In this document: piece after piece, positions 1 to 64,000 of the stretch
Layout of the letters: each line of letters starts with the position of its first letter
Position numbering within the stretch: position 1 is the stretch's first letter
Origin: an uncultured virus (IMG/VR IMGVR_UViG_2823577039_000003)
Lineage: Duplodnaviria; Heunggongvirae; Uroviricota; Caudoviricetes
Virus record (IMG/VR): IMGVR_UViG_2823577039_000003
Strand: one strand, 5' to 3'
DNA length: 64,000 nt
Notes under the pieces: model-generated
What the model was told of the DNA's origin: nothing
Databases searched by the model: none
The model's input: only the letters and a program-made list of their open reading frames with translations
Made by a program: the position numbers and the translations under genes

Positions 1-660
1 CTATCTGTAAAGATCGCCAAAGATCGCCACTTTTTTAGGGCCTTACACATTTCTCTGAGAGTTCCACCATCATGACTTTGGTTAGTTCCTACTGTTGATA
101 TGAGATATCAACTATTATTTTACATTGTTATGTATTGTTATAGTAAGGACTGTAATGGTTAATTTCTACTGATGGGAAGATAAATCTAACGCTGGGAGTC
201 CGCAGGTTTGAGAGGGTTTTTGGCAACTGTCTTTTAGTGGCGATGGTCATGAAAATAAGATTCAAATCTGGAAGTTAGAGATTCAAATCTTTTTGTGGTC
301 ATTATAGTTACTATAGAAGACCGATCCGTCTGTAAATATTTACACAAAAACAACGGCTACTCAATTCGTCGTTATAAATATATTTAGTAGGTAGAGGATC
401 GCGATCTGAGTGCACGGCGTTGAATACTTTCTGAATCTTGATGTGACACCAATCATTAAATCCTAAAAAGGGTTACTGCGAGCCTGTTTATCATATATTT
501 ATACTTCCTACCCTTGCTAAATACACGCTATACGACGGACCTGATACACTGATCACTAACAAGTTACTTGAACTGGGTGGGCACCGTCCAGTTTATTTTG
601 TATCAATAAATATATCTTCCGTTTCGTTTCGTGACATTATATAAAGTCTCGCCTACAAAA
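1..660. other. Long non-coding region rich in palindromes and short repeats; candidate replication origin or regulatory region
   Basis: No ORF of 60 aa or more. Tandem AAAGATCGCC x2 (9-28); AGATTCAAATCT x2 (258-269, 279-290); hairpin GTTGATAT-GAG-ATATCAAC (94-112); palindromes TGTAAATATTTACA (331-344), TAAATATATTTA (375-386), GATCGCGATC (397-406). Confidence 0.4.
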
Positions 661-675
661 TAATGAAAAAGAAAA

Positions 676-831
676 TCACTCTTCTTCGTGTATACTTTGA
701 TAATTATGAGCAGGAACTTTGATGGCGAGGTCTGCTTGACAAGTAGGGCACTGTAATAATAAACATTTATAATTAGCGACTTCCCAAGAACGGTGAAGAA
801 TTAAAGTAGAGTCACAGTTGAAACACTTCAT
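676..831 (-). CDS. Small C4 zinc-finger protein (51 aa, not in ORF track)
   Basis: Manual translation MKCFNC...QCPTC...EEE*; directly downstream of the methyltransferase gene. Confidence 0.6.
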   Translation of the reverse strand: MKCFNCDSTLILHRSWEVANYKCLLLQCPTCQADLAIKVPAHNYQSIHEEE

Positions 832-836
832 AGTTA

Positions 837-1424
837 TCACTCGGGTGAAATAATGACATGAGTTTTATTTTTGAACTCGCCACCAGTTTCATGGTTTACA
901 GTTATCTTACCATTTACCAATTTGGCGATGTCTTCGGCTACGACCAGTTCGTCAGGACGTTCACAATCGTCCACAATAATATATTTACCTTGAAACCAAG
1001 CAGGATGGTCTTGAATGAAGGTTAAGATTCCGGCTCTTCCGATCCAACCATCTATTTCGCTGGCAGAAACATAATCAAAAGTTCCAGTGCAAGGCCCATC
1101 TATAATAACTAAATCAAAGTTATCGTCTTGTAGTCCTGCAGATAAGGCTTCATGATTATACCATAAAGTATCAGGATATTTATCTTGCTTCGGAGTGGGA
1201 CTAAGTGGGGCATGAATATATTTACTGCGATGAGGGCCAACATTAAACCGAGTAGCCAAGTTAAGCCATTTAGCATTATCTTCTACCGATATGACGGACC
1301 AGTGTTTTAGTAATTCATGTGTTCCAGAACCACTACCGAACTCTAAGATAGTCTTGCCTTCGGGCAGGATACTCTTAATATCTTCATAAAGTTCTTCACT
1401 AATGGCCCATTCTCCGAAACCCAT
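837..1424 (-). CDS. Class I SAM-dependent methyltransferase
   Basis: ILEFGSGSGT motif I, VIIDGP, IIVDD; start moved to ATG 1424 because TATAAGTAG lies 21 nt upstream. Confidence 0.75.
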   Translation of the reverse strand: MGFGEWAISEELYEDIKSILPEGKTILEFGSGSGTHELLKHWSVISVEDNAKWLNLATRFNVGPHRSKYIHAPLSPTPKQDKYPDTLWYNHEALSAGLQDDNFDLVIIDGPCTGTFDYVSASEIDGWIGRAGILTFIQDHPAWFQGKYIIVDDCERPDELVVAEDIAKLVNGKITVNHETGGEFKNKTHVIISPE

Positions 1425-1454
1425 AGATAGGGTATACACGATACCTACTTATAT

Positions 1455-2045
1455 CTAACTAAAGTATTCATCTACAGGTTCAACTCGGTTTTCTAAATTA
1501 TAATAATCTATGTATTCTTCAATAAAGGTATAGTTAATAGTTCCAAGACTGTGAGCAGGTTTCAACTCCATTCCGGACTCAAACTCTGTCCGGTCTTTAC
1601 TTTTAGTAAACCCATATGAACCACTGCCAGATGCTGAGCCATAATCATATACTTTTACTTTGAAATCCATAAAAGATTCAGACATACTTCCTAAATAATC
1701 AAAATCTCGGAGATCTGCTGGGAAGGATTCTCCAATACGAACAAAGAACCATTCTGATTCAGGATAAGTTTCATTATCTTTAGCCATTAGTTCTACCATG
1801 TTGTTAATATCTCCTTCAGGATTATAAGATTGATACCACTTGGTTCTTTCAGTAGACATAATTTGCCACACGGGATAGATGTAGGGTGTTCCATAACGAT
1901 TACCAGAATTACTATCATATTGTCCCCACATAGTATCTTCAAACACCTCTTCAGGAAGTTTACCAATAGTTTTTTCAAAGAGTCTTTCAATCTTATCTGC
2001 TATTTCGGCAGTATAGCCAAAGTAAACATCAGAATAGTGACCCAT
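1455..2045 (-). CDS. Hypothetical protein, paralog of 12081..13067
   Basis: MGHYS..F / KWYQSY / FFVRIGE motifs shared with 12081..13067. Confidence 0.65.
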   Translation of the reverse strand: MGHYSDVYFGYTAEIADKIERLFEKTIGKLPEEVFEDTMWGQYDSNSGNRYGTPYIYPVWQIMSTERTKWYQSYNPEGDINNMVELMAKDNETYPESEWFFVRIGESFPADLRDFDYLGSMSESFMDFKVKVYDYGSASGSGSYGFTKSKDRTEFESGMELKPAHSLGTINYTFIEEYIDYYNLENRVEPVDEYFS

Positions 2046-2113
2046 GGTTTAGGATGGTCTTGACTGCTATATGTAGTTAAGTATAAATAACTGTTCGGTG
2101 AAGACTGGTTACT

Positions 2114-2377
2114 ATGAAATCACTGCGTAATCCCATGTCCGATCATCAGGACACAGACCACTTTTCCTACAATAAAAGTTGGGAAGAGATTGAGGCTATG
2201 TTAGACAAGGCCGAGCGCAAGATGAACAATTGGATTACTGTGTTTTATGAGGCACAAGCCCGTAATAATAAAAGGGTTATGAAAGATGCTGCTCGTAATA
2301 AGAAAGCATTAGAAGGAGTTATAAAGACTCTACGGTGGACTTTAGGAGATAAAAACATCAAGAACCCATTGAATTGA
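2114..2377 (+). CDS. Small helical hypothetical protein
   Basis: ORF with TATAAATA 24 nt upstream. Confidence 0.6.
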   Translation: MKSLRNPMSDHQDTDHFSYNKSWEEIEAMLDKAERKMNNWITVFYEAQARNNKRVMKDAARNKKALEGVIKTLRWTLGDKNIKNPLN

Positions 2378-2386
2378 TGTGTTAAT

Positions 2387-2905
2387 ATGGTAGTTAAATC
2401 AGCCACGAAAAAGAAACTAATGGATATGGGTATCCCTGAAGAAGTAGCACATTTATTATCGGACGATAGAAAGTGGGCCGATGCCAGTGGGATGCAGCAG
2501 TGGGATACTATAAAAGATTTAATGAACCGACCTTACCAAGAGTTCGTAGATATAATTAGACCCGTCATGAATCATTATCCTTTCAAGAATGCACCCGTAG
2601 AAAATCTTATGCTGTGGCACGGTATAATTGATGAAGAGTTTGTCAACCAACATCATATAAAACCTGAAGAAGCAGTATTTTATACAGGCGTAGGTCATGT
2701 AATGTATCTGGGTGGTGGTTCTCCTGTTCCAGCCATCAAAAATCGTTTAAAGCAATATGTGGAAGGTTCTGCTATTCCAGAATACAAAAAATGGAACGAT
2801 GAATCATTAGACTCCAAGCGGTTGAGATTTCAGAAAGCATGGTCACCCGTATCACTACATCATAACTCTATTAACTATAAGATGGTTTGGTTTGACTTAT
2901 TTTAA
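2387..2905 (+). CDS. Hypothetical protein
   Basis: 172-aa ORF co-oriented with 2114..2377. Confidence 0.6.
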   Translation: MVVKSATKKKLMDMGIPEEVAHLLSDDRKWADASGMQQWDTIKDLMNRPYQEFVDIIRPVMNHYPFKNAPVENLMLWHGIIDEEFVNQHHIKPEEAVFYTGVGHVMYLGGGSPVPAIKNRLKQYVEGSAIPEYKKWNDESLDSKRLRFQKAWSPVSLHHNSINYKMVWFDLF

Positions 2906-3069
2906 GCCACTAAAGCCAATCCTACTAAAGCAGAAGTTCCTAATACTTTGGCACCGACTAATCGTTGGTTAGTTTTGAGAACACCTACAGAATATAAGCC
3001 GATAATAATAGCATCAATAAGCAGAATGGTAGCAATTGAGTTGGGTATACCTAATGTTGAGCCTTTCAT
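2902..3069 (-). CDS. Small two-TM membrane protein (55 aa, not in ORF track)
   Basis: Manual translation MKGSTLGIPNSIATILLIDAIIIGLYSVGV...LVGLALVA*. Confidence 0.6.
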   Translation of the reverse strand: MKGSTLGIPNSIATILLIDAIIIGLYSVGVLKTNQRLVGAKVLGTSALVGLALVA

Positions 3070-3074
3070 ATTAT

Positions 3075-3659
3075 TCACAATCCTTTGAGTAGACTTGCAC
3101 CTGACGAGATCGCAGTAGAGGCTACATATGCATCAGGATGACGCATCATAAATGTATAATTAGCAAGAGCACCCAGCACTATAACTAAACCTATGCCACC
3201 TAAGATATATCCTGCGGGACGATTCCATCCAAACAGAGGTTTAGAGTCTGATGCCGCAACTGTAGTAACTACTGTTTCTTTATCTGTATCTAAATTAGTT
3301 TCCTCGGGTTGCTCTTCACCGCCGGGACCCAGTTCAGGAGTGGTGGTATTGCTACCTTCCTCATCTGCAGACATGGTATCTACACGTCTTAAAGTTATTT
3401 CAGGTAGTCCTGAAGTATATTTAGGTTTCGCTGTGAGTGTGCCATCAGGATTAGTAGTAACTACATATCCATCTTCCCAAGCATCTAAAGTTTTGGTAGC
3501 ACCATCATCACCTTGCCAGAGAGAAGATCGTTGCCTGTCATTAAGATATGTCCAGTTAAGTTCATTTGATGGGCCACCATAGAATGCAGATACATTTTGT
3601 AAGTCATCGCCAACCCATTGGGTTAGAAATGGTGCGTTAAATAAGTTATTTCCAAACAT
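3075..3659 (-). CDS. Membrane-anchored surface or virion protein
   Basis: Acidic/Thr-rich linker then C-terminal TM (YILGGIGLVIVLGALA). Confidence 0.65.
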   Translation of the reverse strand: MFGNNLFNAPFLTQWVGDDLQNVSAFYGGPSNELNWTYLNDRQRSSLWQGDDGATKTLDAWEDGYVVTTNPDGTLTAKPKYTSGLPEITLRRVDTMSADEEGSNTTTPELGPGGEEQPEETNLDTDKETVVTTVAASDSKPLFGWNRPAGYILGGIGLVIVLGALANYTFMMRHPDAYVASTAISSGASLLKGL

Positions 3660-3663
3660 GATA

Positions 3664-4560
3664 TCACTTCTTCAAAGTTATTAGTAATGCTACGAAGGCT
3701 AATCCTCCGAGTCCGTAAAGTAAGAAAGGAGTTTGCGTATCGTCATCAGTATCGTCGTTATTATCACCTTCTCCACCTGTTCCTCCACCGCTGGTAGTAA
3801 TATTGGTTACACCAGTTTCACAATCTTTTGTTTCTTCTTCTGATAAATGAGGGCAGACGCTACCGCCTCCAGAAGCAGGAGTTGTAACAGTTCGGTTGCG
3901 AGTTCGGGTGCCACATTCATCGTCTGACCAAGCCGACCATTCACTCCACGCACTAACTACACAATTTACTGGGTCGCTTCCACTGCTGCCACCATTACCT
4001 GAACCACCCGTATCCGGGGTTTCTTCATAAACATCTATGAGAGAAATATAAACTTCATCATCAATAGATTTATCTGTATTAGTATATAGATCTGTGCCCT
4101 GAACTTTTATGTCAAACCGAGCAATACCTGTCCAATCAGAATCTATGTCTACTTCTAAATAATCTCCGCCTTTGAGGATAACTATGGTAGAATCACTATC
4201 TTTAGATACGACTCCATAAGAACTATCACTAAATTGGTCTTGGAATCTTTCTTGGAATCCATATTCACCACGAGTTTCAAACTTAAACTCTAATTTAACT
4301 TGATAACCATCTCTAACTTTTATTTTCACGGCACCTGATTTGGTGCTTCCACCATCATAATTAGATAAACCTAATTGATTATCATTAACCCACCACCAAC
4401 GTCCATCGTCCATGGCATCGCCTTCTGTTCCACGAATAGTAAACTCAGAAAAAGGTCCTGAACTACAGGTTTCGGTAGTAGCAGATCCAGAATCAGTGCA
4501 CAGGGCTTGAATAGATTTAAGTGTCCAACCAGATACTTGTTGCCAACCTTCTAAAACCAT
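3664..4560 (-). CDS. Surface protein with thrombospondin type-1 (TSP1/spondin-like) repeat and C-terminal TM anchor
   Basis: CVVSAWSEWSAWS..CGTRTRNRTV...GG..CP.L.E...C pattern; ends LLYGLGGLAFVALLITLKK. Confidence 0.75.
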   Translation of the reverse strand: MVLEGWQQVSGWTLKSIQALCTDSGSATTETCSSGPFSEFTIRGTEGDAMDDGRWWWVNDNQLGLSNYDGGSTKSGAVKIKVRDGYQVKLEFKFETRGEYGFQERFQDQFSDSSYGVVSKDSDSTIVILKGGDYLEVDIDSDWTGIARFDIKVQGTDLYTNTDKSIDDEVYISLIDVYEETPDTGGSGNGGSSGSDPVNCVVSAWSEWSAWSDDECGTRTRNRTVTTPASGGGSVCPHLSEEETKDCETGVTNITTSGGGTGGEGDNNDDTDDDTQTPFLLYGLGGLAFVALLITLKK

Positions 4561-4571
4561 TCCCTTCACTC

Positions 4572-5015
4572 TCAATTATCACTGATAAAGTTATGTCTAA
4601 TCTTGAACTCGGCACTACCCAAATCATAAGAAGCATTGGAGGTTGGAAGAACATGGCCATTCAAAGCAATACCATCAATTTCTAAACTATTACCGCTCTT
4701 CCGAGCAACTTGAAGTATTCCACGAAGTTGTGCTAATTCGGCAGAAGTTAAATCTCCTCCAGTTCCGGGTGCACCGTCTTGACCATCCTGTCCAGCATCT
4801 CCTGTTGGACCTTTGTCCCCAATAATACCTTTATCTCCTGTTGGACCCTTGCTTCCTGTATCTCCTTTATCACCGATTGGACCTTTCGGGCCGGGCGGAC
4901 CTTGTGGACCAGCAGGGCCTTGACCTTGTGGGGCTTGTTGAGATACTGGCCTACCCGGTTGTCCTAATAAACCACTCCATGGGGCCTCAAATAGATCAGA
5001 TTGAACGATTCCCAT
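4572..5015 (-). CDS. Collagen-like (G-X-Y) fibre protein
   Basis: Run of G-X-Y triplets (GPQGPPGPKGPIGDKGD...); C-terminal GHVLP..NASYDLGS motif seen in viral fibre proteins. Confidence 0.8.
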   Translation of the reverse strand: MGIVQSDLFEAPWSGLLGQPGRPVSQQAPQGQGPAGPQGPPGPKGPIGDKGDTGSKGPTGDKGIIGDKGPTGDAGQDGQDGAPGTGGDLTSAELAQLRGILQVARKSGNSLEIDGIALNGHVLPTSNASYDLGSAEFKIRHNFISDN

Positions 5016-5091
5016 ACCTTTATTGCCACCTCCCGACTATTTAATGGTTACCATCGCAGCATTTATATACCAGAAGCAATAAACTCTTAAT

Positions 5092-5742
5092 ATGCCCATT
5101 GATAACGAGATACTGTCTCCCGTTCCGATTTGGATTTGGGTAGACCCAAAAACTAAAAAGAAGCATTTAACTGGAGGTTATGGCCAACCTGATATGACTA
5201 AGTGTTTGTGCTCTAAGAAAATTACTACTAAGACTGTGGTAGATGTGAGAGATGTAGTTCCATACAAAGAGGGTCAAGATTATAATCAATACTGTTTAAA
5301 ATGTTTGAATATGTTAAGATACGAAGCCTTGGAATACAAAATATATTTCGCAGCCGTAGATACTCCCGTGAAAGGTAAATCTTTTGGTGGAGAAATTATC
5401 GCAGGTCAATTAACTCGTCGTTCACCACCTACTGAACTTAATAACGCCCCTGCTAAACCTAAAACTGCTAAAATTAAAGATGTGGCCGGATCACCTCCTC
5501 CTAAGAAATACAAACATAGATTAAAATCCAGCATGAAGCCTAAGAAAGTTAAATCTACTAAGAGTCAAATGCCTAAAAAGAGAAAAACTCGTTCTGATAA
5601 GGGTCAAAAGCGAGGACCTCGCACTGCAAAGGTAGATAAAGGTAGCAACACTACTGATACACATGGAGAGAAGTCTGCTAAAGAAATTGTTGGTGGAAAG
5701 CGTAGCAAGCGTAGCAGCACATCTATGGAAGATGTATCCTGA
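5092..5742 (+). CDS. Basic protein with Cys cluster and Lys-rich tail; putative DNA-binding
   Basis: CLC...CLKC; K/R-rich C-terminal half; TTTATATA 22 nt upstream. Confidence 0.55.
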   Translation: MPIDNEILSPVPIWIWVDPKTKKKHLTGGYGQPDMTKCLCSKKITTKTVVDVRDVVPYKEGQDYNQYCLKCLNMLRYEALEYKIYFAAVDTPVKGKSFGGEIIAGQLTRRSPPTELNNAPAKPKTAKIKDVAGSPPPKKYKHRLKSSMKPKKVKSTKSQMPKKRKTRSDKGQKRGPRTAKVDKGSNTTDTHGEKSAKEIVGGKRSKRSSTSMEDVS

Positions 5743-5798
5743 ATTAACAATGCAAGAAATTATTGACTTGGCTGACAATCAGGCTGGGTTATTGAACG

Positions 5799-6374
5799 GT
5801 GAGTGGGATGTATAAGTGGGGATTATCCAATTGGGATTTGAAAAAGGCTGTTGAGTTAGCCAAGAAATCTGTAGAATACTACGATAAACGCTTCGGCAAG
5901 GGCGGAAGTGGCAATTATCAACATAATCGTTTGGAAGGTTGTTTAGTGGGAACTAAATGTGAATATGCTACTTTCGGCTGGTTACGATGGAAGATGAAAG
6001 GAAGTGGTCGTAAGATTACAGCCGATTTTGAAAACCTGACCAGTCATACAGATGTGATGTGTGACGAACAGAAAATAGAAATAAAAGGATTACGCAACCA
6101 TCAATGGGATCCTTTCAAGCGATGTATACCTCCAACTCAATTAGATAAATATGTCAAAAAGAATGCTATTGTTATTTGGGCTACTTGCGAGGCAGACCAA
6201 AAGAATCCTGAAGTAAAACTATGGGGTTGGAACTGGGCTTCTGATGTCAAAGATAAAGGTGTCTTCCGTAAAACTATTTGTGATAACATCTGGTTGAAGG
6301 ACGATAAAGATATGCGGTCTATGGATTCCTTGATTGACGTGCTCAGCGAAAATATAAATAGCGAAAGCCAGTAA
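5799..6374 (+). CDS. Putative PD-(D/E)XK-fold nuclease
   Basis: G..CE.A helix, TDV...IEIKG motif. Confidence 0.5.
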   Translation: MSGMYKWGLSNWDLKKAVELAKKSVEYYDKRFGKGGSGNYQHNRLEGCLVGTKCEYATFGWLRWKMKGSGRKITADFENLTSHTDVMCDEQKIEIKGLRNHQWDPFKRCIPPTQLDKYVKKNAIVIWATCEADQKNPEVKLWGWNWASDVKDKGVFRKTICDNIWLKDDKDMRSMDSLIDVLSENINSESQ

Positions 6375-6383
6375 ATATATGGT

Positions 6384-8342
6384 ATGAGCCTATTTGCTGC
6401 AGCGTTTGTTGGTGGCATGACCGTATGGTTAATCAACTATATGGAAGATAAAAAGACTGAAAAAGACCTCACACAAATGTATTATGATAAGTATGGGGCA
6501 CAATGGGATGAAAAGATTTATCCTCAAGGTGTCGTTCAGAATGCATTAGGTTATGGTGAATCTCCTACTTTGTATTATAATGAGGCTGAGACTCTGAAAC
6601 CAGTTGGTGAAGGACTCAAAGGCGCACAACGAAATAAAATTGTGATAGATCGCAGTGATGTAGAGTATTATTTTAATTTTAGAATGGGTGACCAAACAGG
6701 AGATTTGAAAACCAGCCAGAACATACCCATGTGTTTTACGGTGTCTTATGATAATCAAGGTTCATTTGATTTCAAGGTGGGTGAAGTAGCAGGAGTAGTA
6801 AATCTCCTTGATGACGCAAACTTCTATTATTCTTCTAACCCAAAACATATGAATTATTCTCCTGATGGTTGGAAGTGGGTAGAAACGTTACGCACACCTG
6901 CTTATGTTTTAGAACATAATAACATGGAGTTTACACCGCACCTTCCTGCCAGTCCTAATACTATGTGGAGAGGCGCAAGAGTGTTCAATGAGCATGAAAC
7001 GATTCCTGAAGGTGGTGCCCGACTTAACGAAAGGCAAACCGAATCTATGGATATATATTTAAGAAACCCAAGTAATAAAGAGGAAGTAAAGTTCTTTACA
7101 GTATATTTTAAAGATCGGGCAGACTATTATTATGATGACCCAGACTTTGATAGATATGATTTCCGAAGCAAGGAACTTATGGTAGAAATAAGGGATATGT
7201 TGGGAGAAAGAATGTTTTTGTCGCCCCTTCCTACATTTAATGCAGAATCAGAAGTTGTTAGTGGCAAAAAGCGTGGAAAAGTTATTTCTATGATTGGAAG
7301 TGATCCACGTCTTCGTAAACTAACTAAAGATAAAGATATTACTCCAGAAGAGGCTGCGAAAAGGTTAGAAATATCTGCGGAACAGTTTGCAGTAGAGTTT
7401 GATGACTGGGCTGAACAAGAAATGAAAACCCACGGATATGATATATCTTTCCGTGAGTGGGCAGATGAAGAATCTGGAAGTCATGGTGATATAGAATTAT
7501 TAGATTGGGCACAACACGAAGAAGAATCGCATGATGCTCGTTATGATGCAGAATCATATAAGCCTCCTGCCAGTGCAGTTAGTAATGCTAAGCGTGGTTT
7601 AAGTTTAAGAAAAGAGTTTGGCCGGGGTGGATTATCACCTTCAGAAGCGAAAGCGCAAGGAATTGATTCTGGTGTTACTCGTGCTCGTAAAATAGCATCT
7701 GGTAAAGTAAGTCGTCATGATGTGCGTCGTATGTCTGCTTTTAATCGTCATCGCAAGAACTATCGTCCTGAAAAGAAAATGCCTGATGGTGGTCCAACCG
7801 CTGGAACGATCGCATGGTTATTGTGGGGCGGAACTTCAGGAGTGAATTGGGCTAAAAATAAATCTGCTTCAATGAATGCAGAATCAGAAATAGTCGTCGT
7901 GCCAGAATGTTTGTTTTGTGAAAATGATGATACTGATGAACCTTTAGTAGAAGTATTGTTAGATGGATATCCAGAACTTATTTGTGAAAGTTGTATGGAT
8001 CCTAATAATTGGGCTGCAGAATCTTTTGGACCTGTAGACGAAGATGGAATCTTGGCCAAAGCCTTGGCTAAGGCTCGTGCTAAAAGTAAAGAACCTCGTC
8101 GTCCATTAAAAATAACTAAATTACCACATCGTAACCAGAAGTCACTTAAAGATTTTGAAGAGTTTAATTCTGCTATTGTGTATCGGAAACCTGAAGGTAT
8201 AGTAGCACAAGTCATGGCTAAAGAAAAAGCCTTACAACAATTAGCACTCTCTGAAGCCTTGTTAGAATTAGAACAATACATTAGATTAGGTATGATTACC
8301 GAGGAAGAGGCATTTCGTAAAATAGTGCAGATGTCACAATAG
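6384..8342 (+). CDS. Mosaic polyprotein-like protein (N-terminal TM, acidic repeats, IAWLLWGG domain, C4 Zn finger)
   Basis: Modules separated by xNAES/xDAES/xAAES linkers; triple repeat (E/S)FxxWAxxE..HG; QKSLKDF PIP-like motif. Confidence 0.7.
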   Translation: MSLFAAAFVGGMTVWLINYMEDKKTEKDLTQMYYDKYGAQWDEKIYPQGVVQNALGYGESPTLYYNEAETLKPVGEGLKGAQRNKIVIDRSDVEYYFNFRMGDQTGDLKTSQNIPMCFTVSYDNQGSFDFKVGEVAGVVNLLDDANFYYSSNPKHMNYSPDGWKWVETLRTPAYVLEHNNMEFTPHLPASPNTMWRGARVFNEHETIPEGGARLNERQTESMDIYLRNPSNKEEVKFFTVYFKDRADYYYDDPDFDRYDFRSKELMVEIRDMLGERMFLSPLPTFNAESEVVSGKKRGKVISMIGSDPRLRKLTKDKDITPEEAAKRLEISAEQFAVEFDDWAEQEMKTHGYDISFREWADEESGSHGDIELLDWAQHEEESHDARYDAESYKPPASAVSNAKRGLSLRKEFGRGGLSPSEAKAQGIDSGVTRARKIASGKVSRHDVRRMSAFNRHRKNYRPEKKMPDGGPTAGTIAWLLWGGTSGVNWAKNKSASMNAESEIVVVPECLFCENDDTDEPLVEVLLDGYPELICESCMDPNNWAAESFGPVDEDGILAKALAKARAKSKEPRRPLKITKLPHRNQKSLKDFEEFNSAIVYRKPEGIVAQVMAKEKALQQLALSEALLELEQYIRLGMITEEEAFRKIVQMSQ

Positions 8343-9260
8343 GTGGCACAAATGTGGATAAATACATTTGATATTGTGCAAGAACCTGCAGATACTGAAT
8401 TAAAACACACTGGTCAAGCGTGGTTGTTTGATGGTGCTCTAATGATCGCAGAAATAAACGTTACAGGTCGTGATGGCACTAATTTTATTATATTTAAATC
8501 AGGTGGACAAGATGGCGTAACCAAATGGTTACAGAAAAATGATTACCAATTAAGTTGGAAAGCCATTAAAAGAACTGAAGTCCCGTCAACAGATGAAAAA
8601 ATTAGAATTAGAATGGCTATGGACCCCAGCCTTGGTTTAATACAGTTTGATGATGGTAGAACTATAAATAAATCTGATGTCATGGGGCCATGGGCTATCA
8701 ATGAGGTAGGACATAGAACGATGTCCAAGAAATTAGGCACTCTACAACCAAAAGAAACCAATAGAACGTATGTGGTAGTGGTAGATGGTAGTATTGTAGC
8801 CTTTATGCCTATGGAGGCTTTTCAAGATCCTCGTTATGGTATCACTGATTACGAAGGTGGTGGCCATAATTTCTGGATACCTTTTATGATGTCTGGCGGT
8901 AGGTCAGGAACAGGATACATTATGACAACAGAAGTTCCTCAACTACAAGCAAATATACTTCTTAAAGCGTTAAAGAACCAAACTAAAGGCGAAAAGATGC
9001 AGGAAATCTTGGGTTATGTTTTAAATAATTCACCTATGGCACCCCTTCCGGAGTTTCAACCCCGATTAGAATGGATGGCTCAGAAACAACAAGAAATAAT
9101 GGATGACGAAGAAATAGATATTGAAGAGTCTGCTGGTAGAATGAGTCAAGAACTGATTAGGGCCATAAAAAGTAAAAAGCCTGAAGTTTTTGATAATAGT
9201 TTTACTCTGGACGGCGGTTACGTCGTGGAAGGACGAGAATACGAGTGGCCAAAACCATAA
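8343..9260 (+). CDS. Hypothetical protein
   Basis: 305-aa ORF abutting the upstream gene. Confidence 0.6.
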   Translation: MAQMWINTFDIVQEPADTELKHTGQAWLFDGALMIAEINVTGRDGTNFIIFKSGGQDGVTKWLQKNDYQLSWKAIKRTEVPSTDEKIRIRMAMDPSLGLIQFDDGRTINKSDVMGPWAINEVGHRTMSKKLGTLQPKETNRTYVVVVDGSIVAFMPMEAFQDPRYGITDYEGGGHNFWIPFMMSGGRSGTGYIMTTEVPQLQANILLKALKNQTKGEKMQEILGYVLNNSPMAPLPEFQPRLEWMAQKQQEIMDDEEIDIEESAGRMSQELIRAIKSKKPEVFDNSFTLDGGYVVEGREYEWPKP

Positions 9261-9285
9261 GTAGGTAGTTGCTATACTTATATTT

Positions 9286-10170
9286 ATGGAACCAGCATGG
9301 CTTAGAGATCAGGCTATTGTAGGTAACATCGCCGCTATTGCCAAAAACCGAGAAGTAAAGTGGACATGGAATCTTCCTGATGGTAAACAAATTGGAATCC
9401 GTCAGACTCGCATCGCTTGGTCTCGGGACTTTGAACGTTGGATTACTATGTTAGGTATAGACCAGAGACATTTAGACATATTTATATCTACTAACCAATT
9501 GAATTGGAAGGCTCTTCCTGAACTACCTCCTCCCTACCGAGTTAAAGGCCGGGGCGTGAATACGAAAGGAAGAAAATTATATTCCACTCGTTGGAAATAC
9601 TTTTTGACACCTGAAGGATTGAAACCATATGGATTAAAGTTTGAGGAAGTGTGGTTAGGTAAAAACATGGTCTGGGATTTCGATCATGAAGATTTAAGTG
9701 TATCTTTCCAAGATGCTTACCAAGTATATAATTATCTTACCGAGGCTGGAATGCATCCCACAATAGTGTTTTCAGGTAGAAAAGGTTTTCACGTTTGGCT
9801 TACTGGTGATGAATCTGCTCAAATGGCAGGAGTTCATTTACATGATTTAAAAGATAACGAGGACCCTTTGCGAGATATAGGTAAAATATATGCTCGGGTA
9901 GTAGCAGATACTACTTTCGCTGCCACAGGAAATGCACACCCCAGTTTAGATTTAAGTCCTAATTACCGTCAGGGACTGATCCGTCTTCCCTACAGTGTTA
10001 ACCAGCAAGTGGTTTGGCCTCTGTCCGCAGAAGAAATAAATATACTCCACCGCAGTGAGTTCACTACCGACGCAGAAGTTGGAAGTCTACTACATCCTTG
10101 GCAGAAACAAAATCTTTTCTATCGTGCCGGAAATCAGTGTTTCCGTAGAATGTTAGATAACTTTGATTAG
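9286..10170 (+). CDS. priS: Archaeo-eukaryotic primase catalytic subunit (PriS-like)
   Basis: VWDFD (DxD), FSGRKGFHVW, D...IRLPYS motifs. Confidence 0.85.
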   Translation: MEPAWLRDQAIVGNIAAIAKNREVKWTWNLPDGKQIGIRQTRIAWSRDFERWITMLGIDQRHLDIFISTNQLNWKALPELPPPYRVKGRGVNTKGRKLYSTRWKYFLTPEGLKPYGLKFEEVWLGKNMVWDFDHEDLSVSFQDAYQVYNYLTEAGMHPTIVFSGRKGFHVWLTGDESAQMAGVHLHDLKDNEDPLRDIGKIYARVVADTTFAATGNAHPSLDLSPNYRQGLIRLPYSVNQQVVWPLSAEEINILHRSEFTTDAEVGSLLHPWQKQNLFYRAGNQCFRRMLDNFD

Positions 10171-10201
10171 TATAAATAAGTGATAGCCTCATAGATATCC
10201 T

Positions 10202-11071
10202 ATGCCAGAAGGTCCAGAAGTTAAACGCACTACTGAAAGGCTTAATCGCTTTTTACAAGGAAGTAAATTACAAGAAATTGTGGTAGAAGACGACCGCTGG
10301 TTTCAGAATCAAGTAAGAGATGAAGTAAGTTTATTTATGTCAGAGTTAAGTAAAGGTCCTCTGGAAATTAGATCTGTGGATTGTAAAGGGAAGTTTATTT
10401 ATTTCCAAATTGGGAAGTTTGACGTGCATCATACTTTAGGAATGACTGGGACATGGAGATTTCCCGGCAAAGGCGACCACAAACATCGTAGGTTAGTTCT
10501 CAAAACCGATAAAGGTGAGATTACTTATGTGGATTATCGTAAGTTTGGAACATTTAAGATATTTCATGATAAACCTGAGACCCTGCAGAAGAAATTAGGA
10601 ACTTTGGGACCTGATTTATTGAACGAAGAAGTATCAGAAGATTTATTTTTATCACGAATGCGAGGAGAACATACTCGCAAAGGATATAATCACAAGGAAG
10701 TAACACAAGTTATGATGGACCAGAAAGCCGTGGCAGGCATTGGTAATTATATTAAGGCTGAAGCACTGTATATGTCTAAGATTAATCCTCGTGCCAAAGT
10801 GGGAGATTTATCTGATGAGGAATTAAAAGAATTAGGAAGAGCCTGTATCTGGGTTATTCATGCCAGTTACAAAGCCCGAGGTGCCACTATCAGAAATTAT
10901 AAATTACCTAATGGTGATGTCGGTGATTATAAGTTTGAGTTCCAAGTATACTCCCAGAAGACCGATCCGTCTGGAAATAAAGTTATTAGAGAAGAAACTG
11001 CAGATAAACGCACAACTCATTGGGTGTCAGAAATACAAACCCGGGGTGTGACAACACAAAACCATTTATAG
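10202..11071 (+). CDS. Fpg/Nei-family DNA glycosylase/AP lyase, zinc-less finger type
   Basis: N-terminal PEGPEV, KGKF, LGMTG, D.RKFG, LGPD, H2TH DQ..VAGIGNY..E, RTTHW without Cys. Confidence 0.92.
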   Translation: MPEGPEVKRTTERLNRFLQGSKLQEIVVEDDRWFQNQVRDEVSLFMSELSKGPLEIRSVDCKGKFIYFQIGKFDVHHTLGMTGTWRFPGKGDHKHRRLVLKTDKGEITYVDYRKFGTFKIFHDKPETLQKKLGTLGPDLLNEEVSEDLFLSRMRGEHTRKGYNHKEVTQVMMDQKAVAGIGNYIKAEALYMSKINPRAKVGDLSDEELKELGRACIWVIHASYKARGATIRNYKLPNGDVGDYKFEFQVYSQKTDPSGNKVIREETADKRTTHWVSEIQTRGVTTQNHL

Positions 11072-11092
11072 TCGGCGGAATAAAATAAGTTT

Positions 11093-11722
11093 ATGAGTGT
11101 CATCAACTATGTTTCAGGTGATAGGTATGTTTTACTTATTGTGAACCAAAACGCTGCTCAGGTATGGGGCACTCAAGATGCATTAGTGAAAGGATATCGT
11201 ATTTCAGGAGAAAAGAAAAAGAAGACTTCGGCTTTAGAGGATGTCTTTGTGTTTCCCAGTATTGATAAATGTCTTAGCATGATTCAAGAATATGTAGATT
11301 TACAAACCGACATGAGAGAATCTCAAGTAAGACAAGGTGGAGATTATGAGGGCAGATATGTAGCCGTATCAGCAGGACCTCTTAATGATATCAAAGAGTC
11401 TACAACTTATTTAGATGGACTTTATGACGAATGGGCACACGATTATCCGGATCGGCAAAATGACATGCATTTTATTTTTGGTGATGAGGACGGCGATGGA
11501 GTGCAAGATAATTGTGATGGAAACCTAATTACTCGGAAAATAACGTATCCTGTAAAACAAGTAACTCCACAAATAAAAGATTATGTTACTGAAAGAGCAG
11601 AAGCCGGTTTAGCCACTCAAGGCCATATAACTTTATGGGCACCACAGAAAGATTTAGATAGTCGTAGACAGGATATTAGATTATACGAGTGGTTAATTAT
11701 ACCAGTGGAGGGTTATGAATGA
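11093..11722 (+). CDS. Hypothetical protein, INW/INY-tag family
   Basis: Starts MSVINY. Confidence 0.6.
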   Translation: MSVINYVSGDRYVLLIVNQNAAQVWGTQDALVKGYRISGEKKKKTSALEDVFVFPSIDKCLSMIQEYVDLQTDMRESQVRQGGDYEGRYVAVSAGPLNDIKESTTYLDGLYDEWAHDYPDRQNDMHFIFGDEDGDGVQDNCDGNLITRKITYPVKQVTPQIKDYVTERAEAGLATQGHITLWAPQKDLDSRRQDIRLYEWLIIPVEGYE

Positions 11723-12081
11723 GTGGAGTAATCAATTGGCTAAAAGGTAACACTGTGTATATTGTTACTTTAACGCTGTATGGTAATCCTGATGGACACT
11801 TGGACACCATCTCAGAAAATAATATAGATGAACACAAGAAATCACCGTTTCAACAATGGATATTTAATTCAGGGGAAGAGGCCGTAGAAGCAGCCCAAGC
11901 CATCGCTGCCGCCGTAGATAAAAGCACAGGTCAAGATTTGGGAATAACATTGAAAGAAAATATCATGGCTGGTAGTCAAGATATAATTTTATGTGTAGAG
12001 TTATACGATAAATCTGATGATACTGTGCAATTTAGAATATATGTAACTGCTTTTCAGAAGCAAGGTAGGGAGTGGTTGTAA
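11719..12081 (+). CDS. Hypothetical protein, INW-tag family
   Basis: Starts MSGVINWL; ATGA overlap with the upstream gene. Confidence 0.65.
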   Translation: MSGVINWLKGNTVYIVTLTLYGNPDGHLDTISENNIDEHKKSPFQQWIFNSGEEAVEAAQAIAAAVDKSTGQDLGITLKENIMAGSQDIILCVELYDKSDDTVQFRIYVTAFQKQGREWL

Positions 12082-13067
12082 TGGGTTATCGTAGTTATGG
12101 GTTTTTTGCATTTCCTAAAAAATATCTTCCTGAATTAGAAAGAAGAGTTATTGAAGCAGATATAAAGTGGATGATAACAGAGGATTCAGGAAAAAAGACT
12201 CTGGATTTGGGTCATTTTGAAGAAGTAGATACTTTTGAAGATCGAAATGGGTTTGGAGAAATGTTGAAACTTACTTTTTCAGAATGGAAGTGGTATAGTG
12301 GTTATGATTTCCCACAAATAGTAGAAACCTTTTTGTATGAAATGGATGAAGCCGATCACTATCTTAATCCGGAAGAGGCAAGAGAAAATACATTTAAAAC
12401 TTTAGACATTACTTATCCCTTAAGATTCATTAACTATCCTGCTAAACAAATTGATAATGTTATGCGAGTTAATACCTATGAAGAACCATATGCTTTTGTG
12501 AGAGTAGGTGAGGAATACCCAGATACGGAAGTAGCCACCAATATGTATGATATTTACGCCCAGACCTATATTTCTAATCATCCCATAACCGAACAACCTC
12601 CCGTAACTACAATTGTTGTAGATATTACCAGTAATAATGAACAAGAAGTGGTGGCACTGGCTGAAGAGTTCAATAAGATTTATAATCCGAAATTAAGTGC
12701 ACTATCTTCCCAAGAATATTTTGATCAGATAGACCAAACACCTCGTAAATATTCTCCTTATGTTAAGCAAGGAGAACCACCTAAACCCGATATGTGGACT
12801 AAAAATCTTTATTATGGGTGGCACAGCGACCAATTCGCTTCGGGAGATGGCCTAACATCCTTGGATATATTAGTGGCTGACATGGCTAAATGGTGTCTTG
12901 AACACTCCGAGCCTTATGCTCACCGAGATATTACTTTAGCGGCGTTTACCTTCACTGAGGAGAGTGAACCTATAGATCACGGTCAGAAAATTGATGTAGA
13001 TTTTGAATTAACACCACATTGGGATATGGATATCTATCTAAATAACGATTACTATAGTGAGATATAA
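12081..13067 (+). CDS. Hypothetical protein, paralog of 1455..2045
   Basis: MGYRSY / KWYSGY / AFVRVGEE; TAATG overlap fixes the start at 12081. Confidence 0.65.
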   Translation: MGYRSYGFFAFPKKYLPELERRVIEADIKWMITEDSGKKTLDLGHFEEVDTFEDRNGFGEMLKLTFSEWKWYSGYDFPQIVETFLYEMDEADHYLNPEEARENTFKTLDITYPLRFINYPAKQIDNVMRVNTYEEPYAFVRVGEEYPDTEVATNMYDIYAQTYISNHPITEQPPVTTIVVDITSNNEQEVVALAEEFNKIYNPKLSALSSQEYFDQIDQTPRKYSPYVKQGEPPKPDMWTKNLYYGWHSDQFASGDGLTSLDILVADMAKWCLEHSEPYAHRDITLAAFTFTEESEPIDHGQKIDVDFELTPHWDMDIYLNNDYYSEI

Positions 13068-13098
13068 GATATAAATATGTGCGAAAGGAAGAAATCTT

Positions 13099-13254
13099 AT
13101 GGGCCTTAAACAATACGCCGAGAGAATGACTATTTGTCGGACATGTCCTGAATTAAAACGCAAGTTAACAGGAAGTTTCTGCAACATATGTGGGTGTAAT
13201 ATGAAGTTAAAGACGCAAGTTAAATCTGCTAAATGTCCTTTAGGAAAGTGGTGA
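13099..13254 (+). CDS. Small Cys-rich protein ending CPLGKW (51 aa, not in ORF track)
   Basis: R..IC..CP...C..CGC...K......CPLGKW; TATAAATA 21 nt upstream. Confidence 0.7.
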   Translation: MGLKQYAERMTICRTCPELKRKLTGSFCNICGCNMKLKTQVKSAKCPLGKW

Positions 13255-13255
13255 C

Positions 13256-13447
13256 GTGGCTAAAGGTAAAGATATATTAAAAAAGGTAGTTCTTTGGAGG
13301 ATTATTTCCATTCTTTTAACCCTGACAACTATCTGGATTGTTGAGGGAGATATTAAAGATGCTACGTTTATTACCGTGGTGTTACATATTATACTAATTA
13401 TTTCGCATTGGATATTTGAATCCATTTGGGACAGTAAGTATAAATAA
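13256..13447 (+). CDS. Small membrane protein, DUF2061-like
   Basis: K...WRI, two TM segments, H..FE.IW. Confidence 0.6.
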   Translation: MAKGKDILKKVVLWRIISILLTLTTIWIVEGDIKDATFITVVLHIILIISHWIFESIWDSKYK

Positions 13448-13468
13448 CAAGTCACACGAAATCTACAT

Positions 13469-14110
13469 ATGGTTGATTTCGGTCNGGGGCAGGATAAACT
13501 GGCGATGCCATTAACCACCGTGATGGGACGTATAATTATCTCACCTGTCAGCACTATCAATTATCTTTTCCATACAGATTATTACCAATGGATGGCACAG
13601 CATGAAACCGAGTTAAAGAATCTNNANAANATGAATTGGTGGAGGGCACAGAAAAACGAACAGGAAAGAAATATGCCTCGCCATGCTAATCGCTCATATA
13701 ATTGGATACCACATCGTATATTAGACATTAGAGAAAAACTTATTGAAACACAGTTATCATATTTATTTGGCGACCAAAANTGGAATGAGAAACCTTTCTC
13801 TAACGATCTGGATTGCAGACATTGTGGTGTTCATATGCAAGACATTAGTGAATATATTTCTAAAGTAACTAACTCCTTAGATGATATCTGGAACTGGCAT
13901 AACGACGAAGAAAAAGATTTTGAACCATCTCTCCAGCAAGTTTTAGATTTCTACGACGATAAATATCCCGAATTAGTTAAAGAAAAGGCTCGCTTAAATC
14001 TACCTACATATGGAAGTAGGACTATGGTGGGTCACATAAATGGTTTCTGCCATGTCTGTTGGGAAGATATTATAAAACCACAGTTNGGNTGGGANGATCG
14101 TCTGGAATAG
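13469..14110 (+). CDS. Hypothetical protein with split C4 zinc finger
   Basis: CRHC...CHVC; promoter 22 nt upstream. Confidence 0.6.
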   Translation: MVDFGXGQDKLAMPLTTVMGRIIISPVSTINYLFHTDYYQWMAQHETELKNXXXMNWWRAQKNEQERNMPRHANRSYNWIPHRILDIREKLIETQLSYLFGDQXWNEKPFSNDLDCRHCGVHMQDISEYISKVTNSLDDIWNWHNDEEKDFEPSLQQVLDFYDDKYPELVKEKARLNLPTYGSRTMVGHINGFCHVCWEDIIKPQXXWXDRLE

Positions 14111-14140
14111 TATAAGTAAGTGATAGCCCGAACATATCTC

Positions 14141-14737
14141 ATGGACGATTTCGTTATTGAGGTTCATCAAGTTCCAGATGGCAAAGCCATGACTGGATTT
14201 GAAGTTTACGAACCGGGGGTTGAGGCCACNGTAGTTCAAATCAGAAAAAGATGGGAACCAACTTATGCTTATTGTCCTGAATGCACTCAAACTACTGAAT
14301 ATGATAGTCGTTGGAAGGAACACCGACAGCGCAGATTAGGTCCTGATGATTACAGACAACGATTTAAACAAAAAGAATGTGCCGACAGCCCTACTGGTTG
14401 GACTAATCAATGTCTTAATTGTGGTTTTGAACTTAAAGATACTGAAAACGAGGAAGTTAGTAAAGTAGAAGACCGGGGCGAAGATGCCGAAATAGAATGG
14501 ATGAACACAGGATATATGTATGAAGGTGGCTGGTGGCTGGGCATTGATAAAATTAAAGAAATGTTGAAGATCGGAAACAGTAGTGCTGTAGAAATAAACT
14601 TTGCTTTCGTAATAGAGGGACAAACCCGATTGTTACCCTATGATAAACTAAGGGAAGTTGTGAAAACTAAAACTATTTTGAATCGTGAGGGCAGTAACGA
14701 CCTTGGATTCCCTATTCATATCTTTAGAACATTATAA
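14141..14737 (+). CDS. Hypothetical zinc-ribbon protein
   Basis: CPEC...CLNC; start moved by TATAAGTA spacing of 22 nt. Confidence 0.6.
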   Translation: MDDFVIEVHQVPDGKAMTGFEVYEPGVEAXVVQIRKRWEPTYAYCPECTQTTEYDSRWKEHRQRRLGPDDYRQRFKQKECADSPTGWTNQCLNCGFELKDTENEEVSKVEDRGEDAEIEWMNTGYMYEGGWWLGIDKIKEMLKIGNSSAVEINFAFVIEGQTRLLPYDKLREVVKTKTILNREGSNDLGFPIHIFRTL

Positions 14738-14763
14738 ATAGTTGGCTGAGAGAAGTGATAATT

Positions 14764-15051
14764 ATGATTAATCAGCCATGGGCCAAAAGAAATTGGTATA
14801 CTTGGACTAATGCTTATACTTCAGGAACTAATGATGTGTTAATCAATATGAGTGAAAATACTACTACCATAGATCTCAATCAAGTAGTCAGTTGGAATAT
14901 CCGTAATAAGTTCGGTGGGCCTAAGTTAAGAGTAGAACTAACTGTTACCTTGGCTAATGGAAAGATTTTTACATTTTATGATGACGTGCCTGAACAGATA
15001 TTTCAGACCGAGGCTTTCTTCAAAGCCATGGCAGATGCTAACTTATTGTAG
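14764..15051 (+). CDS. Hypothetical protein
   Basis: TATAAATAG 23 nt upstream of ATG. Confidence 0.55.
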   Translation: MINQPWAKRNWYTWTNAYTSGTNDVLINMSENTTTIDLNQVVSWNIRNKFGGPKLRVELTVTLANGKIFTFYDDVPEQIFQTEAFFKAMADANLL

Positions 15052-15059
15052 GTGGAATA

Positions 15060-15173
15060 ATGACAGAGTGGATTCAAGTAGGTGGGCCTTGTCGTCGTCA
15101 ATGCGATGTAGATAAAGATACTTTAATCTGTCAAAGTTGTGGCATGTATTATGGAAAAGCCGGTGAAGAATAA
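15060..15173 (+). CDS. Tiny Cys-rich protein (37 aa, not in ORF track)
   Basis: PCRRQC......ICQSCG. Confidence 0.5.
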   Translation: MTEWIQVGGPCRRQCDVDKDTLICQSCGMYYGKAGEE

Positions 15174-15646
15174 TGTGGCAACCCTATCGTGTCCTGCTCA
15201 TGGGAGTTCCCACTCTTGGTAGAGTTGATGGACGAAGCCAATCAGGTGCTGTTTATGAGTGGATATCATCTCGTGATGTGCACCAAGTCTTTTACTCAGG
15301 TTTCGGAGATACATTTGACAGATTTATTAATCAAGTAATAGATATAAGAGATGACATTCTTAATCAACCCNCTGGACCCGGAATATTAAGTGCATTGTTT
15401 GGAAATACATGGCCTCGCTTTTATAATACTGTATCTACAGGAAAAACAATGAATATAATTAACTACCAAGATAAACTCTTGCCTTTGTTTCCGATCGAAG
15501 TAGAGGCAGTCATTGTATTAACCAATCCACAGTATCGCCGTCAGATGAAAACCAATCCTAACAAGTTGGCTTGGAAGGCATGGTATGACGCACGAAATAT
15601 NCCTGTGCTGTTTATGAGAGAAGATGGTATCTTTGATACAACATAA
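15173..15646 (+). CDS. Hypothetical protein
   Basis: 157-aa ORF, TAATG coupled to the upstream gene. Confidence 0.55.
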   Translation: MWQPYRVLLMGVPTLGRVDGRSQSGAVYEWISSRDVHQVFYSGFGDTFDRFINQVIDIRDDILNQPXGPGILSALFGNTWPRFYNTVSTGKTMNIINYQDKLLPLFPIEVEAVIVLTNPQYRRQMKTNPNKLAWKAWYDARNXPVLFMREDGIFDTT

Positions 15647-15679
15647 TAATATAAATAGTAGGCGCATAGCACTTTACCT

Positions 15680-16564
15680 ATGGTTGTGCTACCAAGTCCC
15701 TATGCTTATGCGTGGTTTGAAGCACCTGAAAAGCAATTTAACTTAGAAGTTAAAGTTGGGTGCAAAGACCCGAACAGCGTAGACTATTGTGAAGATTGTC
15801 AAGTAGAGGACAATTCTCGCTGTGGTCCGTGTAATGCAGGATGGACTAAAATTAATGACCCTAACATGAAATGTTGGGCTGTGGGAAGCATGACAGTAGA
15901 TTGTGCTAACGGTCAAATCTTTTACCATCCTATGGGGTGTCGTGATTCAGATAGTTATACTGGAAATGATTGCACTTGCGGTGGCATAGATGCTTTTGAA
16001 GGATGTGGTCAGCAGATTGATCCTCGTAATCGCAAATGGCAAAACCGAAAGCAGAATGTTACTTCCAAAAACCCACAAGTTAAATATAAGCCAGCCAAGG
16101 GAAAACCGGGGTATGTAAAGACATATTCAGGTGATTATTCTTGGGACCGTGTGCTATGGGGCGTAACTTCTGATGGAATGCCAGTGTTTAAACAAGGTAG
16201 TAGCGATTGGACTAAGGCCACAGAAGAGTCAGGTGGTTTAGTTAAAGAAAAAGTCTATGATATAATCAAAACTAATTGTGGTGGAACAGTAACTCGGGTA
16301 GATCTAACCGAAGATGATAGAAAAACTATTCCTCCTGTCTTGGGAGTGTCTACTTCGGTGGAAGGGCCTTCTGTAACTGCTACTGCAGGAACGCCAGCGT
16401 CAGGATTGTCAAATACATCTATTTCAACTCAAAGTAGCGTTATCTCACCTGTTACTTCTGGACCTGCAGAGGAAGAACCCGGGTCTTTAGCCGGATTAAT
16501 CTGGCCTATTGCGGGCGTAATAGGTTTATTAGGCTTCATGAAACTAAGAGGTGGAAAGAAATGA
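15680..16564 (+). CDS. Cys-rich surface protein with S/T linker and C-terminal TM anchor
   Basis: GCKDPNS.DY motif, many Cys, ends IWPIAGVIGLLGFMKLRGGKK. Confidence 0.7.
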   Translation: MVVLPSPYAYAWFEAPEKQFNLEVKVGCKDPNSVDYCEDCQVEDNSRCGPCNAGWTKINDPNMKCWAVGSMTVDCANGQIFYHPMGCRDSDSYTGNDCTCGGIDAFEGCGQQIDPRNRKWQNRKQNVTSKNPQVKYKPAKGKPGYVKTYSGDYSWDRVLWGVTSDGMPVFKQGSSDWTKATEESGGLVKEKVYDIIKTNCGGTVTRVDLTEDDRKTIPPVLGVSTSVEGPSVTATAGTPASGLSNTSISTQSSVISPVTSGPAEEEPGSLAGLIWPIAGVIGLLGFMKLRGGKK

Positions 16565-17259
16565 ATAGATCTGGTTTAATGTTAGCCGTGGGAACTATGG
16601 AAGACATCTGGCACGAACACGGCGAAGAAATTGTGCAGTGGATTATTGATTATACTGATTTTCACCAAAATGAGTTAATACAACCATATATGACTAATGA
16701 TGACCCTGCAGATATTGACTGGGACGAAATATTTTATCAGTTTTTAGAAAGATTTATGCAGGAGGCTCATACTACTGAAGGTGAATGGATACAATGTAGT
16801 AGAGTTATCTTCGGTGAAAAGGATTTCATAGTAGATACTGAACACTTAGGTGGATATAATCGCACCTTCCCTGCAGATTTAGAAGATGCTTTCAAAGTAG
16901 GTAGTGGAGTAGGTAACAGTGAAATGACTTCATGGACTTATTCTGATGATGCCTACATGGGCGATGTCTTCGGTTANACAGAAGAATCAGAAGATGTTGA
17001 TAAAGTTATAGTTAATGCTATCGTGGCTATTGAAGAGGTAGACTGGGCTACCACAATTGCTACCAATATGTCAACTTACTGGCAAGAATATGAATTAGTG
17101 ATCCCACACAACACTCCAGTTTATGATATAGATATATTAAGAAATGGCCAACCCATGACAACCATGGAAGAAAGTAAGGCTGCAGAATGGGGTAACACCA
17201 CAATATCAAGTTCGGTAGAAGAGATGATTAGTCTGTTAAAAAGAAATAAAAAGAGTTGA
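16561..17259 (+). CDS. Acidic hypothetical protein
   Basis: 232-aa ORF. Confidence 0.55.
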   Translation: MNRSGLMLAVGTMEDIWHEHGEEIVQWIIDYTDFHQNELIQPYMTNDDPADIDWDEIFYQFLERFMQEAHTTEGEWIQCSRVIFGEKDFIVDTEHLGGYNRTFPADLEDAFKVGSGVGNSEMTSWTYSDDAYMGDVFGXTEESEDVDKVIVNAIVAIEEVDWATTIATNMSTYWQEYELVIPHNTPVYDIDILRNGQPMTTMEESKAAEWGNTTISSSVEEMISLLKRNKKS

Positions 17260-17263
17260 GAAG

Positions 17264-18007
17264 ATGACTGATAGAAATGAAAGAATAGAAAGAGCCAAGG
17301 AATTGGGTAAACAATGGAATAAAGAAGTAGATAAAGATACTTTAGATGCTGCTAAGAAAGGTGCTAAGTCTGATTATGTCGGACAATGGAAGCGCACACC
17401 CAACTTGCCTAAGTATCCTCCTGCGGGACAGTCATGGTGCGGATTACAATCTACCTATGATACNTTAGAGAAACAAGATAAGAAACGTAAAAGTAAATGG
17501 AAGCGTTTGGGCACTGCTATTAAACCACCACAACAGTTCGTCGTCACGGATGGCACTGGTATTGGAAATCGTGAGTTCGTCACTGGACCTCGTGGGACAG
17601 ATGTGGCTTTTACTCAATTTCAACGCAAATGTGTTCCCTGTGGACAATCATGGGTAGCATCACAGAAGGACGTAGATAATAGCAACAAAGCCAAAGAACG
17701 TTGCTGGAAGTGTGGGGTCGTGAATAACTATACAGAAAACAAAGCCAACATCGCTTACAGAGAAATTAAGTTCCCTGTAACTACGCCGGGGTGTAAGGAC
17801 ACTTTAGCATATGTATCTTTAACTGGTGAGCCAGCCAAGAAATTGGAAGCAGTATTGCGTCCCGGATCGGTGATTGAAATACAAGGCTGGATTAAACCTA
17901 ACAAAGAATGGAAATATAAAAATAATAAGAAGTTCTTAGTAGATGCTTTATTGATTACATTGGGCAGCACTCAACACGGTGGTTATGTTAAACTTATTAA
18001 GAGATGA
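17264..18007 (+). CDS. Basic zinc-finger protein with possible C-terminal OB fold
   Basis: CVPC...CWKC; LRPGSVIEIQG. Confidence 0.5.
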   Translation: MTDRNERIERAKELGKQWNKEVDKDTLDAAKKGAKSDYVGQWKRTPNLPKYPPAGQSWCGLQSTYDXLEKQDKKRKSKWKRLGTAIKPPQQFVVTDGTGIGNREFVTGPRGTDVAFTQFQRKCVPCGQSWVASQKDVDNSNKAKERCWKCGVVNNYTENKANIAYREIKFPVTTPGCKDTLAYVSLTGEPAKKLEAVLRPGSVIEIQGWIKPNKEWKYKNNKKFLVDALLITLGSTQHGGYVKLIKR

Positions 18008-18012
18008 TAATT

Positions 18013-18411
18013 ATGTCAGAAGTCATCAATTGGTTGCGGGATGACAGCGTGGTCTCACGCCGAGGTCCTAATGCAATTGTGGTATTTGCAGACTTTTATG
18101 ATTATGAAATGACTACCCAAATCTATCAACTACCTGATGATAAGGATGCCGCCATAAATAATATGAAAGGGATTTTAGATTCCTTAGTAGATCCGGGTGC
18201 NGAAGATAATTCAGTTANTATTATCTGTAAGGAAACAACCAAGACTTGGGATATAGCGATGATTNAANACCAAGGCAAAGAGANGGTAGTCAAGGAACTA
18301 ATGGATTTACTAANGAAAGACGACAATTGGGATGCTGTTTGGAAGGTATCGGGATGGCAATCAGGTAGCGAAAATTGGGAAGTAAGATGGGAGAGGGTAA
18401 ACTTTGTCTGA
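18013..18411 (+). CDS. Hypothetical protein, INW-tag family
   Basis: Starts MSEVINWL. Confidence 0.65.
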   Translation: MSEVINWLRDDSVVSRRGPNAIVVFADFYDYEMTTQIYQLPDDKDAAINNMKGILDSLVDPGXEDNSVXIICKETTKTWDIAMIXXQGKEXVVKELMDLLXKDDNWDAVWKVSGWQSGSENWEVRWERVNFV

Positions 18412-18907
18412 AATAATTAATTGGATTAAGGAAAGTGGTGGAAAAACCCAAGGTGTTTACATCTGCACAGATTGGTATGACCATGAGTTATCTTATTATT
18501 TAGGTTTCTGGCCTCAAGATATAGATAGAATGGAACGCAGTCTGCGAGAAGAAATAAAAGACTGGTTAGAACATGCTTCCGTATATGATGAGGGTGAGAT
18601 AAGTATATCTGGAATCTATCAGAACGGTGAGTTATTTTCAGAAGAGTGGTCCACAGAGGGTGATGCACTTGATGAGCCTGATAAAGTGTTGGAACGAATT
18701 ATGGAATTAGTAAAACTTACCAGCAATCCTAAAACATTACCTCTGAAGAAAATAAAGGAAATTGAATCCAGTGTCCGAACTGCAGCGAAAGTGCACGGTA
18801 AAGACATAAACACAGGTGCTCTTCTGCTCTTTGGCATTAGGGCTTGGTATAATTATGACGGTTCAGCAGAAAAACACTGGGATTTACAATATTTAGTGGA
18901 GGTCTAA
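18404..18907 (+). CDS. Hypothetical protein, INW-tag family
   Basis: TTG start, MSEIINWI. Confidence 0.65.
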   Translation: MSEIINWIKESGGKTQGVYICTDWYDHELSYYLGFWPQDIDRMERSLREEIKDWLEHASVYDEGEISISGIYQNGELFSEEWSTEGDALDEPDKVLERIMELVKLTSNPKTLPLKKIKEIESSVRTAAKVHGKDINTGALLLFGIRAWYNYDGSAEKHWDLQYLVEV

Positions 18908-18909
18908 CG

Positions 18910-19311
18910 ATGTCTGAAGTAATTAACTGGTTGACTCGTAATCCTCATCGGTATGCTATCGCCGGGGCTTCGGTGTATGATTCTTCTTTTGAAACTTGGT
19001 TTGAAACCATGGATGGTAAACCAGCGACTTTGGAAGAGTTTTTAGATGTGGTTGCCGAGAGTTGGGACTTGCATTTTAGCAAGGAAAATTGGTCAGTATA
19101 TGGAGGACATTTTGTTTTCTTTGATCCTATTACTGAATATCAACTGGACATATGGAAAATAGAAGAGTGGGACCCAGAAGACTCGGCAGACTTTCTTTCT
19201 GATTTCCAAGATATGATTAAGAAACATTGGCATAGAAATTGGTCTTGTGGATATGGACATATAACTTCGGAAGGATTTTATGAAGTTAAGTGGGGGCGAA
19301 ACAATGTCTAA
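18910..19311 (+). CDS. Hypothetical protein, INW-tag family
   Basis: Starts MSEVINWL. Confidence 0.65.
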   Translation: MSEVINWLTRNPHRYAIAGASVYDSSFETWFETMDGKPATLEEFLDVVAESWDLHFSKENWSVYGGHFVFFDPITEYQLDIWKIEEWDPEDSADFLSDFQDMIKKHWHRNWSCGYGHITSEGFYEVKWGRNNV

Positions 19312-19495
19312 TACAATTAACTGGTTCAGAGAGGATCGGGTGGACCGCAGGTTGCTACAACTATTAAAATACGACAAAGAACAAGATTATTATGAAGGGA
19401 AATTAACTCCCGAGGAAGAAGCAGAAATGATCGCCTTCCTTGACCAATATACAGATAAAGATTATGATAATCTACCTGCGGGGGCACAAGCATGA
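19304..19495 (+). CDS. Small protein, INW-tag family
   Basis: Starts MSNTINWF (ATG 19304). Confidence 0.6.
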   Translation: MSNTINWFREDRVDRRLLQLLKYDKEQDYYEGKLTPEEEAEMIAFLDQYTDKDYDNLPAGAQA

Positions 19496-19659
19496 TTATA
19501 AATTGGATAGATAGTAATAAATTATTTGCGTTGTTAAACGCCACTATGCCTGAAGGCTATGGGGCTACGGGAGAGTTACGAAGAATAATGCAGGAAACGG
19601 GTATGAATCAAGAAGATGCTCAAAGGATTATGGATAGTTTAGCAGAAATGGAAAAGTGA
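19492..19659 (+). CDS. Small protein, INW-tag family (55 aa, not in ORF track)
   Basis: Manual translation MIINWIDSNKLF...; ATGA overlap. Confidence 0.6.
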   Translation: MIINWIDSNKLFALLNATMPEGYGATGELRRIMQETGMNQEDAQRIMDSLAEMEK

Positions 19660-19663
19660 TGTC

Positions 19664-19906
19664 ATGAATCCNATGATAGAAGGAAATAGATTTAACTGGA
19701 TTCCTGCCATTAACTATGTGTATTGGCCGATCCTTAAATGTTACCAATGCGATGCGGTAGCGAAAACCTATCAAGAACTTAAAATGATTGAAAACACAGG
19801 CTTATGTGAAGATTGTTATGATGTGGAATCCTCCTACGAAGAGCGTCAGCGAGAAGAATGGGAACGAGAATTACAACAGGAAAGGTATGAAAAACACCGA
19901 GAATAA
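19664..19906 (+). CDS. Small C4 zinc-finger protein
   Basis: CYQC...CEDC. Confidence 0.55.
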   Translation: MNXMIEGNRFNWIPAINYVYWPILKCYQCDAVAKTYQELKMIENTGLCEDCYDVESSYEERQREEWERELQQERYEKHRE

Positions 19907-19937
19907 CTATAAATAAGTCGTGACATACACCCATGCT

Positions 19938-20051
19938 ATGTCTGGCTGGGAAACCTATGACCCTAATCCGCCCGAAGGTAAGTTTCCGTGGATAGAGGGT
20001 ATTATTAGTTTAGGATTCATCGTAGCATTGATTGTATTTTTGTGTGCTTAG
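19938..20051 (+). CDS. Tiny single-TM protein (37 aa, not in ORF track)
   Basis: TATAAATA 22 nt upstream; WIEGIISLGFIVALIVFLCA. Confidence 0.5.
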   Translation: MSGWETYDPNPPEGKFPWIEGIISLGFIVALIVFLCA

Positions 20052-20087
20052 ATAAGTATATAAAGGTGCTAACAGGGATTAGAACCC

Positions 20088-20336
20088 ATGAGCGATAGTA
20101 GAGATCGGCAACAAATGGCCATTAACCTCTTGCGACAAGGCAAGGTAATGCGAGTAAAAGAGGATTATTTCCGAGTGACTGGTAATTCTGGTAAAGACTG
20201 GAATATTGCCGTCTGGGATGACAATAACATTAGGTGTAGTTGTCCTGTTAATAAAATCAAGAAGCAAGAATGCCACCATGTTAAAGCAGTGCAGATGTAT
20301 CTGACTTCTGTTAGAACTGGCTGGAGAATGTGGTAA
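20088..20336 (+). CDS. SWIM zinc-finger protein
   Basis: CSCP......CHH. Confidence 0.75.
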   Translation: MSDSRDRQQMAINLLRQGKVMRVKEDYFRVTGNSGKDWNIAVWDDNNIRCSCPVNKIKKQECHHVKAVQMYLTSVRTGWRMW

Positions 20337-20350
20337 AGCCACGTTTTGAC

Positions 20351-20500
20351 CAGTGCCTTTATATAAGGGTTGAAGGTGGGAGTAATATGTCTCGGCTATT
20401 ATACCGTATTGAAAAGGACGGCTGCAAGGAAGATTGCCTTTGTGGTGATTGTGGTTATGTCTTTGAAGAGTATGAGGTCGCTTAACAGTGCCTTTATATA
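20351..20500 (+). promoter_or_regulatory. Two tandem promoters sharing CAGTGCCTTTATATA
   Basis: Exact 15-bp repeat at 20351-20365 and 20486-20500, each upstream of a gene; canonical archaeal TTTATATA box. Confidence 0.7.
20387..20485 (+). CDS. Micro zinc-finger protein (32 aa, not in ORF track)
   Basis: C..DCLCGDCG; immediately downstream of a promoter. Confidence 0.45.
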   Translation: MSRLLYRIEKDGCKEDCLCGDCGYVFEEYEVA

Positions 20501-20537
20501 GGGGAACTCGCTGGGACTAATACAGGAAGTGAAAAAA

Positions 20538-20834
20538 ATGGGAAGAAAACACGCATGGGTAGAACGCCGAAGAGTGAACGCCTTTGATTTAATGGAAGAT
20601 AGAGCCTACTTGACAACCGAGTTGGCAGAAATACTGAATAAAGACCATGTGCACGAAGTCCGTCCACGACAGATATTTTGTGTGCTAAAGGCCGACAAGC
20701 GATTNCGCAAGATTCGCAAGGTCAAGGTTGATAGCGTGGCTCGCACTAAGAGTCATGAAGTATGGTTGTTTGGTCGTGCAGACCGAGATTATGAAGATCG
20801 ACATCCACACCGAGCAAAGCGTGGTGATGCATGA
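20538..20834 (+). CDS. Basic protein, possible winged helix
   Basis: LTTELAEILN helix; R/K-rich. Confidence 0.5.
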   Translation: MGRKHAWVERRRVNAFDLMEDRAYLTTELAEILNKDHVHEVRPRQIFCVLKADKRXRKIRKVKVDSVARTKSHEVWLFGRADRDYEDRHPHRAKRGDA

Positions 20835-21265
20835 TGGGCGATTCAATTATTGATAAAATCCGTAAAGCCGCAGAAGCAAGGGATAAAGCAATCAAGCAAG
20901 ATGCAAAGAAAGGTATGTGCGCCCCATGTGGCGAACCTTTGGACTCATGTATGTGTGATGCTTACATGGCTATGGCAGGTGAATAATAATGTGTGATATT
21001 TGTGATTCTAAGGAAGCAGTATGCCGAGTGACTCGGGGTGCTCAATTCAGTAATGTAAAAGCATATTGTTTAGAGTGTTTGCTTGAGACCTATCCAAAAT
21101 CCGGGGAAGTGTTAGCATGAAACAATCAGAATGGGAAGCACAAAAGCGCATGAAAGAAGAGGCACAAGCCGAAGTCAAGCGGTTGCGTGAAGAGAATCGT
21201 TCATTGTTCCTAAGACTGTCCGAAGTGCAAGAGCAACTGAATGCAATCCATAGGGGTGAAGAATA

Positions 21266-21544
21266 ATGAAAGAAGGAGATACTATTTCTAAGACCAAGAT
21301 GATTAAGTTCTTGACTGGTAAAACACAAACAATGTGGAACCGAGAAGAGAAATGTTTCAAACCTATTGCTTTGACTACACGTTATGATGGTAATGAGGCT
21401 CGTATAACAATGCTCAAAACCGCCGATCCATATCAAGTGATTAGGGCTAAATCTGATACTCAAGAAATCAAACTAATATATAATGTCAAGAAGAAAGAAG
21501 TTACACAGGGCACCATCCTCCCTGTAGACTGGAGAGATAAGTAG
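21266..21544 (+). CDS. Hypothetical protein; preceded by three coupled micro-ORFs in 20831-21266
   Basis: TAATG coupling; two of the upstream micro-ORFs carry CxxC pairs. Confidence 0.5.
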   Translation: MKEGDTISKTKMIKFLTGKTQTMWNREEKCFKPIALTTRYDGNEARITMLKTADPYQVIRAKSDTQEIKLIYNVKKKEVTQGTILPVDWRDK

Positions 21545-21603
21545 GTTATATACCAACCGAAAAGTATATAAGGGTGAAACGCAGAAAGACAAAGGTGAAC
21601 AGT

Positions 21604-22524
21604 ATGTGGGATAGTGATTGTAGCGAATGTGGTGCTGATAAAGACAGCATTAGAGAGAATGATAGCGGAGAATATGAATGTCCTGATTGTGGTTTGATTT
21701 TGGGATTAGCAATTGACATGGGTAAAGATTACAGAGTCTTTGCTGATGGTGCAGGTGCTAACAATGAACGCCACGGCATGGCAGCAACATGGCTTTTGCA
21801 CGATAAAGGTCTAACCACTGATATTTGTCGTATGAATAAAGATGCTTCAGGTGCACCTATCAAGGGTGAGTTCCGTAAGCGATTGGGAAGGCTACGCCGA
21901 CAACAACAGCGCACTCGTATTCGCAACAGCACAGAACGCAATTTGGTGCAAGCCCTGTATGAACTACAACGTTTGGCCAGCCAGATGGGTCTTAATGACA
22001 CTATTCGTGAACAGGCTGCCTATATTTATCGTAAGGCTGCCGAAGCCAAGTTGGTTCAAGGTCGTAGTATTGAAGGTGTAGTCGCTGCCAGCATTCACGC
22101 TGCTTGCCGATTGAATGGTATTCATAGAACACTGGATGAGATCGGACGACATAGCCGTATTGGTCGTAAAGAGATTGGACGCACTTACCGTAAAGTAAAG
22201 CAACAACTTCAATTGCGTATTGCCCCAAGCAGTGCTCAAGGATTTGTTCCTGCTTTCTGTAATAAACTACAAGTTCCAGTAAACATTGAAACCGAAGCCT
22301 TGCGAATCTTAGGCGAACCCAAGGTTAAAAAGATTGCTACTGGCCGAAGCCCAACAGGTATCGCTGCTGCCGTAGTATATTTGAGTTGCATGAAGAATCC
22401 AGAGAGTTATCGCACTCAGCGTGATGTGGCTGCCGCCGCAGGAGTGACCGAAGTTACTATTCGTAATCGCTATAATGATATTTGTGATGCTCTCGGCATT
22501 GACAGAAACAATCTGGGACAGTAA
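21604..22524 (+). CDS. tfb: Transcription initiation factor IIB (TFB)
   Basis: Zn ribbon CSEC...CPDC; two cyclin repeats GRSIEGVVAAS.. and GRSPTGIAAA..; TQRDVA...GVTEVTIRNRY. Confidence 0.95.
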   Translation: MWDSDCSECGADKDSIRENDSGEYECPDCGLILGLAIDMGKDYRVFADGAGANNERHGMAATWLLHDKGLTTDICRMNKDASGAPIKGEFRKRLGRLRRQQQRTRIRNSTERNLVQALYELQRLASQMGLNDTIREQAAYIYRKAAEAKLVQGRSIEGVVAASIHAACRLNGIHRTLDEIGRHSRIGRKEIGRTYRKVKQQLQLRIAPSSAQGFVPAFCNKLQVPVNIETEALRILGEPKVKKIATGRSPTGIAAAVVYLSCMKNPESYRTQRDVAAAAGVTEVTIRNRYNDICDALGIDRNNLGQ

Positions 22525-22556
22525 CTACAAATAGGTGATGACCAGATTCCCCAACC

Positions 22557-23120
22557 ATGTGGGAATGGCTCTCGGCAGGATTAACAGTAATCATATTATG
22601 GTTAGTTCAGCAATTGTATAGTTTCAAAACTGCTGACCCTGTAATTGAAAGGATAGAAATCCCTGTGCAGGATAACACACAACTGTTAGAGTTAGCAGAC
22701 CAATTAGGTTCGTCCCAACAACAAGTGAAGTTCTTAGACGCTACTATTGATACCTTAAGTCATCAAGTAGCCNANTTANAANNNGATTTAGAAAATACNC
22801 ANNNCGANGCNAANAANCAGAANGGTCGTGCNGCNTCNGCNCATACTTCTAAAGGACAGATNNTNGANAAGTGGGCNCCATTTGTNGANCATCCTGAAAT
22901 NGATCCAGANTGGGANGCNGAAAACTGGNNTTTNATGGGCAACCCTATTGATTANATNGTNTGGGATTATCGTCAAGATNNANANGCNAACTTNGAAGAA
23001 GGCATGATATACATTATGGATGTTAAATCTGCTAAAGCNCAANTANNNACNAAACAACGCCGTATNNGNGATTTAGTNAAAGCAGGAAGAGTAGANTGGN
23101 GAGAAATNAGGTTGGATTAA
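22557..23120 (+). CDS. Membrane-anchored Holliday-junction-resolvase-like endonuclease
   Basis: N-terminal TM and coiled coil; KGQ...K..PF, GNPID, DVKS motifs; many ambiguous bases. Confidence 0.65.
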   Translation: MWEWLSAGLTVIILWLVQQLYSFKTADPVIERIEIPVQDNTQLLELADQLGSSQQQVKFLDATIDTLSHQVAXLXXDLENXXXXXXXQXGRXXXXHTSKGQXXXKWXPFXXHPEXDPXWXXENWXXMGNPIDXXXWDYRQDXXXNXEEGMIYIMDVKSAKXQXXXKQRRXXDLXKAGRVXWXEXRLD

Positions 23121-23121
23121 G

Positions 23122-23322
23122 ATGAANGTNGGATTNAANGATCGNCTACTTAGGGGATTCGGGGGAATAATTTTACTTATTATTGATTTCTTAGCCAGTG
23201 GGTCATGGGCATGGGTGTTTCTCATCATGGGTGTTTGGAGTGTAGTCACTTCTGCTTTTGGCTGGTGTCCCTTTTATCGTTTAGGTGGAATCAATACTTG
23301 TCCAGTAAATATGCATGAATAA
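23122..23322 (+). CDS. DUF2892/YgaP-like membrane protein
   Basis: G..D...R, two TMs, WCPFY...GINTC. Confidence 0.75.
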   Translation: MXXGXXDXLLRGFGGIILLIIDFLASGSWAWVFLIMGVWSVVTSAFGWCPFYRLGGINTCPVNMHE

Positions 23323-23357
23323 CAATATATAAGTAGTTGATGACTACTATTAAGATT

Positions 23358-24125
23358 ATGACTCTACCGCAACAGGCTATGGATGTAGCAATTAGTGTGG
23401 CCGCAGATGTCTTACACTTATGGCCTTCATTGGATGGTTATGATGCTATGGTAGGNGTGAGCGATGTTATTCCTGATAGTCAGATTATGATCCAAGTGCC
23501 AGAATATAGTAAAACTAATCCTTTTGGTAACGTGGATAAAGATGATAAACCCTCTCAGGAAACACAAGAAAGATTTAGAAAAACAGGATGGAAACCAGTG
23601 GAACAAACTTACTGGGCCAAAAGCCTTGATATGCCTGATGATTTAAAAGATAGATTATGGAAAGAGATGAATATAACTTCTACTGCTCTTAACGCACCTT
23701 GGACTCGTTTTTATGAACAAAATCAATTAGACTGGGATGAAGTAGCAACTATGGCTATGTATCCGTTTAAGCCCGGGGAATTGATGACAGGACCTGTTCA
23801 TTATGGAAAGAAATATGAGAAACTGTGGCGAATCGGACGCTTTGACGGCAAGGGTTATGTAAATCTGTATCATGTAGTCATGAGTTATCCACATCCAGTG
23901 GTAGCGAAAGGAAATGAACAGATGAGTGGGAACAAGGAAAAGGGTTTCATAGCCGTGTGGCCTTTTAGTAAGAATGGTATGGAAAACAATAATATGGCTT
24001 TCTTAGGTTTACAAGATGGAAATATAAAAATGCTGTTCGGAGAAAATGCTTACGCTGCGTGGATAGAAGAACGAGACCAAATGATTGGCCATTATGCAAG
24101 TATCAATGTTCAAACTATCTTTTAG
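23358..24125 (+). CDS. Hypothetical protein
   Basis: Start moved by TATAAGTAG spacing of 22 nt. Confidence 0.6.
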   Translation: MTLPQQAMDVAISVAADVLHLWPSLDGYDAMVXVSDVIPDSQIMIQVPEYSKTNPFGNVDKDDKPSQETQERFRKTGWKPVEQTYWAKSLDMPDDLKDRLWKEMNITSTALNAPWTRFYEQNQLDWDEVATMAMYPFKPGELMTGPVHYGKKYEKLWRIGRFDGKGYVNLYHVVMSYPHPVVAKGNEQMSGNKEKGFIAVWPFSKNGMENNNMAFLGLQDGNIKMLFGENAYAAWIEERDQMIGHYASINVQTIF

Positions 24126-24340
24126 AATCCGTAATTAAGTATGTCACCTTTACTTAACAAGTCTTTAATTATATTTACTTGCTCGGCCAAGCGACGTTCA
24201 AAGTTGGTTTGATCTACATCTACGACAGTATCTTCTCGCCATTGATGTCCTGCTAATTCCACCCAGACCTCACCCACATACCATTCACACTGATAGTCTG
24301 GTTCAATAACTATGGACCAGATGTTTGGGGTTTCAGTCAT
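24122..24340 (-). CDS. Small hypothetical protein
   Basis: TATA-like element 22 nt upstream. Confidence 0.5.
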   Translation of the reverse strand: MTETPNIWSIVIEPDYQCEWYVGEVWVELAGHQWREDTVVDVDQTNFERRLAEQVNIIKDLLSKGDILNYGF

Positions 24341-24435
24341 GAATTACATTTCTTTTTGTGACTATATTAATCTTGTGGCAGATGTCTTCAATACCTACAA
24401 TAAACTACAAATAGTTGAAAAATGAAATATAAAGA

Positions 24436-24945
24436 ATGGGTGGCTACTTCCCCGAAAAACCGTCTCGCACGGATGATTTCCCGAACTCATACAGGGAAGC
24501 CCAGACAGTCTTAAGAAAAATGAAAAGACCTGACTTTGAATACTTTGAACTTACTGATGCCAGTCCCAGACACGCCTTTACTAAATATATGGATGAAAAA
24601 GGCTTAGATTACGATCCGGAGTTCTTAAAACAGATTATAGAAGATACGCAAGATATCATGATGAGTTACAAAGATTATTACAATCGTCCTCGTCCGGGCC
24701 AAGTTAATACAGATATTACTTCCCACGAGTCTTATCGTGCTTCTGAAACGGCTAAAACACCGGCTTATCCTTCAGGACATGCCTTCCAAGCATATGTTTT
24801 GGCTCAGAAACTAAGTCGGAAATATCCACTACATTATTTCAAGTTCTTTCGGATTGCAGATCGCATCGCTAATGCACGGGTAAGTGTAGGACTACATTAT
24901 CCTTCTGATAATACCAAGGCTCATAANTTAGCCATGCAACTATAA
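24436..24945 (+). CDS. PAP2-superfamily phosphatase
   Basis: K..YNRPRP, YPSGH, ARVSVGLHYPSD. Confidence 0.85.
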   Translation: MGGYFPEKPSRTDDFPNSYREAQTVLRKMKRPDFEYFELTDASPRHAFTKYMDEKGLDYDPEFLKQIIEDTQDIMMSYKDYYNRPRPGQVNTDITSHESYRASETAKTPAYPSGHAFQAYVLAQKLSRKYPLHYFKFFRIADRIANARVSVGLHYPSDNTKAHXLAMQL

Positions 24946-24977
24946 GTATAAATATCTGGCAACCGATAATATACTAC

Positions 24978-25477
24978 ATGGGTAAACGTTGTGACAGGTG
25001 TAATTATTATACACCAGATATCATTATGGAACACGAAGCGTTGCTCAGACAATTAGCCCAACAAGGCACAGAATCCACTATGTCAGATTTAGATAGCGAT
25101 GGAATACTGCGATTAAAAGAATTATTTGATGCTATGCAGGAAATCTCAGAAGGTCAAATGTGTAGTTGTAGCACTTATCAATCTATCAATATGGAGAAGA
25201 TAGTATGACATGGGAAAACATTGATGGTATATTTTTACCCAATCATAGGTGTGGGTGTGGCAATCTAAATATGAAGGCTGCTGCTTATCGCACCGAAAGA
25301 TTGGCTCGTATGATANNTCATGATTCCATAAGTCCTATTGAAAGAGAAGATCTCAAACAGGATTTGCTCGGTATGATGTCAGATATGAATAAAGTTGTCA
25401 ATGGTGAATGGGAACAATGTGCCTGCAATTTCGGCCTCTTGGCCATCAATCAAACAGGTTTTGCTAAAAGTATATAA
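24978..25477 (+). CDS. Two small coupled Cys-containing proteins (24978..25208, 25205..25477)
   Basis: Both have an N-terminal Cys pair, a helical middle and a C-terminal CxC. Confidence 0.5.
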
Positions 25478-25515
25478 GGGTAATGTCCACCACTCTTTAT
25501 TACAGGTGAACCAAC

Positions 25516-25971
25516 ATGGTTAAAATTGAGATTAATTGTAAAGACGGATACGCAGCACGAGAATACACAAGAGATGACGGCACTTTGGCTTATTTCTTGA
25601 AAGGGCCAAACTCTGTGAGCAACGACCAAGGCGAAGTAGGACGATACGATGTCCGTGGTCGCTATGCAGGCAAGTTTAAGACTGCCGTAGGTGCTCGCAA
25701 GCGATTCGGTGTTCTTGACGGCAACAAGGCTGAAGAATACTCCAAAATCACTATCACTACTCCTGATGGTGTCAATGTTTACATTGGCGACCTTGACGAA
25801 GGACAGATGAGCACACAAGAGCGTATTACACTCGGTATGTGTATCAACAACGCTACTCATCTAACTGCTGCACAGATGGATTCTGAAAATGCACCCCAGA
25901 AACTTGTAAACTCCATTTATGATTTGGCTGACGCTCTCTTTGCAGAGTATAAGGCCCGATACATGGATTGA
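25516..25971 (+). CDS. Hypothetical protein, possibly nucleic-acid-binding
   Basis: TATATAAGGG promoter and GGTGA SD; codon usage appears biased. Confidence 0.6.
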   Translation: MVKIEINCKDGYAAREYTRDDGTLAYFLKGPNSVSNDQGEVGRYDVRGRYAGKFKTAVGARKRFGVLDGNKAEEYSKITITTPDGVNVYIGDLDEGQMSTQERITLGMCINNATHLTAAQMDSENAPQKLVNSIYDLADALFAEYKARYMD

Positions 25972-26188
25972 GCATAAGGAAAAGGACTCCCGAAGCCATT
26001 GTGGTGCGGGAGGAGTGGACGGGAGACTGACGACCTAAAAAGTCTGAAGTCGCTAAGACACATATAGAAAGGTAACAGACACCTAACAACTAAGTAATAT
26101 ACGAATCGTGGTTTACAGCCCGTAGTAGTGTAGTAGTCCCTCCTTCCAAACCATTAGATTCAAATAGTTCCGACACTTCATATGCTCT

Positions 26189-26353
26189 ATGCGTCTACAA
26201 CTGGATTTAGGATCAAATCGTAGTCTGGTCTTTGAAGATTATTCTGATACAGCCTATCTAAAAGTAAGTGTAGAAGATGCTAACGGCTCTTCCAACATTA
26301 CCTTGGGCTTGGTAAAGCGTGAAGACATCAAGCGATTGGGTAAATCATGCTGA
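26189..26353 (+). CDS. Small hypothetical protein (54 aa, not in ORF track)
   Basis: TTCAAATAG 22 nt upstream of ATG; MRLQLDLGS... Confidence 0.5.
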   Translation: MRLQLDLGSNRSLVFEDYSDTAYLKVSVEDANGSSNITLGLVKREDIKRLGKSC

Positions 26354-27430
26354 ATAGTAATCATCTAAGAACTGATTGATAATTTCGGCTACCTTCCAAC
26401 TCCCATTCTCTACATGGCATTCTCCTAAGCCGTGTAAACTGGATGACATTTCAGTGAGTTTCTCTGCACTAACTGAATCCATAGGTATAGTGCAAGCNTT
26501 AGGATAATAAAAAGATGTTAATTTAGAATTGAGTTCAGATTCAATATGTCTTTTCTCAGGCACTAAGATAATAGGTGCACCGATGTGACAGGCTTCGCCA
26601 ATAGTGCTTGCGCCTGCGGCAGTTACTAAATAACGACAATTTTCTAAATCACGGGTGAAAGATTGTCCTGCAGGACAGAAGGTAACCATATCNGTATCAA
26701 CAGCATCATCACCAGCCCCATACCANTTTACTGTGCAATTATTATCTTGAGCAAACTTAGTAATTTCATCCATCTTGCTCAAAAAAGATTTCCGATGATA
26801 AACCATGATATAATCACTCGTCCAACCCGACCAGCGTTTACCACGATAACGTTCCTGAATCGGTGGACCTACCATAAATGTATTTCGTTTCTTAACTAAA
26901 CTTTCTTCAGGAAGGGCCTTGGCTACAATAGTAACGTTACCATCAGGACAAATCATACGGTTAATTATATTTAATTGCTTAAGNGCAACACGATCGCCGT
27001 TAGTAATNGTGTTACAGCCTGCAGGTAACTTACAATGCGTTCCAAAAGATTGGTTGTTATAGATAATGAGTGGAATGCCTGCTAACTGAGCNGCCCGTGA
27101 TAACAAGGGTTCGTAATCCGAAATAACTAAATCATATTTATGAGCCTTAAGGTGATCTGCTAAATCTATAATCTTGCCACGATTCTGTAGAAACCAAGTA
27201 GGATAGTAAAGTGCAGTTTTAAGAGCACTGGGATTATCATTTTTATTATACTGAATCCGGGGTGTGGGCAATTGGTTTACCATGTAACCTTCTTCTCGTA
27301 ATGGTTCTACAGCCATGCAACAAGTAAAGAAAGTAAGTTTATGTCCTGCCATTAATAGATACGGGGCTACGGTAATAGCACGAGTAGAGTGGCCACGACC
27401 TTCACCAGATAATCCATATGCAATTTTCAT
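26345..27430 (-). CDS. GT-B glycosyltransferase (MJ1255/GT1-GT28-like)
   Basis: GEGRGH, ISDYEP, VGPP, T.AG.STIGEA...G.P. Confidence 0.85.
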   Translation of the reverse strand: MKIAYGLSGEGRGHSTRAITVAPYLLMAGHKLTFFTCCMAVEPLREEGYMVNQLPTPRIQYNKNDNPSALKTALYYPTWFLQNRGKIIDLADHLKAHKYDLVISDYEPLLSRXAQLAGIPLIIYNNQSFGTHCKLPAGCNXITNGDRVXLKQLNIINRMICPDGNVTIVAKALPEESLVKKRNTFMVGPPIQERYRGKRWSGWTSDYIMVYHRKSFLSKMDEITKFAQDNNCTVXWYGAGDDAVDXDMVTFCPAGQSFTRDLENCRYLVTAAGASTIGEACHIGAPIILVPEKRHIESELNSKLTSFYYPXACTIPMDSVSAEKLTEMSSSLHGLGECHVENGSWKVAEIINQFLDDYYSA

Positions 27431-27894
27431 GATGTGGCCTCCTTGCTAAGTGTATACCCTACAACACTACAAACCCCAATTAGTCCTGCCGTCATGAGTC
27501 CTTTTCTAAGTTTATCTGCGAAAAAGGCTTCATCTGCCGGTTGAGGATGATTATAAAACACGATCGCTCCCAATCCTAAAATAGTTACGAGCACAGGTAA
27601 AGATGCTCTTTGGCCTTTCAAGGCTCGGTCCATAACATAAAATCCTGCTGTCCCACCTATAGTATCACCAATTATATTTAACCACGAATCACCACGATAG
27701 TCTTTCCAACCCCAGTTGCGCCAGTCTTCAATCCCGACGGTGTTTTCCCAAAGTTCAAATAAAGAATGTAATATNAAATATTGTCCAACATTAAAGATAC
27801 CTAAACTTCCAGCCATGACACCGCCAGTAAAATGTTGAAAGGTCCACTTGTCAAACAAAAGAGGAGTAGTTAAACTATCTGCCATTTGGCTCAC
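27427..27894 (-). CDS. Multi-TM membrane protein
   Basis: HF..G / E.WEN / GDS..N..GD motifs. Confidence 0.6.
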   Translation of the reverse strand: MSQMADSLTTPLLFDKWTFQHFTGGVMAGSLGIFNVGQYXILHSLFELWENTVGIEDWRNWGWKDYRGDSWLNIIGDTIGGTAGFYVMDRALKGQRASLPVLVTILGLGAIVFYNHPQPADEAFFADKLRKGLMTAGLIGVCSVVGYTLSKEATS

Positions 27895-28217
27895 TCCTGA
27901 GCACGTTCAATCTCAAACTTTTCACGGTCATAAAGCACATAATGAGAAGTGCTGTAACTCAAGCCTTGAGCCATGTTGCCTAATAACAATCCTGCTAAAG
28001 TAGAATTAAGCCATGTTCGTTGAGTTGGGAAGAAGTAGAGTAAAGATAATCCTGCTAAAGAGTAAATCCAGTGATGGATATGAAAATATTTATTATCTCC
28101 GATCTCAAAGCGAATAGAAGGTATTAAATCTAAACCATAGACGTGTGGATGAATGACTTCGGCTAAAATAGAACTCACGGCGGCAGCAGTGATAACAACT
28201 GGCAGACTTAAGTCCAT
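27891..28217 (-). CDS. Membrane protein with HIHHW motif
   Basis: TM segments; promoter 22 nt upstream. Confidence 0.6.
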   Translation of the reverse strand: MDLSLPVVITAAAVSSILAEVIHPHVYGLDLIPSIRFEIGDNKYFHIHHWIYSLAGLSLLYFFPTQRTWLNSTLAGLLLGNMAQGLSYSTSHYVLYDREKFEIERAQE

Positions 28218-28250
28218 AACATAGTATTGACACTACAACTACTTATATTT

Positions 28251-29926
28251 TCATTCTTCTTCAGGAGAGGTCCAAAGGAAGTGCACAGCCTGTGANGGTT
28301 GTTGTAATCCCATCTGCATAGCAGAACTAATAATAACTCCCATGAGTTCATCAATCTTTTTCAGGGTCTTACTAATATTTTTAAATCCTACCATGCCGAC
28401 AATATCTAACACAGTATAGTTCTGTCCTTTCTTGTCAGTAATCATACCTCTACGATATTGAAGATCTTGAGTCATGCACAAACCTTCCACACTAACAGTA
28501 AGAGGAGATATATCTACATCATCGTCATCAAAGATAACTAAGCGCATTAAGAAACCATCNGGTTCTTGATGTTGGTCACTAAAGAGTTTAAGAGCATCAT
28601 CTAAGTCAAGGTTTCGCATTTCAGGTTGTTCTTCATCCATATCGCTTCACCATCTCTTTCATAAAATCTTCATAATTGAAATCTTCCCAGTTCTTAATCA
28701 CTTCTAACATNATTTGAAGATCTTGAGACATATCTTTAGTAGGCACTCGCTGAACTTTAGGTTCTTCTTCGCCAGTAGGGAAGTGATACATAGAAATCTG
28801 CTTGAAATAACCTTGAGCAATCATAGAAGTAACTACTAAACGGGCTTGGTCAGCATTCTTTTGNGAATCCAGAGGGATTCGCACACGCTCGGTAGCNTCT
28901 TGCATAATTTCTACTTGGTATTTCACAATCTCCTGCAAGTATTTTTCCGGGGTGGATTCCAACCATTGGTTGATTTCCACTTCAGAGTGTCCTTTAGTAA
29001 TTAAGAAATCACGGAAGTTTCCAGCGACGGCAACGACGAATCTAAGAGGTTCATCTAAGATNTTAAACATCACGAAATACAAATCATCTTTGTCGCCTTC
29101 ATTCATGTCTACAGTAGCAGTTACCATGACTTCAGTAGATTTACTGAAACCTAATTTAACATCGGATATAGTATTCATTGATTACCCTCGGTAAGACATT
29201 GGTGACAGCAGTAATATAAACCTTCCTGTGAAATATTGAAATCAATACCACAACGGGTGCATTTTCTCATCCGCCANCGTAATACCCATTTCGGNTTAAA
29301 CTGACGGGCTTCCGCTAAACTAAGGGGCAAAGGATTGTCAATTAAATGACCATCCATAGATAAGCCCTGTTCTTCACAGAAATCCAGTAACTCCAGCGGC
29401 ACATAGATCATGGCTTGCCTCACCTACTTATATCTTTCACATTGATAGAAGCATGATAAACGTCAAAAAGAGTGGATAAAGATTGGTTAGGCCATGATTT
29501 CCATACATACAAATTACTACGCTCGGTATCGGAAAGCCGTTCATTATAATACACAATAATGTGGTCGGTCTCCTCGGGAAGTGGGATATCTATACCAAAA
29601 TGAAAGTCATCNGTCNTACCTTCNACTGTGTTCAAAGAGTTCGGAACAAATATTCCTGCCACGTTGCCTTGCCTCAANTTATTTTTCAAGTTCTTTAGAC
29701 TCCAGTTAGCACTTCCGGGAGCATCCTTCCAGTCTACATCAAAACGAGGTGCTCTAAAGACGAACTCACTATTCTCTAAGGACACATCAAACTGTGTATC
29801 ACTAATTGATTTAAAATCAATAATCAAAGCGTTCTGGTAAAACCTGCCACATTCTATCCATCGTCCCTTGTCATCGTCCCAATAAGATACGGGATAATAG
29901 TCCATAATATTGATACTGCCCTTCAA
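28251..29926 (-). CDS. Four coupled hypothetical proteins (28251..28640, 28633..29178, 29175..29423 with C4 finger, 29420..29926)
   Basis: Overlapping start/stop codons. Confidence 0.55.
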
Positions 29927-29947
29927 CTATAAATAGGTGATGGCATA

Positions 29948-31084
29948 ATGAAGAAATACAACTGTCCTAAATGGCAGCATAAAAAGGTGATTACACTGAC
30001 TAACTTTGACCCAATACAGAACTATATTTATAGCAAGCGAAACGGTGGACTGCGAGTATCCTTGGGTGGACTAAACCCAACTGGCGCATCCTGTGAGATA
30101 ACTAACGAAAAAGGCAACCGTGTGTTGATTGGCAAATGCCACCGACAAGTATGGTATAGTAAAAAGAGAGTTCCACGAACCAATGAATCTGATGATATGA
30201 GTATGATCCGCTTCGGTATTGGTGATGCTTATGAAGAAGAACTACAACAACACTGGGAGAAACAAGGTATTCTCTTGGCTTCCAATCTTAAACTGAAAGC
30301 ACCTATTGGAGTCTGTTCAGATGGTGAGCAGATTGACATGAGTGGTGAAATTGACGCTATTCTAAGAATGTGTGAGATGGATGAGTATGGGCGAGTAACA
30401 TCTATGAATATGGATGAAGCCATCGCTATTGAAGTTAAATCTACTCGTGGATATTTTAGTGAGAAGGGACTCATGGGTAAAGGCAATAAGATTTATCCTA
30501 TTGGTTATCCTAAGTTGGAACACTTAATGCAGACTGGAATGTATTTACATACTCGTAAGGTAGTAGAAGATACTTACGGTGTCAAAATCCCTTATGCCGT
30601 GATTGTGTATGGTTTAGTAGACTCTTGTAAGACCAATCAATTCCGCATTGAGTTATCAAATGACTATGATGGTGAAATCTTAGTTAAAACTATGGATGGC
30701 AGACCTATCGTGCCACAAACCGATCCTATGGAACAGTTGAAAGACCCTAATGGTAAAACTAATGTGCCTATTGGTGGACTAACTATTGAAAACATTTTGG
30801 CTCGCTATGTGGAATCCTATGAGAAACTCAAGGCCGATAGTCCCCCAGACCGTGATTTCAGCCTTCGTTATTCCGATGAAGTGTTTGAAGAACTGAAGAA
30901 GCAAGGTGAACTTACCAAAACCAAGATGGCTGCTTTTGAAAAGAATGCTACTAATCCTGTAGGTGACTGGCAGTGTTCTTATTGTGATTGGAAAGATGAG
31001 TGCTATCCTTTTGGTGTGATGACTGAACTGGTGGAATCTGGTGGCATCACTAAAGAAGATGCTATGCGTGAACTCGGTTTCTGA
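29948..31084 (+). CDS. Cas4-like PD-(D/E)XK exonuclease with Fe-S cysteines
   Basis: C.RQ.WY, SGEIDAI, IEVKS, Q...Y, CSYCDWKDEC; start uncertain. Confidence 0.8.
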   Translation: MKKYNCPKWQHKKVITLTNFDPIQNYIYSKRNGGLRVSLGGLNPTGASCEITNEKGNRVLIGKCHRQVWYSKKRVPRTNESDDMSMIRFGIGDAYEEELQQHWEKQGILLASNLKLKAPIGVCSDGEQIDMSGEIDAILRMCEMDEYGRVTSMNMDEAIAIEVKSTRGYFSEKGLMGKGNKIYPIGYPKLEHLMQTGMYLHTRKVVEDTYGVKIPYAVIVYGLVDSCKTNQFRIELSNDYDGEILVKTMDGRPIVPQTDPMEQLKDPNGKTNVPIGGLTIENILARYVESYEKLKADSPPDRDFSLRYSDEVFEELKKQGELTKTKMAAFEKNATNPVGDWQCSYCDWKDECYPFGVMTELVESGGITKEDAMRELGF

Positions 31085-31169
31085 TTTATTAGAGAAGCGC
31101 ACTTCTCAGGGGAAAGGATAAATCAGCGATATCGCTAACTACATATAGTTAGTGTGTCCATTATATTCC

Positions 31170-31541
31170 ATGGATTCTATTAATTTTGCTTTCATTGTCC
31201 CCGGCGATGAGTATAATGACGATTGTCATCAGTGTGCAGAACTATGGGAAGAATCCGAAAAGCGACCAGAAGATCTTCGTCGTATTAGAAGTGCTCATAA
31301 TAATTGTCATGGTTGGACTCATTGTGAGATTGATTGTTGCGGTCCATGTCCTTATTGTGGCTGGTGTGAGGGTATAGAAGAATATTATGATAATCCAATC
31401 CGATTTGATAAAGTATTGAACCGTGTAGTAGAAATGACTGATGAAGAACTGGAAGAAGCCAAGAAATATGTTCCTGCTGACTTAGAAGATGTTGATAATA
31501 CTGATTGGTCTCTGGACGAAGCCTTTGAAAGATCTCGTTAA
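31170..31541 (+). CDS. Cys/His-rich hypothetical protein
   Basis: CHQC...H..CH...C...CCGPCPYC; promoter 22 nt upstream. Confidence 0.6.
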   Translation: MDSINFAFIVPGDEYNDDCHQCAELWEESEKRPEDLRRIRSAHNNCHGWTHCEIDCCGPCPYCGWCEGIEEYYDNPIRFDKVLNRVVEMTDEELEEAKKYVPADLEDVDNTDWSLDEAFERSR

Positions 31542-32635
31542 GAGGCTAATTTATTTATAATTAGTAAACCAAACAATCCTGCTGCGCCGTAGCCAATCCA
31601 CTTAAGGTTGTTGCTGTCCTCACCATTGTCGTCACCGTTATCTCCATTATCTCCATTGTCGTCATCTTCATCGTCAATGTCATCATCATTGATGTCATCG
31701 TCACCACCATTATCGGTTTCACAGATTCTGCTAATTTGGTCAGGCCAGTCATCATCACCTAAATTGCCTTCGGTAACTGAATCATTGTATTGAGCAGTCA
31801 CATGAGCACTACCTACAGTATCAGCCTCGTTGCGAGTTTCATAATAAGTAGTTTGCATTTCTTGACCTGTGGCACAATTATAGGTAATTAACTTGTAGGG
31901 CAGGGATTCTCCCACTTTTTGATAAATCTTGTATGCTGCGTTGCCCTCGGTAGAACTACCTAATTGCTTTTTCCACACTTCTACGGCATTACCATTACCG
32001 TCTGCATAACCTGAAGTGCAGGAATGTTGTTTCTTGTAGACGGGTGCTTCGTGACATCCCTCACCCATTATTTGTTCTAAATACCATTTGCCACATTGGT
32101 TTTTGGTAATGGTGACGTTACCAATACAATAAGAAGTGTTTTGTAGTTCCCAACTACTGGATCCAGTATCGCTTCCCGCTAAAGGAATAAATGCACCGTC
32201 AGCAACTCCTATGGCTTGTGGACCAGAATTATCGTATCCCATTAAAAAGTTCTTACGGGTTTGACAACCGCTGGCGGCAGAAGAACCGAAAGCAAACTCC
32301 GTAGTTGGATTAAAATAAAATACTTGGTGTCTTAAATCACCTTCAGTATCTGTAAATCTAATGTGCCAAGCGTAAGAACAGCCTGTAATATTGGTATCAG
32401 TAACTTGCGTTTGAGGGGTTTGGGTTTGCACGATAGCCTCTACTTCGTCAATCTGCCTCCCATCAGTCCACCAATTTGGACCCCAACAATTGTTAAAGAA
32501 GGAAGTAAATGCATTAGTGACCCAAGTTTTTGTATTGCTAAAACTATTGACATATGACCTAAATATAAGATCTTGATTGGGTTCTGTGCCAAATAATTCT
32601 AATGGAGTCCCGAAAAGAGATGCTAATAATATCAT
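31538..32635 (-). CDS. Surface or virion protein with Asp-rich linker and C-terminal TM
   Basis: DDDINDDDIDDEDDDNGDNG linker; WIGYGAAGLFGLLII. Confidence 0.7.
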   Translation of the reverse strand: MILLASLFGTPLELFGTEPNQDLIFRSYVNSFSNTKTWVTNAFTSFFNNCWGPNWWTDGRQIDEVEAIVQTQTPQTQVTDTNITGCSYAWHIRFTDTEGDLRHQVFYFNPTTEFAFGSSAASGCQTRKNFLMGYDNSGPQAIGVADGAFIPLAGSDTGSSSWELQNTSYCIGNVTITKNQCGKWYLEQIMGEGCHEAPVYKKQHSCTSGYADGNGNAVEVWKKQLGSSTEGNAAYKIYQKVGESLPYKLITYNCATGQEMQTTYYETRNEADTVGSAHVTAQYNDSVTEGNLGDDDWPDQISRICETDNGGDDDINDDDIDDEDDDNGDNGDNGDDNGEDSNNLKWIGYGAAGLFGLLIINKLAS

Positions 32636-33429
32636 AGTAATCTCCCCACAATAACTGTAATATCATCTGGCTTACCGCCCATGTATTCTACCAGTGGTGC
32701 AGGTGGAGGTGTAAACTCGGGGTCTTCGGCATATGGTGAAGCGGAATACAGGTTTTCTACCGAGGCTTGACTGAAAGGTGCCCATCGTTTATTATCATTA
32801 GAAGCATGGAACGCACTCACGGCTAAATTAGCAGCGATATCTTCGGGATGCAAATCATTATCCAAGAACTTAAGGATTTCTTTATGATAAAGATTGTCCC
32901 AGAGACCGTCGGTGGCTAATATAATTATATCTCCTGACTTCAGTTTGGTAAGCAACTTACGATCTGCGTCGGAAGGAACAGCATCTTTTTCAGAACTTAA
33001 AGAGTAAGGGTAGTTAAACATATATTCTTGTTGCTGTGTTTCAAATAAAAGTTCATCGTCACGATACAAAGCGACAGCCGAGTCACCTAAATTAGCAATA
33101 GCAATACTTCGGGGACCATTTTTTACAGCCAAACAAGCCGTGCAACTACCTTCGTGTCCAGAAACCTGTGCGTTGCGGTAACCTTCACTTAACACCGCAA
33201 TAGGTCCTGTGATGCCATCCATAATAGCAGACGAGCATCCATCGGCTACAGCCATACTCCAATAAATAGGATTGATATTTTCATCTTGCCAAGCCCCTAC
33301 GCCATCAAAGACTCCAGCAGAAGGCATATTAGCATCATTTATAACAAACCAAGTGTCTTCCCCATCGCCCTTGTCAGGGTGGGGGACGTTAGAAACACCC
33401 CATTCAATGCGTAAAGCAGGCTCAGCCAT
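32632..33429 (-). CDS. PP2C/PPM protein phosphatase (PTC7-like)
   Basis: GED, VFDGVG, GSCTAC, ANLGDS, ATDGLWDNL, GGKPDDITV. Confidence 0.9.
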   Translation of the reverse strand: MAEPALRIEWGVSNVPHPDKGDGEDTWFVINDANMPSAGVFDGVGAWQDENINPIYWSMAVADGCSSAIMDGITGPIAVLSEGYRNAQVSGHEGSCTACLAVKNGPRSIAIANLGDSAVALYRDDELLFETQQQEYMFNYPYSLSSEKDAVPSDADRKLLTKLKSGDIIILATDGLWDNLYHKEILKFLDNDLHPEDIAANLAVSAFHASNDNKRWAPFSQASVENLYSASPYAEDPEFTPPPAPLVEYMGGKPDDITVIVGRLL

Positions 33430-33508
33430 ATGTTTAATATGGCCTCACGACTACTTATATTTGCGGGTTGATGGAAAGTATAAGAGGGTGATACAACCAA
33501 GGGATACT

Positions 33509-35725
33509 ATGTTCGTTGATATTGTTGTTCGTGGCAATTGTTGGCCTTATCGTGACATTCTCAAAGATACATATAATTTGTATTGGAACAAAAAACGCAA
33601 ATGCTATACTGGAAGAGTGGACATCCGTGGCAGGAAGGTCAAGAATCTGGAAAAGTTCTGTTCTACATTTAATCTTAAGTTATGGGTGGCTGGACAAATA
33701 GTCACTTTAGAACCTGAAGTAGAAGAAGACGACGATTTCATTGAGGTCGGTGAATATGATGCCACACAATTAGGAAAGATCGGTAACCGAACTTTTGGTA
33801 TGTTACAGAATAGCAAACATAATAAAATTATTGTTAAAAAGGAAGACCAACCGTTATGGGACGTGGCTGAATACTTCGCAGGCACACGATTTCCCACCCC
33901 TCGTTTAGAACAACAGCAAGTTACTCCCTTGATTGTGAAAGCCTTGGAAGATGGTTATCAAAATATAATTATTGAATGTCCTGTAGGTTCAGGTAAATCT
34001 GCTATGGCTATGGTTGTCCCTAAAATGTTTGATGCCACTGCTTATATTGTGACCCCACTCAAAGGATTGCAGAAACAATACTTAACTGAAATGCCATTTA
34101 TGCGTTCTGTCATGGGTAAAGGTAATTATGATTGTGAATTAGATGTAGAGCCTAATTGTAGGTCTGAACCCGAGGCCCAGAAAGCCGTAGAAGCACGAAA
34201 GATGAAACTACCTATGGCTACTGCAGGATGTAGTGCTGATTTAGCACCTTGTAGCAATATTGGATTCAAATGTGACTTCCGACTACCCAGTAAAAATAAA
34301 AGTATTGATTGGGGCACTGAGCGCAATAAGTTGTGTGATTACTATGGTGCTTTACACGAGGCTCATCACAATAGATATTTCGTAGGCAACACTCATTATC
34401 TGATGGGTATGAATCAAAGCGATGCATATCTAAGACAAAGAGATTTATTGATTATTGATGAAGCCCATACTCTACCACATAACATGGCTGATTTCTACTC
34501 TTTCGATCTGAGCATTAAGAAAATGGAACGACTGTTAGGTATACCTACATTTAATGATATTATGGAAGCCATTGATGAAAAGGCTGTTAATATGCAGAAC
34601 CAACGCAACATGATGCTGACTCCATGGAATCCTTCAACCTCTCCTACTACTTGGGGAATGCCTCGTATTGGTAGCATTACTCCCGAAACTGAAGAAAAAC
34701 GTCATAAGATGGGTGCTGCTATCTGGATTGCTTATCTTACTAAGATGGTAAAACACATTAACCAAGAAATAGAAAAGAAGAACTATGATGATAAAACTAT
34801 TCGCTATGCCAATAATAGTAGTAAACATTTAGAAACCTTGATAGAACAACTATCACAAAACCCTCAAAACATTATTTGGCAGTATGATAATGAAGATGAC
34901 CCTGTTTATCTTAACTTTAAGCCTCTGGACATCAGCCACCACAGTAAAGATTTACTGTTAGGTCTCGGTAGTCGCCGTATTTTCATGAGTGGAACTATTG
35001 CTGACGAAAATATATTTATGGAAGAGTTGGGATTAGATCCAAAAAGCACTACTTTCATTAAAGTGGACTACAGTAGTTTCCCACTGCAGAACCGACCTAT
35101 CTATACTACTCTAAAAGGTGGTAATCTAACTCGCAGTAAGCGAAGTGAAGAACAGTATATGAAAACTGCCGAACAAATTGTAGCCATCGCTAAACAATTC
35201 CCAGACCAAAAAGGATTGATTCTACCATATACAGATGAAATTGAAAAGAACTTAGTTGCTGCTGTGGAACATATTGACCGTGGCGTAGCCGATAGGTTAG
35301 TGCAACACGGAAAAGGTGCACGAGAAAGAGATAGTGTCTTTGAGAACTTTGATAAATCTGATGGCAATCAAATACTTTTATCTACTTATGCTAACCAAGG
35401 TTATGATGGTGGCAGTGTTGGTTTTTGTGTAATTCCTAAACTACCCTTCCCAAGTCTGGGCGATGTTAGAATCGTTAAGAAAATGAGGGCTAATCCTAAT
35501 TGGTATAAACTACAAACCGGGGTTATGCTGACACAAATGTTTGGACGCATTGTGAGATCTCCTAAAGATACTGGGAAGATATACATATTAGACCCTGCTT
35601 TTGATTTCCATCTTAATCAAGGTTTTGAAGGTAGCACACCATTGAAACAATTTATTCCTACTTACATGACTGAAGCCATGGACAGCAATACTGCTGCTGG
35701 TGCTAATCAGATGAAGTTATATTAA
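33509..35725 (+). CDS. XPD/DinG-family SF2 helicase
   Basis: PVGSGKS, Cys cluster, IIDEAH, MSGT, QMFGRIVR; start moved to ATG 33509. Confidence 0.9.
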   Translation: MFVDIVVRGNCWPYRDILKDTYNLYWNKKRKCYTGRVDIRGRKVKNLEKFCSTFNLKLWVAGQIVTLEPEVEEDDDFIEVGEYDATQLGKIGNRTFGMLQNSKHNKIIVKKEDQPLWDVAEYFAGTRFPTPRLEQQQVTPLIVKALEDGYQNIIIECPVGSGKSAMAMVVPKMFDATAYIVTPLKGLQKQYLTEMPFMRSVMGKGNYDCELDVEPNCRSEPEAQKAVEARKMKLPMATAGCSADLAPCSNIGFKCDFRLPSKNKSIDWGTERNKLCDYYGALHEAHHNRYFVGNTHYLMGMNQSDAYLRQRDLLIIDEAHTLPHNMADFYSFDLSIKKMERLLGIPTFNDIMEAIDEKAVNMQNQRNMMLTPWNPSTSPTTWGMPRIGSITPETEEKRHKMGAAIWIAYLTKMVKHINQEIEKKNYDDKTIRYANNSSKHLETLIEQLSQNPQNIIWQYDNEDDPVYLNFKPLDISHHSKDLLLGLGSRRIFMSGTIADENIFMEELGLDPKSTTFIKVDYSSFPLQNRPIYTTLKGGNLTRSKRSEEQYMKTAEQIVAIAKQFPDQKGLILPYTDEIEKNLVAAVEHIDRGVADRLVQHGKGARERDSVFENFDKSDGNQILLSTYANQGYDGGSVGFCVIPKLPFPSLGDVRIVKKMRANPNWYKLQTGVMLTQMFGRIVRSPKDTGKIYILDPAFDFHLNQGFEGSTPLKQFIPTYMTEAMDSNTAAGANQMKLY

Positions 35726-35747
35726 GGTAGCAGGGAGATGAAGTAAC

Positions 35748-36251
35748 ATGAAGATTGCAGTATGTGGAAAGATGGCCAGTGGGAAAACAACCTTAGCAGA
35801 TTGGTTTGTAGAACACCATGATTTCCAAAAGATTTCTTTGGCTGCTAAAGTTAAATCTATTGCTGCTGATTTGTTCGGTATGGTTCACAAAGATCGTAGA
35901 TTGCTACAACAGATTGGTATGAAGATGAGAGAAATCAGGGAAGATGTCTGGATTGATTATTTGATTAACCATGAAGGCGATAACTTAATTGTAGATGATG
36001 TTAGATTTATTAACGAGGCTGAGAAACTTAAGGCCGCTGGATGGACTATTGTGAGAATCAACATTGATGATGAGTTGCAGAAAGAAAGGTTGAAGATTAC
36101 TTATCCTGATGATTGGGAAGTGCACTGGAACAGTCGGGGAGATTCTTCCGAAGCCCAAGTAGATTTAATTGCCACTACTTTATTGGATTTAGAGATTAAG
36201 GCTGTAAACCAAGAATGGCCTGAACAAGAACTACTGGGTTTGTTGAGTTAG
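35748..36251 (+). CDS. Deoxynucleoside monophosphate kinase
   Basis: GKMASGKTT, R.LLQ.IG...R, DDVRF.NE. Confidence 0.8.
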   Translation: MKIAVCGKMASGKTTLADWFVEHHDFQKISLAAKVKSIAADLFGMVHKDRRLLQQIGMKMREIREDVWIDYLINHEGDNLIVDDVRFINEAEKLKAAGWTIVRINIDDELQKERLKITYPDDWEVHWNSRGDSSEAQVDLIATTLLDLEIKAVNQEWPEQELLGLLS

Positions 36252-37547
36252 ATTTAACGCTGCTTCCATGCCGGGGTGGAGATTAGGAACTTGTTTCCAT
36301 GCATCTAAAGTTGCCCAACGCCAATCATCCCATTCCCATTTGAACTCATTAATTTCGGGTTCAAACTCGGTGTCTACATAAAACAAATAAGTGCGGTGAG
36401 AACCATCATCCCAAATAATTCTATGATTCCATCTTTTAATAGTGGCTACAGGTAAACCACTTTCTTCATGGATTTCACGAACCACTGCGTCATACGGTGT
36501 TTCGCCTGCGTCCAAAAATCCAGAAATACCTGACCAAGTGTTAGGAGATAAAACTAATTGTGATCTTAATTGTAGACCAATGCGTCCTGCAGGAGAATAA
36601 AAGATACCTGTAGTAGAACGATACTTATCATCCCACTCTACATCAATCCATTCTTCCTGTTGTAAACGAGGTGGTTTAGTGGTGGTCCACTCTATGTCGT
36701 CCCATCGCTCGGCACCAAACAAATCTCTCAGTCTATATCTCTCATTAAAATTATAAAAAGCAAAATTAATGGAGATAGGGAACTCATCTCTGCGATTGTC
36801 TAAATTATCGGGAGAACCCACTTTCCAACCATATCTTTTATCAAACATCTCTTGGTTCATGGCTTCGCTATTAAACAAACCATAGCCATGACGTTCTGTA
36901 AAATATTTACCAGACTCAATAGCCTTGCGATAAGAGGTCGGGTAGGCTACTACTTCTTCATGACATTGTTCTAATGCTTGTTGGCTAAAACCGGGAAATC
37001 CTCGTCTGCGAGCCACCATAGGATCGAACCACACAGGTTCACCATGTATATTATAACCGATATTACGAGGGTCAATTAAATCCCGAACCCACCAACCAGA
37101 GTCGTATAGATAGGTTACCATGGCCTCATAAATAGATTGTTCTTCCAATTGGTTGCCTTTATCTTTAAGATTACGACCACAAAATTGATTTTGGGCTATG
37201 CAGGGCAACCGTTCCATATTGACGATTCCATATTCAGTGCCTGCAGGGAAGGTAGTTCTTACTCGTCTCCGAGCCTCAGAATCGGTAGTAGTATAACTAA
37301 GTATATTTAAAATGTTGGTGTTCATGATGCCACGAAACGTTTGAAAGACAAAAGGAAGACCCGGGGTCCGGATTCCTTGGTCTTGGTGATTCATAATTTG
37401 AATAAACATATTATATTGTTGTAGATTGCAGGGATTACTAAGATTCATAATCTTAACGACGCTACCATCTGGACCATTGATTTCAGTTTCATCTTCATAA
37501 ACAAAGCCATAATCGCCATAGCCAACAAGGTTACCGAACACGGTCAC
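36231..37547 (-). CDS. Protein-kinase-like domain fused to Nudix hydrolase
   Basis: GYGDYGFVY, VVKI, MERL, RDL...NIG, FDP; Nudix box GFLDAGETPYDAVVREIHEESGL. Confidence 0.8.
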   Translation of the reverse strand: MTVFGNLVGYGDYGFVYEDETEINGPDGSVVKIMNLSNPCNLQQYNMFIQIMNHQDQGIRTPGLPFVFQTFRGIMNTNILNILSYTTTDSEARRRVRTTFPAGTEYGIVNMERLPCIAQNQFCGRNLKDKGNQLEEQSIYEAMVTYLYDSGWWVRDLIDPRNIGYNIHGEPVWFDPMVARRRGFPGFSQQALEQCHEEVVAYPTSYRKAIESGKYFTERHGYGLFNSEAMNQEMFDKRYGWKVGSPDNLDNRRDEFPISINFAFYNFNERYRLRDLFGAERWDDIEWTTTKPPRLQQEEWIDVEWDDKYRSTTGIFYSPAGRIGLQLRSQLVLSPNTWSGISGFLDAGETPYDAVVREIHEESGLPVATIKRWNHRIIWDDGSHRTYLFYVDTEFEPEINEFKWEWDDWRWATLDAWKQVPNLHPGMEAALNLTQQTQ

Positions 37548-40500
37548 TCCTCCTTGGCAACTATAGTTATTTGGTCTAACGCCTTTTTCGTCCGTGCTAA
37601 TTGATTAATTAGTTTACTGGCTTGACGACGATTAAGATCTGGATGTGGGTCACCACCTAATCGCTTAATATAATTACGTTGTTTCTCAGTAGCCAAGTCA
37701 TACCATGCATTGAACTCACGAGTTTCTGCTTCCATGGACTGATTCTTGTTACGAGATATTAACCATTTGTTATCTTGCCAATGCACTAAAGTATATTTAC
37801 CTTGATACTTGCCATCATTAACATAAAACACCCATTTTTTAGGACTGTAAGAAACAGTTTGGAAGGTAGATTTATTATCTAATGATACTTTACCAGCACC
37901 ATAACTGCCTTCGGGAATGTCTCCATCAAAATCTAACCATGACATATTATGGTCAGAAGTGGCAATAGCCAAATGACGTTTATCTGTCGGCATTCCTTTA
38001 GGAATACTCCACGATTTCAAAACACCATCTCGTTCTAACCTCAGATCATAATGCAATCCTGCTCGGTGGGCATCATGTCGTTGCACTCCAAATACTTTAC
38101 TATCTTTAGATTCGGCACCGAATAAACTACCTAATCCTTCAAACACGAATGGTTTTTCATAGTTGTAATGGGCCAGATTAATAGCCATAGGGGTTTCCAG
38201 TGAAATCATACCCTCAGCAACCTGATCAATACCATCAAAGTATCCGTTTTCCTGTTCTCTTTTATTAAAAACTTCTTCTATCAAACCTTCAGATTTCTTT
38301 TCGTCCATCTTTTTCTGAAGTTCTCTAAGTTTTTCCATTTCTGGACCTCGGCCAAACATAATATCAGGGATATTAGATTTAGTAGTCATGATTAACATCT
38401 GATAATCTCTCCAAGTGCGGTTAGAGTTTTCCCAAGCGGCTATGGCCTCTGGACCTGCCATCATACCAGCCAATGCTTCTGCAGTTCCACATTCCGAACA
38501 GATTTCGGTTTCGTTATCATAACGGGCTAATGCGCCGGGGTAAGCACCCGGGGTTTGGTTGTTGGGAATATAACTATAACAGATTGGACAGATGGGTCCA
38601 AGTTCTGATTCTGCACCTAACGCTGTAGGTCCGAAACTATATTTTAAGGAATCGGTAGTATAATCTCCAGTGATTGCCGAAGAAGTCATCAACTCTTGGG
38701 TAGTATATTCATTTAACATTTGTGTAGGTTGGTAAGGTGCCTCAAACTCAGCACGGTAATCGGCCACTACATTCTGAATATCTTTACTATATGAGGCTCT
38801 TTGCTTGCCAGCCTTGGTTGCAGCACGTTTCTGACGAGTAGCCTTGGCATACAATCCCTTTTTCTTGAGTGCTTTGACAGCACCAGCAGGGAAATAAGGT
38901 TCACCAGTTACTGAGGATTTTTTACCCGAGGCTGTGCCCCACTTTTGTTTACTCCAATTGCTGAGATCTTGTTGCTTGGAAGTTTTCTTACCTTTGTAGG
39001 CTCGCAATCCTCTACGCTCACAAGCAGCCTCATACTTTTGTTTCAATAATTGTGATTTACGAGCAGACCATTGTCCTGCTTTCGTGCCATGAGTAGCCTT
39101 GGCTTTGATTTGTTTCTTAAGTTTACGACGAATCTTGGCTTGTTCCTTGCCATAGGTAGCCTCATAATTATCTTCGGCATCAAAGGAAGCACGGCGACCA
39201 AATATATCTAACCACTTCTGTTCCATAAGTCTAACACAATCATTACATAACCACCATGCACCATATTCAGGGTCATCTGAATCTCGGGTGACTCCATAAT
39301 CTTTCAAACCAGCATAACCACGTTGGTCTTTTTCAGCACCTGAACGCAAACACTGATAACATTTAACACCCATATTGAGTTTACCTGTATCATCACGATG
39401 GTAGTCAATAGATTTATCTTCTGCACTCAAAGATTCTTGATTGGCCATTTGGAGGGCTAAACAATCAATACCTCTTGCCAGCAGTTGGGCATCCGTGAGG
39501 TTTTTCAGTTCGGGATAAGTTCGTAAATCATTGAGATAATCCATATAGTCCAACCTATCTTCAGCACCTAAATTAATAGGCAAACAATCATAACAATAAG
39601 TTCCTGCCTGAATGGTAGTCAAACCTTCTTGGGTCTGACATTCACAACACTCTCTTTTATCTTCAGCCTTTTTAGTAGTTTTCTTTTTAGATTTAGAGAA
39701 GCCTTGTCTTTGGGCTGGGTCTTTGTAGGGTCTACCCAAGGCTGTAAATATATCTGCTTCGGTAGCACCTGCTAAGTATTGGTCGGTATTACGATCAAAC
39801 AATCCATACTCACTTAACTTAAGTCCCTTGCGTTTCGCCATCCATCTATATTTAATGTTAAAATCAGCAGGTCCTGTGAAATACAAGATGGTAGCACCCC
39901 AAGCCGCCGGGGTGGTGACCTTAAAGTCTACTTTTTCGCCATCTATAATTACTTGGGCTTTATTTTCGCCTACCCAATTAACTCCTTCGTTGGCTGGTAA
40001 CATATTAGGAAGAGTGTATCCCTCTTTAGGAATAATAACGAAATCAATGTCTCCAATCATCTGTGCACCACGACGGTAAGACCCACAAGCCATCATTTTA
40101 TCTACCATGGGACGAAGGTGGTTTTCTACTTTGGTAACAATTTTATCTGCTTTGGCACGAGGAAACTTAACTTTAGTCTGTTTCGGGGCAGGAGCCTCAA
40201 ACTCTTCTTGGAATCCAGAATCAAAACCTTTCGGTTGCAGACAGTTATCCCGTGCCATACGCACGGCATCAGGGTCATTACCTGTAAACTCACCATATTT
40301 ATGTCGCACTAATAAATCTTTACTGTAATACGGATCGGCTAATCGTGGACCATAGATACCAATCTCGTAAACAACTTTTCTTCCTAAAATTAAGCCACAC
40401 ATTTGTGCTAAAGCCAAATTAAAATTATTTTGACGTGATAAAATCTCTTCCTTGCCATTAGGCATTCGTAAATAAACTTCGTATGTAGAATCACGATGAT

Positions 40501-41521
40501 ACATAGATTCAGCATTGAGACCATAATTAAACTTGGCTTGGTCTTCTAAAAAGTTCCCAGTCACAGCATTAGAATACATTAAATCTCTAACAGACCAGTC
40601 TGTCAGNGCTACTTGTTCAGTTTCAGAACCCGGGAATCCTTCCACATTAAAGGTTTCAGCATCACGCTCTACAGTAGTAAAAGTATTGTTGGCTAATTGT
40701 TTTTCAATAGCCCGAATCTTCCGGTCTACACCACGGGCCTCAAAAGAACTGTCAATAGGAAATGGCTCTTCGGTAAAGAGGTAACTAAAATAATTATATC
40801 TTAGTCGGTCATAAACATCGGAAGCCATCCATTCTTTAACTAAGGGCAGTGGAGACACGATAGGATCGAAAATAACTAATTCTTTGTTAGCACGAAAACC
40901 GTAGTTTCCTGCGGCAGCCGTATCTCGGGTAACTAAATTAAGATTATCCCATAAAAATCCAGAAACTTCTTTAAAGACTTCTACACGAGGGCGAAGACGA
41001 CTGCGACCAAACCTTTCAGGAACGTTTAAGCGTTCCATAGATACTAAATAACTCATACGATGGCCCGGGCCTTTGATACTTAAGAAATTATCGCCCCATG
41101 CCTCGGCTAAATCCATATCTTGAGTCATAATCTCTTCATGAATATCTTTAGCAAACTGCAAGGGTAGTGATTGTTTTAGNGAATCAAAGATTTTAACTAA
41201 TCCNGNAGGGATCTGCGTNCCAGNCCGNTGGTAACTCATGAGTTCATCAAATAAATATACTTGCATTTTAGCAGACATGGGTCGCCATAACATACTCACT
41301 GACCAGTCGTGGTCGTAATCACGATGATTGGGATTGTAACGAACCTTGTAGCGTTCTGATAAATAATCATTATACTCAAAAGCATCTAAAACTTGGCTAC
41401 CAACTCGTGGGAAGGCTTTCATAATCTTAATAACTTTATCTGGTTCTCGGCTGTGTTCAAAAACCCAACCTGTAGCACCACCAGAAATGTAGTCTCCGAT
41501 CATATCAAGAGTTAGTGTCAC
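37544..41521 (-). CDS. 1325-aa polyprotein: kinase-like, PolX, Zn fingers, basic WSARK domain, LigD 3'-phosphoesterase
   Basis: Kinase GGATGWVF/KVIK/RD....NYG/FDP; PolX GSYRRG...GDID...YFTG...LSEYGLF; PE HYDLRLE..GVLKSW..PKG...YGAG; modules separated by xxAE linkers. Confidence 0.85.
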   Translation of the reverse strand: MTLTLDMIGDYISGGATGWVFEHSREPDKVIKIMKAFPRVGSQVLDAFEYNDYLSERYKVRYNPNHRDYDHDWSVSMLWRPMSAKMQVYLFDELMSYXRXXTQIPXGLVKIFDXLKQSLPLQFAKDIHEEIMTQDMDLAEAWGDNFLSIKGPGHRMSYLVSMERLNVPERFGRSRLRPRVEVFKEVSGFLWDNLNLVTRDTAAAGNYGFRANKELVIFDPIVSPLPLVKEWMASDVYDRLRYNYFSYLFTEEPFPIDSSFEARGVDRKIRAIEKQLANNTFTTVERDAETFNVEGFPGSETEQVXLTDWSVRDLMYSNAVTGNFLEDQAKFNYGLNAESMYHRDSTYEVYLRMPNGKEEILSRQNNFNLALAQMCGLILGRKVVYEIGIYGPRLADPYYSKDLLVRHKYGEFTGNDPDAVRMARDNCLQPKGFDSGFQEEFEAPAPKQTKVKFPRAKADKIVTKVENHLRPMVDKMMACGSYRRGAQMIGDIDFVIIPKEGYTLPNMLPANEGVNWVGENKAQVIIDGEKVDFKVTTPAAWGATILYFTGPADFNIKYRWMAKRKGLKLSEYGLFDRNTDQYLAGATEADIFTALGRPYKDPAQRQGFSKSKKKTTKKAEDKRECCECQTQEGLTTIQAGTYCYDCLPINLGAEDRLDYMDYLNDLRTYPELKNLTDAQLLARGIDCLALQMANQESLSAEDKSIDYHRDDTGKLNMGVKCYQCLRSGAEKDQRGYAGLKDYGVTRDSDDPEYGAWWLCNDCVRLMEQKWLDIFGRRASFDAEDNYEATYGKEQAKIRRKLKKQIKAKATHGTKAGQWSARKSQLLKQKYEAACERRGLRAYKGKKTSKQQDLSNWSKQKWGTASGKKSSVTGEPYFPAGAVKALKKKGLYAKATRQKRAATKAGKQRASYSKDIQNVVADYRAEFEAPYQPTQMLNEYTTQELMTSSAITGDYTTDSLKYSFGPTALGAESELGPICPICYSYIPNNQTPGAYPGALARYDNETEICSECGTAEALAGMMAGPEAIAAWENSNRTWRDYQMLIMTTKSNIPDIMFGRGPEMEKLRELQKKMDEKKSEGLIEEVFNKREQENGYFDGIDQVAEGMISLETPMAINLAHYNYEKPFVFEGLGSLFGAESKDSKVFGVQRHDAHRAGLHYDLRLERDGVLKSWSIPKGMPTDKRHLAIATSDHNMSWLDFDGDIPEGSYGAGKVSLDNKSTFQTVSYSPKKWVFYVNDGKYQGKYTLVHWQDNKWLISRNKNQSMEAETREFNAWYDLATEKQRNYIKRLGGDPHPDLNRRQASKLINQLARTKKALDQITIVAKEE

Positions 41522-41531
41522 TTGTAATCAC

Positions 41532-42368
41532 CTAATGTTCTGGAAAACTCTTGAAGTCATCAATAACCTCAATAATCTTTTGTTTGTTGGAATTGGCATA
41601 CCACAAACCACCCAGAACGGCGAAAATACCCAGTGCACCCAGTCCATTGAATACATTTAGTTGGCTACTGCTAATTCCCTCAGCACCCAAGGAAGGACCT
41701 TCTAAATCCATAATTCCCATCATACCATAGCGTCCCAAGGCTTCTTGGAACTTAAACCAATCTACTCCAGAATCGTTGCGTAGAGTTAATCCCCCATTTC
41801 CATCAGGAACTTGTTTATTCTGACCAGACTCGGGAGTAATGCCATATGGGTCAACGCCGGGGTTGGAATCACGCATAGCAGAAACAATGGTTTGAGTATC
41901 TGGGAATACCAAAGTGCGAACACGGTTGTGAATAACTTTCTTACCTGTAGGCTTGCCATCAGGTCCTTTTTGGATTTGTTGATGAGGATAAACCAAGAAT
42001 TGCACAATATATTTATTGTTATCTCGGGAATCTACATACTCACGGCAGATATCTGTGGACGAGAAATACTGACGACCTGTGTAAATCTTACCATCTTTTA
42101 GTGGATGGCCATGAATAGTCCATTTCTGGTCGTTTAAACCACGCATTAAAGCGTCTTGAGCACCTTTACTTTGAGGAGAAACCTTGATAGCAGACTCTTC
42201 ACCATAAGATACTCCACCTAACTCATAAATACCATTATCGTCGTAAACGTAACACATCCATTCACGCTCTTCATTAGTATTATCAGCGTATTTCTTCATC
42301 TCACGCAGAGAACGGTCGCTAAACCTACTGAACTCCCTTTTCCAAGGAGGCATATTTTGATTAGTCAT
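41532..42368 (-). CDS. JAB/MPN-like metallopeptidase with C-terminal TM
   Basis: E (EREW) ... HGHP ... SSTD resembles the JAMM motif; C-terminal hydrophobic helix. Confidence 0.6.
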   Translation of the reverse strand: MTNQNMPPWKREFSRFSDRSLREMKKYADNTNEEREWMCYVYDDNGIYELGGVSYGEESAIKVSPQSKGAQDALMRGLNDQKWTIHGHPLKDGKIYTGRQYFSSTDICREYVDSRDNNKYIVQFLVYPHQQIQKGPDGKPTGKKVIHNRVRTLVFPDTQTIVSAMRDSNPGVDPYGITPESGQNKQVPDGNGGLTLRNDSGVDWFKFQEALGRYGMMGIMDLEGPSLGAEGISSSQLNVFNGLGALGIFAVLGGLWYANSNKQKIIEVIDDFKSFPEH

Positions 42369-45274
42369 TACCTGTATGAGATCACCACCATATCCTTAGT
42401 TGTTCCACTACTTAACTTTAATGGTTGGCCCATTTGTTCCANGAGAGGTCTGAGACTCTGGTTTACTTCAATTTTTATCGGGAATCCAGAAGCACCAGAT
42501 TCTAATATGTTGTAAGCAATTCCTTTTTCGTCACAATAATCAATAACACCGGGAATGGCTACAGGATAAATATATTTACCCATCTTAATCAAACGAGTTT
42601 TAACGAAAGTAAATCCAGCCTCACCGTCGGCTAATTGTGCCCCAGTAAACTGTTTTACTTCACCAGACATTAAATCTACACGAGTTTCTAAGTGACGATC
42701 TGTGCTGAGAGTTTGACTTAGTGAGCGTCGTTTAGCCTTTTCACGTTCTTCTTCTTTGGCCCGTTCTGCAGGACTCATAGAAGTATCAATAGTATCGGCA
42801 GGAGTGAACTCACCTTGAGCAGAACTTTCAGGTTCAGGTTGATAACAATCTAAAGTAAGTTTAGGAAGCAACAAAGCACCCACTAAAGTATTACTATCTT
42901 GTGGAGGAATAACTACTACATAATCTGTGCCGAAATCTTGAGAAACAGTAACTACGCTTCCTACGTCAAAACTCGGAGACAACCAAGGGGTGACAGTTTC
43001 TCCTTTAGAAGTTTGTTGTCCCACACCAATAGGTTGCCAGTTATCCATATCATTAGGATCGGGATAATCAATAACTACAGGATTCTTGTAGAGTCCTAAA
43101 TAATCTGTAACTTTAACTCTATCAGTGCGCTTATGCTCGGGTTCTTGACCTGACATCATTTGCATCATGACATTCGGGTCACCACCTAATTCCAACCATG
43201 TAGCCACGGATTCGTATAATTCTGGCCATTCTGATTTAGCATAATTACCATTAAGATTAACTACGGTGCAAATAGTCTGNAAGTTTTCTAAACGTTGGAG
43301 TTCTTCCTCATAGGCTTCTTCAAAGGCTTCTTTAATATCTTCACGAGATTGGTCTAATTCGCCCATATCGGCTTGAGTCATGGCTTCATCAATAGGATTA
43401 CCTAATGGGGCGACCTCTACATTTTGGTCACTTAAGGTTTCATTAATTACTTCTTGAGCCTCGGCTTCGGAATCAAATTGCATGGGGTGACCTGCATCTT
43501 GAATGAACTGGCCAGTATCTTTATCTAAAATACCCCATTTTTGTTCGTTAAGTTCTTGGTCTGCAGCCTGAGCGATTTCAGTCATAGCCTCGGCAGTCTC
43601 ATCATCTTGCATAACTTCAGCAGCCTGACGACCGGCTTCAGCAGCGTCTTTAATGGAAGCCCAATCTTCACGATTCTCGGCAGTATCAATAGCATTATTA
43701 AGATTATCTATGGCATTTTCCATAGCATCGTTAGCACCATCAGCGTTATCTTGTGAGGCTTGTGAGTTGGCTTCGTGTGCGTCATTCTTGGCTTGAGTAG
43801 AAGATTGTTGAGATTCACTGGCTGTTTTGCCTTTTTGCATATTATCTATTTGGTCACTGGCAGCCTGCTTCTGATCATTAGATAGTTCAGAATCATTGAT
43901 AGCATCACGCACTGCTTCTTTAGCAGATTCCATACTACCATTATCAAGTGGGTTATTCGGATTTCCAGTCTGGCAACAATCATCTAAGGCATCCATAGCC
44001 TCATTGTAATTACCATCTCGGGCTTCTTGTTTTGCTAAATCGGAAAGGTCACTACATTCTTGTGACCGTGAATCAGATTGCTTATCGTAATCTTTCTGGG
44101 CTTGGTCCCGAGCAGCATCACGAGCCTGTTCTTGTTCTTTTTCTTGTTGAGTTTGTGGCAAATTGCCAGTGAAATCTTCCATNGAGTTAGCAGAGTTATC
44201 TTCGGGTGCTTGACCTTCAGAGGGTTGTCCTCCTTCTCCACCAGTTTCTCCGCNTTCGCCAGAGGGTTGGCCTTCGCCCTGACCTTCGCCTGAACCAGAT
44301 TCTCCACCTTCACCGCCTTCGCCGCTTCCTTCGCCTTCGCCTGAGCCTTGGCCTTCGCCTTGACCCTCTCCACTACCTTCTCCAGAGCCTTCGCCTGAAC
44401 CTTCACCGCTACCAGAGCCTTCACCCTGTCCGCCAGATTCACCTTGACCTCCTTCTCCAGAACCTGAACCTTCGCCTTGGCCTGAGCCTTCACCGCTTCC
44501 AGAGGATTCTCCTTGACCTTGGCCTTCGCCACTGCCACCAGAGCCACCCTCTCCACTTTCCCCAGAGGTTGAAGAGCCTTCTCCTTGTCCACCTTCTCCA
44601 GAACCTGAGCCTTGGCCTTCGCCTTGACCCTCTCCAGAACCTGAACCACCTTCACCAGATGGTTGTCCAAATCCTGCTTGGTCGTTGCCCTGTTCAGGGG
44701 TTAATCCCGGAATGCCTCCTGCGGGTGGGAATGGTAATGGACTTGATGGTGGGCCTCCGCCTCCTGCGGGTTCAGGGCTTCCGCCACCTCCGCCGCCGCC
44801 TCCGCCGCCGCCTCCGCCTCCACCGCCTCCTGCGGGTGGCATAGCAGACATACCTCCACCACCGCCACCACCGCCGGGGGCTGATACTGGACCATGGGGA
44901 GTTTGCATATTGGCATTGTCATCAACAAAGACTTCTTTATCATTAGCAGTATATTTATTGCGATCATAAGTAAGAATCATCATGCCCATTCCAGTAGTCA
45001 TCTTAACCAGTGGGCAGTTTCCTAAAAGACCAGCCCAAAATTGAATTATCGGTTCTGAAGCCGTGATAGTTAGATTTATTTTATTACCTATAATACCTGA
45101 AGGTGGAACACCCATAGTGGGGTGAGATTCTATGTATTGACGAATAGATGGAATAGTAGATACTATAAGGGTGCTCTCTATAGTATAATAATAGACGTGC
45201 ACCCAACCTGCGGGTTGGTTGGCTCTAACGGCGGTATCACCTGTGCTTGGATCTAACCATAAGTATTTCACCAT
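42368..45274 (-). CDS. 968-aa low-complexity Gly/Ser/Glu-rich protein
   Basis: Poly-Gly, GEG[SQ] repeats, Ala/Asp/Glu helical region; promoter 23 nt upstream. Confidence 0.75.
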   Translation of the reverse strand: MVKYLWLDPSTGDTAVRANQPAGWVHVYYYTIESTLIVSTIPSIRQYIESHPTMGVPPSGIIGNKINLTITASEPIIQFWAGLLGNCPLVKMTTGMGMMILTYDRNKYTANDKEVFVDDNANMQTPHGPVSAPGGGGGGGGMSAMPPAGGGGGGGGGGGGGGGGGSPEPAGGGGPPSSPLPFPPAGGIPGLTPEQGNDQAGFGQPSGEGGSGSGEGQGEGQGSGSGEGGQGEGSSTSGESGEGGSGGSGEGQGQGESSGSGEGSGQGEGSGSGEGGQGESGGQGEGSGSGEGSGEGSGEGSGEGQGEGQGSGEGEGSGEGGEGGESGSGEGQGEGQPSGEXGETGGEGGQPSEGQAPEDNSANXMEDFTGNLPQTQQEKEQEQARDAARDQAQKDYDKQSDSRSQECSDLSDLAKQEARDGNYNEAMDALDDCCQTGNPNNPLDNGSMESAKEAVRDAINDSELSNDQKQAASDQIDNMQKGKTASESQQSSTQAKNDAHEANSQASQDNADGANDAMENAIDNLNNAIDTAENREDWASIKDAAEAGRQAAEVMQDDETAEAMTEIAQAADQELNEQKWGILDKDTGQFIQDAGHPMQFDSEAEAQEVINETLSDQNVEVAPLGNPIDEAMTQADMGELDQSREDIKEAFEEAYEEELQRLENXQTICTVVNLNGNYAKSEWPELYESVATWLELGGDPNVMMQMMSGQEPEHKRTDRVKVTDYLGLYKNPVVIDYPDPNDMDNWQPIGVGQQTSKGETVTPWLSPSFDVGSVVTVSQDFGTDYVVVIPPQDSNTLVGALLLPKLTLDCYQPEPESSAQGEFTPADTIDTSMSPAERAKEEEREKAKRRSLSQTLSTDRHLETRVDLMSGEVKQFTGAQLADGEAGFTFVKTRLIKMGKYIYPVAIPGVIDYCDEKGIAYNILESGASGFPIKIEVNQSLRPLXEQMGQPLKLSSGTTKDMVVISYR
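44200..44880 (-). repeat. Coding low-complexity repeats (GEGSGEGQ-type and poly-Gly)
   Basis: Recurring CCTTCGCC/CCTTCACC and CCGCCGCCT units. Confidence 0.85.
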
Positions 45275-45415
45275 AGTTATTATTAAGCATGGCTCGCTAT
45301 TTAAGTTTTGGTATTTCTATGGTTTGTTTATGATATTGTTAAGGTATATAAGGGTGATGACAACCACGGTTTATTAGTGCGGCAAGAACCGCCAAGAAAA
45401 ACAAGGTGAAAAAAA

Positions 45416-45910
45416 ATGAGTAATAACAACGCAGATGAAATCGCAGCATTTATGAATGAATTGGAAGAGAGCCGACCAGCAAAGGCAACTGGCGGTCGTC
45501 GTGGGGCAACCTATGACATCCTAAAGCCAGAGTTCGGTCAAATCTACCGCAACTACGCTATCCTCTCTTTTAACCACGGAACAAGCCCTCTCGGTGCAGA
45601 TTCAGTCGTGGTTCGTATGGTTAACATGGACACAGGTCGTCGTGAGAAGATCTACCTACAATCCTACGAAATCCAAGATTGGGACCGTTTCGTTAAGAAC
45701 AATGAAATCGTAACTGTTGAAACTACTGAAGATGGTGAGAAGAAGAACTACAACCTTCCAGTCCTATGTGACTTCCTAAAGCAAAAGGAAGAATCACAGA
45801 AGAACCCCGGTCGTTTCTACAAATCATTCAACGCAATCGCTCGTGGCGCAGTTAGCCGTGACGACTTGCCAGACTACCACGAAGACCAAGCCCCACCTGC
45901 TGAAGAGTAA
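45416..45910 (+). CDS. Putative ssDNA-binding (OB-fold) protein
   Basis: Upstream of MCM; beta-rich; acidic tail; TATATAAGGG promoter and SD; fold is inferred. Confidence 0.45.
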   Translation: MSNNNADEIAAFMNELEESRPAKATGGRRGATYDILKPEFGQIYRNYAILSFNHGTSPLGADSVVVRMVNMDTGRREKIYLQSYEIQDWDRFVKNNEIVTVETTEDGEKKNYNLPVLCDFLKQKEESQKNPGRFYKSFNAIARGAVSRDDLPDYHEDQAPPAEE

Positions 45911-45929
45911 GTAAGGCTACCTAATTGGT

Positions 45930-46190
45930 AAGAACCCTTTGGCCGTAAGGCTTTTGATTCCAGCCACAGGTGTGTGTCCTCTAATGACCTATACTTGACC
46001 CCTCTTGGGCGATAGCAAGGTTTGTGAAGATATTTAGCACACCTGTGGCTACATGGTTCCACTACTCAATTGGTTTTCCACTTCCTTTCTGGTTGAGGTT
46101 AAAAGCGGTAAGTGCATCCTTTCGGGTGTAATGCTGTGTAATTGGGACGGTATCCTGCGTCCACTCGATCGTCTCGGGCGGAACTATCGG
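45930..46190 (+). ncRNA. Candidate structured RNA or structured UTR
   Basis: Perfect 13-bp inverted repeat 45962-45974/46038-46050 plus several small hairpins whose G-U pairs favour the + strand. Confidence 0.4.
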
Positions 46191-46233
46191 AATCTATACA
46201 TAGGTGATGTTATCATGTCAGGTTGGTGTAAAT

Positions 46234-47931
46234 ATGGTTTCAGAAGCACTTTTCAATTATGCTGAAAATTGTGTAAACCAGTTTCTTGACCAGAACTCTT
46301 CTGTGGCTGCTGTCTACAAGACTAAGATTAGTCACGAGTATGAAGTTGGTAGTGGAGTCGTCATCAAGATTGAAGATGGTCCTCTGAATCGTGGTAAACG
46401 AGCCAATAGTGATGAGTCTGCCATAGAGTTTACTGTGTCTGACGGACAATATGCCATCCAGTGTATTGCACACAATGGTGATAGTTCTGACTTGAATGCT
46501 TTTAGTAGCAACGACTTAACTGATATTCTGTTGCTGTTAACTGATTCCATGGCTAAAGGTGCACCTGTTCGCATCTGTGGTAATTTTATTCTCCACAACA
46601 AAGAAAAGGTGTTCCGAGTCAACGCTGTGCAACCATTAGAAGATGGTAAGAAAAGTCAATTAACTGAAGATCAATTTGACGGATTTATTAAACTGTGTGG
46701 TAAACACCAGACTAATCCTATGGAAGTTATGATGGCTGATGATACTCTTTGGCGACACGTTTACGCTGAGAATCCAATTAAATCTGCTGTCATGCTAAGT
46801 TGTTTGAGTCCGTTTAAGAAACAAGACATGATTCACATGGCTGTCATCACCAGTATGGGTGAGGGTAAAGACCACTTGATTGAAAATGTTATTGAACCTT
46901 TAGTGCCTTGCGGTATTGCTTCTACAGGTAAACTGTGCACTATTCCCGGTTTGTTTGGTGCTATGTCCGGGGAGGATCTCAATTCCGTGGAATTAGGACT
47001 CATAGGTAAAATGAATAACGAGCGTATGGCTGTCTCCGAGTTTCAAACATGGGGTGCAGATGTCTTTGGTGAACTAATGAATATGTTAGCCAATGGATAT
47101 TATACTATGCAGAAGGGTCAAGTGGATGTCAAACGTGATGCTATCCTAAATATGAGTTTCTGGGGTAATCCTGATAAAGAATACGAACCTCCTAAAGATG
47201 GTGAGGCACCAGACCCCAAGGCTAAATTGGCTATGTTGGATGTGTTCAAAGAATATACTTATCAAATGATTAGTCGTATGAGTTTAATGTATTGTCAAAT
47301 GAGTTTAACTGATAAGGGTGCAGACGAGTTCGTGGAATCTAAAATCTTAGATGCTATGAGTGGCACTTTAGATTCACCTGAATCCAAGCACAAGTTAAAG
47401 ATATGGCGTAGTTTCTTCCGTGAGTATTTACGATATGTAAGTCGTATTGAACCTGATATTCTGAAGAGCAAACAACATATCATAGATATTTATAATAACG
47501 ATATCAAAGCCCATAAGAACTTTACTACTGTGTTCCTGCGCCGATCTGCTAAAGAGAATCGTAAGTTTCAACAATTTATCAATCTATCTAAAGGTATTGC
47601 TCGTTTGCGAGGCGATGATAAAGTAGGAATTGTGCATTTAACATTGGCTAAGAAATTATTTTTACATAGTCTGGAAACCTTGGTAACCAACTTAGTGCCT
47701 ATGGGAATGGACTTAAGCGACATTAATGCAGAGCAAATGCATCTTATGAGCACTGTAGAAAGGCTGGCCGATGGTGGACAATATGAATCCAAGGTGCACC
47801 TAATCAAGACACTGAAAGAGAATGGCACTACTATAACTATGCAAAAAGTAGATGAGTTAATTGCTTCTAAGTTCTTAGTTGAGGGCACTTTAGATGGCGA
47901 CCCTATGATTGAGATCAATCCTGACTTGTAG
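46234..47931 (+). CDS. mcm: Divergent MCM-family helicase
   Basis: N-terminal OB-like region, GEGKD Walker A, T.PGL, VSEF Walker B, SRMSL Arg finger, RKFQQFINL..IARL sensor 2. Confidence 0.75.
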   Translation: MVSEALFNYAENCVNQFLDQNSSVAAVYKTKISHEYEVGSGVVIKIEDGPLNRGKRANSDESAIEFTVSDGQYAIQCIAHNGDSSDLNAFSSNDLTDILLLLTDSMAKGAPVRICGNFILHNKEKVFRVNAVQPLEDGKKSQLTEDQFDGFIKLCGKHQTNPMEVMMADDTLWRHVYAENPIKSAVMLSCLSPFKKQDMIHMAVITSMGEGKDHLIENVIEPLVPCGIASTGKLCTIPGLFGAMSGEDLNSVELGLIGKMNNERMAVSEFQTWGADVFGELMNMLANGYYTMQKGQVDVKRDAILNMSFWGNPDKEYEPPKDGEAPDPKAKLAMLDVFKEYTYQMISRMSLMYCQMSLTDKGADEFVESKILDAMSGTLDSPESKHKLKIWRSFFREYLRYVSRIEPDILKSKQHIIDIYNNDIKAHKNFTTVFLRRSAKENRKFQQFINLSKGIARLRGDDKVGIVHLTLAKKLFLHSLETLVTNLVPMGMDLSDINAEQMHLMSTVERLADGGQYESKVHLIKTLKENGTTITMQKVDELIASKFLVEGTLDGDPMIEINPDL

Positions 47932-47966
47932 AGAAGTATAAATAGATGGTAGAGAGTAGTGATAAT

Positions 47967-48962
47967 ATGCGTCCCGTGACCGTAAGAAGATGTCGTCGTG
48001 CATATACTATGATGCGTGATAATAATTCCTCTTTGGGTGCGGCGGCTAAATCCGTGGGAACTACTTCCCGAACTCTGAAGAAATACTTTCAAGATAATGG
48101 GATAAAAATTAAAAGACTCAAAGGAGGGCAGTATCGTATCGTCCTGCCACCTAAAGAATTACGAGAGCAAATGATGTTGCTGATGCAACCACGCCCTCTG
48201 GGGAAAGGAATGAGTGCCACTCGTGCTGCCAAGGAGTTACACACTACTGTCCGAAAGATGAGGTATCAAAGAATGCCTGTAGACACTCCTGCTGGTAAGC
48301 GATATTATCCGATTCTAAAGAAAAATCCAATTGGAAAATGGGAAACTAACTTTACGCCCTTATCCGAAAACTCACTGGTCGTGTATGGATATATCTATGG
48401 TTTGAATGATGCTATCCAAGGAAAGGCTACTCAATTAGGACCAGATGCTAAAGCCGCTAACTCCGATCCTAATTATGCTGACATTTGGTGGCAAATTGAT
48501 TTCAATAATTTCCCTTCTACTCTACAAGGTAANAATCTAATTGGAAAATACAAAAAAGCAATTGTAGATTTAGTCAAAAAAGAAATGATGACACCTAAAA
48601 TTACCAATTTAAGATTAGCAACTAAGTTCTTAGGAAATGCCAGCGTAGCAGCCGAGGCTGCAGCCTCTGGGAGAGGTGCTGCCGGTGCNAATATGAAACT
48701 TACAGTCTTAGAAGATATGTTGGAACGTTATGATATTCACATGGATAAAGATATGAATAAAATTAAGATGGGTATTGACGATGTTCGCAGTGGTAAAACC
48801 GACTGGGTGTTGAAGCGCAGATTAAATCCGGGGTTNCCAACCAGTAAGAGAACTGCTACTGGGGATTTCCAAGTGATGTTTTTGCGAAGAAATGGTCTCA
48901 GCACTTATCCGAGTGCAGGTCCTAAGAAGTTGAAACTGCGATACGATCTTAGTAAAGAATGA
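47967..48962 (+). CDS. Protein with two N-terminal HTH-like repeats
   Basis: SLGAAAKSVGTTSRTL and SATRAAKELHTTVRKM; promoter 22 nt upstream. Confidence 0.6.
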   Translation: MRPVTVRRCRRAYTMMRDNNSSLGAAAKSVGTTSRTLKKYFQDNGIKIKRLKGGQYRIVLPPKELREQMMLLMQPRPLGKGMSATRAAKELHTTVRKMRYQRMPVDTPAGKRYYPILKKNPIGKWETNFTPLSENSLVVYGYIYGLNDAIQGKATQLGPDAKAANSDPNYADIWWQIDFNNFPSTLQGXNLIGKYKKAIVDLVKKEMMTPKITNLRLATKFLGNASVAAEAAASGRGAAGXNMKLTVLEDMLERYDIHMDKDMNKIKMGIDDVRSGKTDWVLKRRLNPGXPTSKRTATGDFQVMFLRRNGLSTYPSAGPKKLKLRYDLSKE

Positions 48963-49007
48963 TGCAAGAAGGGCATAAATAAAAATAGTAGTAACGCCCA
49001 TAGTAAT

Positions 49008-49223
49008 ATGGGAACTCTAATGCCGAAACAAACTAAAGGAAAAACCTGTGAGATTTGTGGACANGTAGCNCATTGGGAAAGCAAGATTAGTCCTATGGGT
49101 TTCATTAAAGGAACTCGTAAAAATGGATACACCGAATATTTGGCATTTCATTATTGTTCTCCGTGCTTAAACGATTTAGGAGAAGCATTCTGGAAGAAAT
49201 TAGAATACTTTAAATTAGGATGA
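49008..49223 (+). CDS. Small C4 zinc-finger protein
   Basis: CEIC...CSPC. Confidence 0.55.
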   Translation: MGTLMPKQTKGKTCEICGXVXHWESKISPMGFIKGTRKNGYTEYLAFHYCSPCLNDLGEAFWKKLEYFKLG

Positions 49224-49231
49224 ATATAGGG

Positions 49232-49315
49232 TGCTGCCCCCAGTGGTGCGTCCAAGCCCACTGGAAGGTCAGTCTTTCCCCTGAGTTGCGAAGCATCTCA
49301 CCGACCAAGGCAGCA
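49232..49315 (-). ncRNA. Candidate ~84-nt three-way-junction small RNA with its own promoter
   Basis: Stems UGCUGCC/GGCAGCA, GGUCGGU/ACUGACC, CCAGUGG/CCACUGG; TATAAATAGG at 49344-49335 places the start at the base of the closing stem. Confidence 0.6.
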
Positions 49316-49339
49316 TACAGGAGTAGTGTAACCACCTAT

Positions 49340-49924
49340 TTATATCTTAGCAGTATAGTTGGGGTGAATCATTTGACCAATAGGGCCATCGTAAACTAAT
49401 TCATACAATTGTAATTTCTTACCAAACTTATCAGTCTGACCAGCATCATAACGGTCTACCCAACCTTTAGCAATCCATGGACGCATAGTAGAACCAATAA
49501 CACGAGCATTACCTTTAGTATCAAACTTATCCATAATTTTACCTAACTCTCCAGAAGTTAAAGGTCCACGTTGATCTAAAATACGAAGAATAATCCATTT
49601 CTTTTTAGCATGGCGACGAGAACCAATAAGTTCAAAATAACACTCACGACTACAAAAGCGAGAACGATTGCGTCCGCTGGCATCATTATAATGTAANTTA
49701 AAAGTATTACCNCACATATCACAACTTTGTTCAATAGGTGGNTATTTCATAGGATGGTTCTTATGATGTTTAGAATCAGACAAAGGAATCTTCTGATGTC
49801 CTTCAGTATAGAATCTATGACAGTATAAACTACAGTAATCATCTTCAGCAGTATCGCTACAACTATCAATAGGTTTACCACATTTACAATTTTTTCCAGT
49901 GGCAGATAGATGTTTTACAACCAT
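49340..49924 (-). CDS. Zinc-finger plus winged-helix transcription regulator
   Basis: YCSLYC, FCSREC, C-terminal ILRILDQRGPLTSGEL...KGWV. Confidence 0.65.
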   Translation of the reverse strand: MVVKHLSATGKNCKCGKPIDSCSDTAEDDYCSLYCHRFYTEGHQKIPLSDSKHHKNHPMKXPPIEQSCDMXGNTFXLHYNDASGRNRSRFCSRECYFELIGSRRHAKKKWIILRILDQRGPLTSGELGKIMDKFDTKGNARVIGSTMRPWIAKGWVDRYDAGQTDKFGKKLQLYELVYDGPIGQMIHPNYTAKI

Positions 49925-49990
49925 AATTAACACATCAGGGTAATACCTATATCTATGTAAGCGCAAAGTTATATATAGGTAATTTCAGTA

Positions 49991-50485
49991 ATGACTTGCA
50001 TGGACCCCGTAGTAACAAACGCTATTTGTGCCCTTGCAGGTGCAGCCGCCGGATACGCCGCCAATTGGTGGCAGAATAACAGAAAGAATGTCGTTAGTGA
50101 GATTTCAGACAAGGTAGGAGATTTAGTTGATGACCTTGAAGAACTGACTGGCGTAGATATCCCAGACTCACTGGAAGAACAAATTGATGGTGCAGTTGAA
50201 GATGTTATATCTAAAGTAGAAGATGCAGTAGAAGATGCTGCCGAGGCTGCTGAAGAAGCATTGGAATCTGGCGACCTTGAAGGGGCTGTTGAAGCCGTTA
50301 AGGAAAGTGTTGAGGATTCTGTGGCAGAAGCCAAAGAAGAACTTGATGTCGCCCTTGATGACCTTGAAGATCTTACTGTAGCCGGTCTACGAGAACGCCT
50401 CACCGAATTGGGACTACCAACCAAGGGTCGTAAGGCTGAATTGATTGAGCGNATTACAGAATACATTAAAAACAGAGGTGAATGA
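49991..50485 (+). CDS. Acidic membrane-anchored protein with C-terminal SAP domain
   Basis: LTVAGLRERLTELGLPTKGRKAELIE. Confidence 0.75.
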   Translation: MTCMDPVVTNAICALAGAAAGYAANWWQNNRKNVVSEISDKVGDLVDDLEELTGVDIPDSLEEQIDGAVEDVISKVEDAVEDAAEAAEEALESGDLEGAVEAVKESVEDSVAEAKEELDVALDDLEDLTVAGLRERLTELGLPTKGRKAELIEXITEYIKNRGE

Positions 50486-50664
50486 ATATGAATTGGAGAA
50501 AAATTGGCATAGTAGCATCCTTGGCATCAATCTTGGGAAGCATAGGCATCTACTTTGGTATGGGTGATGAATCACTCGGTATCTTTGTAGGTCTTTGGGC
50601 TTCTGCATTGTTGTTGCTTAGCGACCGTGCTGATGAAATGTTGAACAAAGAGTAAGGTGATACC

Positions 50665-51375
50665 GTGCTCGTATGGGCTATCATTGTTTACGATGAGATA
50701 GAGTATCTTCAAACCACTGTGAAACGTTTGCAGGAGTTAGAACGTCCTATCTATGTTATGTGTGATGTCAACAGCCCTGAAGCAGTTAAATCCTTCTTAC
50801 AAGAAGCCAACATTGAACATAGCGAATATGCTTTTGATGGCGACTATTCTAAAATGCGTAATGAATTAGATGATCGGGTTAGATTGTTAAATCAGTATCA
50901 ATGGATTTGTCAATTAGACGCTGATGAATTGCCTGCTGAGAATCTGGTCTTGGAAGTAGAAGATATACTTGCCGGGGCTGGAGTCACAAAAGTAAATGTG
51001 TGCAGGTTTAACTGTTATTCTGAACAACTTGATGAATTAGATGTCATGGCTATCTTTGACAGCGTTAAAACTGGTGAGATTTACCAAATGGAACGCTTAT
51101 GGAATGTAGAGCCTATTGAAATGTGTAAACGNTTGTATCGTTTAGATGCAGGCATTAAATGGCATGGTAGAATACATGAGTGGCCTGAAGCAGATGATGA
51201 CGAATGGGCTGACCTACCTATTGAGGCCGACTTTTGTTTATGGCATGAGAAAACTCAAGAACGCCAAGAAATGCAGAACGCTAAATACGAGGAATATGAA
51301 GAACACCGTGAACTGGCTGCTCAGATTGCTGAGCAAATGGCATGGAAACAATCTATCCGAGAATCTTTAGAATAG
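50665..51375 (+). CDS. GT-A (GT2-like) glycosyltransferase
   Basis: D.S..RN, W...LDADE, W.GRIHE. Confidence 0.75.
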   Translation: MLVWAIIVYDEIEYLQTTVKRLQELERPIYVMCDVNSPEAVKSFLQEANIEHSEYAFDGDYSKMRNELDDRVRLLNQYQWICQLDADELPAENLVLEVEDILAGAGVTKVNVCRFNCYSEQLDELDVMAIFDSVKTGEIYQMERLWNVEPIEMCKXLYRLDAGIKWHGRIHEWPEADDDEWADLPIEADFCLWHEKTQERQEMQNAKYEEYEEHRELAAQIAEQMAWKQSIRESLE

Positions 51376-52001
51376 TTTAGTCTGCAACGGATCTTCATCA
51401 GGTTCGGGTTCAACAATAATAGGTTCTTCATCCTCTTGTAGCCTTCCTTTGGCTCTCCGAAGGTCATTTTCGGTTTTGTGTTGGCGACGAATAGATTCAA
51501 TATGTTCTTCTTCCTCAGCATTCCATCTATCAAAGAAACGAGAGATAGCCATGTAAGCAGGACCTGATAGGATACCTAATACAGCGATATAGGCTTCAAT
51601 GTCCTCTCTAACTTCGGGATTAACGAAAGCCGTAGTAATCAATTGATAAGATAATACCATGAACACTAAAATCAAAGGAAGCGAAACTAAGGCTACCATA
51701 ATGTTGTTAAATGTAACTCGTATATCCCAATCTATTCTACTCATACCTATCAATCCTCGTAATTGTCACAATACCAGTTGTTGGCACCAATGACTTCATA
51801 AATCCAATGTGTAGCGAAGCCTGCAATAAATGTGCCTATGTATGGCCATGCAGGGTGCTCTCGTTGTGCTTTCGGTAGTGGAAGGGCCATTAGAACGCTT
51901 CCTACGACTAACAGGCTGGCACCGACGACTACGGCTTCTTTTGTTACTAATACTGGGTCTCTCATTTTATCACCTATGGGTTTAATTCTCGGTCTAACCA
52001 T
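51367..52001 (-). CDS. Two small two-TM membrane proteins (51367..51753, 51750..52001)
   Basis: Hydrophobic hairpins; coupled start/stop codons. Confidence 0.6.
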
Positions 52002-54250
52002 TTTCGTTCCAGAACTTGTTGCACACCATCACCGTCAGTCCATGTGGCATACCAATAGAAATCATACATAGTAAGGTTGTCGTGAGTGAAGTTAGTTAGA
52101 GTCATATATCTAACATCGTCCTCGTATCCTTGAATATAGTGCACAGTTTGAGTCCAAATCAAAGGTTGTGTGCTGGAATTACTGGAGTTAACATCATAGA
52201 CTAAAAATTGCACGGTGACGTTATAGCCATCCAGATCGTTGGTTTCTTCACCACAGTCTAAATCATAGGCTACAGAAGCATGGGTGCTGTTGGTGCCGAT
52301 TTGAATATCAAATAGATTTATCTCACAGATTTCAGGCTCTGGCTCTACGACATCAATGCCCCAAAATAAAACCTGTTCTAATTGCTCATCATTCAAAGAA
52401 GCAGTAATTCTTGGTGTCCACGAATTGCCTACGGCAACCCCATCAAAGGTGTGAGAAACATCGGTGTATTCATCGTCACCGCTTATTTCAACCCAATGAC
52501 TGTAATTTGCAGCATATCCATTTTGGAATAGTTCAATATCTATTTCCACCATCTCATCTTCACAATTGCTCGGAACAACTCTAAAAGCAACTAAGATAGC
52601 ATCCTGTTCTGCATCTTCCGCTACATGNCCACGATAATGATTGTGGATTTCAGCATCACACGGTTCATCAGAATAAGATACAGTTATCCAATCAGTTTCC
52701 TCTTCAGCGATATCACAATATTGATCACAATCTTCGTTTTGATATAAAACTACATTAGCCTTCCAAACGGCATTTCCAACTTCTTCAAAAGTATAAGAAT
52801 AAACGTTACTACTCGCACTTACGCCCTGTTCATGCATCACAGAATCAATACCTGTATCTTCGGGTAATAACTCTATTTCAATATCCCAATTACTACAGTC
52901 AGTGCCTTCGTGCTGAGCGATGTAAAACATAACCGAAACGGAATTATCTACTACACTTATTTGTAAGTTGTCAATATCGGCATCACAAGGAACGGTGTCG
53001 GGAATCTCGTCTACGGTAACGAAGTTAGTCATGTCACAACAAGTTTCTTCTTCTCCTGTAATCCACCAGCGGAACTCTACTTTCCAATCACCATCTTCTA
53101 CATCACGCAGTAACTCGTTATCATCTTGATTAATGTTGAAGTAAGTCATACCCATGTCTTGAACATAATAATTATTGTTAGCAATAAAATAATCTTGATA
53201 CTGATCGTTTTTGTAAAGGGCTAATTGCATTTGAATGGGTGCACCACAATCATTGTTATCTTGGAACTCTACATAGAGATTTAAGTCATTTCCATTAGCA
53301 GATAGTTGTAATTCAGAAACAATAATATCATCATCGCACTCATCAGGTTCGTCAGGTTCACTTTCCATAGTGAGCAAAGTAGAAGGACCTTCCCAGAAGT
53401 TGGGTCCTTTATGATAAGAAATGCTAACACGATACTCTCCCTCGGGAACTTCATAGATATGATGGTCTACATAAAACTCGTCGTGGAACTTATCATTAAT
53501 TTGGTGCATATCATAGTTTTCGCCAGTTTCGTCGTTATCTACACTAACAATAAAATAGCCATCCATATGAGCGTTACAGCGACTCCAATCATTGAAATCT
53601 GTTCTCACCATAATATCATTATTATATCCTGCACCGTTGGCATCAAAATCTCTAATTTCTACTTGGTCCCAATTCCAGTTTTCTATACAATCTGGTGGTC
53701 CAGTTCCACCATTTCCGTTACTCCAGAAACACGAGCCATCATCATCAGTGGCATCAGGTTCATAGTTTTCAGCGTCCGGGGCTGTGCACCCCCACATTTC
53801 GTATTCATCATCTTCCCAACTGTTACCACTACCGTCGTCATCTAAGAAGAAGTCTAAACCTATTCCTCCAGTCAATAATAATAGGATAGGTGCAATAATA
53901 ACTGCAATTTTACGAATCTTCTCGGCTTTTCGCTCTACNGAAGCAATAGCCCGATCTACGATATCGCCTTCTAAAGTAGTTTCTACGGCTACTTCGGTTT
54001 TGTTTTGGCCTCCATTTAACACCGTATTGTCGGAAACCTGTTTATTTATATTTTGCACGGTGGCAATCAACTCTGCGGCTTCTTTAAGTTGTTCTACCAG
54101 CGAAGCATCTTTCTTTTCTTCGTTAGATAAATTAACGATACCGTCATCCAGTAAATCTTCTAAAACGGCTTCTTTAGTTCTACCTGTAGCCTCAGCAATA
54201 ATTTGTGCCTTTTCTTCTAATTCTTCTTGTTCATCAATTTCTTTACTCAA
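51974..54250 (-). CDS. Large acidic type-II membrane protein with repeated beta domains
   Basis: N-terminal EKA..IAEATGR....LLDDG..N.SN, TM, GCT.P.A.NY.P.A..DDGSC, repeated C..I units. Confidence 0.75.
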   Translation of the reverse strand: MSKEIDEQEELEEKAQIIAEATGRTKEAVLEDLLDDGIVNLSNEEKKDASLVEQLKEAAELIATVQNINKQVSDNTVLNGGQNKTEVAVETTLEGDIVDRAIAXVERKAEKIRKIAVIIAPILLLLTGGIGLDFFLDDDGSGNSWEDDEYEMWGCTAPDAENYEPDATDDDGSCFWSNGNGGTGPPDCIENWNWDQVEIRDFDANGAGYNNDIMVRTDFNDWSRCNAHMDGYFIVSVDNDETGENYDMHQINDKFHDEFYVDHHIYEVPEGEYRVSISYHKGPNFWEGPSTLLTMESEPDEPDECDDDIIVSELQLSANGNDLNLYVEFQDNNDCGAPIQMQLALYKNDQYQDYFIANNNYYVQDMGMTYFNINQDDNELLRDVEDGDWKVEFRWWITGEEETCCDMTNFVTVDEIPDTVPCDADIDNLQISVVDNSVSVMFYIAQHEGTDCSNWDIEIELLPEDTGIDSVMHEQGVSASSNVYSYTFEEVGNAVWKANVVLYQNEDCDQYCDIAEEETDWITVSYSDEPCDAEIHNHYRXHVAEDAEQDAILVAFRVVPSNCEDEMVEIDIELFQNGYAANYSHWVEISGDDEYTDVSHTFDGVAVGNSWTPRITASLNDEQLEQVLFWGIDVVEPEPEICEINLFDIQIGTNSTHASVAYDLDCGEETNDLDGYNVTVQFLVYDVNSSNSSTQPLIWTQTVHYIQGYEDDVRYMTLTNFTHDNLTMYDFYWYATWTDGDGVQQVLERKWLDRELNP

Positions 54251-55005
54251 TTTACCAGCCTCCCAGTAAACTCAACTTTGGCTTGTTCATAATCACTATA
54301 AGTCATACAAACAACGATATCCCATGTGCCACGGGGTAAATCTAAGACACTTAAATTAACTAACTCAGTAGCATCATGGTCAATAACGTAATCTATTTTG
54401 GCTTGATTCCAGATGTCAACTTGCTCTCTTGATCCGGATTCGTAAACAACTAATTTTATTTCTACTACTCGTTGTCCACAACCAAAGACTTCATCGGGGT
54501 CAATGGTAACAAATATATCTTCCCCATTGTCTCCAGATTGAGAAATAGTAGGATTGGACTCATCAAACTCCTCGGAATCGGTTTCATAAATTAAGAAATA
54601 ACAACCATCCCAGATAGCAGGATTTTCTAATAACTCAGATTCACAAGTTCCATCATCCCAGACAGCACGGTCATCGTAATTATCTGCCCAAGCATACATA
54701 CAACCGCCACGGCCTAAATCGTCCATGACATCTTCACCAATATCGTGAATATCAGCAATACCTAATGCATCTACACCAGCACCGCCACCTAAAACTATTA
54801 ACAAAGGCACCATACTGGCCAGAAGTTTACGAAAACGGTCTACCTTTTCTTGGGCTTGTTCTATTAAATCTCCTTTTTGATTAGACTCATTGAGAACTCC
54901 GTCATCAAGTAGATCTCCCATGACATCCTCTTCAGTTCTACCTGAAGCCTCAGCCAAGAGTTTAGCCTTCTCTGCTAACTCAGCAATATCACCATCCGCT
55001 GGCAT
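54247..55005 (-). CDS. Shorter paralog of 51974..54250
   Basis: EKAKLLAEASGR...LLDDGVLNESN, TM, GCM..ADNYD..A.WDDGTC. Confidence 0.75.
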   Translation of the reverse strand: MPADGDIAELAEKAKLLAEASGRTEEDVMGDLLDDGVLNESNQKGDLIEQAQEKVDRFRKLLASMVPLLIVLGGGAGVDALGIADIHDIGEDVMDDLGRGGCMYAWADNYDDRAVWDDGTCESELLENPAIWDGCYFLIYETDSEEFDESNPTISQSGDNGEDIFVTIDPDEVFGCGQRVVEIKLVVYESGSREQVDIWNQAKIDYVIDHDATELVNLSVLDLPRGTWDIVVCMTYSDYEQAKVEFTGRLVN

Positions 55006-55077
55006 AGTATATATTTAACCTTTCCGACTATATGTAATTTACTAAAGTTCAAATAGTAGAGCACACAAAAATAAAAT

Positions 55078-55545
55078 ATGTTGACTGATGTGGTAGGCAC
55101 AGTATTCCTGATTACAGGGTTTGCTATTTTGCCTCAAGATTTATCTCGCATGACTTTATATACTGTGGCTATTGGTAGTATATTGGGAATACTAATGAGT
55201 GGACGACGTGGACCAAACCGAGTAGATATTATTTTAGAAGAGAACAATCTTCGGAGAGTAAAAGCCAAAGACTTGCAGAAAACTAAAATGAAGATTCGTG
55301 ATATAACTAAATATGGTGATATCTTGGGATTCGATCTGGTCTCTGGTGCNGACGAAGGACACACTTACAAGTGGGTAGACCGCTACGGTGGTCCCAGTGT
55401 GCTCACTTCTACACATGACCCTCAGAAAAAAGCATGGCTACTTTACAAAGATTTGGCTGAAAAAGGTAAATATGGTCTCAGCCGTGGAGACTTATATCAA
55501 ATCGTGCATTGGCAAAAGCGAATCAAGCAAAAATATACCGAATGA
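55078..55545 (+). CDS. Membrane-anchored hypothetical protein
   Basis: Two N-terminal TMs; promoter 22 nt upstream. Confidence 0.55.
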   Translation: MLTDVVGTVFLITGFAILPQDLSRMTLYTVAIGSILGILMSGRRGPNRVDIILEENNLRRVKAKDLQKTKMKIRDITKYGDILGFDLVSGXDEGHTYKWVDRYGGPSVLTSTHDPQKKAWLLYKDLAEKGKYGLSRGDLYQIVHWQKRIKQKYTE

Positions 55546-55574
55546 ATAAATAGGTAGTCGCAACCAGTAGACAC

Positions 55575-58500
55575 ATGGTAGCCAAGCGTATATCTTTAGA
55601 AGATTACAGTAGTCGTTTAACTACCGAGTGTAACCGAGTCTATGATATAGTTAAAGTTGCTAAAAGCCGGGGTCTGGACCCTAAATTAGATATTGAGATT
55701 CCACAAGCCATTGACTTGAGTGAACGAACTCAAAAGTTGTTAAAGTTTCTACACGATCGCAATACTGCTCAACAGATTAGAGAATTGACTAAAGTGCACG
55801 ACGAAAACCGTGAATTAGTGGCTCTGGACATCGCTCGTATTGTGTGCGCTGAATCATATTTATATGGAATTAAAGAAACTTGTCCTACTTGTGGTGGCAA
55901 AGGAACTATTCCTCGGGGTCGTGGCTTTGAGATTTCTTGTGATGATTGCGGAGGCAGTGGCTACAACTTAGGCTATGGAAAAGAAGTATTCCAAGATTAT
56001 AAAATTACNTTAGAAGCCTATGAACGCCATTTGGCTAATCAAACCGAGCAACAGCGTGACGATGTGGCTGCCGCTATGTGTATTTATCAGGGTATCTGTG
56101 CAGGTTTGGCTGTGCTAACTGAAGGTATTCTGGTAGCCCCACTGGAAGGTGTGGTGTCTTGTCGTATTGTTTCTAACGCTGACGGAACTAAATGTCTGGG
56201 TGTAAACTTTGCAGGTCCAATTCGTTCTGCTGGTGGAACAGGTCAGGCTCTCAGTGTGCTGATTGCCGATATGCTACGCCGTGATTTCAAGTTAGGTGTT
56301 CCCGATCTTACTTTTGGAGAAGTGGAACGCTATAAAGAAGAAGTGATGTTGTATCGTGGTTTACAGTATCGTCCCAGCAACCCAGAATTAGAAATTATCG
56401 CTAAATCCTGTCCTATATTTATTGATGGTGAGGGCGTAGGAAAAGAAGTTACTGGACAACGTGATCTNCCCCGAGTCAGAGATAATAAAGTTAGAGAAGG
56501 TTGTTTATTGGTTATGTGTGAAGGACTGGTGCTGAAAGCCCCTAAGATTCTGAAGTATGTTACTCAATTAGAATTAGATGGTTGGGATTGGTTAAACCAG
56601 TTTTTGAAAACCAAGAGTAGCGATGGAACAATTAAACCTAATCCTAAATACATGGCTGAAGTGTTAGCCGGTCGTCCTATTTTCTCTATGCCTATGGCTG
56701 AAGGAGGCTTCCGACTCCGTTATGGTCGCAGCCGTTTAGCAGGATTGGCTACTACTGCTTGTCATCCCGCTACTATGATGGCTACCAGTGGTTTCGTGTC
56801 TATCGGGACTCAACTAAAGTATGAACGTCCGGGGAAGGGAACTGTGGTTACACCTTGCGATACTATTGATGGACCTTATATTGAGTTTGAAGATGGTAGT
56901 GGTCGTCGGATCCAAAATTACGAAGATTTAGAATTAATTTTACCTAACGAAGTAGGNTATCCTGTGAAAACCGTGTGGGATATTGGTGAATTATTAGTTC
57001 CCGTAGGTGAGTTTTTAGAAAACAACCATCCGTTATTGCCTTCACCCTATGTAGAAGAATGGCATGAAGTAGAATTAAAAAACCGGGGTATGGCTTTACC
57101 AAATACATTTATGGAAGCCGTGGAACAATGCAAGATTTACNAAGTGCCCTTACATCCACGCTGGGTGCCGAGAGGATTAACTGATGTTTCAGCCCAAGAA
57201 ATGTGGGACTTTATGAAAAATTGTAGTGTTAGCCTGTGTGGTCACAAAGTAGAAGTTAAGCCCCAATATCGTAGCATAGCCTACAGAGTAGGTATAGATA
57301 TAACTGCTGATGGTGAACTATATGGTGACATGGCTCAAATCGTTCTCAATAATTTATTAAAAATTGGTCTGAGAATTAATTTAGAAGGAACAGCCTTAGA
57401 TTTCCTTAATCTCATAGCAGATTACGAAATCCGGCCTCGGACAACTTATCGTATCGGTGCTCGCATGGGTAAACCAGAGGCCAGTAAGATGCGAGATATG
57501 AAACCCAGTAAAGCCCATGGTTTATTTCCTATCGGAGATTTAGGTGGGGTGCAAAAACTAATTAACAATGCCATAGAAAAAGAAGGCAAGGTTGGTGTTT
57601 CCAAGCGTTTCTGTGGGGTCTGTGAGTCTGAAACTCATCTGGCTGTCTGTTGCGGCGTAGAAACCCGTTTTCACGAGAAAACATGGCGAGAAATGCCTTT
57701 NAAAAAGATGTGGGATGATGCTTTAGAGCGATGTGAGATCACTACTCCTCCTAAAGTAAAGGGTGTTAAGAATGTTCGTAATGCTGAAGCCTTGATTGAA
57801 CCTATTGAAAAAGCAGTGCTTAGAGCAAAACATGGGGTATCTGTGTTCCGTGACGGAACTATTCGGTTTGATATGGTAGATATCACAATGACTCATTTTA
57901 GACCTCGTGAGGTTGGAATGAGTCTGGAACAGGCTCATGAGTTGGGCTATCTCGTGGATTCAATAGACGAAGTAGTAGAGATATTTCCACAAGATGTGGT
58001 NATTCCTGAAAATTGTGTAGAGGATATAATTAGTGTCTGTCAGTTTACTGATGATGAATTAAAATATATTTATGATTTAGAACCATATTACAATGTCAAA
58101 GAAGGCAAGGATCTGATTGGTCAATTGATTATGGGTATTGCCCCACACACTTCAGGTGCTATCTTGGGTCGTATCATTGGGTTTACCAGTGTCAAAGGAC
58201 ATTACGGTCACCCATTCTATCATGCTGCTAAGCGTCGTAACTGTGATGGTGATATTGATGCTATTATTATGCTCACCGAAGGTGTGCTCAACTTTAGTCG
58301 TCAGTTCCTACCTCGTAGTCGGGGTGGTCAGATGGATGCACCATTGATTTTAACTATGGGTATCAACCCTAATGAAATTGATAAAGAAGCCCTCAACGTT
58401 GAGACTTGTGATAGTTATCCAGTAGATTTTTATGAAGTAACTCAGGGTCACAAGACAGAAGATGGTTGGAAACCTGCTGGACCTAAAGACGCTACTGCAT

Positions 58501-59072
58501 GGGTAGAAACTGTAGAAGCCCGTTTAGGAACTGCTGGCGAATCTGAAGGTTTTGGATTTACTCACGATACTACTGACTGTAATCATGGTCCTGCATGGAA
58601 CCCATATAATGATAAAGAACACGTTTTGAGTATGCGACAGAAAACTATGGCTCAATTCGCTTTGGGTGAGGTTTTACATTCCGTAGACAATCAAAGGCAG
58701 AGTGCTAAACTTATTGATACTCACTTGATTCGTGATATGCGAGGTAATCTCAGGGCTTTCGGTCAGCAAAAGGTTCGTTGCACTAAATGTGGGGCATCTT
58801 ATCGTCGTGTGCCTATCAGTGGTAAATGTATGACTGTTACTGGCAAGAAACAAGATCCGTTTACAGGTGAAATGGTGGAAATCCAATGTCCCGGCAAGCC
58901 TATTATGACTGTGCACTATGGTTCTGTAAATAAATATAATGAACTCATGCGAGATATTATTGATAGATATGGCTGTGATGAATATATTACACAACTTTAT
59001 CAACACGTTAGTATGTGGGTAGACCAAACCTTTGATGACAAAAGTGTGGGCAAACAACAACGATTATTTTGA
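55575..59072 (+). CDS. polC: DNA polymerase D large subunit DP2
   Basis: [57 protein letters not shown]-terminal Zn finger and Qxx(L)F. Confidence 0.96.
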
Positions 59073-59080
59073 GGGATAAA

Positions 59081-59671
59081 ATGAGGATACATACAGTAGG
59101 AGATAGTCATTCGCATTGTGGTTGGCCTGCGTTTGTAACTCCACATCATTTAGGTGCTATGTTATGTTATTCCTTTGGTAAAGAGAAATTAGATAGATGT
59201 GATCTGCGAGAGTTAGACATTGTAGACGGTGATACAGTTATTTTTTGTTTTGGTGAGATTGATTGTCGCTGTCATATTCATAAACATATTACTGCAGACC
59301 GGGGTTATGAATCTATTATTGATGAGTTGGTAACAAACTATTTGGAAGCCATTAAAATAAATATAATTACTTCTGGACTTAAACTTTACAAAATTGGGGT
59401 CTTTAATGTAGTTCCTCCCAACAATGGCGGAACTAAAAATCATGATTGGAGTGGTGTAANCTACCCAGAAGAACAACGAAAACGTTTTGTAGAATACTTT
59501 AATCAACAGTTAAAGTTGAAATGCGAAGAGTATGGATACTGGTTCGTAGATATTTATGATAAATATACTGATGATAAAGGTTGGTTAGATACCAACTTAA
59601 GTGATGGTCATATGCATATTAGAGCCATGTGGCCCTTGGTAGAATATCTAAGAGAACAATTAAGCGAATGA
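59081..59671 (+). CDS. SGNH/GDSL-like hydrolase
   Basis: VGDSH, FGEIDCR, D..H near the C-terminus. Confidence 0.65.
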   Translation: MRIHTVGDSHSHCGWPAFVTPHHLGAMLCYSFGKEKLDRCDLRELDIVDGDTVIFCFGEIDCRCHIHKHITADRGYESIIDELVTNYLEAIKINIITSGLKLYKIGVFNVVPPNNGGTKNHDWSGVXYPEEQRKRFVEYFNQQLKLKCEEYGYWFVDIYDKYTDDKGWLDTNLSDGHMHIRAMWPLVEYLREQLSE

Positions 59672-60040
59672 TTCGCCACATCCACAGGCAGAAGTAGCAT
59701 TAGGATTAACGATCTTAAATCCACCGCCCATAAGTTTATCTTCATAATCAATTTCAATGCCGTTGAGTAAATGGCTGGCGGCGTTAGGAACTAAGATTCG
59801 GAAACCAGACACCAATAATTCTTGACAATCTGGTTCTACGCCCTCTACGATAGCCAAATCATACATATATCCTGAACACCCTCCTGATAATACACCTACT
59901 AACAAAGCCGTATCGTGGTCGTCGCCAAAGGCTTCTGTCAACACAGTTTGGGCACGTTCTGTAATAGTAAGTTCTACTGTCACCACTTCGGGTTGTTGTA
60001 AACTTATGGGACTGGCACTATCGCAACTTCCACAATCCAT
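59660..60040 (-). CDS. iscA: A-type Fe-S cluster assembly protein (HesB/IscA)
   Basis: TITERA, GGCSG..Y, IDY, NPNA...CGCGESF. Confidence 0.9.
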   Translation of the reverse strand: MDCGSCDSASPISLQQPEVVTVELTITERAQTVLTEAFGDDHDTALLVGVLSGGCSGYMYDLAIVEGVEPDCQELLVSGFRILVPNAASHLLNGIEIDYEDKLMGGGFKIVNPNATSACGCGESFA

Positions 60041-60041
60041 A

Positions 60042-60245
60042 TTAACCATACATCCTATTATCGTGGTCATCCATGGGCTTAGGAGTCTCTGCTTCTTTGA
60101 GTCTCATCTCAATATAGGCTTTCATAACTTGCTTAATATCTTTAATATCGGAGGACATGATATCTAACTGTTCAGTTAGTTCATCCAATTTACGATCTAC
60201 TTGGGCTACAGTAGGTCGCTTTTTCTTAGGTTCCTCAGATGACAC
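60042..60245 (-). CDS. Small coiled-coil protein
   Basis: Heptad pattern; promoter 22 nt upstream. Confidence 0.55.
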   Translation of the reverse strand: MSSEEPKKKRPTVAQVDRKLDELTEQLDIMSSDIKDIKQVMKAYIEMRLKEAETPKPMDDHDNRMYG

Positions 60246-60316
60246 AATTATTATGTATAGTGCCTGCTATATGAAACTTCCTAAACTACATATAGTTGAG
60301 GTGATAAATATAGGTA

Positions 60317-61066
60317 ATGCTAACTCGTAAAGAATTGCATAGACTACGAGGTCCTGCACAACTACGAGAACCCGAAGCAGAAAAATTAATTGAATATATT
60401 AGGAGTTTTGGAGTAATTTCAGGCCAACCTCGTGATACTTTTTCAAAACCTATATCAGTATTCCGAGATTTTTTATATCTTCCTGAAACTCGTCGTGCAG
60501 ATGTATCAGAAATGCCTGATTATGTGAAATATGATGGCCCAATCCAAGATTGGTATAATTGGTATGTTGGGGATTCGGGTCCACCGATTAAATCTGATAA
60601 TCCGGGGTTTGAAGGGCCTTATGAAGAAGAAGCCTTAGAGGATGTGATAGTGGCAGTGGGTGTGCATTATCCGGCGACACCTTCTACGGAGTTTTATACT
60701 GCAGATGGAAGATATAGATTTAGTATCTCTGATCATCAAGGAACAGATGAAGAATTAGCGGAACAGTTAATCACTTTAGCCACCACTCCCCGATCGGAAC
60801 TAAAACAAACTGATACTGAGTGGAAATATAATGACCCGAATCGTTATTACTTGAAAACCCGAACTGTCAGAGATGGCGGAAAGGATTATGAAATCGGAGA
60901 GGGTATGTGGTTTGAAAAATCTAATGGCTTACTAAATGAACCTGCAGTATTCATGGAAAGTATTGATGCGGCCTACGATACCAACGGACATATATTTTTT
61001 ATTATNGGCAACCCCCGAGTTGCACACGAAAACTTTAATGCTATTAATTACAAGGTGATTAGTTGA
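60317..61066 (+). CDS. Hypothetical protein
   Basis: TACATATAG 22 nt upstream. Confidence 0.6.
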   Translation: MLTRKELHRLRGPAQLREPEAEKLIEYIRSFGVISGQPRDTFSKPISVFRDFLYLPETRRADVSEMPDYVKYDGPIQDWYNWYVGDSGPPIKSDNPGFEGPYEEEALEDVIVAVGVHYPATPSTEFYTADGRYRFSISDHQGTDEELAEQLITLATTPRSELKQTDTEWKYNDPNRYYLKTRTVRDGGKDYEIGEGMWFEKSNGLLNEPAVFMESIDAAYDTNGHIFFIXGNPRVAHENFNAINYKVIS

Positions 61067-61470
61067 AAAAAGTAAAAACTAAAAATAAAAATGAAGTTGC
61101 ATCATACGGAGAAGCCACGATCGATAATTGGTTCTGGAAAAATAAGTGGACGTGTGTATATGAGCCACAAATAGTTATAGGTGATGAAGAGTTCTTACCT
61201 GATTGGATTTTATGGCCTCAGCATGGTGTAGATAAACCCATTATTATTGAGTTTTGGGGATTATGCCGAGAAGATGGAAAGGTTGCGGAATGGGTAATCA
61301 AAAAGAGAGAACGATACATGTTTCGCAAAGAAACCAAAGAGGCAGCCTATCTATCGTGTGATAATTACTACTATATTGGGGTCTATCCACATCATTTAGA
61401 TGATTTAGATGCATGGTTGTCTGCAGAATTAGAACAACTGATAACTACAAATAGTAAGCCCGTGGTATAA
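61063..61470 (+). CDS. Small PD-(D/E)XK-like nuclease
   Basis: S..E..I, YEP, LPDW, IIEFWG. Confidence 0.6.
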   Translation: MKKVKTKNKNEVASYGEATIDNWFWKNKWTCVYEPQIVIGDEEFLPDWILWPQHGVDKPIIIEFWGLCREDGKVAEWVIKKRERYMFRKETKEAAYLSCDNYYYIGVYPHHLDDLDAWLSAELEQLITTNSKPVV

Positions 61471-61475
61471 TTATT

Positions 61476-61820
61476 ATGGTTGAACGTCAAGATTTGGCAG
61501 AAGCCTTGGTCGTAGGATTCGGGGGTTTAACTTTAGGTAGTTTAGCCATGTTGATTCCTACGGAGAAAAAAGATAAATATTTAGTGCCCTTTATCGGTCT
61601 GTTTGCGACAGGTTTCCTTTTCCACTTGTTTTACAAGCAGATTCATGAAAAAATATTCAGTGCAGCCTTAGTAGGTGGCTTTGACCGACATATCGGTGGT
61701 TTCGGAGATATTAGCACAGGTGGAACTTCTGAGTTTAATCAACTGTATATTATGGAAGAACTTCCTGAAGAAGTTCTGATTCCGGCCCGGGGTTTGGGAT
61801 TAGATTTTTCCGACCAATGA
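61476..61820 (+). CDS. Two-TM membrane protein, similar in layout to 51750..52001
   Basis: EALVVG ... F.TGF..H. Confidence 0.55.
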   Translation: MVERQDLAEALVVGFGGLTLGSLAMLIPTEKKDKYLVPFIGLFATGFLFHLFYKQIHEKIFSAALVGGFDRHIGGFGDISTGGTSEFNQLYIMEELPEEVLIPARGLGLDFSDQ

Positions 61821-61994
61821 TTATTCAGTTGGCTCAGGATCGTGGTGTTCAATCCCAGCATCGTTGAAAGCAGTAAAGATTTCGTGAAGCATTTTTGCCC
61901 CGTCAGCACCTTTAGCAGTGAGGGTAGATTCTAAAACTTGTCTTACAACATTCCAATAATCAGCAGGTAGTTCAATTATAATGGTTTCATCCAT
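61821..61994 (-). CDS. Small protein (57 aa, not in ORF track)
   Basis: MDETIIIELP...; TATAAGTAG 22 nt upstream. Confidence 0.55.
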   Translation of the reverse strand: MDETIIIELPADYWNVVRQVLESTLTAKGADGAKMLHEIFTAFNDAGIEHHDPEPTE

Positions 61995-62032
61995 AAACTT
62001 ATTGAGGGCGACTACCTACTTATAACTATTCA

Positions 62033-64000
62033 TCAAACGAATCTTACTCGGCCAGCACCACTGGTATCAACAACACTTTCTACAAACCAGCCTTGACCAT
62101 CAGTAAAGATAGTAACTGCCCCAAGTGCTGAAGCATCAATCTGAGCGAATGCACCGTTAAGAGGAACTGAAGGGAACTCTACAATTTGTTGTTGGCCACT
62201 ACCATCCAAAAAAGCGATGGTCCATCTGGCTCCGGGTGGCAATCCTATTGCACCGGGATCTGGCATAGTTATATTATTGGCACCGCCGGGGTCACCATTG
62301 ACGACCATGAGATAGTGAGTTTCACTACAATCTCCAGCACCTCCTAAAGTAGCGAAATCATAACTTCCTGCAGATAAATCAATAGCAGGCATTACCGTGG
62401 CACTGGAACCTACAGCAGCACCGGGCCAAACGTGGTTGGCAGTAGTGGTTAAAGCGTAGCCTCCACCAGCGATAGTAGTATTCAGGTCAGCACCTGTTAC
62501 TTTAGCACCAGCAGTAATGTTTTGGCCACAACCTAAAGTAGAGCCGTCAAAAGTTAATTGTGTGCTGGCACCGAAAGCACCACCATTATTAAATTGAATC
62601 TCGGTGTTACCACCAGCAGGAGATCCTCCACCGCCACCAGCGGCTGCGATCGTAATAGCACCGGCAGCATTTGTAATAGTGATGTTAGAACCTGCGGTTA
62701 AAGTAGCAGCATCAAATAACCCACTGGCTGTGTCACCAATAAGCAACTGACCATCGGTAGGGGCAGAACCATTGTAACTACTAATGGAGTTGCCGATGGC
62801 AACATTTCCACCATTGGCACACAGAGTTAAGGTTTGACCCACTCTGGTTAAAGCAGCGTTGTTAGTAGTGCCGTTATCGGCTAACTCTATGGAAGCCGTG
62901 GCATCAGTAGACAAAAACTTAGCGACGATGTTATCGGCAGTAGAAACGTGAAGGGATGCCGAAGGAGATGTTCCGATTCCCACATCCACATTGAAAGTAG
63001 CAGTATCCGCCGAAGCGTCTATCAGGAAGGCAGAGTTTTGATTATCGGTTTCCACTCGGAAATCCACATCAGCACGGCCACTATCATTCACCACGATTGC
63101 AGGGTTAGAATCACCCCTGATACTCATCATATCTGTCAAGTTTCCGCTATTGGTAGCAGTTCGCACACGGAAAAACATTCTTCCTGCTTCTGTAGTATCT
63201 GTGGGGTCTAAAATATCGGTGTAAATATCTGCATAAGAAACGGTTGCCGCCGCCGAGTTTTTACCTTGAAAGTGAATGTGACCTAAATCGTCACCTGCGA
63301 CTGGCGAGGCCGAATTGTGGAATAGTTTAAGATCGGGAGAGGCGGTAGCCCCATCATCGTCAATTTGAATAGTTAGCCCTGCCGTTCCAGTAGTTTGTTG
63401 AAGAATTGTGTAAGGAAGAACATTGACTCCGAAAGAAACAGTATCTGCCGAAGCATCCACCTTAAAAGCATCGTTGGTAGAAGTGGTATCAACCCTAAAG
63501 TCAGTGGAGGCATCATTAGCGATATTGACAAACACACCCGCTTCGGTAATTCGCAATTGACTACCAATTGAACCTGCGTTAAGCACTCGGAAATCTAATT
63601 GTCCACTTTCTATCCCTGCGCCGATAGCGTTGGCCTCTCCCGAAATACGAGCATATTCCGATTCCGCCCCACCATCGTCATTACCTTTGAAAACAATGAC
63701 TCCTAAATCGTCACCTGCGGCGGGGGTAGCCGAATCCCTTACNAAAACGATGTCGGGGGCTGATGCCGCCCCTGCATCGGTGGACTTAATCTCCAACATG
63801 GTGCTTGCGCTTGAATCTTCAAGAGTCAATCTTCGGGAACCGGGTGTGGAAACATAAGTTAATCCTGTATCTCCTGTTATTGTGCTGGCACCACTCCAAA
63901 AAGTGACTTGATTTGCGACACCCGTTCCAGTAGCAGGAGCAGTTCCGCTTGAGGCTGCNGTTAGCCTACCTTGTGCATCAACAGTAAGGGAAGCATTGGT
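62033..64000 (-). CDS. Fibre/adhesin-like protein, 5' end outside the window
   Basis: Frame open to 64000 (TVDAQGRLTAAS motif); Gly/Ala/Thr-rich; 140-aa internal repeat (18-bp exact repeat at 63282 and 63702); TLTAGSNITIT and IQFNNGG.FG motifs. Confidence 0.75.
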   Translation of the reverse strand, partial: TNASLTVDAQGRLXAASSGTAPATGTGVANQVTFWSGASTITGDTGLTYVSTPGSRRLTLEDSSASTMLEIKSTDAGAASAPDIVXVRDSATPAAGDDLGVIVFKGNDDGGAESEYARISGEANAIGAGIESGQLDFRVLNAGSIGSQLRITEAGVFVNIANDASTDFRVDTTSTNDAFKVDASADTVSFGVNVLPYTILQQTTGTAGLTIQIDDDGATASPDLKLFHNSASPVAGDDLGHIHFQGKNSAAATVSYADIYTDILDPTDTTEAGRMFFRVRTATNSGNLTDMMSIRGDSNPAIVVNDSGRADVDFRVETDNQNSAFLIDASADTATFNVDVGIGTSPSASLHVSTADNIVAKFLSTDATASIELADNGTTNNAALTRVGQTLTLCANGGNVAIGNSISSYNGSAPTDGQLLIGDTASGLFDAATLTAGSNITITNAAGAITIAAAGGGGGSPAGGNTEIQFNNGGAFGASTQLTFDGSTLGCGQNITAGAKVTGADLNTTIAGGGYALTTTANHVWPGAAVGSSATVMPAIDLSAGSYDFATLGGAGDCSETHYLMVVNGDPGGANNITMPDPGAIGLPPGARWTIAFLDGSGQQQIVEFPSVPLNGAFAQIDASALGAVTIFTDGQGWFVESVVDTSGAGRVRFV

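Follow-up and report, generated by a model that had tools for sequence, protein, structure and literature searches.

Because its polarity is kept and synonymous codons build the word in relatives, the hexamer CCGGGG is a selected polar genomic signal in a single clade of large marine viruses with linear genomes. Its polarity, excess, independence of gene direction, even spacing, conservation and selection at synonymous sites are established here. Tentatively, and at somewhat less than an even chance, we consider that the word most likely orients, as KOPS or Chi do, a protein that tracks one way along DNA.

Excess, polarity and spacing of CCGGGG

The window (the whole 64-kb stretch of DNA that was analyzed) belongs to a large linear marine virus-like genome encoding archaeal-type PolD, PCNA, TBP and TFIIB together with a HerA/FtsK-type ATPase. 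PolD is encoded as its subunits DP1 and DP2, and further replication genes are those for a 5'-3' exonuclease and a ligase. In the whole virus group the words AGCT, CTAG and GTAC are eliminated, and CGCG almost entirely. The window is contained in the 170,113-bp scaffold C16+C26 (here M), which is collinear with two relatives whose genomes of 160 and 166 kb are complete and bounded by inverted terminal repeats (ITRs); M is without its terminal repeats and the extreme genome ends are outside the count.

A recount of the window returned exactly the 32 plus-strand and two minus-strand positions that an earlier note on this DNA had listed (Table 1). The three to four copies per strand estimated there from base composition were slightly too few, as dinucleotide shuffles give approximately five; in 100 dinucleotide-preserving shuffles the two strands together held 9.9 copies on average (sd 2.9, max 18) and none of the 100 reached 34. 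Codon usage alone is indeed insufficient for the skew, 500 synonymous-codon shuffles of the window giving 4.5 ± 1.9 copies on the plus strand (max 11) and 1.5 ± 1.2 on the minus strand. CCGGGG is the top strand-asymmetric hexamer of the contig (unbiased hexamer scan) and also the top hexamer with the skew in the same direction in both gene orientations. When ORFs are called by a greedy choice of the longest (at least 70 aa) and not by a trained gene finder, 13 copies in the window, and not the 12 counted before, lie inside minus-strand genes, while plus-strand genes hold 19.

On M there are 94 copies on the plus and two on the minus strand (about 98% polar). In 300 synonymous-codon shuffles of the scaffold the corresponding numbers were 15.4 ± 3.9 (max 28) and 5.3 ± 2.2, which makes the forward orientation approximately 6-fold enriched over the codon-shuffle background. 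Neither strand parity nor a count at the codon-shuffled level, the two outcomes that the earlier note had set against the pattern, was found on the scaffold (94:2 against about 15 and 5). Divided by gene class, the plus-strand copies number 74 in minus-strand genes (12.7 expected) and 19 in plus-strand genes (1.5 expected), and the density is equal in the two. The sense-strand ratio CCGGGG:CCCCGG, a model-free measure, is 19:2 in plus-strand and 0:74 in minus-strand genes (Fisher 4.7e-18). Synonymous or conservative codon choices write the word into genes of both orientations: Pro-Gly is encoded as CCG GGG in 6 of 17 cases in plus-strand genes and in 0 of 119 in minus-strand genes, and the rare codon CGG is used in Arg-Gly in 11 of 38 versus 3 of 145 cases.

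The spacing noted earlier as about every 2 kb has a mean of 1880 bp in the window. Its CV there is 0.66, whereas randomly placed sites give 0.96 ± 0.15, and 1.05% of 20,000 simulations reached a value this low. Over M, where the density is about one copy per 1.8 kb, the CV is 0.634 against 0.983 ± 0.098, and none of 20,000 simulations was as low. A requirement that the whole molecule be covered would give spacing as even as this. The polarity does not flip anywhere across the 170 kb: when M is divided into eight bins of 20 kb and a final one of 10 kb, each of the nine points in the same direction. The left arm holds 31 of the sites and the right arm 63. One polarity along the whole linear genome fits a process running from one end. 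Reversed copies on M (2 against 5.3 expected, Poisson P=0.10) are not clearly depleted below background, and the motif-poor relatives G004 and G001 have 2 and 10 copies in the reversed orientation, respectively. With the motif masked, four-fold sites of M's left arm carry more G than C independently of the genes (R=+0.095, permutation p=0.0012), and the G-rich CCGGGG sits on the strand with this excess; G004 and G001 show the same-strand asymmetry of the left arm as well.

Table 1. CCGGGG sites in the window and genes discussed in the text (window coordinates unless C16 or M is given)
Feature	Position	Strand	Remarks
CCGGGG site	4014..4019	+	in - gene
CCGGGG site	7622..7627	+	in + gene
Primase-like (AEP) protein, weak; candidate reader	9286..10170	+	Pfam LigD_Prim-Pol E=0.0086, DNA_primase_S E=0.031, sub-threshold
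CCGGGG site	9549..9554	+	in + gene
CCGGGG site	11041..11046	+	in + gene
CCGGGG site	14213..14218	+	in + gene
CCGGGG site	14473..14478	+	in + gene
CCGGGG site	16106..16111	+	in + gene
CCGGGG site	17786..17791	+	in + gene
CCGGGG site	18962..18967	+	in + gene
CCGGGG site	21101..21106	+	in - ORF
CCGGGG site	23773..23778	+	in + gene
CCGGGG site	27257..27262	+	in - gene
CCGGGG site	28947..28952	+	in - gene
Cas4/RecB-like nuclease, candidate partner	29948..31084	+	phrog_1706, phrog_1990; PADLOC Cas4 7.6e-5
Reversed site (CCCCGG on +)	31199..31204	-	within longest forward-site gap (28947 to 35517)
XPD/DinG-like helicase, candidate reader	33272..35725	+	Pfam Helicase_C_2, ResIII; phrog_2488 8e-70; PADLOC DinG 1.5e-49
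CCGGGG site	35517..35522	+	in + gene
CCGGGG site	36271..36276	+	in - gene
CCGGGG site	37361..37366	+	in - gene
CCGGGG site	38535..38540	+	in - gene
CCGGGG site	38548..38553	+	in - gene; 13 bp past site 38535
CCGGGG site	39907..39912	+	in - gene
CCGGGG site	41857..41862	+	in - gene
CCGGGG site	44874..44879	+	in - gene
Reversed site, inherited	45805..45810	-	CCCCGG at same position in 7 relatives' loci, tiers A and B
MCM-like ATPase, weak; candidate reader	46204..47931	+	Pfam MCM E=0.0095, MCM_lid E=0.047, sub-threshold
CCGGGG site	46967..46972	+	in + gene
CCGGGG site	48828..48833	+	in + gene
CCGGGG site	50972..50977	+	in + gene
CCGGGG site	53776..53781	+	in - gene
PolD large subunit DP2	55575..59072	+	Pfam PolC_DP2 cat/central/N, E 4e-108 to 4e-76
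CCGGGG site in DP2	55667..55672	+	AGC CGG GGN in 17/17 tier-A genes; next third position variable
CCGGGG site in DP2	56829..56834	+	invariant Pro-Gly-Lys
CCGGGG site in DP2	57083..57088	+	AAC CGG GGT in 17/17 tier-A genes; CGT in tier B
CCGGGG site	59299..59304	+	in + gene
CCGGGG site	60602..60607	+	in + gene
CCGGGG site	61787..61792	+	in + gene
CCGGGG site	62286..62291	+	in - gene
HerA/FtsK-superfamily ATPase, candidate motor	C16:105166-106380		404 aa; Pfam DUF87 2.3e-6; PDB HerA 2.2e-7
DNA methyltransferase, N6/N4 type	M:141903-142649		small, orphan-type
DNA methyltransferase, C5 type	M:156008-156892		small, orphan-type

Conservation in relatives

The PolD DP2 gene was used as a marker for fetching and orienting the loci of relatives, which were grouped by DP2 identity (at least 84%, 72–78% and 65–71%, together 53 loci, and 53–59%, 27 loci); these data cover the DP2 neighborhood (45–75 kb of M), and the loci share ancestry. 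In the 53 loci with DP2 at least 65% identical the polarity is retained (296:29, plus to minus) with individual sites turning over, the ratio being 161:6, 48:11 and 87:12 in the three groups in order of falling identity. The 27 loci at 53–59% are without the signal (12:8 in 405 kb).

In tier A the sites of M are intact in 107 of 135 cases, compared with 43% of all hexamer windows. Tier B is weaker, with 7:7 in minus-strand genes after dereplication, and in tier C 12 of 56 sites are intact versus 17% of windows, the density still being 0.34 per kb. Conservation at synonymous sites, a check proposed in the earlier note, is seen within DP2 itself: the invariant Pro-Gly-Lys is written with CCG GGG in 21 of 22 genes of tiers A and B but in only 1 of 40 of tiers C and D.

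Alternative explanations

Could the pattern follow, without any function, from codon usage, the avoidance of palindromes or a strand-specific mutation bias? Avoidance of CCWGG and CCGG does force Pro-Gly to CCC GGN (98/119 in minus-strand genes), CCC GGN alone leads to a mild plus-strand excess of CCGGG over minus-strand genes (88:48 in G004rc, 93:47 in G001), and there is a general G excess on the plus strand. However, avoidance and codon usage are either bound to the coding strand or strand-symmetric and thus predict the same sense word in both gene classes, whereas opposite sense words are found. In plus-strand genes CCGGG is followed by G in 19 of 22 cases in M versus 5 of 33 in G004 and G001, the G excess is equal in genomes without the motif, and mutation bias would neither keep the tier-A sites intact nor space sites more evenly than random. 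Such a functionless origin is already contradicted by the codon shuffles, conservation, codon choice and opposite sense words, and we regard it as very improbable. An orientation-dependent host defense (Type III or Type ISP-like, cutting restricted to DNA between head-to-head sites) that reads the word, the virus keeping one orientation, is improbable as well, even though site avoidance in the virus group is extreme (M has no AGCT, CTAG, GTAC or CCWGG and almost no CGCG) and several asymmetric words are also missing from both strands. Phage T7, in which every EcoP15I site reportedly lies in one orientation and Type III restriction is evaded, is a precedent for (nearly) all copies of an asymmetric hexamer running one way in a linear viral genome. 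Since the T7 genes all run along a single strand, codon usage can account for the bias there, whereas that of CCGGGG is found in genes of both orientations. Moreover, evasion requires only that one orientation be lost, without excess of the other, but here the kept orientation is enriched, conserved and evenly spaced, and its copies arise through synonymous changes and even through conservative amino-acid replacements. Nor do all copies share one orientation: 2 of 96 are reversed, and one of these (45805) is inherited across tiers A and B, which indicates that head-to-head pairs are tolerated. CCGGGG also contains CCGG, a word otherwise avoided (O/E outside the motif 0.47 in M, 0.44 in G004 and 0.47 in G001), and a search of the virus for Mod/Res-like genes found none.

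Somewhat more has to be said on replication, although we consider it unlikely that CCGGGG provides sequence-specific lagging-strand priming sites or polar fork control for one-direction replication by the PolD replisome of the virus. The virus has its own kit (DP1/DP2, PCNA, 5'-3' exonuclease, ligase and the weak MCM-like and primase-like proteins), the even spacing of about 1.8 kb is the expectation for regular initiation and matches the Okazaki scale in bacteria and phages, and the G>C asymmetry that the left arms of M, G004 and G001 show irrespective of genes is compatible with asymmetric, unidirectional replication. That asymmetry, however, is shared by two genomes without the motif. Archaeal-type Okazaki fragments of about 100–150 nt are far below the site interval, and the primase recognition words known so far are trinucleotides. 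Linear genomes with inverted terminal repeats usually initiate replication at both ends, which predicts symmetry or a flip instead of the single polarity seen. The PriS and MCM assumed in the earlier note fared poorly, both matches being weak and below the Pfam cut-offs. It is, in our view, improbable that each CCGGGG is a site of one-strand methylation by a virus methyltransferase, or of one-strand nicks such as phage T5 virion DNA carries, and serves as a self or strand label. Dense and even marks would suit a self label, and M encodes several HNH endonucleases and two methyltransferases (Table 1) whose homologs are absent from G004 and G001. This correlation is, however, one genome versus two. 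GATC (302 copies in M, absent from G004 and G001) accounts for the N6/N4 enzyme no less well, and a label alone leaves the orientation dependence unexplained.

Candidate readers and known polar words

That a motor reads CCGGGG, and which motor it may be, is our best guess. With about one copy per 1.8 kb in the same direction across essentially the whole genome, the word would mark orientation. The first candidate reader is the HerA/FtsK-superfamily ATPase of the virus, which would package the genome one end first; the second would be a helicase-nuclease entering at a genome end, with the word acting in Chi-like protection or recombination. Against a motor, a processive packaging motor starting from a defined end needs no internal signals, and under a KOPS-like motor reversed copies should be selected against, but their depletion is not clear (2 versus 5.3). 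The candidate ATPase also matches phrog_2666 'terminase large subunit' (3.6e-17) and, by Foldseek, HerA (7.8e-9) and the STIV2 packaging NTPase B204 (TM 0.63 over the target). Its poor structural model (mean pLDDT 53.7) has an ATPase core, disordered residues 256–376 and one C-terminal helix; a gamma-like winged-helix domain was not seen in this model, and no FtsK gamma-like reader domain was found in the virus. The motif-poor G004 and G001 likewise encode this ATPase, the XPD-like helicase and the Cas4-like nuclease, and the presence of these three therefore does not track the motif.

The resemblance to Chi/KOPS-type architecture-imparting sequences pointed out earlier is statistically sound, extending to excess, polarity, gene independence, evenness, conservation and synonymous-site upkeep. 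Like KOPS/SRS, the polar sequences by which FtsK and SpoIIIE are oriented on bacterial chromosomes, CCGGGG is a short, G-rich, over-represented and gene-independent word with about 98% of copies in one orientation on the G-rich strand, in a genome that encodes a HerA/FtsK-superfamily ATPase. KOPS, in contrast, have 8 bp instead of 6, flip at the origin and converge on a dif/terminus site, whereas the genome here is linear and virus-like, and the 170 kb of M show neither a flip nor a dif-like point of convergence. The winged-helix gamma domain with which an FtsK/SpoIIIE translocase reads KOPS is not seen in the ATPase model. At one copy per 1.8 kb, CCGGGG is also denser than is known for KOPS. 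Both Chi and KOPS lie on the G-rich leading strands of bacterial chromosomes, where their polarity flips. Chi, the crossover hotspot instigator at which RecBCD/AddAB turns from degrading DNA to loading recombinase, is likewise over-represented, polar and on the G-excess strand. Its density (about 1 per 4.5 kb in E. coli) is of the same order, and Chi-like sites would benefit a linear genome whose ends are exposed. A single polarity would, however, guard against entry from one end only, and Pfam, PHROG and PADLOC scans of the virus ORFs turned up no RecBCD/AddAB/AdnAB-type genes, only the Cas4-like nuclease and the XPD/DinG-like helicase. To our knowledge, Chi has not been described in archaea.

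Polar words (archaeal short polarized sequences, ASPS) are also reported for archaeal-type genomes without FtsK, with HerA suggested as the FtsK analog (PMC2958812). As described there, ASPS are 4-nt words of cellular chromosomes with a cumulative skew peak near dif (PMC2958812), whereas CCGGGG is a hexamer of a virus-like linear genome and has no skew peak. Closest in idea is the KOPS-like proposal for the FtsK-like packaging ATPase of Mimivirus (PMC6466248), likewise a viral FtsK/HerA-type packaging ATPase reading polar words. According to the accessible part of that account, bacterial KOPS words were counted and the strand densities cross at the putative origin; this part contains no report of gene-independent, near-absolute polarity or of synonymous-site selection (PMC6466248). 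In the viruses described here, a gene-independent one-way hexamer under selection suggests a DNA-handling machine that reads a direction sign.

Polarity and spacing of the hexamer

The hexamer CCGGGG lies at 32 positions on the plus strand of the window and at two on the minus strand (31199 and 45805, where the plus strand reads CCCCGG), and the list drawn up in the earlier note from the sequence alone was reproduced exactly by pattern search. Dinucleotide-preserving shuffles of the window gave 9.9 ± 2.9 copies for both strands together and reached 34 in none of 100 runs; with 500 synonymous-codon shuffles the values were 4.5 ± 1.9 on the plus and 1.5 ± 1.2 on the minus strand, against the 32 and 2 observed. 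An unbiased scan of all words of 4 to 8 bases returned CCGGGG as the most strand-asymmetric hexamer of the contig that begins with the window (C16; 136,324 bp, 41.5% G+C), which carries 76:2 copies (plus:minus, here and below). A second contig of the same genome (C26; 40.3% G+C) carries 19:0, and the scaffold merged from the two (170,113 bp) 94:2.

Genes were called with a routine of our own (greedy longest ORF, at least 70 aa), which is crude and involves no trained gene finder, and 198 ORFs were obtained on the scaffold, 48 on the plus and 150 on the minus strand. Codon-preserving shuffles within these genes (300 runs) gave 15.4 ± 3.9 copies on the plus strand (largest value 28) and 5.3 ± 2.2 on the minus strand, compared with 94 and 2 in the scaffold; the minus genes hold 74 copies where synonymous shuffles predict 12.7, and the plus genes 19 where they predict 1.5. 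Density is alike in the two classes (0.55 per kb of plus genes and 0.60 per kb of minus genes). In the window, the twelve copies previously placed in minus genes become 13 by the present ORF calls, with 19 in plus genes. The reversed orientation is not clearly depleted (2 copies versus 5.3 expected, P = 0.10).

The comparison of sense-strand words between plus and minus genes requires no background model. Codon usage, or any strand-symmetric constraint, would place the same sense-strand word in both classes, and the opposite was found: sense CCGGGG:CCCCGG is 19:2 in the plus genes and 0:74 in the minus genes of the scaffold (Fisher 4.7e-18), so that codon usage is insufficient to explain the skew, as had been proposed. 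At the level of single dipeptides, plus genes encode Pro-Gly as CCG GGG in 6 of 17 cases and minus genes in 0 of 119; in the latter it is CCC GGN in 98 of 119, and in 47 of these 98 a preceding C completes the plus-strand word. Arg-Gly with the rare CGG codon amounts to 11/38 in plus versus 3/145 in minus genes, and Pro-Arg as CCC CGG to 10/94 in minus versus 0/30 in plus genes.

The 94 sites are spaced more regularly than expected by chance, with a mean gap of 1781 bp and a coefficient of variation of 0.634 versus 0.983 ± 0.098 for random placement (none of 20,000 simulations was as low). The largest gap is 6570 bp (28947 to 35517), and within genes the sites are evenly spread. All 20-kb bins of the scaffold share one direction and none flips; 31 sites lie in the first 62 kb and the other 63 further along. 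The scaffold has no terminal repeat, and its extreme ends are therefore missing.

The near-words TCGGGG (32:8) and ACGGGG (14:5) are mildly polar. A longer consensus was rejected: the flanking preferences, G at -1 in 46/95 copies and T at +1 in 47/95, cluster in single codon frames and are treated as codon effects. The 8-mer CCTTGGCC (19:0 on the scaffold) was likewise rejected as an unrelated second polar word, since it stems from low-complexity Gly-Gln/Gly-Glu coding repeats.

The carrier genome and its relatives

The assembly is a mixed bin of 61 contigs, most of which have about 27% G+C and lack copies of CCGGGG. C16 and C26 (41%) belong to a single virus-like genome; in several further contigs G+C lies at 35-52%. 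C16 and C26 overlap in the same orientation over 3.8 kb (C26:34-3878 and C16:132478-136324; 98.96% identity), on which basis they were merged; C16 contains 206 scattered N, and the break between them is probably due to strain variation in the assembly. Because the sole PolD gene of the bin is the viral one on C16, the low-GC contigs probably represent neither an archaeon nor the host.

Pfam searches covered 173 ORFs of the scaffold in two main runs, and the majority had no family match. Besides the two PolD subunits, the recognisable replication and nucleotide genes comprise PCNA, an ATP-dependent ligase, a 5'-3' exonuclease and a class II ribonucleotide reductase. TBP and TFIIB represent transcription, and repair and helicase functions are represented by an XPD/DinG-like helicase, a Cas4-like nuclease, Fpg, UvdE and ERCC4. 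There are further two small DNA methyltransferases, HNH endonucleases, collagen-like and TSP repeat proteins and a HerA/FtsK-superfamily ATPase. No tRNA genes were found in the window, and no restriction partner or defence genes for the methyltransferases on the scaffold.

Coordinates of selected features of the carrier genome
Feature	Location	Strand	Remark
PolD DP2	window 55575-59072	+	Pfam E down to 4e-108
PolD DP1	C26:26802-28166	-	
1325-aa fusion: PolX (palm and thumb), DUF5872 region, LigD 3'-phosphoesterase	window 37544-41521	-	
652-aa protein	window 6384-8342	+	function unassigned
487-aa protein	C16:79653-81116	-	function unassigned
N6/N4-type DNA methyltransferase	C26:9457-10203 (scaffold 141903-142649)	-	
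HerA/FtsK-superfamily ATPase	C16:105166-106380		
Gly-Gln/Gly-Glu coding repeats of a 968-aa ORF and of a TSP3-repeat protein	window 44346-44617; C16:132400-132622	-	sources of CCTTGGCC

Among the best 120 of 6118 matches, the identity of DP2 relatives falls gradually from 92% to 53%, and the longest contigs of the ATPase family measure 160-170 kb. IMG/VR contains four relatives as viral genomes, in records of 123-166 kb. Two of these, G004 and G001, have inverted terminal repeats, confirmed here at 99 bp and at least 3 kb, respectively. With these two ITR-bounded relatives the scaffold is collinear, 107 and 100 of its 198 ORFs being matched and 94 matched in both. In the common layout, a left arm of some 60 kb carries genes of both strands, mostly plus, and a right arm of some 100 kb carries minus-strand genes. 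Counterparts of the PolX/LigD-phosphoesterase fusion are 67% (G004) and 50% (G001) identical. Identity to the G004 and G001 counterparts is 86% and 82% for the 652-aa protein and 62% and 93% for the 487-aa protein; both far exceed DP2 (56-58%) in conservation, which indicates either strong constraint or a recent exchange. These two most conserved large proteins had no match in PDB sequence searches or a protein atlas that would identify a capsid protein.

Marine or aquatic metagenomes contain DNA of the element in 20 runs belonging to 9 studies. Relatives in viral_contigs are only 44-58% identical, GTDB genomes contain no DP2 relative and only distant ATPase relatives (at most 49%), and a phage collection gave no match. 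In passages of a 2024 paper, PolA, PolB and PolC are given as the polymerases of viruses and PolD as archaeal only (PMC11348598), and no description of PolD-encoding viruses was found in the literature outside subscription journals and bioRxiv supplementary files.

Conservation and turnover of the sites

Relatives' loci from one metagenome scan, 80 in number and all counted, were oriented with DP2 on the plus strand like the window and divided into four tiers of DP2 identity; they cover the DP2 neighbourhood alone (scaffold 45-75 kb) and share common ancestry, so that the tier counts are not phylogenetically independent.

CCGGGG in the DP2 neighbourhood of relatives, by tier
Tier	DP2 identity	Loci	Sequence	CCGGGG (plus:minus)	Plus sites per kb	Mean plus sites per full-length DP2 gene
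A	>=84%	20	242 kb	161:6	0.67	3.35
B	72-78%	12	129 kb	48:11	0.37	2.0
C	65-71%	21	258 kb	87:12	0.34	0.87
D	53-59%	27	405 kb	12:8	0.03	0.04

Removal of near-duplicates kept 29 of the 53 loci of tiers A-C. The skew is then 64:1 in plus genes and 42:3 in minus genes for tier A and 18:3 and 34:3 for tier C, and it is weaker in tier B (11:1 and 7:7); the sense-word comparison gives Fisher p values of 1e-25, 3e-9 and 0.036 for tiers A, C and B, calculated over loci of common ancestry. In tier C the shorter CGGGG (59:17 and 55:6) ranks first among the words skewed in both gene classes. A pooled k-mer ranking over orthologous loci was discarded as evidence, being inflated by common ancestry.

Conservation at synonymous sites was followed in a codon alignment of 62 full-length DP2 genes, comprising the window and 61 of the 80 loci; the other 19 matched only in part and were excluded, and one locus with an internal stop was retained. 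For an invariant Pro-Gly-Lys, 21 of 22 genes in tiers A and B use CCG GGG, compared with 1 of 40 in tiers C and D. Another site, AGC CGG GGN, is present in all 17 tier-A genes, although the next third position is variable, and the other tiers have Lys or Gln for Arg. Three sites are fixed in tier A; tier B has one of these and one of its own, tier C has others and tier D almost none. Over all aligned DNA, sites of the scaffold are intact in 107 of 135 cases in tier A (versus 43% of all hexamer windows), in 9 of 28 in tier B (versus 20%) and in 12 of 56 in tier C (versus 17%). Site survival by tier thus implies short-term protection and long-term replacement, with number and direction maintained. 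The reversed site at 45805 has been inherited as well, by 7 of the tier A and tier B loci.

Neither G004 nor G001 displays a comparable polar word, be it CCGGGG or another. G004 has CCGGGG at 20:2 with DP2 on the plus strand, a quarter of the density of the scaffold; a polar signal of its own was rejected, since the copies lie mostly in the all-minus arm and fit codon-pair usage. G001 has 23:10. Among plus genes, a G follows CCGGG in 5 of 33 cases in these two genomes versus 19 of 22 in the scaffold. The word appears to have arisen inside this virus group, being strong above 65% DP2 identity and absent or weak in the relatives examined at 53-59%. Candidates for genes gained together with it are the two methyltransferases and ORFs of 773 and 968 aa, all missing from G004 and G001. 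A plausible history is that the habit of writing CCC GGN in many minus genes produced a mild one-strand excess, which was amplified in one clade.

Background forces, candidate readers and meaning

At four-fold degenerate sites of the left arm, with the motif masked, there is a gene-independent excess of G over C on the plus strand. The strand component is +0.095 in the scaffold (1-62000; permutation p = 0.0012), +0.167 in G004 and +0.153 in G001 (p <= 0.0012), and its presence in the two relatives makes it a property of the whole group, older than the motif. The left arm alone provides a clean test, as nearly all right-arm genes are on the minus strand and asymmetry there is inseparable from transcription. 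The excess suggests an asymmetric, one-directional process on these linear genomes.

Palindromes have been eliminated to an unusual extent. AGCT and CTAG (489 expected each), GTAC (438) and CCWGG (238) number zero in the scaffold, CGCG 3 (109) and TCGA 22 (470). The RAATTY words, AGGCCT, GCCGGC, TGCGCA, GCAATG/CATTGC and GAGCCC/GGGCTC are also at zero, and several asymmetric words are missing on both strands. G004 additionally lacks GATC, ACGT and TCGA; the 80 relatives' loci together (1.03 Mb) contain a single AGCT, two CTAG and two GTAC, and all three occur at normal rates in the low-GC contigs of the same bin. This pattern points to very strong restriction-type pressure. CCGG is depleted (O/E 0.44-0.47 in G004 and G001; 0.47 in the scaffold outside the motif), so that the 96 motif copies of both strands, each of which contains this otherwise avoided tetramer, are maintained against the general pressure. 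GATC numbers 302 in the scaffold (O/E 0.43) and zero in G004 and G001 (627 and 713 expected), and GATC, TCGA and ACGT are commoner in tiers A-C than in tier D. The N6/N4-type methyltransferase has no homologue in G004 or G001, which suggests a putative Dam-like self-protection that relaxed GATC avoidance.

CCGGGG is a selected signal, read directionally or on one strand over the whole molecule, at intervals without a long gap, and such a signal suggests something tracking along the DNA. The reading we favour, that it serves as an orientation signal for a DNA motor, packaging ATPase and helicase-nuclease taken jointly, is a realistic possibility that falls short of probable. Foremost among the candidates is the HerA/FtsK-type ATPase, which would read the word during one-end-first packaging; an end-entering helicase-nuclease, which would read it in a Chi-like manner, comes second. 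In the low-confidence AlphaFold model of the ATPase (pLDDT 53.7), the ATPase core is accompanied by a disordered stretch and a C-terminal helix; on this model rest the matches of the core to HerA of Sulfolobus (E 7.8e-9) and to the genome-packaging NTPase B204 of STIV2 (TM 0.63 over the target). Against a motor, however, no reader domain is seen in this low-confidence model, the candidate proteins also occur in the motif-poor relatives, and reversed copies show no clear counter-selection (P = 0.10).

Replication priming at CCGGGG would agree with the even spacing and the strand asymmetry, but neither the word length nor archaeal-type fragment sizes fit, and genomes with terminal repeats usually replicate from two ends, which leaves priming unlikely. 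Still less probable is an orientation bias related to restriction: the enrichment, the conservation and the tolerated reversed copies all disagree with it, even though extreme site avoidance is what it would predict. A putative strand-specific nick or methyl mark is given an equally low rating. As for a mere by-product of codon usage, site avoidance or mutation, the sense-word test, site survival and spacing contradict it, and we consider it highly improbable.

Chi and KOPS are polar, over-represented words that organise bacterial chromosomes, and each has a motor as its reader. The resemblance to such words suggested earlier holds statistically, the signature being that of Chi, KOPS/SRS and the archaeal ASPS, yet CCGGGG is not filed as a member of any of them. 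For KOPS/SRS a flip and a convergence point are expected and the scaffold has none, nor is a gamma reader domain seen in the low-confidence ATPase model. Chi is read by a RecBCD/AddAB-type enzyme, and none was found among the viral ORFs scanned with Pfam, PHROGs and PADLOC; ASPS are skew words of 4 nt, unlike the present hexamer. For archaeal-type machinery we know of no experimentally shown pair of a polar word and its reader. In the literature outside subscription journals, no genome-wide polar word in a virus was found apart from a proposal for Mimivirus (PMC6466248). We regard CCGGGG as a polar, transcription-independent architecture-imparting word in a virus, whose PolD-encoding group was itself not found described.

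The carrier belongs to a widespread marine group with large, linear PolD-encoding genomes (complete relatives of 160-166 kb). A viral word with the Chi/KOPS signature, evenly spaced and under selection despite the turnover of its positions, implies a so far unknown pair of DNA signal and reader, and its reading is directly testable, the word being known, the candidate proteins few and close relatives with and without the word available. It is possible, if rather doubtful, that this clade has evolved its own genome-orientation code, in which CCGGGG indicates direction or 'self' to a viral motor, be it the packaging ATPase of HerA/FtsK type or a helicase-nuclease entering from an end. If true, this would be the first time that a system like KOPS or Chi is seen in a virus and in the archaeal world.

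Follow-up and report, generated by a model that had tools for sequence, protein, structure and literature searches.

A predicted 86-nt three-way-junction RNA with its own TATA box in a marine virus-like element, and copies of its purine-bulge module at stop codons

The window analysed here is a 64,000-nt stretch that forms the first 64 kb of a 136-kb contig (C16, 41.5% GC), and it very probably carries a gene for a real non-coding RNA, to judge by its promoter, fold and conservation. The predicted RNA is 86 nt long and displays a purine bulge in the first arm of a three-way junction. The same arm recurs as a module at the stop codons of two other genes, and we tentatively read the RNA, at somewhat less than an even chance, as a stand-alone decoy for a factor that would bind this module in the 3' ends of viral mRNAs. 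To our knowledge, tRNAs aside, hardly anything is known about the non-coding RNAs that archaeal viruses encode. With its predicted promoter, its fold and a motif that recurs where mRNAs end, the 86-nt RNA could be synthesized and tested at once, and such tests would show in what way these viruses control the 3' ends of their tightly packed, leaderless messages. The features are as follows; positions are those of the window, except for the last line.

47946..48962, + strand: gene for a 338-aa protein with an N-terminal winged helix, the sole gene adjoining the RNA in both virus groups
49008..49223, + strand: 71-aa ORF with a Cys motif, converging on the 3' end of the RNA; absent in locus L028
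49229..49314, - strand: predicted 86-nt non-coding RNA, three-way junction; 5' end at G49314, 3' end inferred near 49229-49225
49233..49314, - strand: P1, closing stem of 7 bp (49314-49308 with 49239-49233), with pair-keeping changes in relatives
49232-49228, - strand: conserved 5-nt tail after P1, identical in 12 of 12 loci compared
49267..49306, - strand: arm 1 module, made of the P2 stem (6-7 bp), the inner P3 hairpin and the purine bulge
49274..49282, - strand: purine bulge of 9 nt, AGGGGAAAG, identical in 20 of 20 loci and presumably the site that is recognized
49240..49264, - strand: arm 2 (P4), with a 7-bp stem, a bulged A, 2 bp and a 6-nt loop
49336..49344, - strand: TATA box of archaeal type assigned to the RNA gene, sharing bases with the stop codon at the end of the upstream gene; the same box stands before leaderless genes with an ATG at offset 30
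49340..49921, - strand: upstream gene neighbouring the RNA, 193 aa, with a winged helix at the C terminus and two motifs rich in Cys
31081..31126, + strand: second copy of the module (10-bp stem, 6-bp hairpin, identical purine bulge), at the stop codon of a Cas4-like nuclease gene (29948-31084)
C16 92986-92950, - strand: third copy of the module, outside the window

Read from G49314, an unpaired U lies between P1 and arm 1, two unpaired bases separate arm 1 from arm 2, and a short tail ends the molecule, which has a GC content of 63% and a fold energy of -40.3 kcal/mol (z -3.2). The stems, G-U pairs and TATA box that the initial annotation had described from this stretch are all found in the sequence. 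Its closing stem is present with 7 bp, but the (UU)/(GG) extension proposed for it counted one G twice, as only five Gs lie between the two arms. The annotation had likewise seen the stem and hairpin of arm 1 but missed the conserved bulge between them (49282-49274), which is the most informative part of the RNA.

Transcription of the RNA is predicted from the position of its TATA box. After TATA-like boxes, the commonest offset of an ATG is 30, both in C16 (33 of 86 sites) and in G061, a 150-kb IMG/VR record that represents the second virus group (38 of 83), and many viral genes are therefore leaderless. Offset 30 from the box at 49344 falls on G49314, the first base of P1, so the spacing is that of protein genes, as had been claimed, and the RNA likely starts there, where leaderless genes start. 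The earlier placement of the start at the beginning of the closing stem survives as far as P1 is concerned, with the base corrected from the preceding U to G49314. The base at offset 30 is a G in all 12 related loci compared, while the base before it varies. All 13 aligned sequences agree in the box and in the two Gs that follow it, while the spacer between box and start drifts (11-19 of 19 positions identical in relatives). A box that has no ATG at 29-31 and is followed by a compact fold closing on the start base occurs at two of the 86 sites in C16, the RNA described here being one of them, and one of the 83 in G061. The second C16 case (at 89540; fold 89570-89680, + strand) is a weaker closed fold of 112 nt that lies antisense to a gene and is probably due to chance.

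A 15-codon ORF overlaps the start of the RNA, with its ATG at offset 28 both here and in 7 of the 12 loci compared, as might be expected of a leaderless mRNA for a 15-residue peptide. This ATG begins 2 nt before the inferred RNA start, and the ORF is intact with an ATG in only six of the 12 loci: the start is lost in two and changed to TTG in three, a stop appears at codon 4 in three, and the final stop is lost in two. A peptide-coding function, which the initial annotation had named as an outcome that would undo the RNA, is thus largely refuted and extremely improbable.

Related loci were collected with a profile of the upstream protein, which yielded 20 metagenome loci out of 66 candidate stretches. 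A model of the RNA, R1, finds it in all 20 (one of them cut by a contig end) and, with default filters, in none of 24 other sources. When 12 loci were compared, leaving out duplicates and the cut locus, the RNA was 94-100% identical in 11 and 86% identical in L028, while the four-fold sites of the upstream gene were 29-75% identical. By this measure the RNA gene is under strong selection, with conservation far above that of silent sites.

The substitutions that do occur tend to preserve the fold. In the 12 distinct rows, 332 of 334 paired cells hold standard pairs, compared to 29-50% in slid controls. Six of the eight changed pair types keep pairing; the other two are from L022, in which a bulge lets the stem form anew. 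Pairing would survive a random single change in 31 of 174 cases. Pair-keeping changes are present in all three long stems: C-G to U-A in L019 and G-C to G.U in L028 in P1; G-C to A-U, G.U to G-C and G.U to A-U in arm 1; and U-A to C-G in arm 2, in five of the 12 rows. Arm 2 is also longer by 13 nt in L028. Three pairs change on both sides, so the compensatory changes whose lack was to count against the RNA do exist; since 27 of 500 shuffles reach this number, related loci have changes in common and the model shaped the alignment, the pairing evidence is support rather than formal proof. The choice of the - strand is based on the promoter and on the exchanges seen in relatives (G.U to G-C, G.U to A-U, G-C to G.U). 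These bear out the earlier assignment to this strand, which folding energy alone leaves undecided, since the + strand of the same stretch also folds non-randomly (z -2.7).

The RNA does not belong to any family that we could recognize, in agreement with the initial annotation, which had found neither a tRNA cloverleaf nor a known family. Rfam 15 gave no match at the gathering threshold in the window, only chance-level rows at E up to 10; there was none in L028, and the best in L047 reached 15.9 bits against a cut-off of 42.5. ARAGORN found no tRNA in the window. The RNA has a 7-bp stem and an unpaired A like an acceptor arm, and the tail reads CCC, not CCA, in 12 of 12 loci. A tRNA cloverleaf, or a tRNA-like RNA defined by its T-arm, was rejected, as there is no T-loop or anticodon arm and the UUC triloop varies to UAC and UCU. 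5S rRNA is about 120 nt long, with loops A-E and a conserved loop C, while this RNA is 75-99 nt and RF00001 gave no report at E up to 10. Box C/D and H/ACA guides carry C and D boxes or an ACA box, and a kink-turn, while tRNA-like RNAs have a cloverleaf or a T-arm with a UUC loop. Here, L019 and L022 differ in the D-like CUGA, L028 differs at the tandem G-A positions and the tail reads ACC, so a guide RNA of either class was also rejected. Likenesses to kink-turn, hammerhead, RNase P, SRP and xrRNA elements were dropped because Rfam gave no match and key positions vary.

Searches outside the related loci were equally negative. An exact 26-mer of the RNA is absent from the viral contigs searched, and the matches to gapped patterns (four) and 17-mers (14) were all attributable to chance by fold and by R1. 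A pattern scan of genome contigs gave no matches. Scans of viral contigs with the upstream gene, the 338-aa gene and MCM found none, and only profile A5 yielded L047; a PolD scan of genome contigs picked up two unrelated loci. The RNA was not found in 60 bacterial relatives of the metagenome-assembled genome (MAG) that contains C16, nor was its neighbour gene in 41; phage and plasmid records gave no match either. As for antisense targets, with the motif copies set aside, no Watson-Crick match in either virus exceeds 13 nt. A literature search found no description of this RNA or of marine viruses with PolD, TBP and TFB. In the viral structured-RNA catalogue of Fremin (PMC10690425), two motifs had no match in six of the nine supplementary files; the largest file lies outside those six, and a listing there is possible. 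The RNA is apparently undescribed so far.

Several well-studied RNAs share its general architecture. tRNA-like RNAs, 5S rRNA and the Φ29 pRNA likewise have a fold that branches, three-way or otherwise, from a terminal closing stem, but the 86-nt RNA has no Rfam or ARAGORN match and no T-loop or CCA, and no complementary loop pair of the pRNA type was found in it. Adenovirus VA RNA and herpesvirus EBERs are short, GC-rich, structured, virus-encoded RNAs that have their own promoters and likely act through proteins. The 86-nt RNA resembles them in being short, GC-rich and structured with a promoter of its own, but that promoter is an archaeal TATA promoter, and fold and size are different. The RNA could thus be a structural or mimic RNA that is unrelated to the module copies in mRNAs: either a pRNA-like scaffold for replication or packaging, or a tRNA- or 5S-like decoy that acts on a host enzyme or RNA sensor in the manner of VA RNA. 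The acceptor-like combination of three-way junction, 7-bp closing stem, unpaired A and CC-rich tail speaks for such a role, as do the location of the RNA within the MCM-PolD module in both virus groups and its near-invariant sequence, which suggests several contacts. The negative family searches weigh against it, a possible primase-like gene in the virus (a weak match, E 0.004) would make a ready-made primer unneeded, and the module copies at stop codons would be left unexplained. We consider a structural or mimic role unlikely.

The genes around the RNA give few hints of a partner. The 193-aa and 338-aa neighbours look like DNA-binding winged-helix proteins, and homologs of the latter in intermediate clades are 55-71% identical. 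No nuclease or RNA-binding fold was found in the neighbour proteins, only winged helices, which leaves a guide-RNA reading without support, and no binding partner for the RNA was identified among the ORFs scanned against Pfam.

In all 20 loci, the RNA follows the stop codon of the 193-aa gene, and both virus groups have a + strand gene running toward it. This is also the arrangement expected of a cis-acting 3' element in the upstream mRNA, with a role in termination, processing or stability, or of a terminator between convergent genes, either of which would make the TATA box incidental. The other two module copies are indeed 3'-end elements. Four sequencing runs were compared with positions 49072-49697, although their contigs are unable to show a short RNA either way: two gave nothing, one that is probably DNA covers the region of the 86-nt RNA, and one RNA run gave a single 168-nt contig that runs over the upstream gene, past the TATA box, and ends at 49320. 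The last of these fits a cis element. However, the TATA box is invariant and its spacing exact while the spacer drifts, and a look-alike RNA in G061 (see below) has no same-strand gene directly upstream and yet has a box at offset 30. These observations make a cis element quite unlikely.

The module formed by arm 1 is not restricted to the RNA. The 11-mer around the bulge occurs three times in C16 and C26, the contig that continues C16, against 0.025 expected. All three exact copies of the purine 9-mer in these contigs can form the module, with unrelated stem sequences, while among 29 looser purine motifs examined the module was present only at the three known places. A stricter test of the module was passed by 47 of 3000 random sites and by two of the three real sites. 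For the copy at 31081, the module has the lowest energy of all folds and leaves the bulge fully unpaired. For the copy at C16 92986, it is sub-optimal: taken alone, that stretch prefers another fold (-8.3 vs -3.4 kcal/mol), and in context it keeps the outer stem with three bulge bases paired. Both extra copies begin at a stop codon and precede the TATA box of the next gene, and neither has a box of its own upstream. One of the stop codons is TAA; the other is TGA, where read-through would add only 17 codons.

A comparable pattern exists in G061, where the purine motif that forms the loop motif of the candidate RNA is the most over-represented 9-mer (20 copies vs 1.0 expected). Five of 18 copies begin at stop codons of ORFs of 262-1186 codons, while about 2% of positions lie near a stop. 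Outside the RNA, none of 17 copies is enclosed by a stem of more than four Watson-Crick pairs. Since stop-linked copies occur in both viruses, the purine motif is common to mRNA ends and the small RNA, structured in one virus and mostly unstructured in the other. Some of the G061 copies lie 1-16 nt before an ATG, and one is reversed inside a promoter.

The copies before start codons recall a Shine-Dalgarno sequence. The bulge might mimic one, pairing with the 3' end of host 16S rRNA and diverting small subunits from leadered host messages in favour of leaderless viral ones. Many viral genes are leaderless, as this would require, and the bulge makes five pairs (-6.2 and -7.2 kcal/mol) with an archaeal anti-Shine-Dalgarno motif, which may differ from that of the host. 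This pairing is far weaker than that of a full Shine-Dalgarno sequence (-17.5), and neither the invariant AAAG end nor the copies that have no start codon after them would be explained, making such mimicry decidedly improbable.

The copies at stop codons are instead most directly accommodated by the decoy reading. The small RNA, made from its own TATA promoter, would adopt the three-way fold and display the invariant bulge. A factor, which might be a viral or host protein or be associated with ribosomes, would recognize the module in the 3' ends of viral mRNAs and there govern termination, the stability of the 3' end or the read-through to the gene that follows. The small RNA would offer the same module on a stable, GC-rich scaffold and thereby titrate or deliver the factor, in the way that CsrB-type decoys do for CsrA. 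Several observations sit poorly with such a decoy. Typical decoys bear many sites and the 86-nt RNA has one; no partner was found, and both neighbours look like DNA-binding proteins; the third module copy prefers another fold, the G061 copies have no good enclosing stem, and the G061 RNA scores only 12.7 bits. On a larger scale, the stop-linked module, its factor and the titrating small RNA might together form a virus-encoded archaeal post-transcriptional circuit that extends across a family of marine viruses of 150-175 kb whose proteins are 30-55% alike, which we regard as doubtful. A putative further pairing between the bulge and the 3' tail is compatible with the sequences of both virus groups and would constitute a new pseudoknotted fold if real.

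CsrB-type RNAs titrate CsrA in bacteria, according to PMC10339803. CsrB/CsrC and RsmY/RsmZ are likewise small, independently transcribed RNAs (a prediction in the present case) with a structured purine motif that is also present in mRNAs; the motif shared with mRNAs of the same genome is found here as the module at two mRNA 3' ends. In contrast to the several GGA hairpin loops of CsrB and RsmZ, the 86-nt RNA has one purine bulge and one loop with a single GGA. It also belongs to an archaeal virus, its mRNA copies are at stop codons rather than ribosome-binding sites, no CsrA-like partner was found and it has no Rfam match. The RNA is thus not a member of the CsrB group but, by analogy, may have a similar way of working.

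The archaeal SECIS element, as portrayed in PMC11881835, has an asymmetric loop with GAA opposite A, flanked by G-C pairs. In its methanogen-type form it resembles the module as a structure behind a coding region with a purine-only asymmetric loop between variable stems. Here, however, the bulge is one-sided and 9 nt long, and the module also exists as a predicted free RNA. A SECIS identity was rejected on account of this bulge and of the upstream stop codons, which are TAA or TAG, or TGA with the short read-through.

The look-alike RNA in G061 lies at the single site in that record where a closed fold follows a box, and R1 likewise ranks this site first in the 150 kb. The score of 12.7 bits (E 0.1 in 21 kb, 0.48 in 100 kb) is not significant alone, and the match is visible only with filters off; a filtered search of the whole record misses it. 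The look-alike is 75 nt long and 77 nt away from the 338-aa gene's ortholog, which is 39% identical. It has the same three-way plan as the window RNA, and the first four and last five bases of the closing-stem region are identical. The purine run closes arm 1, and P3 is missing. As a caution, the ten bases before its start are complementary to the purine run. Position, promoter spacing and plan, taken together, make it likely that the two RNAs are homologous. The ortholog of the upstream gene is about 106 kb away from the look-alike in G061, which argues for an independent RNA gene tied to the replication module.

The G061 locus also bears on whether the stretch functions as RNA at all, rather than as an operator, a hairpin or a polar sequence signal in the DNA of the replication module. 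The look-alike holds a 9-mer that is strictly polar in that genome, and the non-random fold of the + strand in the window and the purine-motif copy reversed inside a promoter would also fit a DNA-level feature. The polar 9-mer is absent from the window RNA, however, the wobble exchanges fit one RNA strand, and the promoter spacing is exact in both virus groups. A function in DNA is therefore very improbable.

The element that carries the RNA does not match the genome in which it was binned. The other contigs of the MAG (G000) mostly have a GC content of 23-30%, compared to 41.5% for C16. Scans against Pfam and PHROGs identified PolD DP2, TFB, an MCM-like helicase, PolX and a DNA ligase on C16, as well as a HerA-like ATPase that matches a terminase profile. 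C26 overlaps the end of C16 by 3.8 kb at 99% and adds PolD DP1, TBP, PCNA, a class II ribonucleotide reductase, two DNA methylases, UvdE and three tRNAs (Pro, Arg and Ala). Going by this overlap, C26 is the continuation of C16, and a single virus has both TBP and TFB along with a full PolD replisome. G061 is matched by 74 of 200 C16 ORFs, counting shadow frames, and the best holders among public runs are marine or aquatic. We read the element, which spans about 170 kb, as a large marine virus or virus-like element with archaeal-type genes that was mis-binned in a bacterial MAG; its host is probably a member of the Poseidoniales. Magrovirales and Satyavativiridae have PolB or no polymerase and a recognised head-tail module; this element has PolD DP1 and DP2, TBP and TFB. 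PolD and TFIIB go unmentioned in the available part of PMC11706807, and neither that account nor the one in PMC13108676 fits the C16/C26 element.

Capsid proteins were searched for with Pfam and 15 PHROGs queries. Two pairs of proteins of 150-210 aa (C16 73009-73990 and 86097-87258) are among the best conserved relative to G061 (48-76%) and had no match in Pfam or PHROGs; they are candidate capsid proteins of an unrecognised type. Within the window, a 1325-aa protein (37544-41521, - strand) combines PolX-type domains with DUF5872 and a LigD 3'-phosphoesterase domain, and a 968-aa protein (42368-45274, - strand) has long low-complexity tracts of Gly, Ser and Glu and differs in length among relatives.

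The polar 9-mer, GGTCTTGAA, is distributed 26:0 by strand in G061, roughly every 6 kb and also inside genes on the opposite strand, with one copy in arm 2 of the G061 RNA. Its counts are 8:0 in C26 and 0:3 in C16, and it resembles a signal that would orient a DNA translocase. A GC-rich family of 8-mers (GCCGGGGT and overlapping words) is distributed 22:0 by strand in C16 and C26 and could represent another polar motif or stem from a codon effect. Finally, on the - strand of C26 (34082-33830; L059 14835-15055), a TATA box is followed by about 220 nt with no long ORF and then by tRNA-Ala. This stretch (z -1.5, no match in Rfam) is a candidate for a second non-coding RNA or a long tRNA leader.
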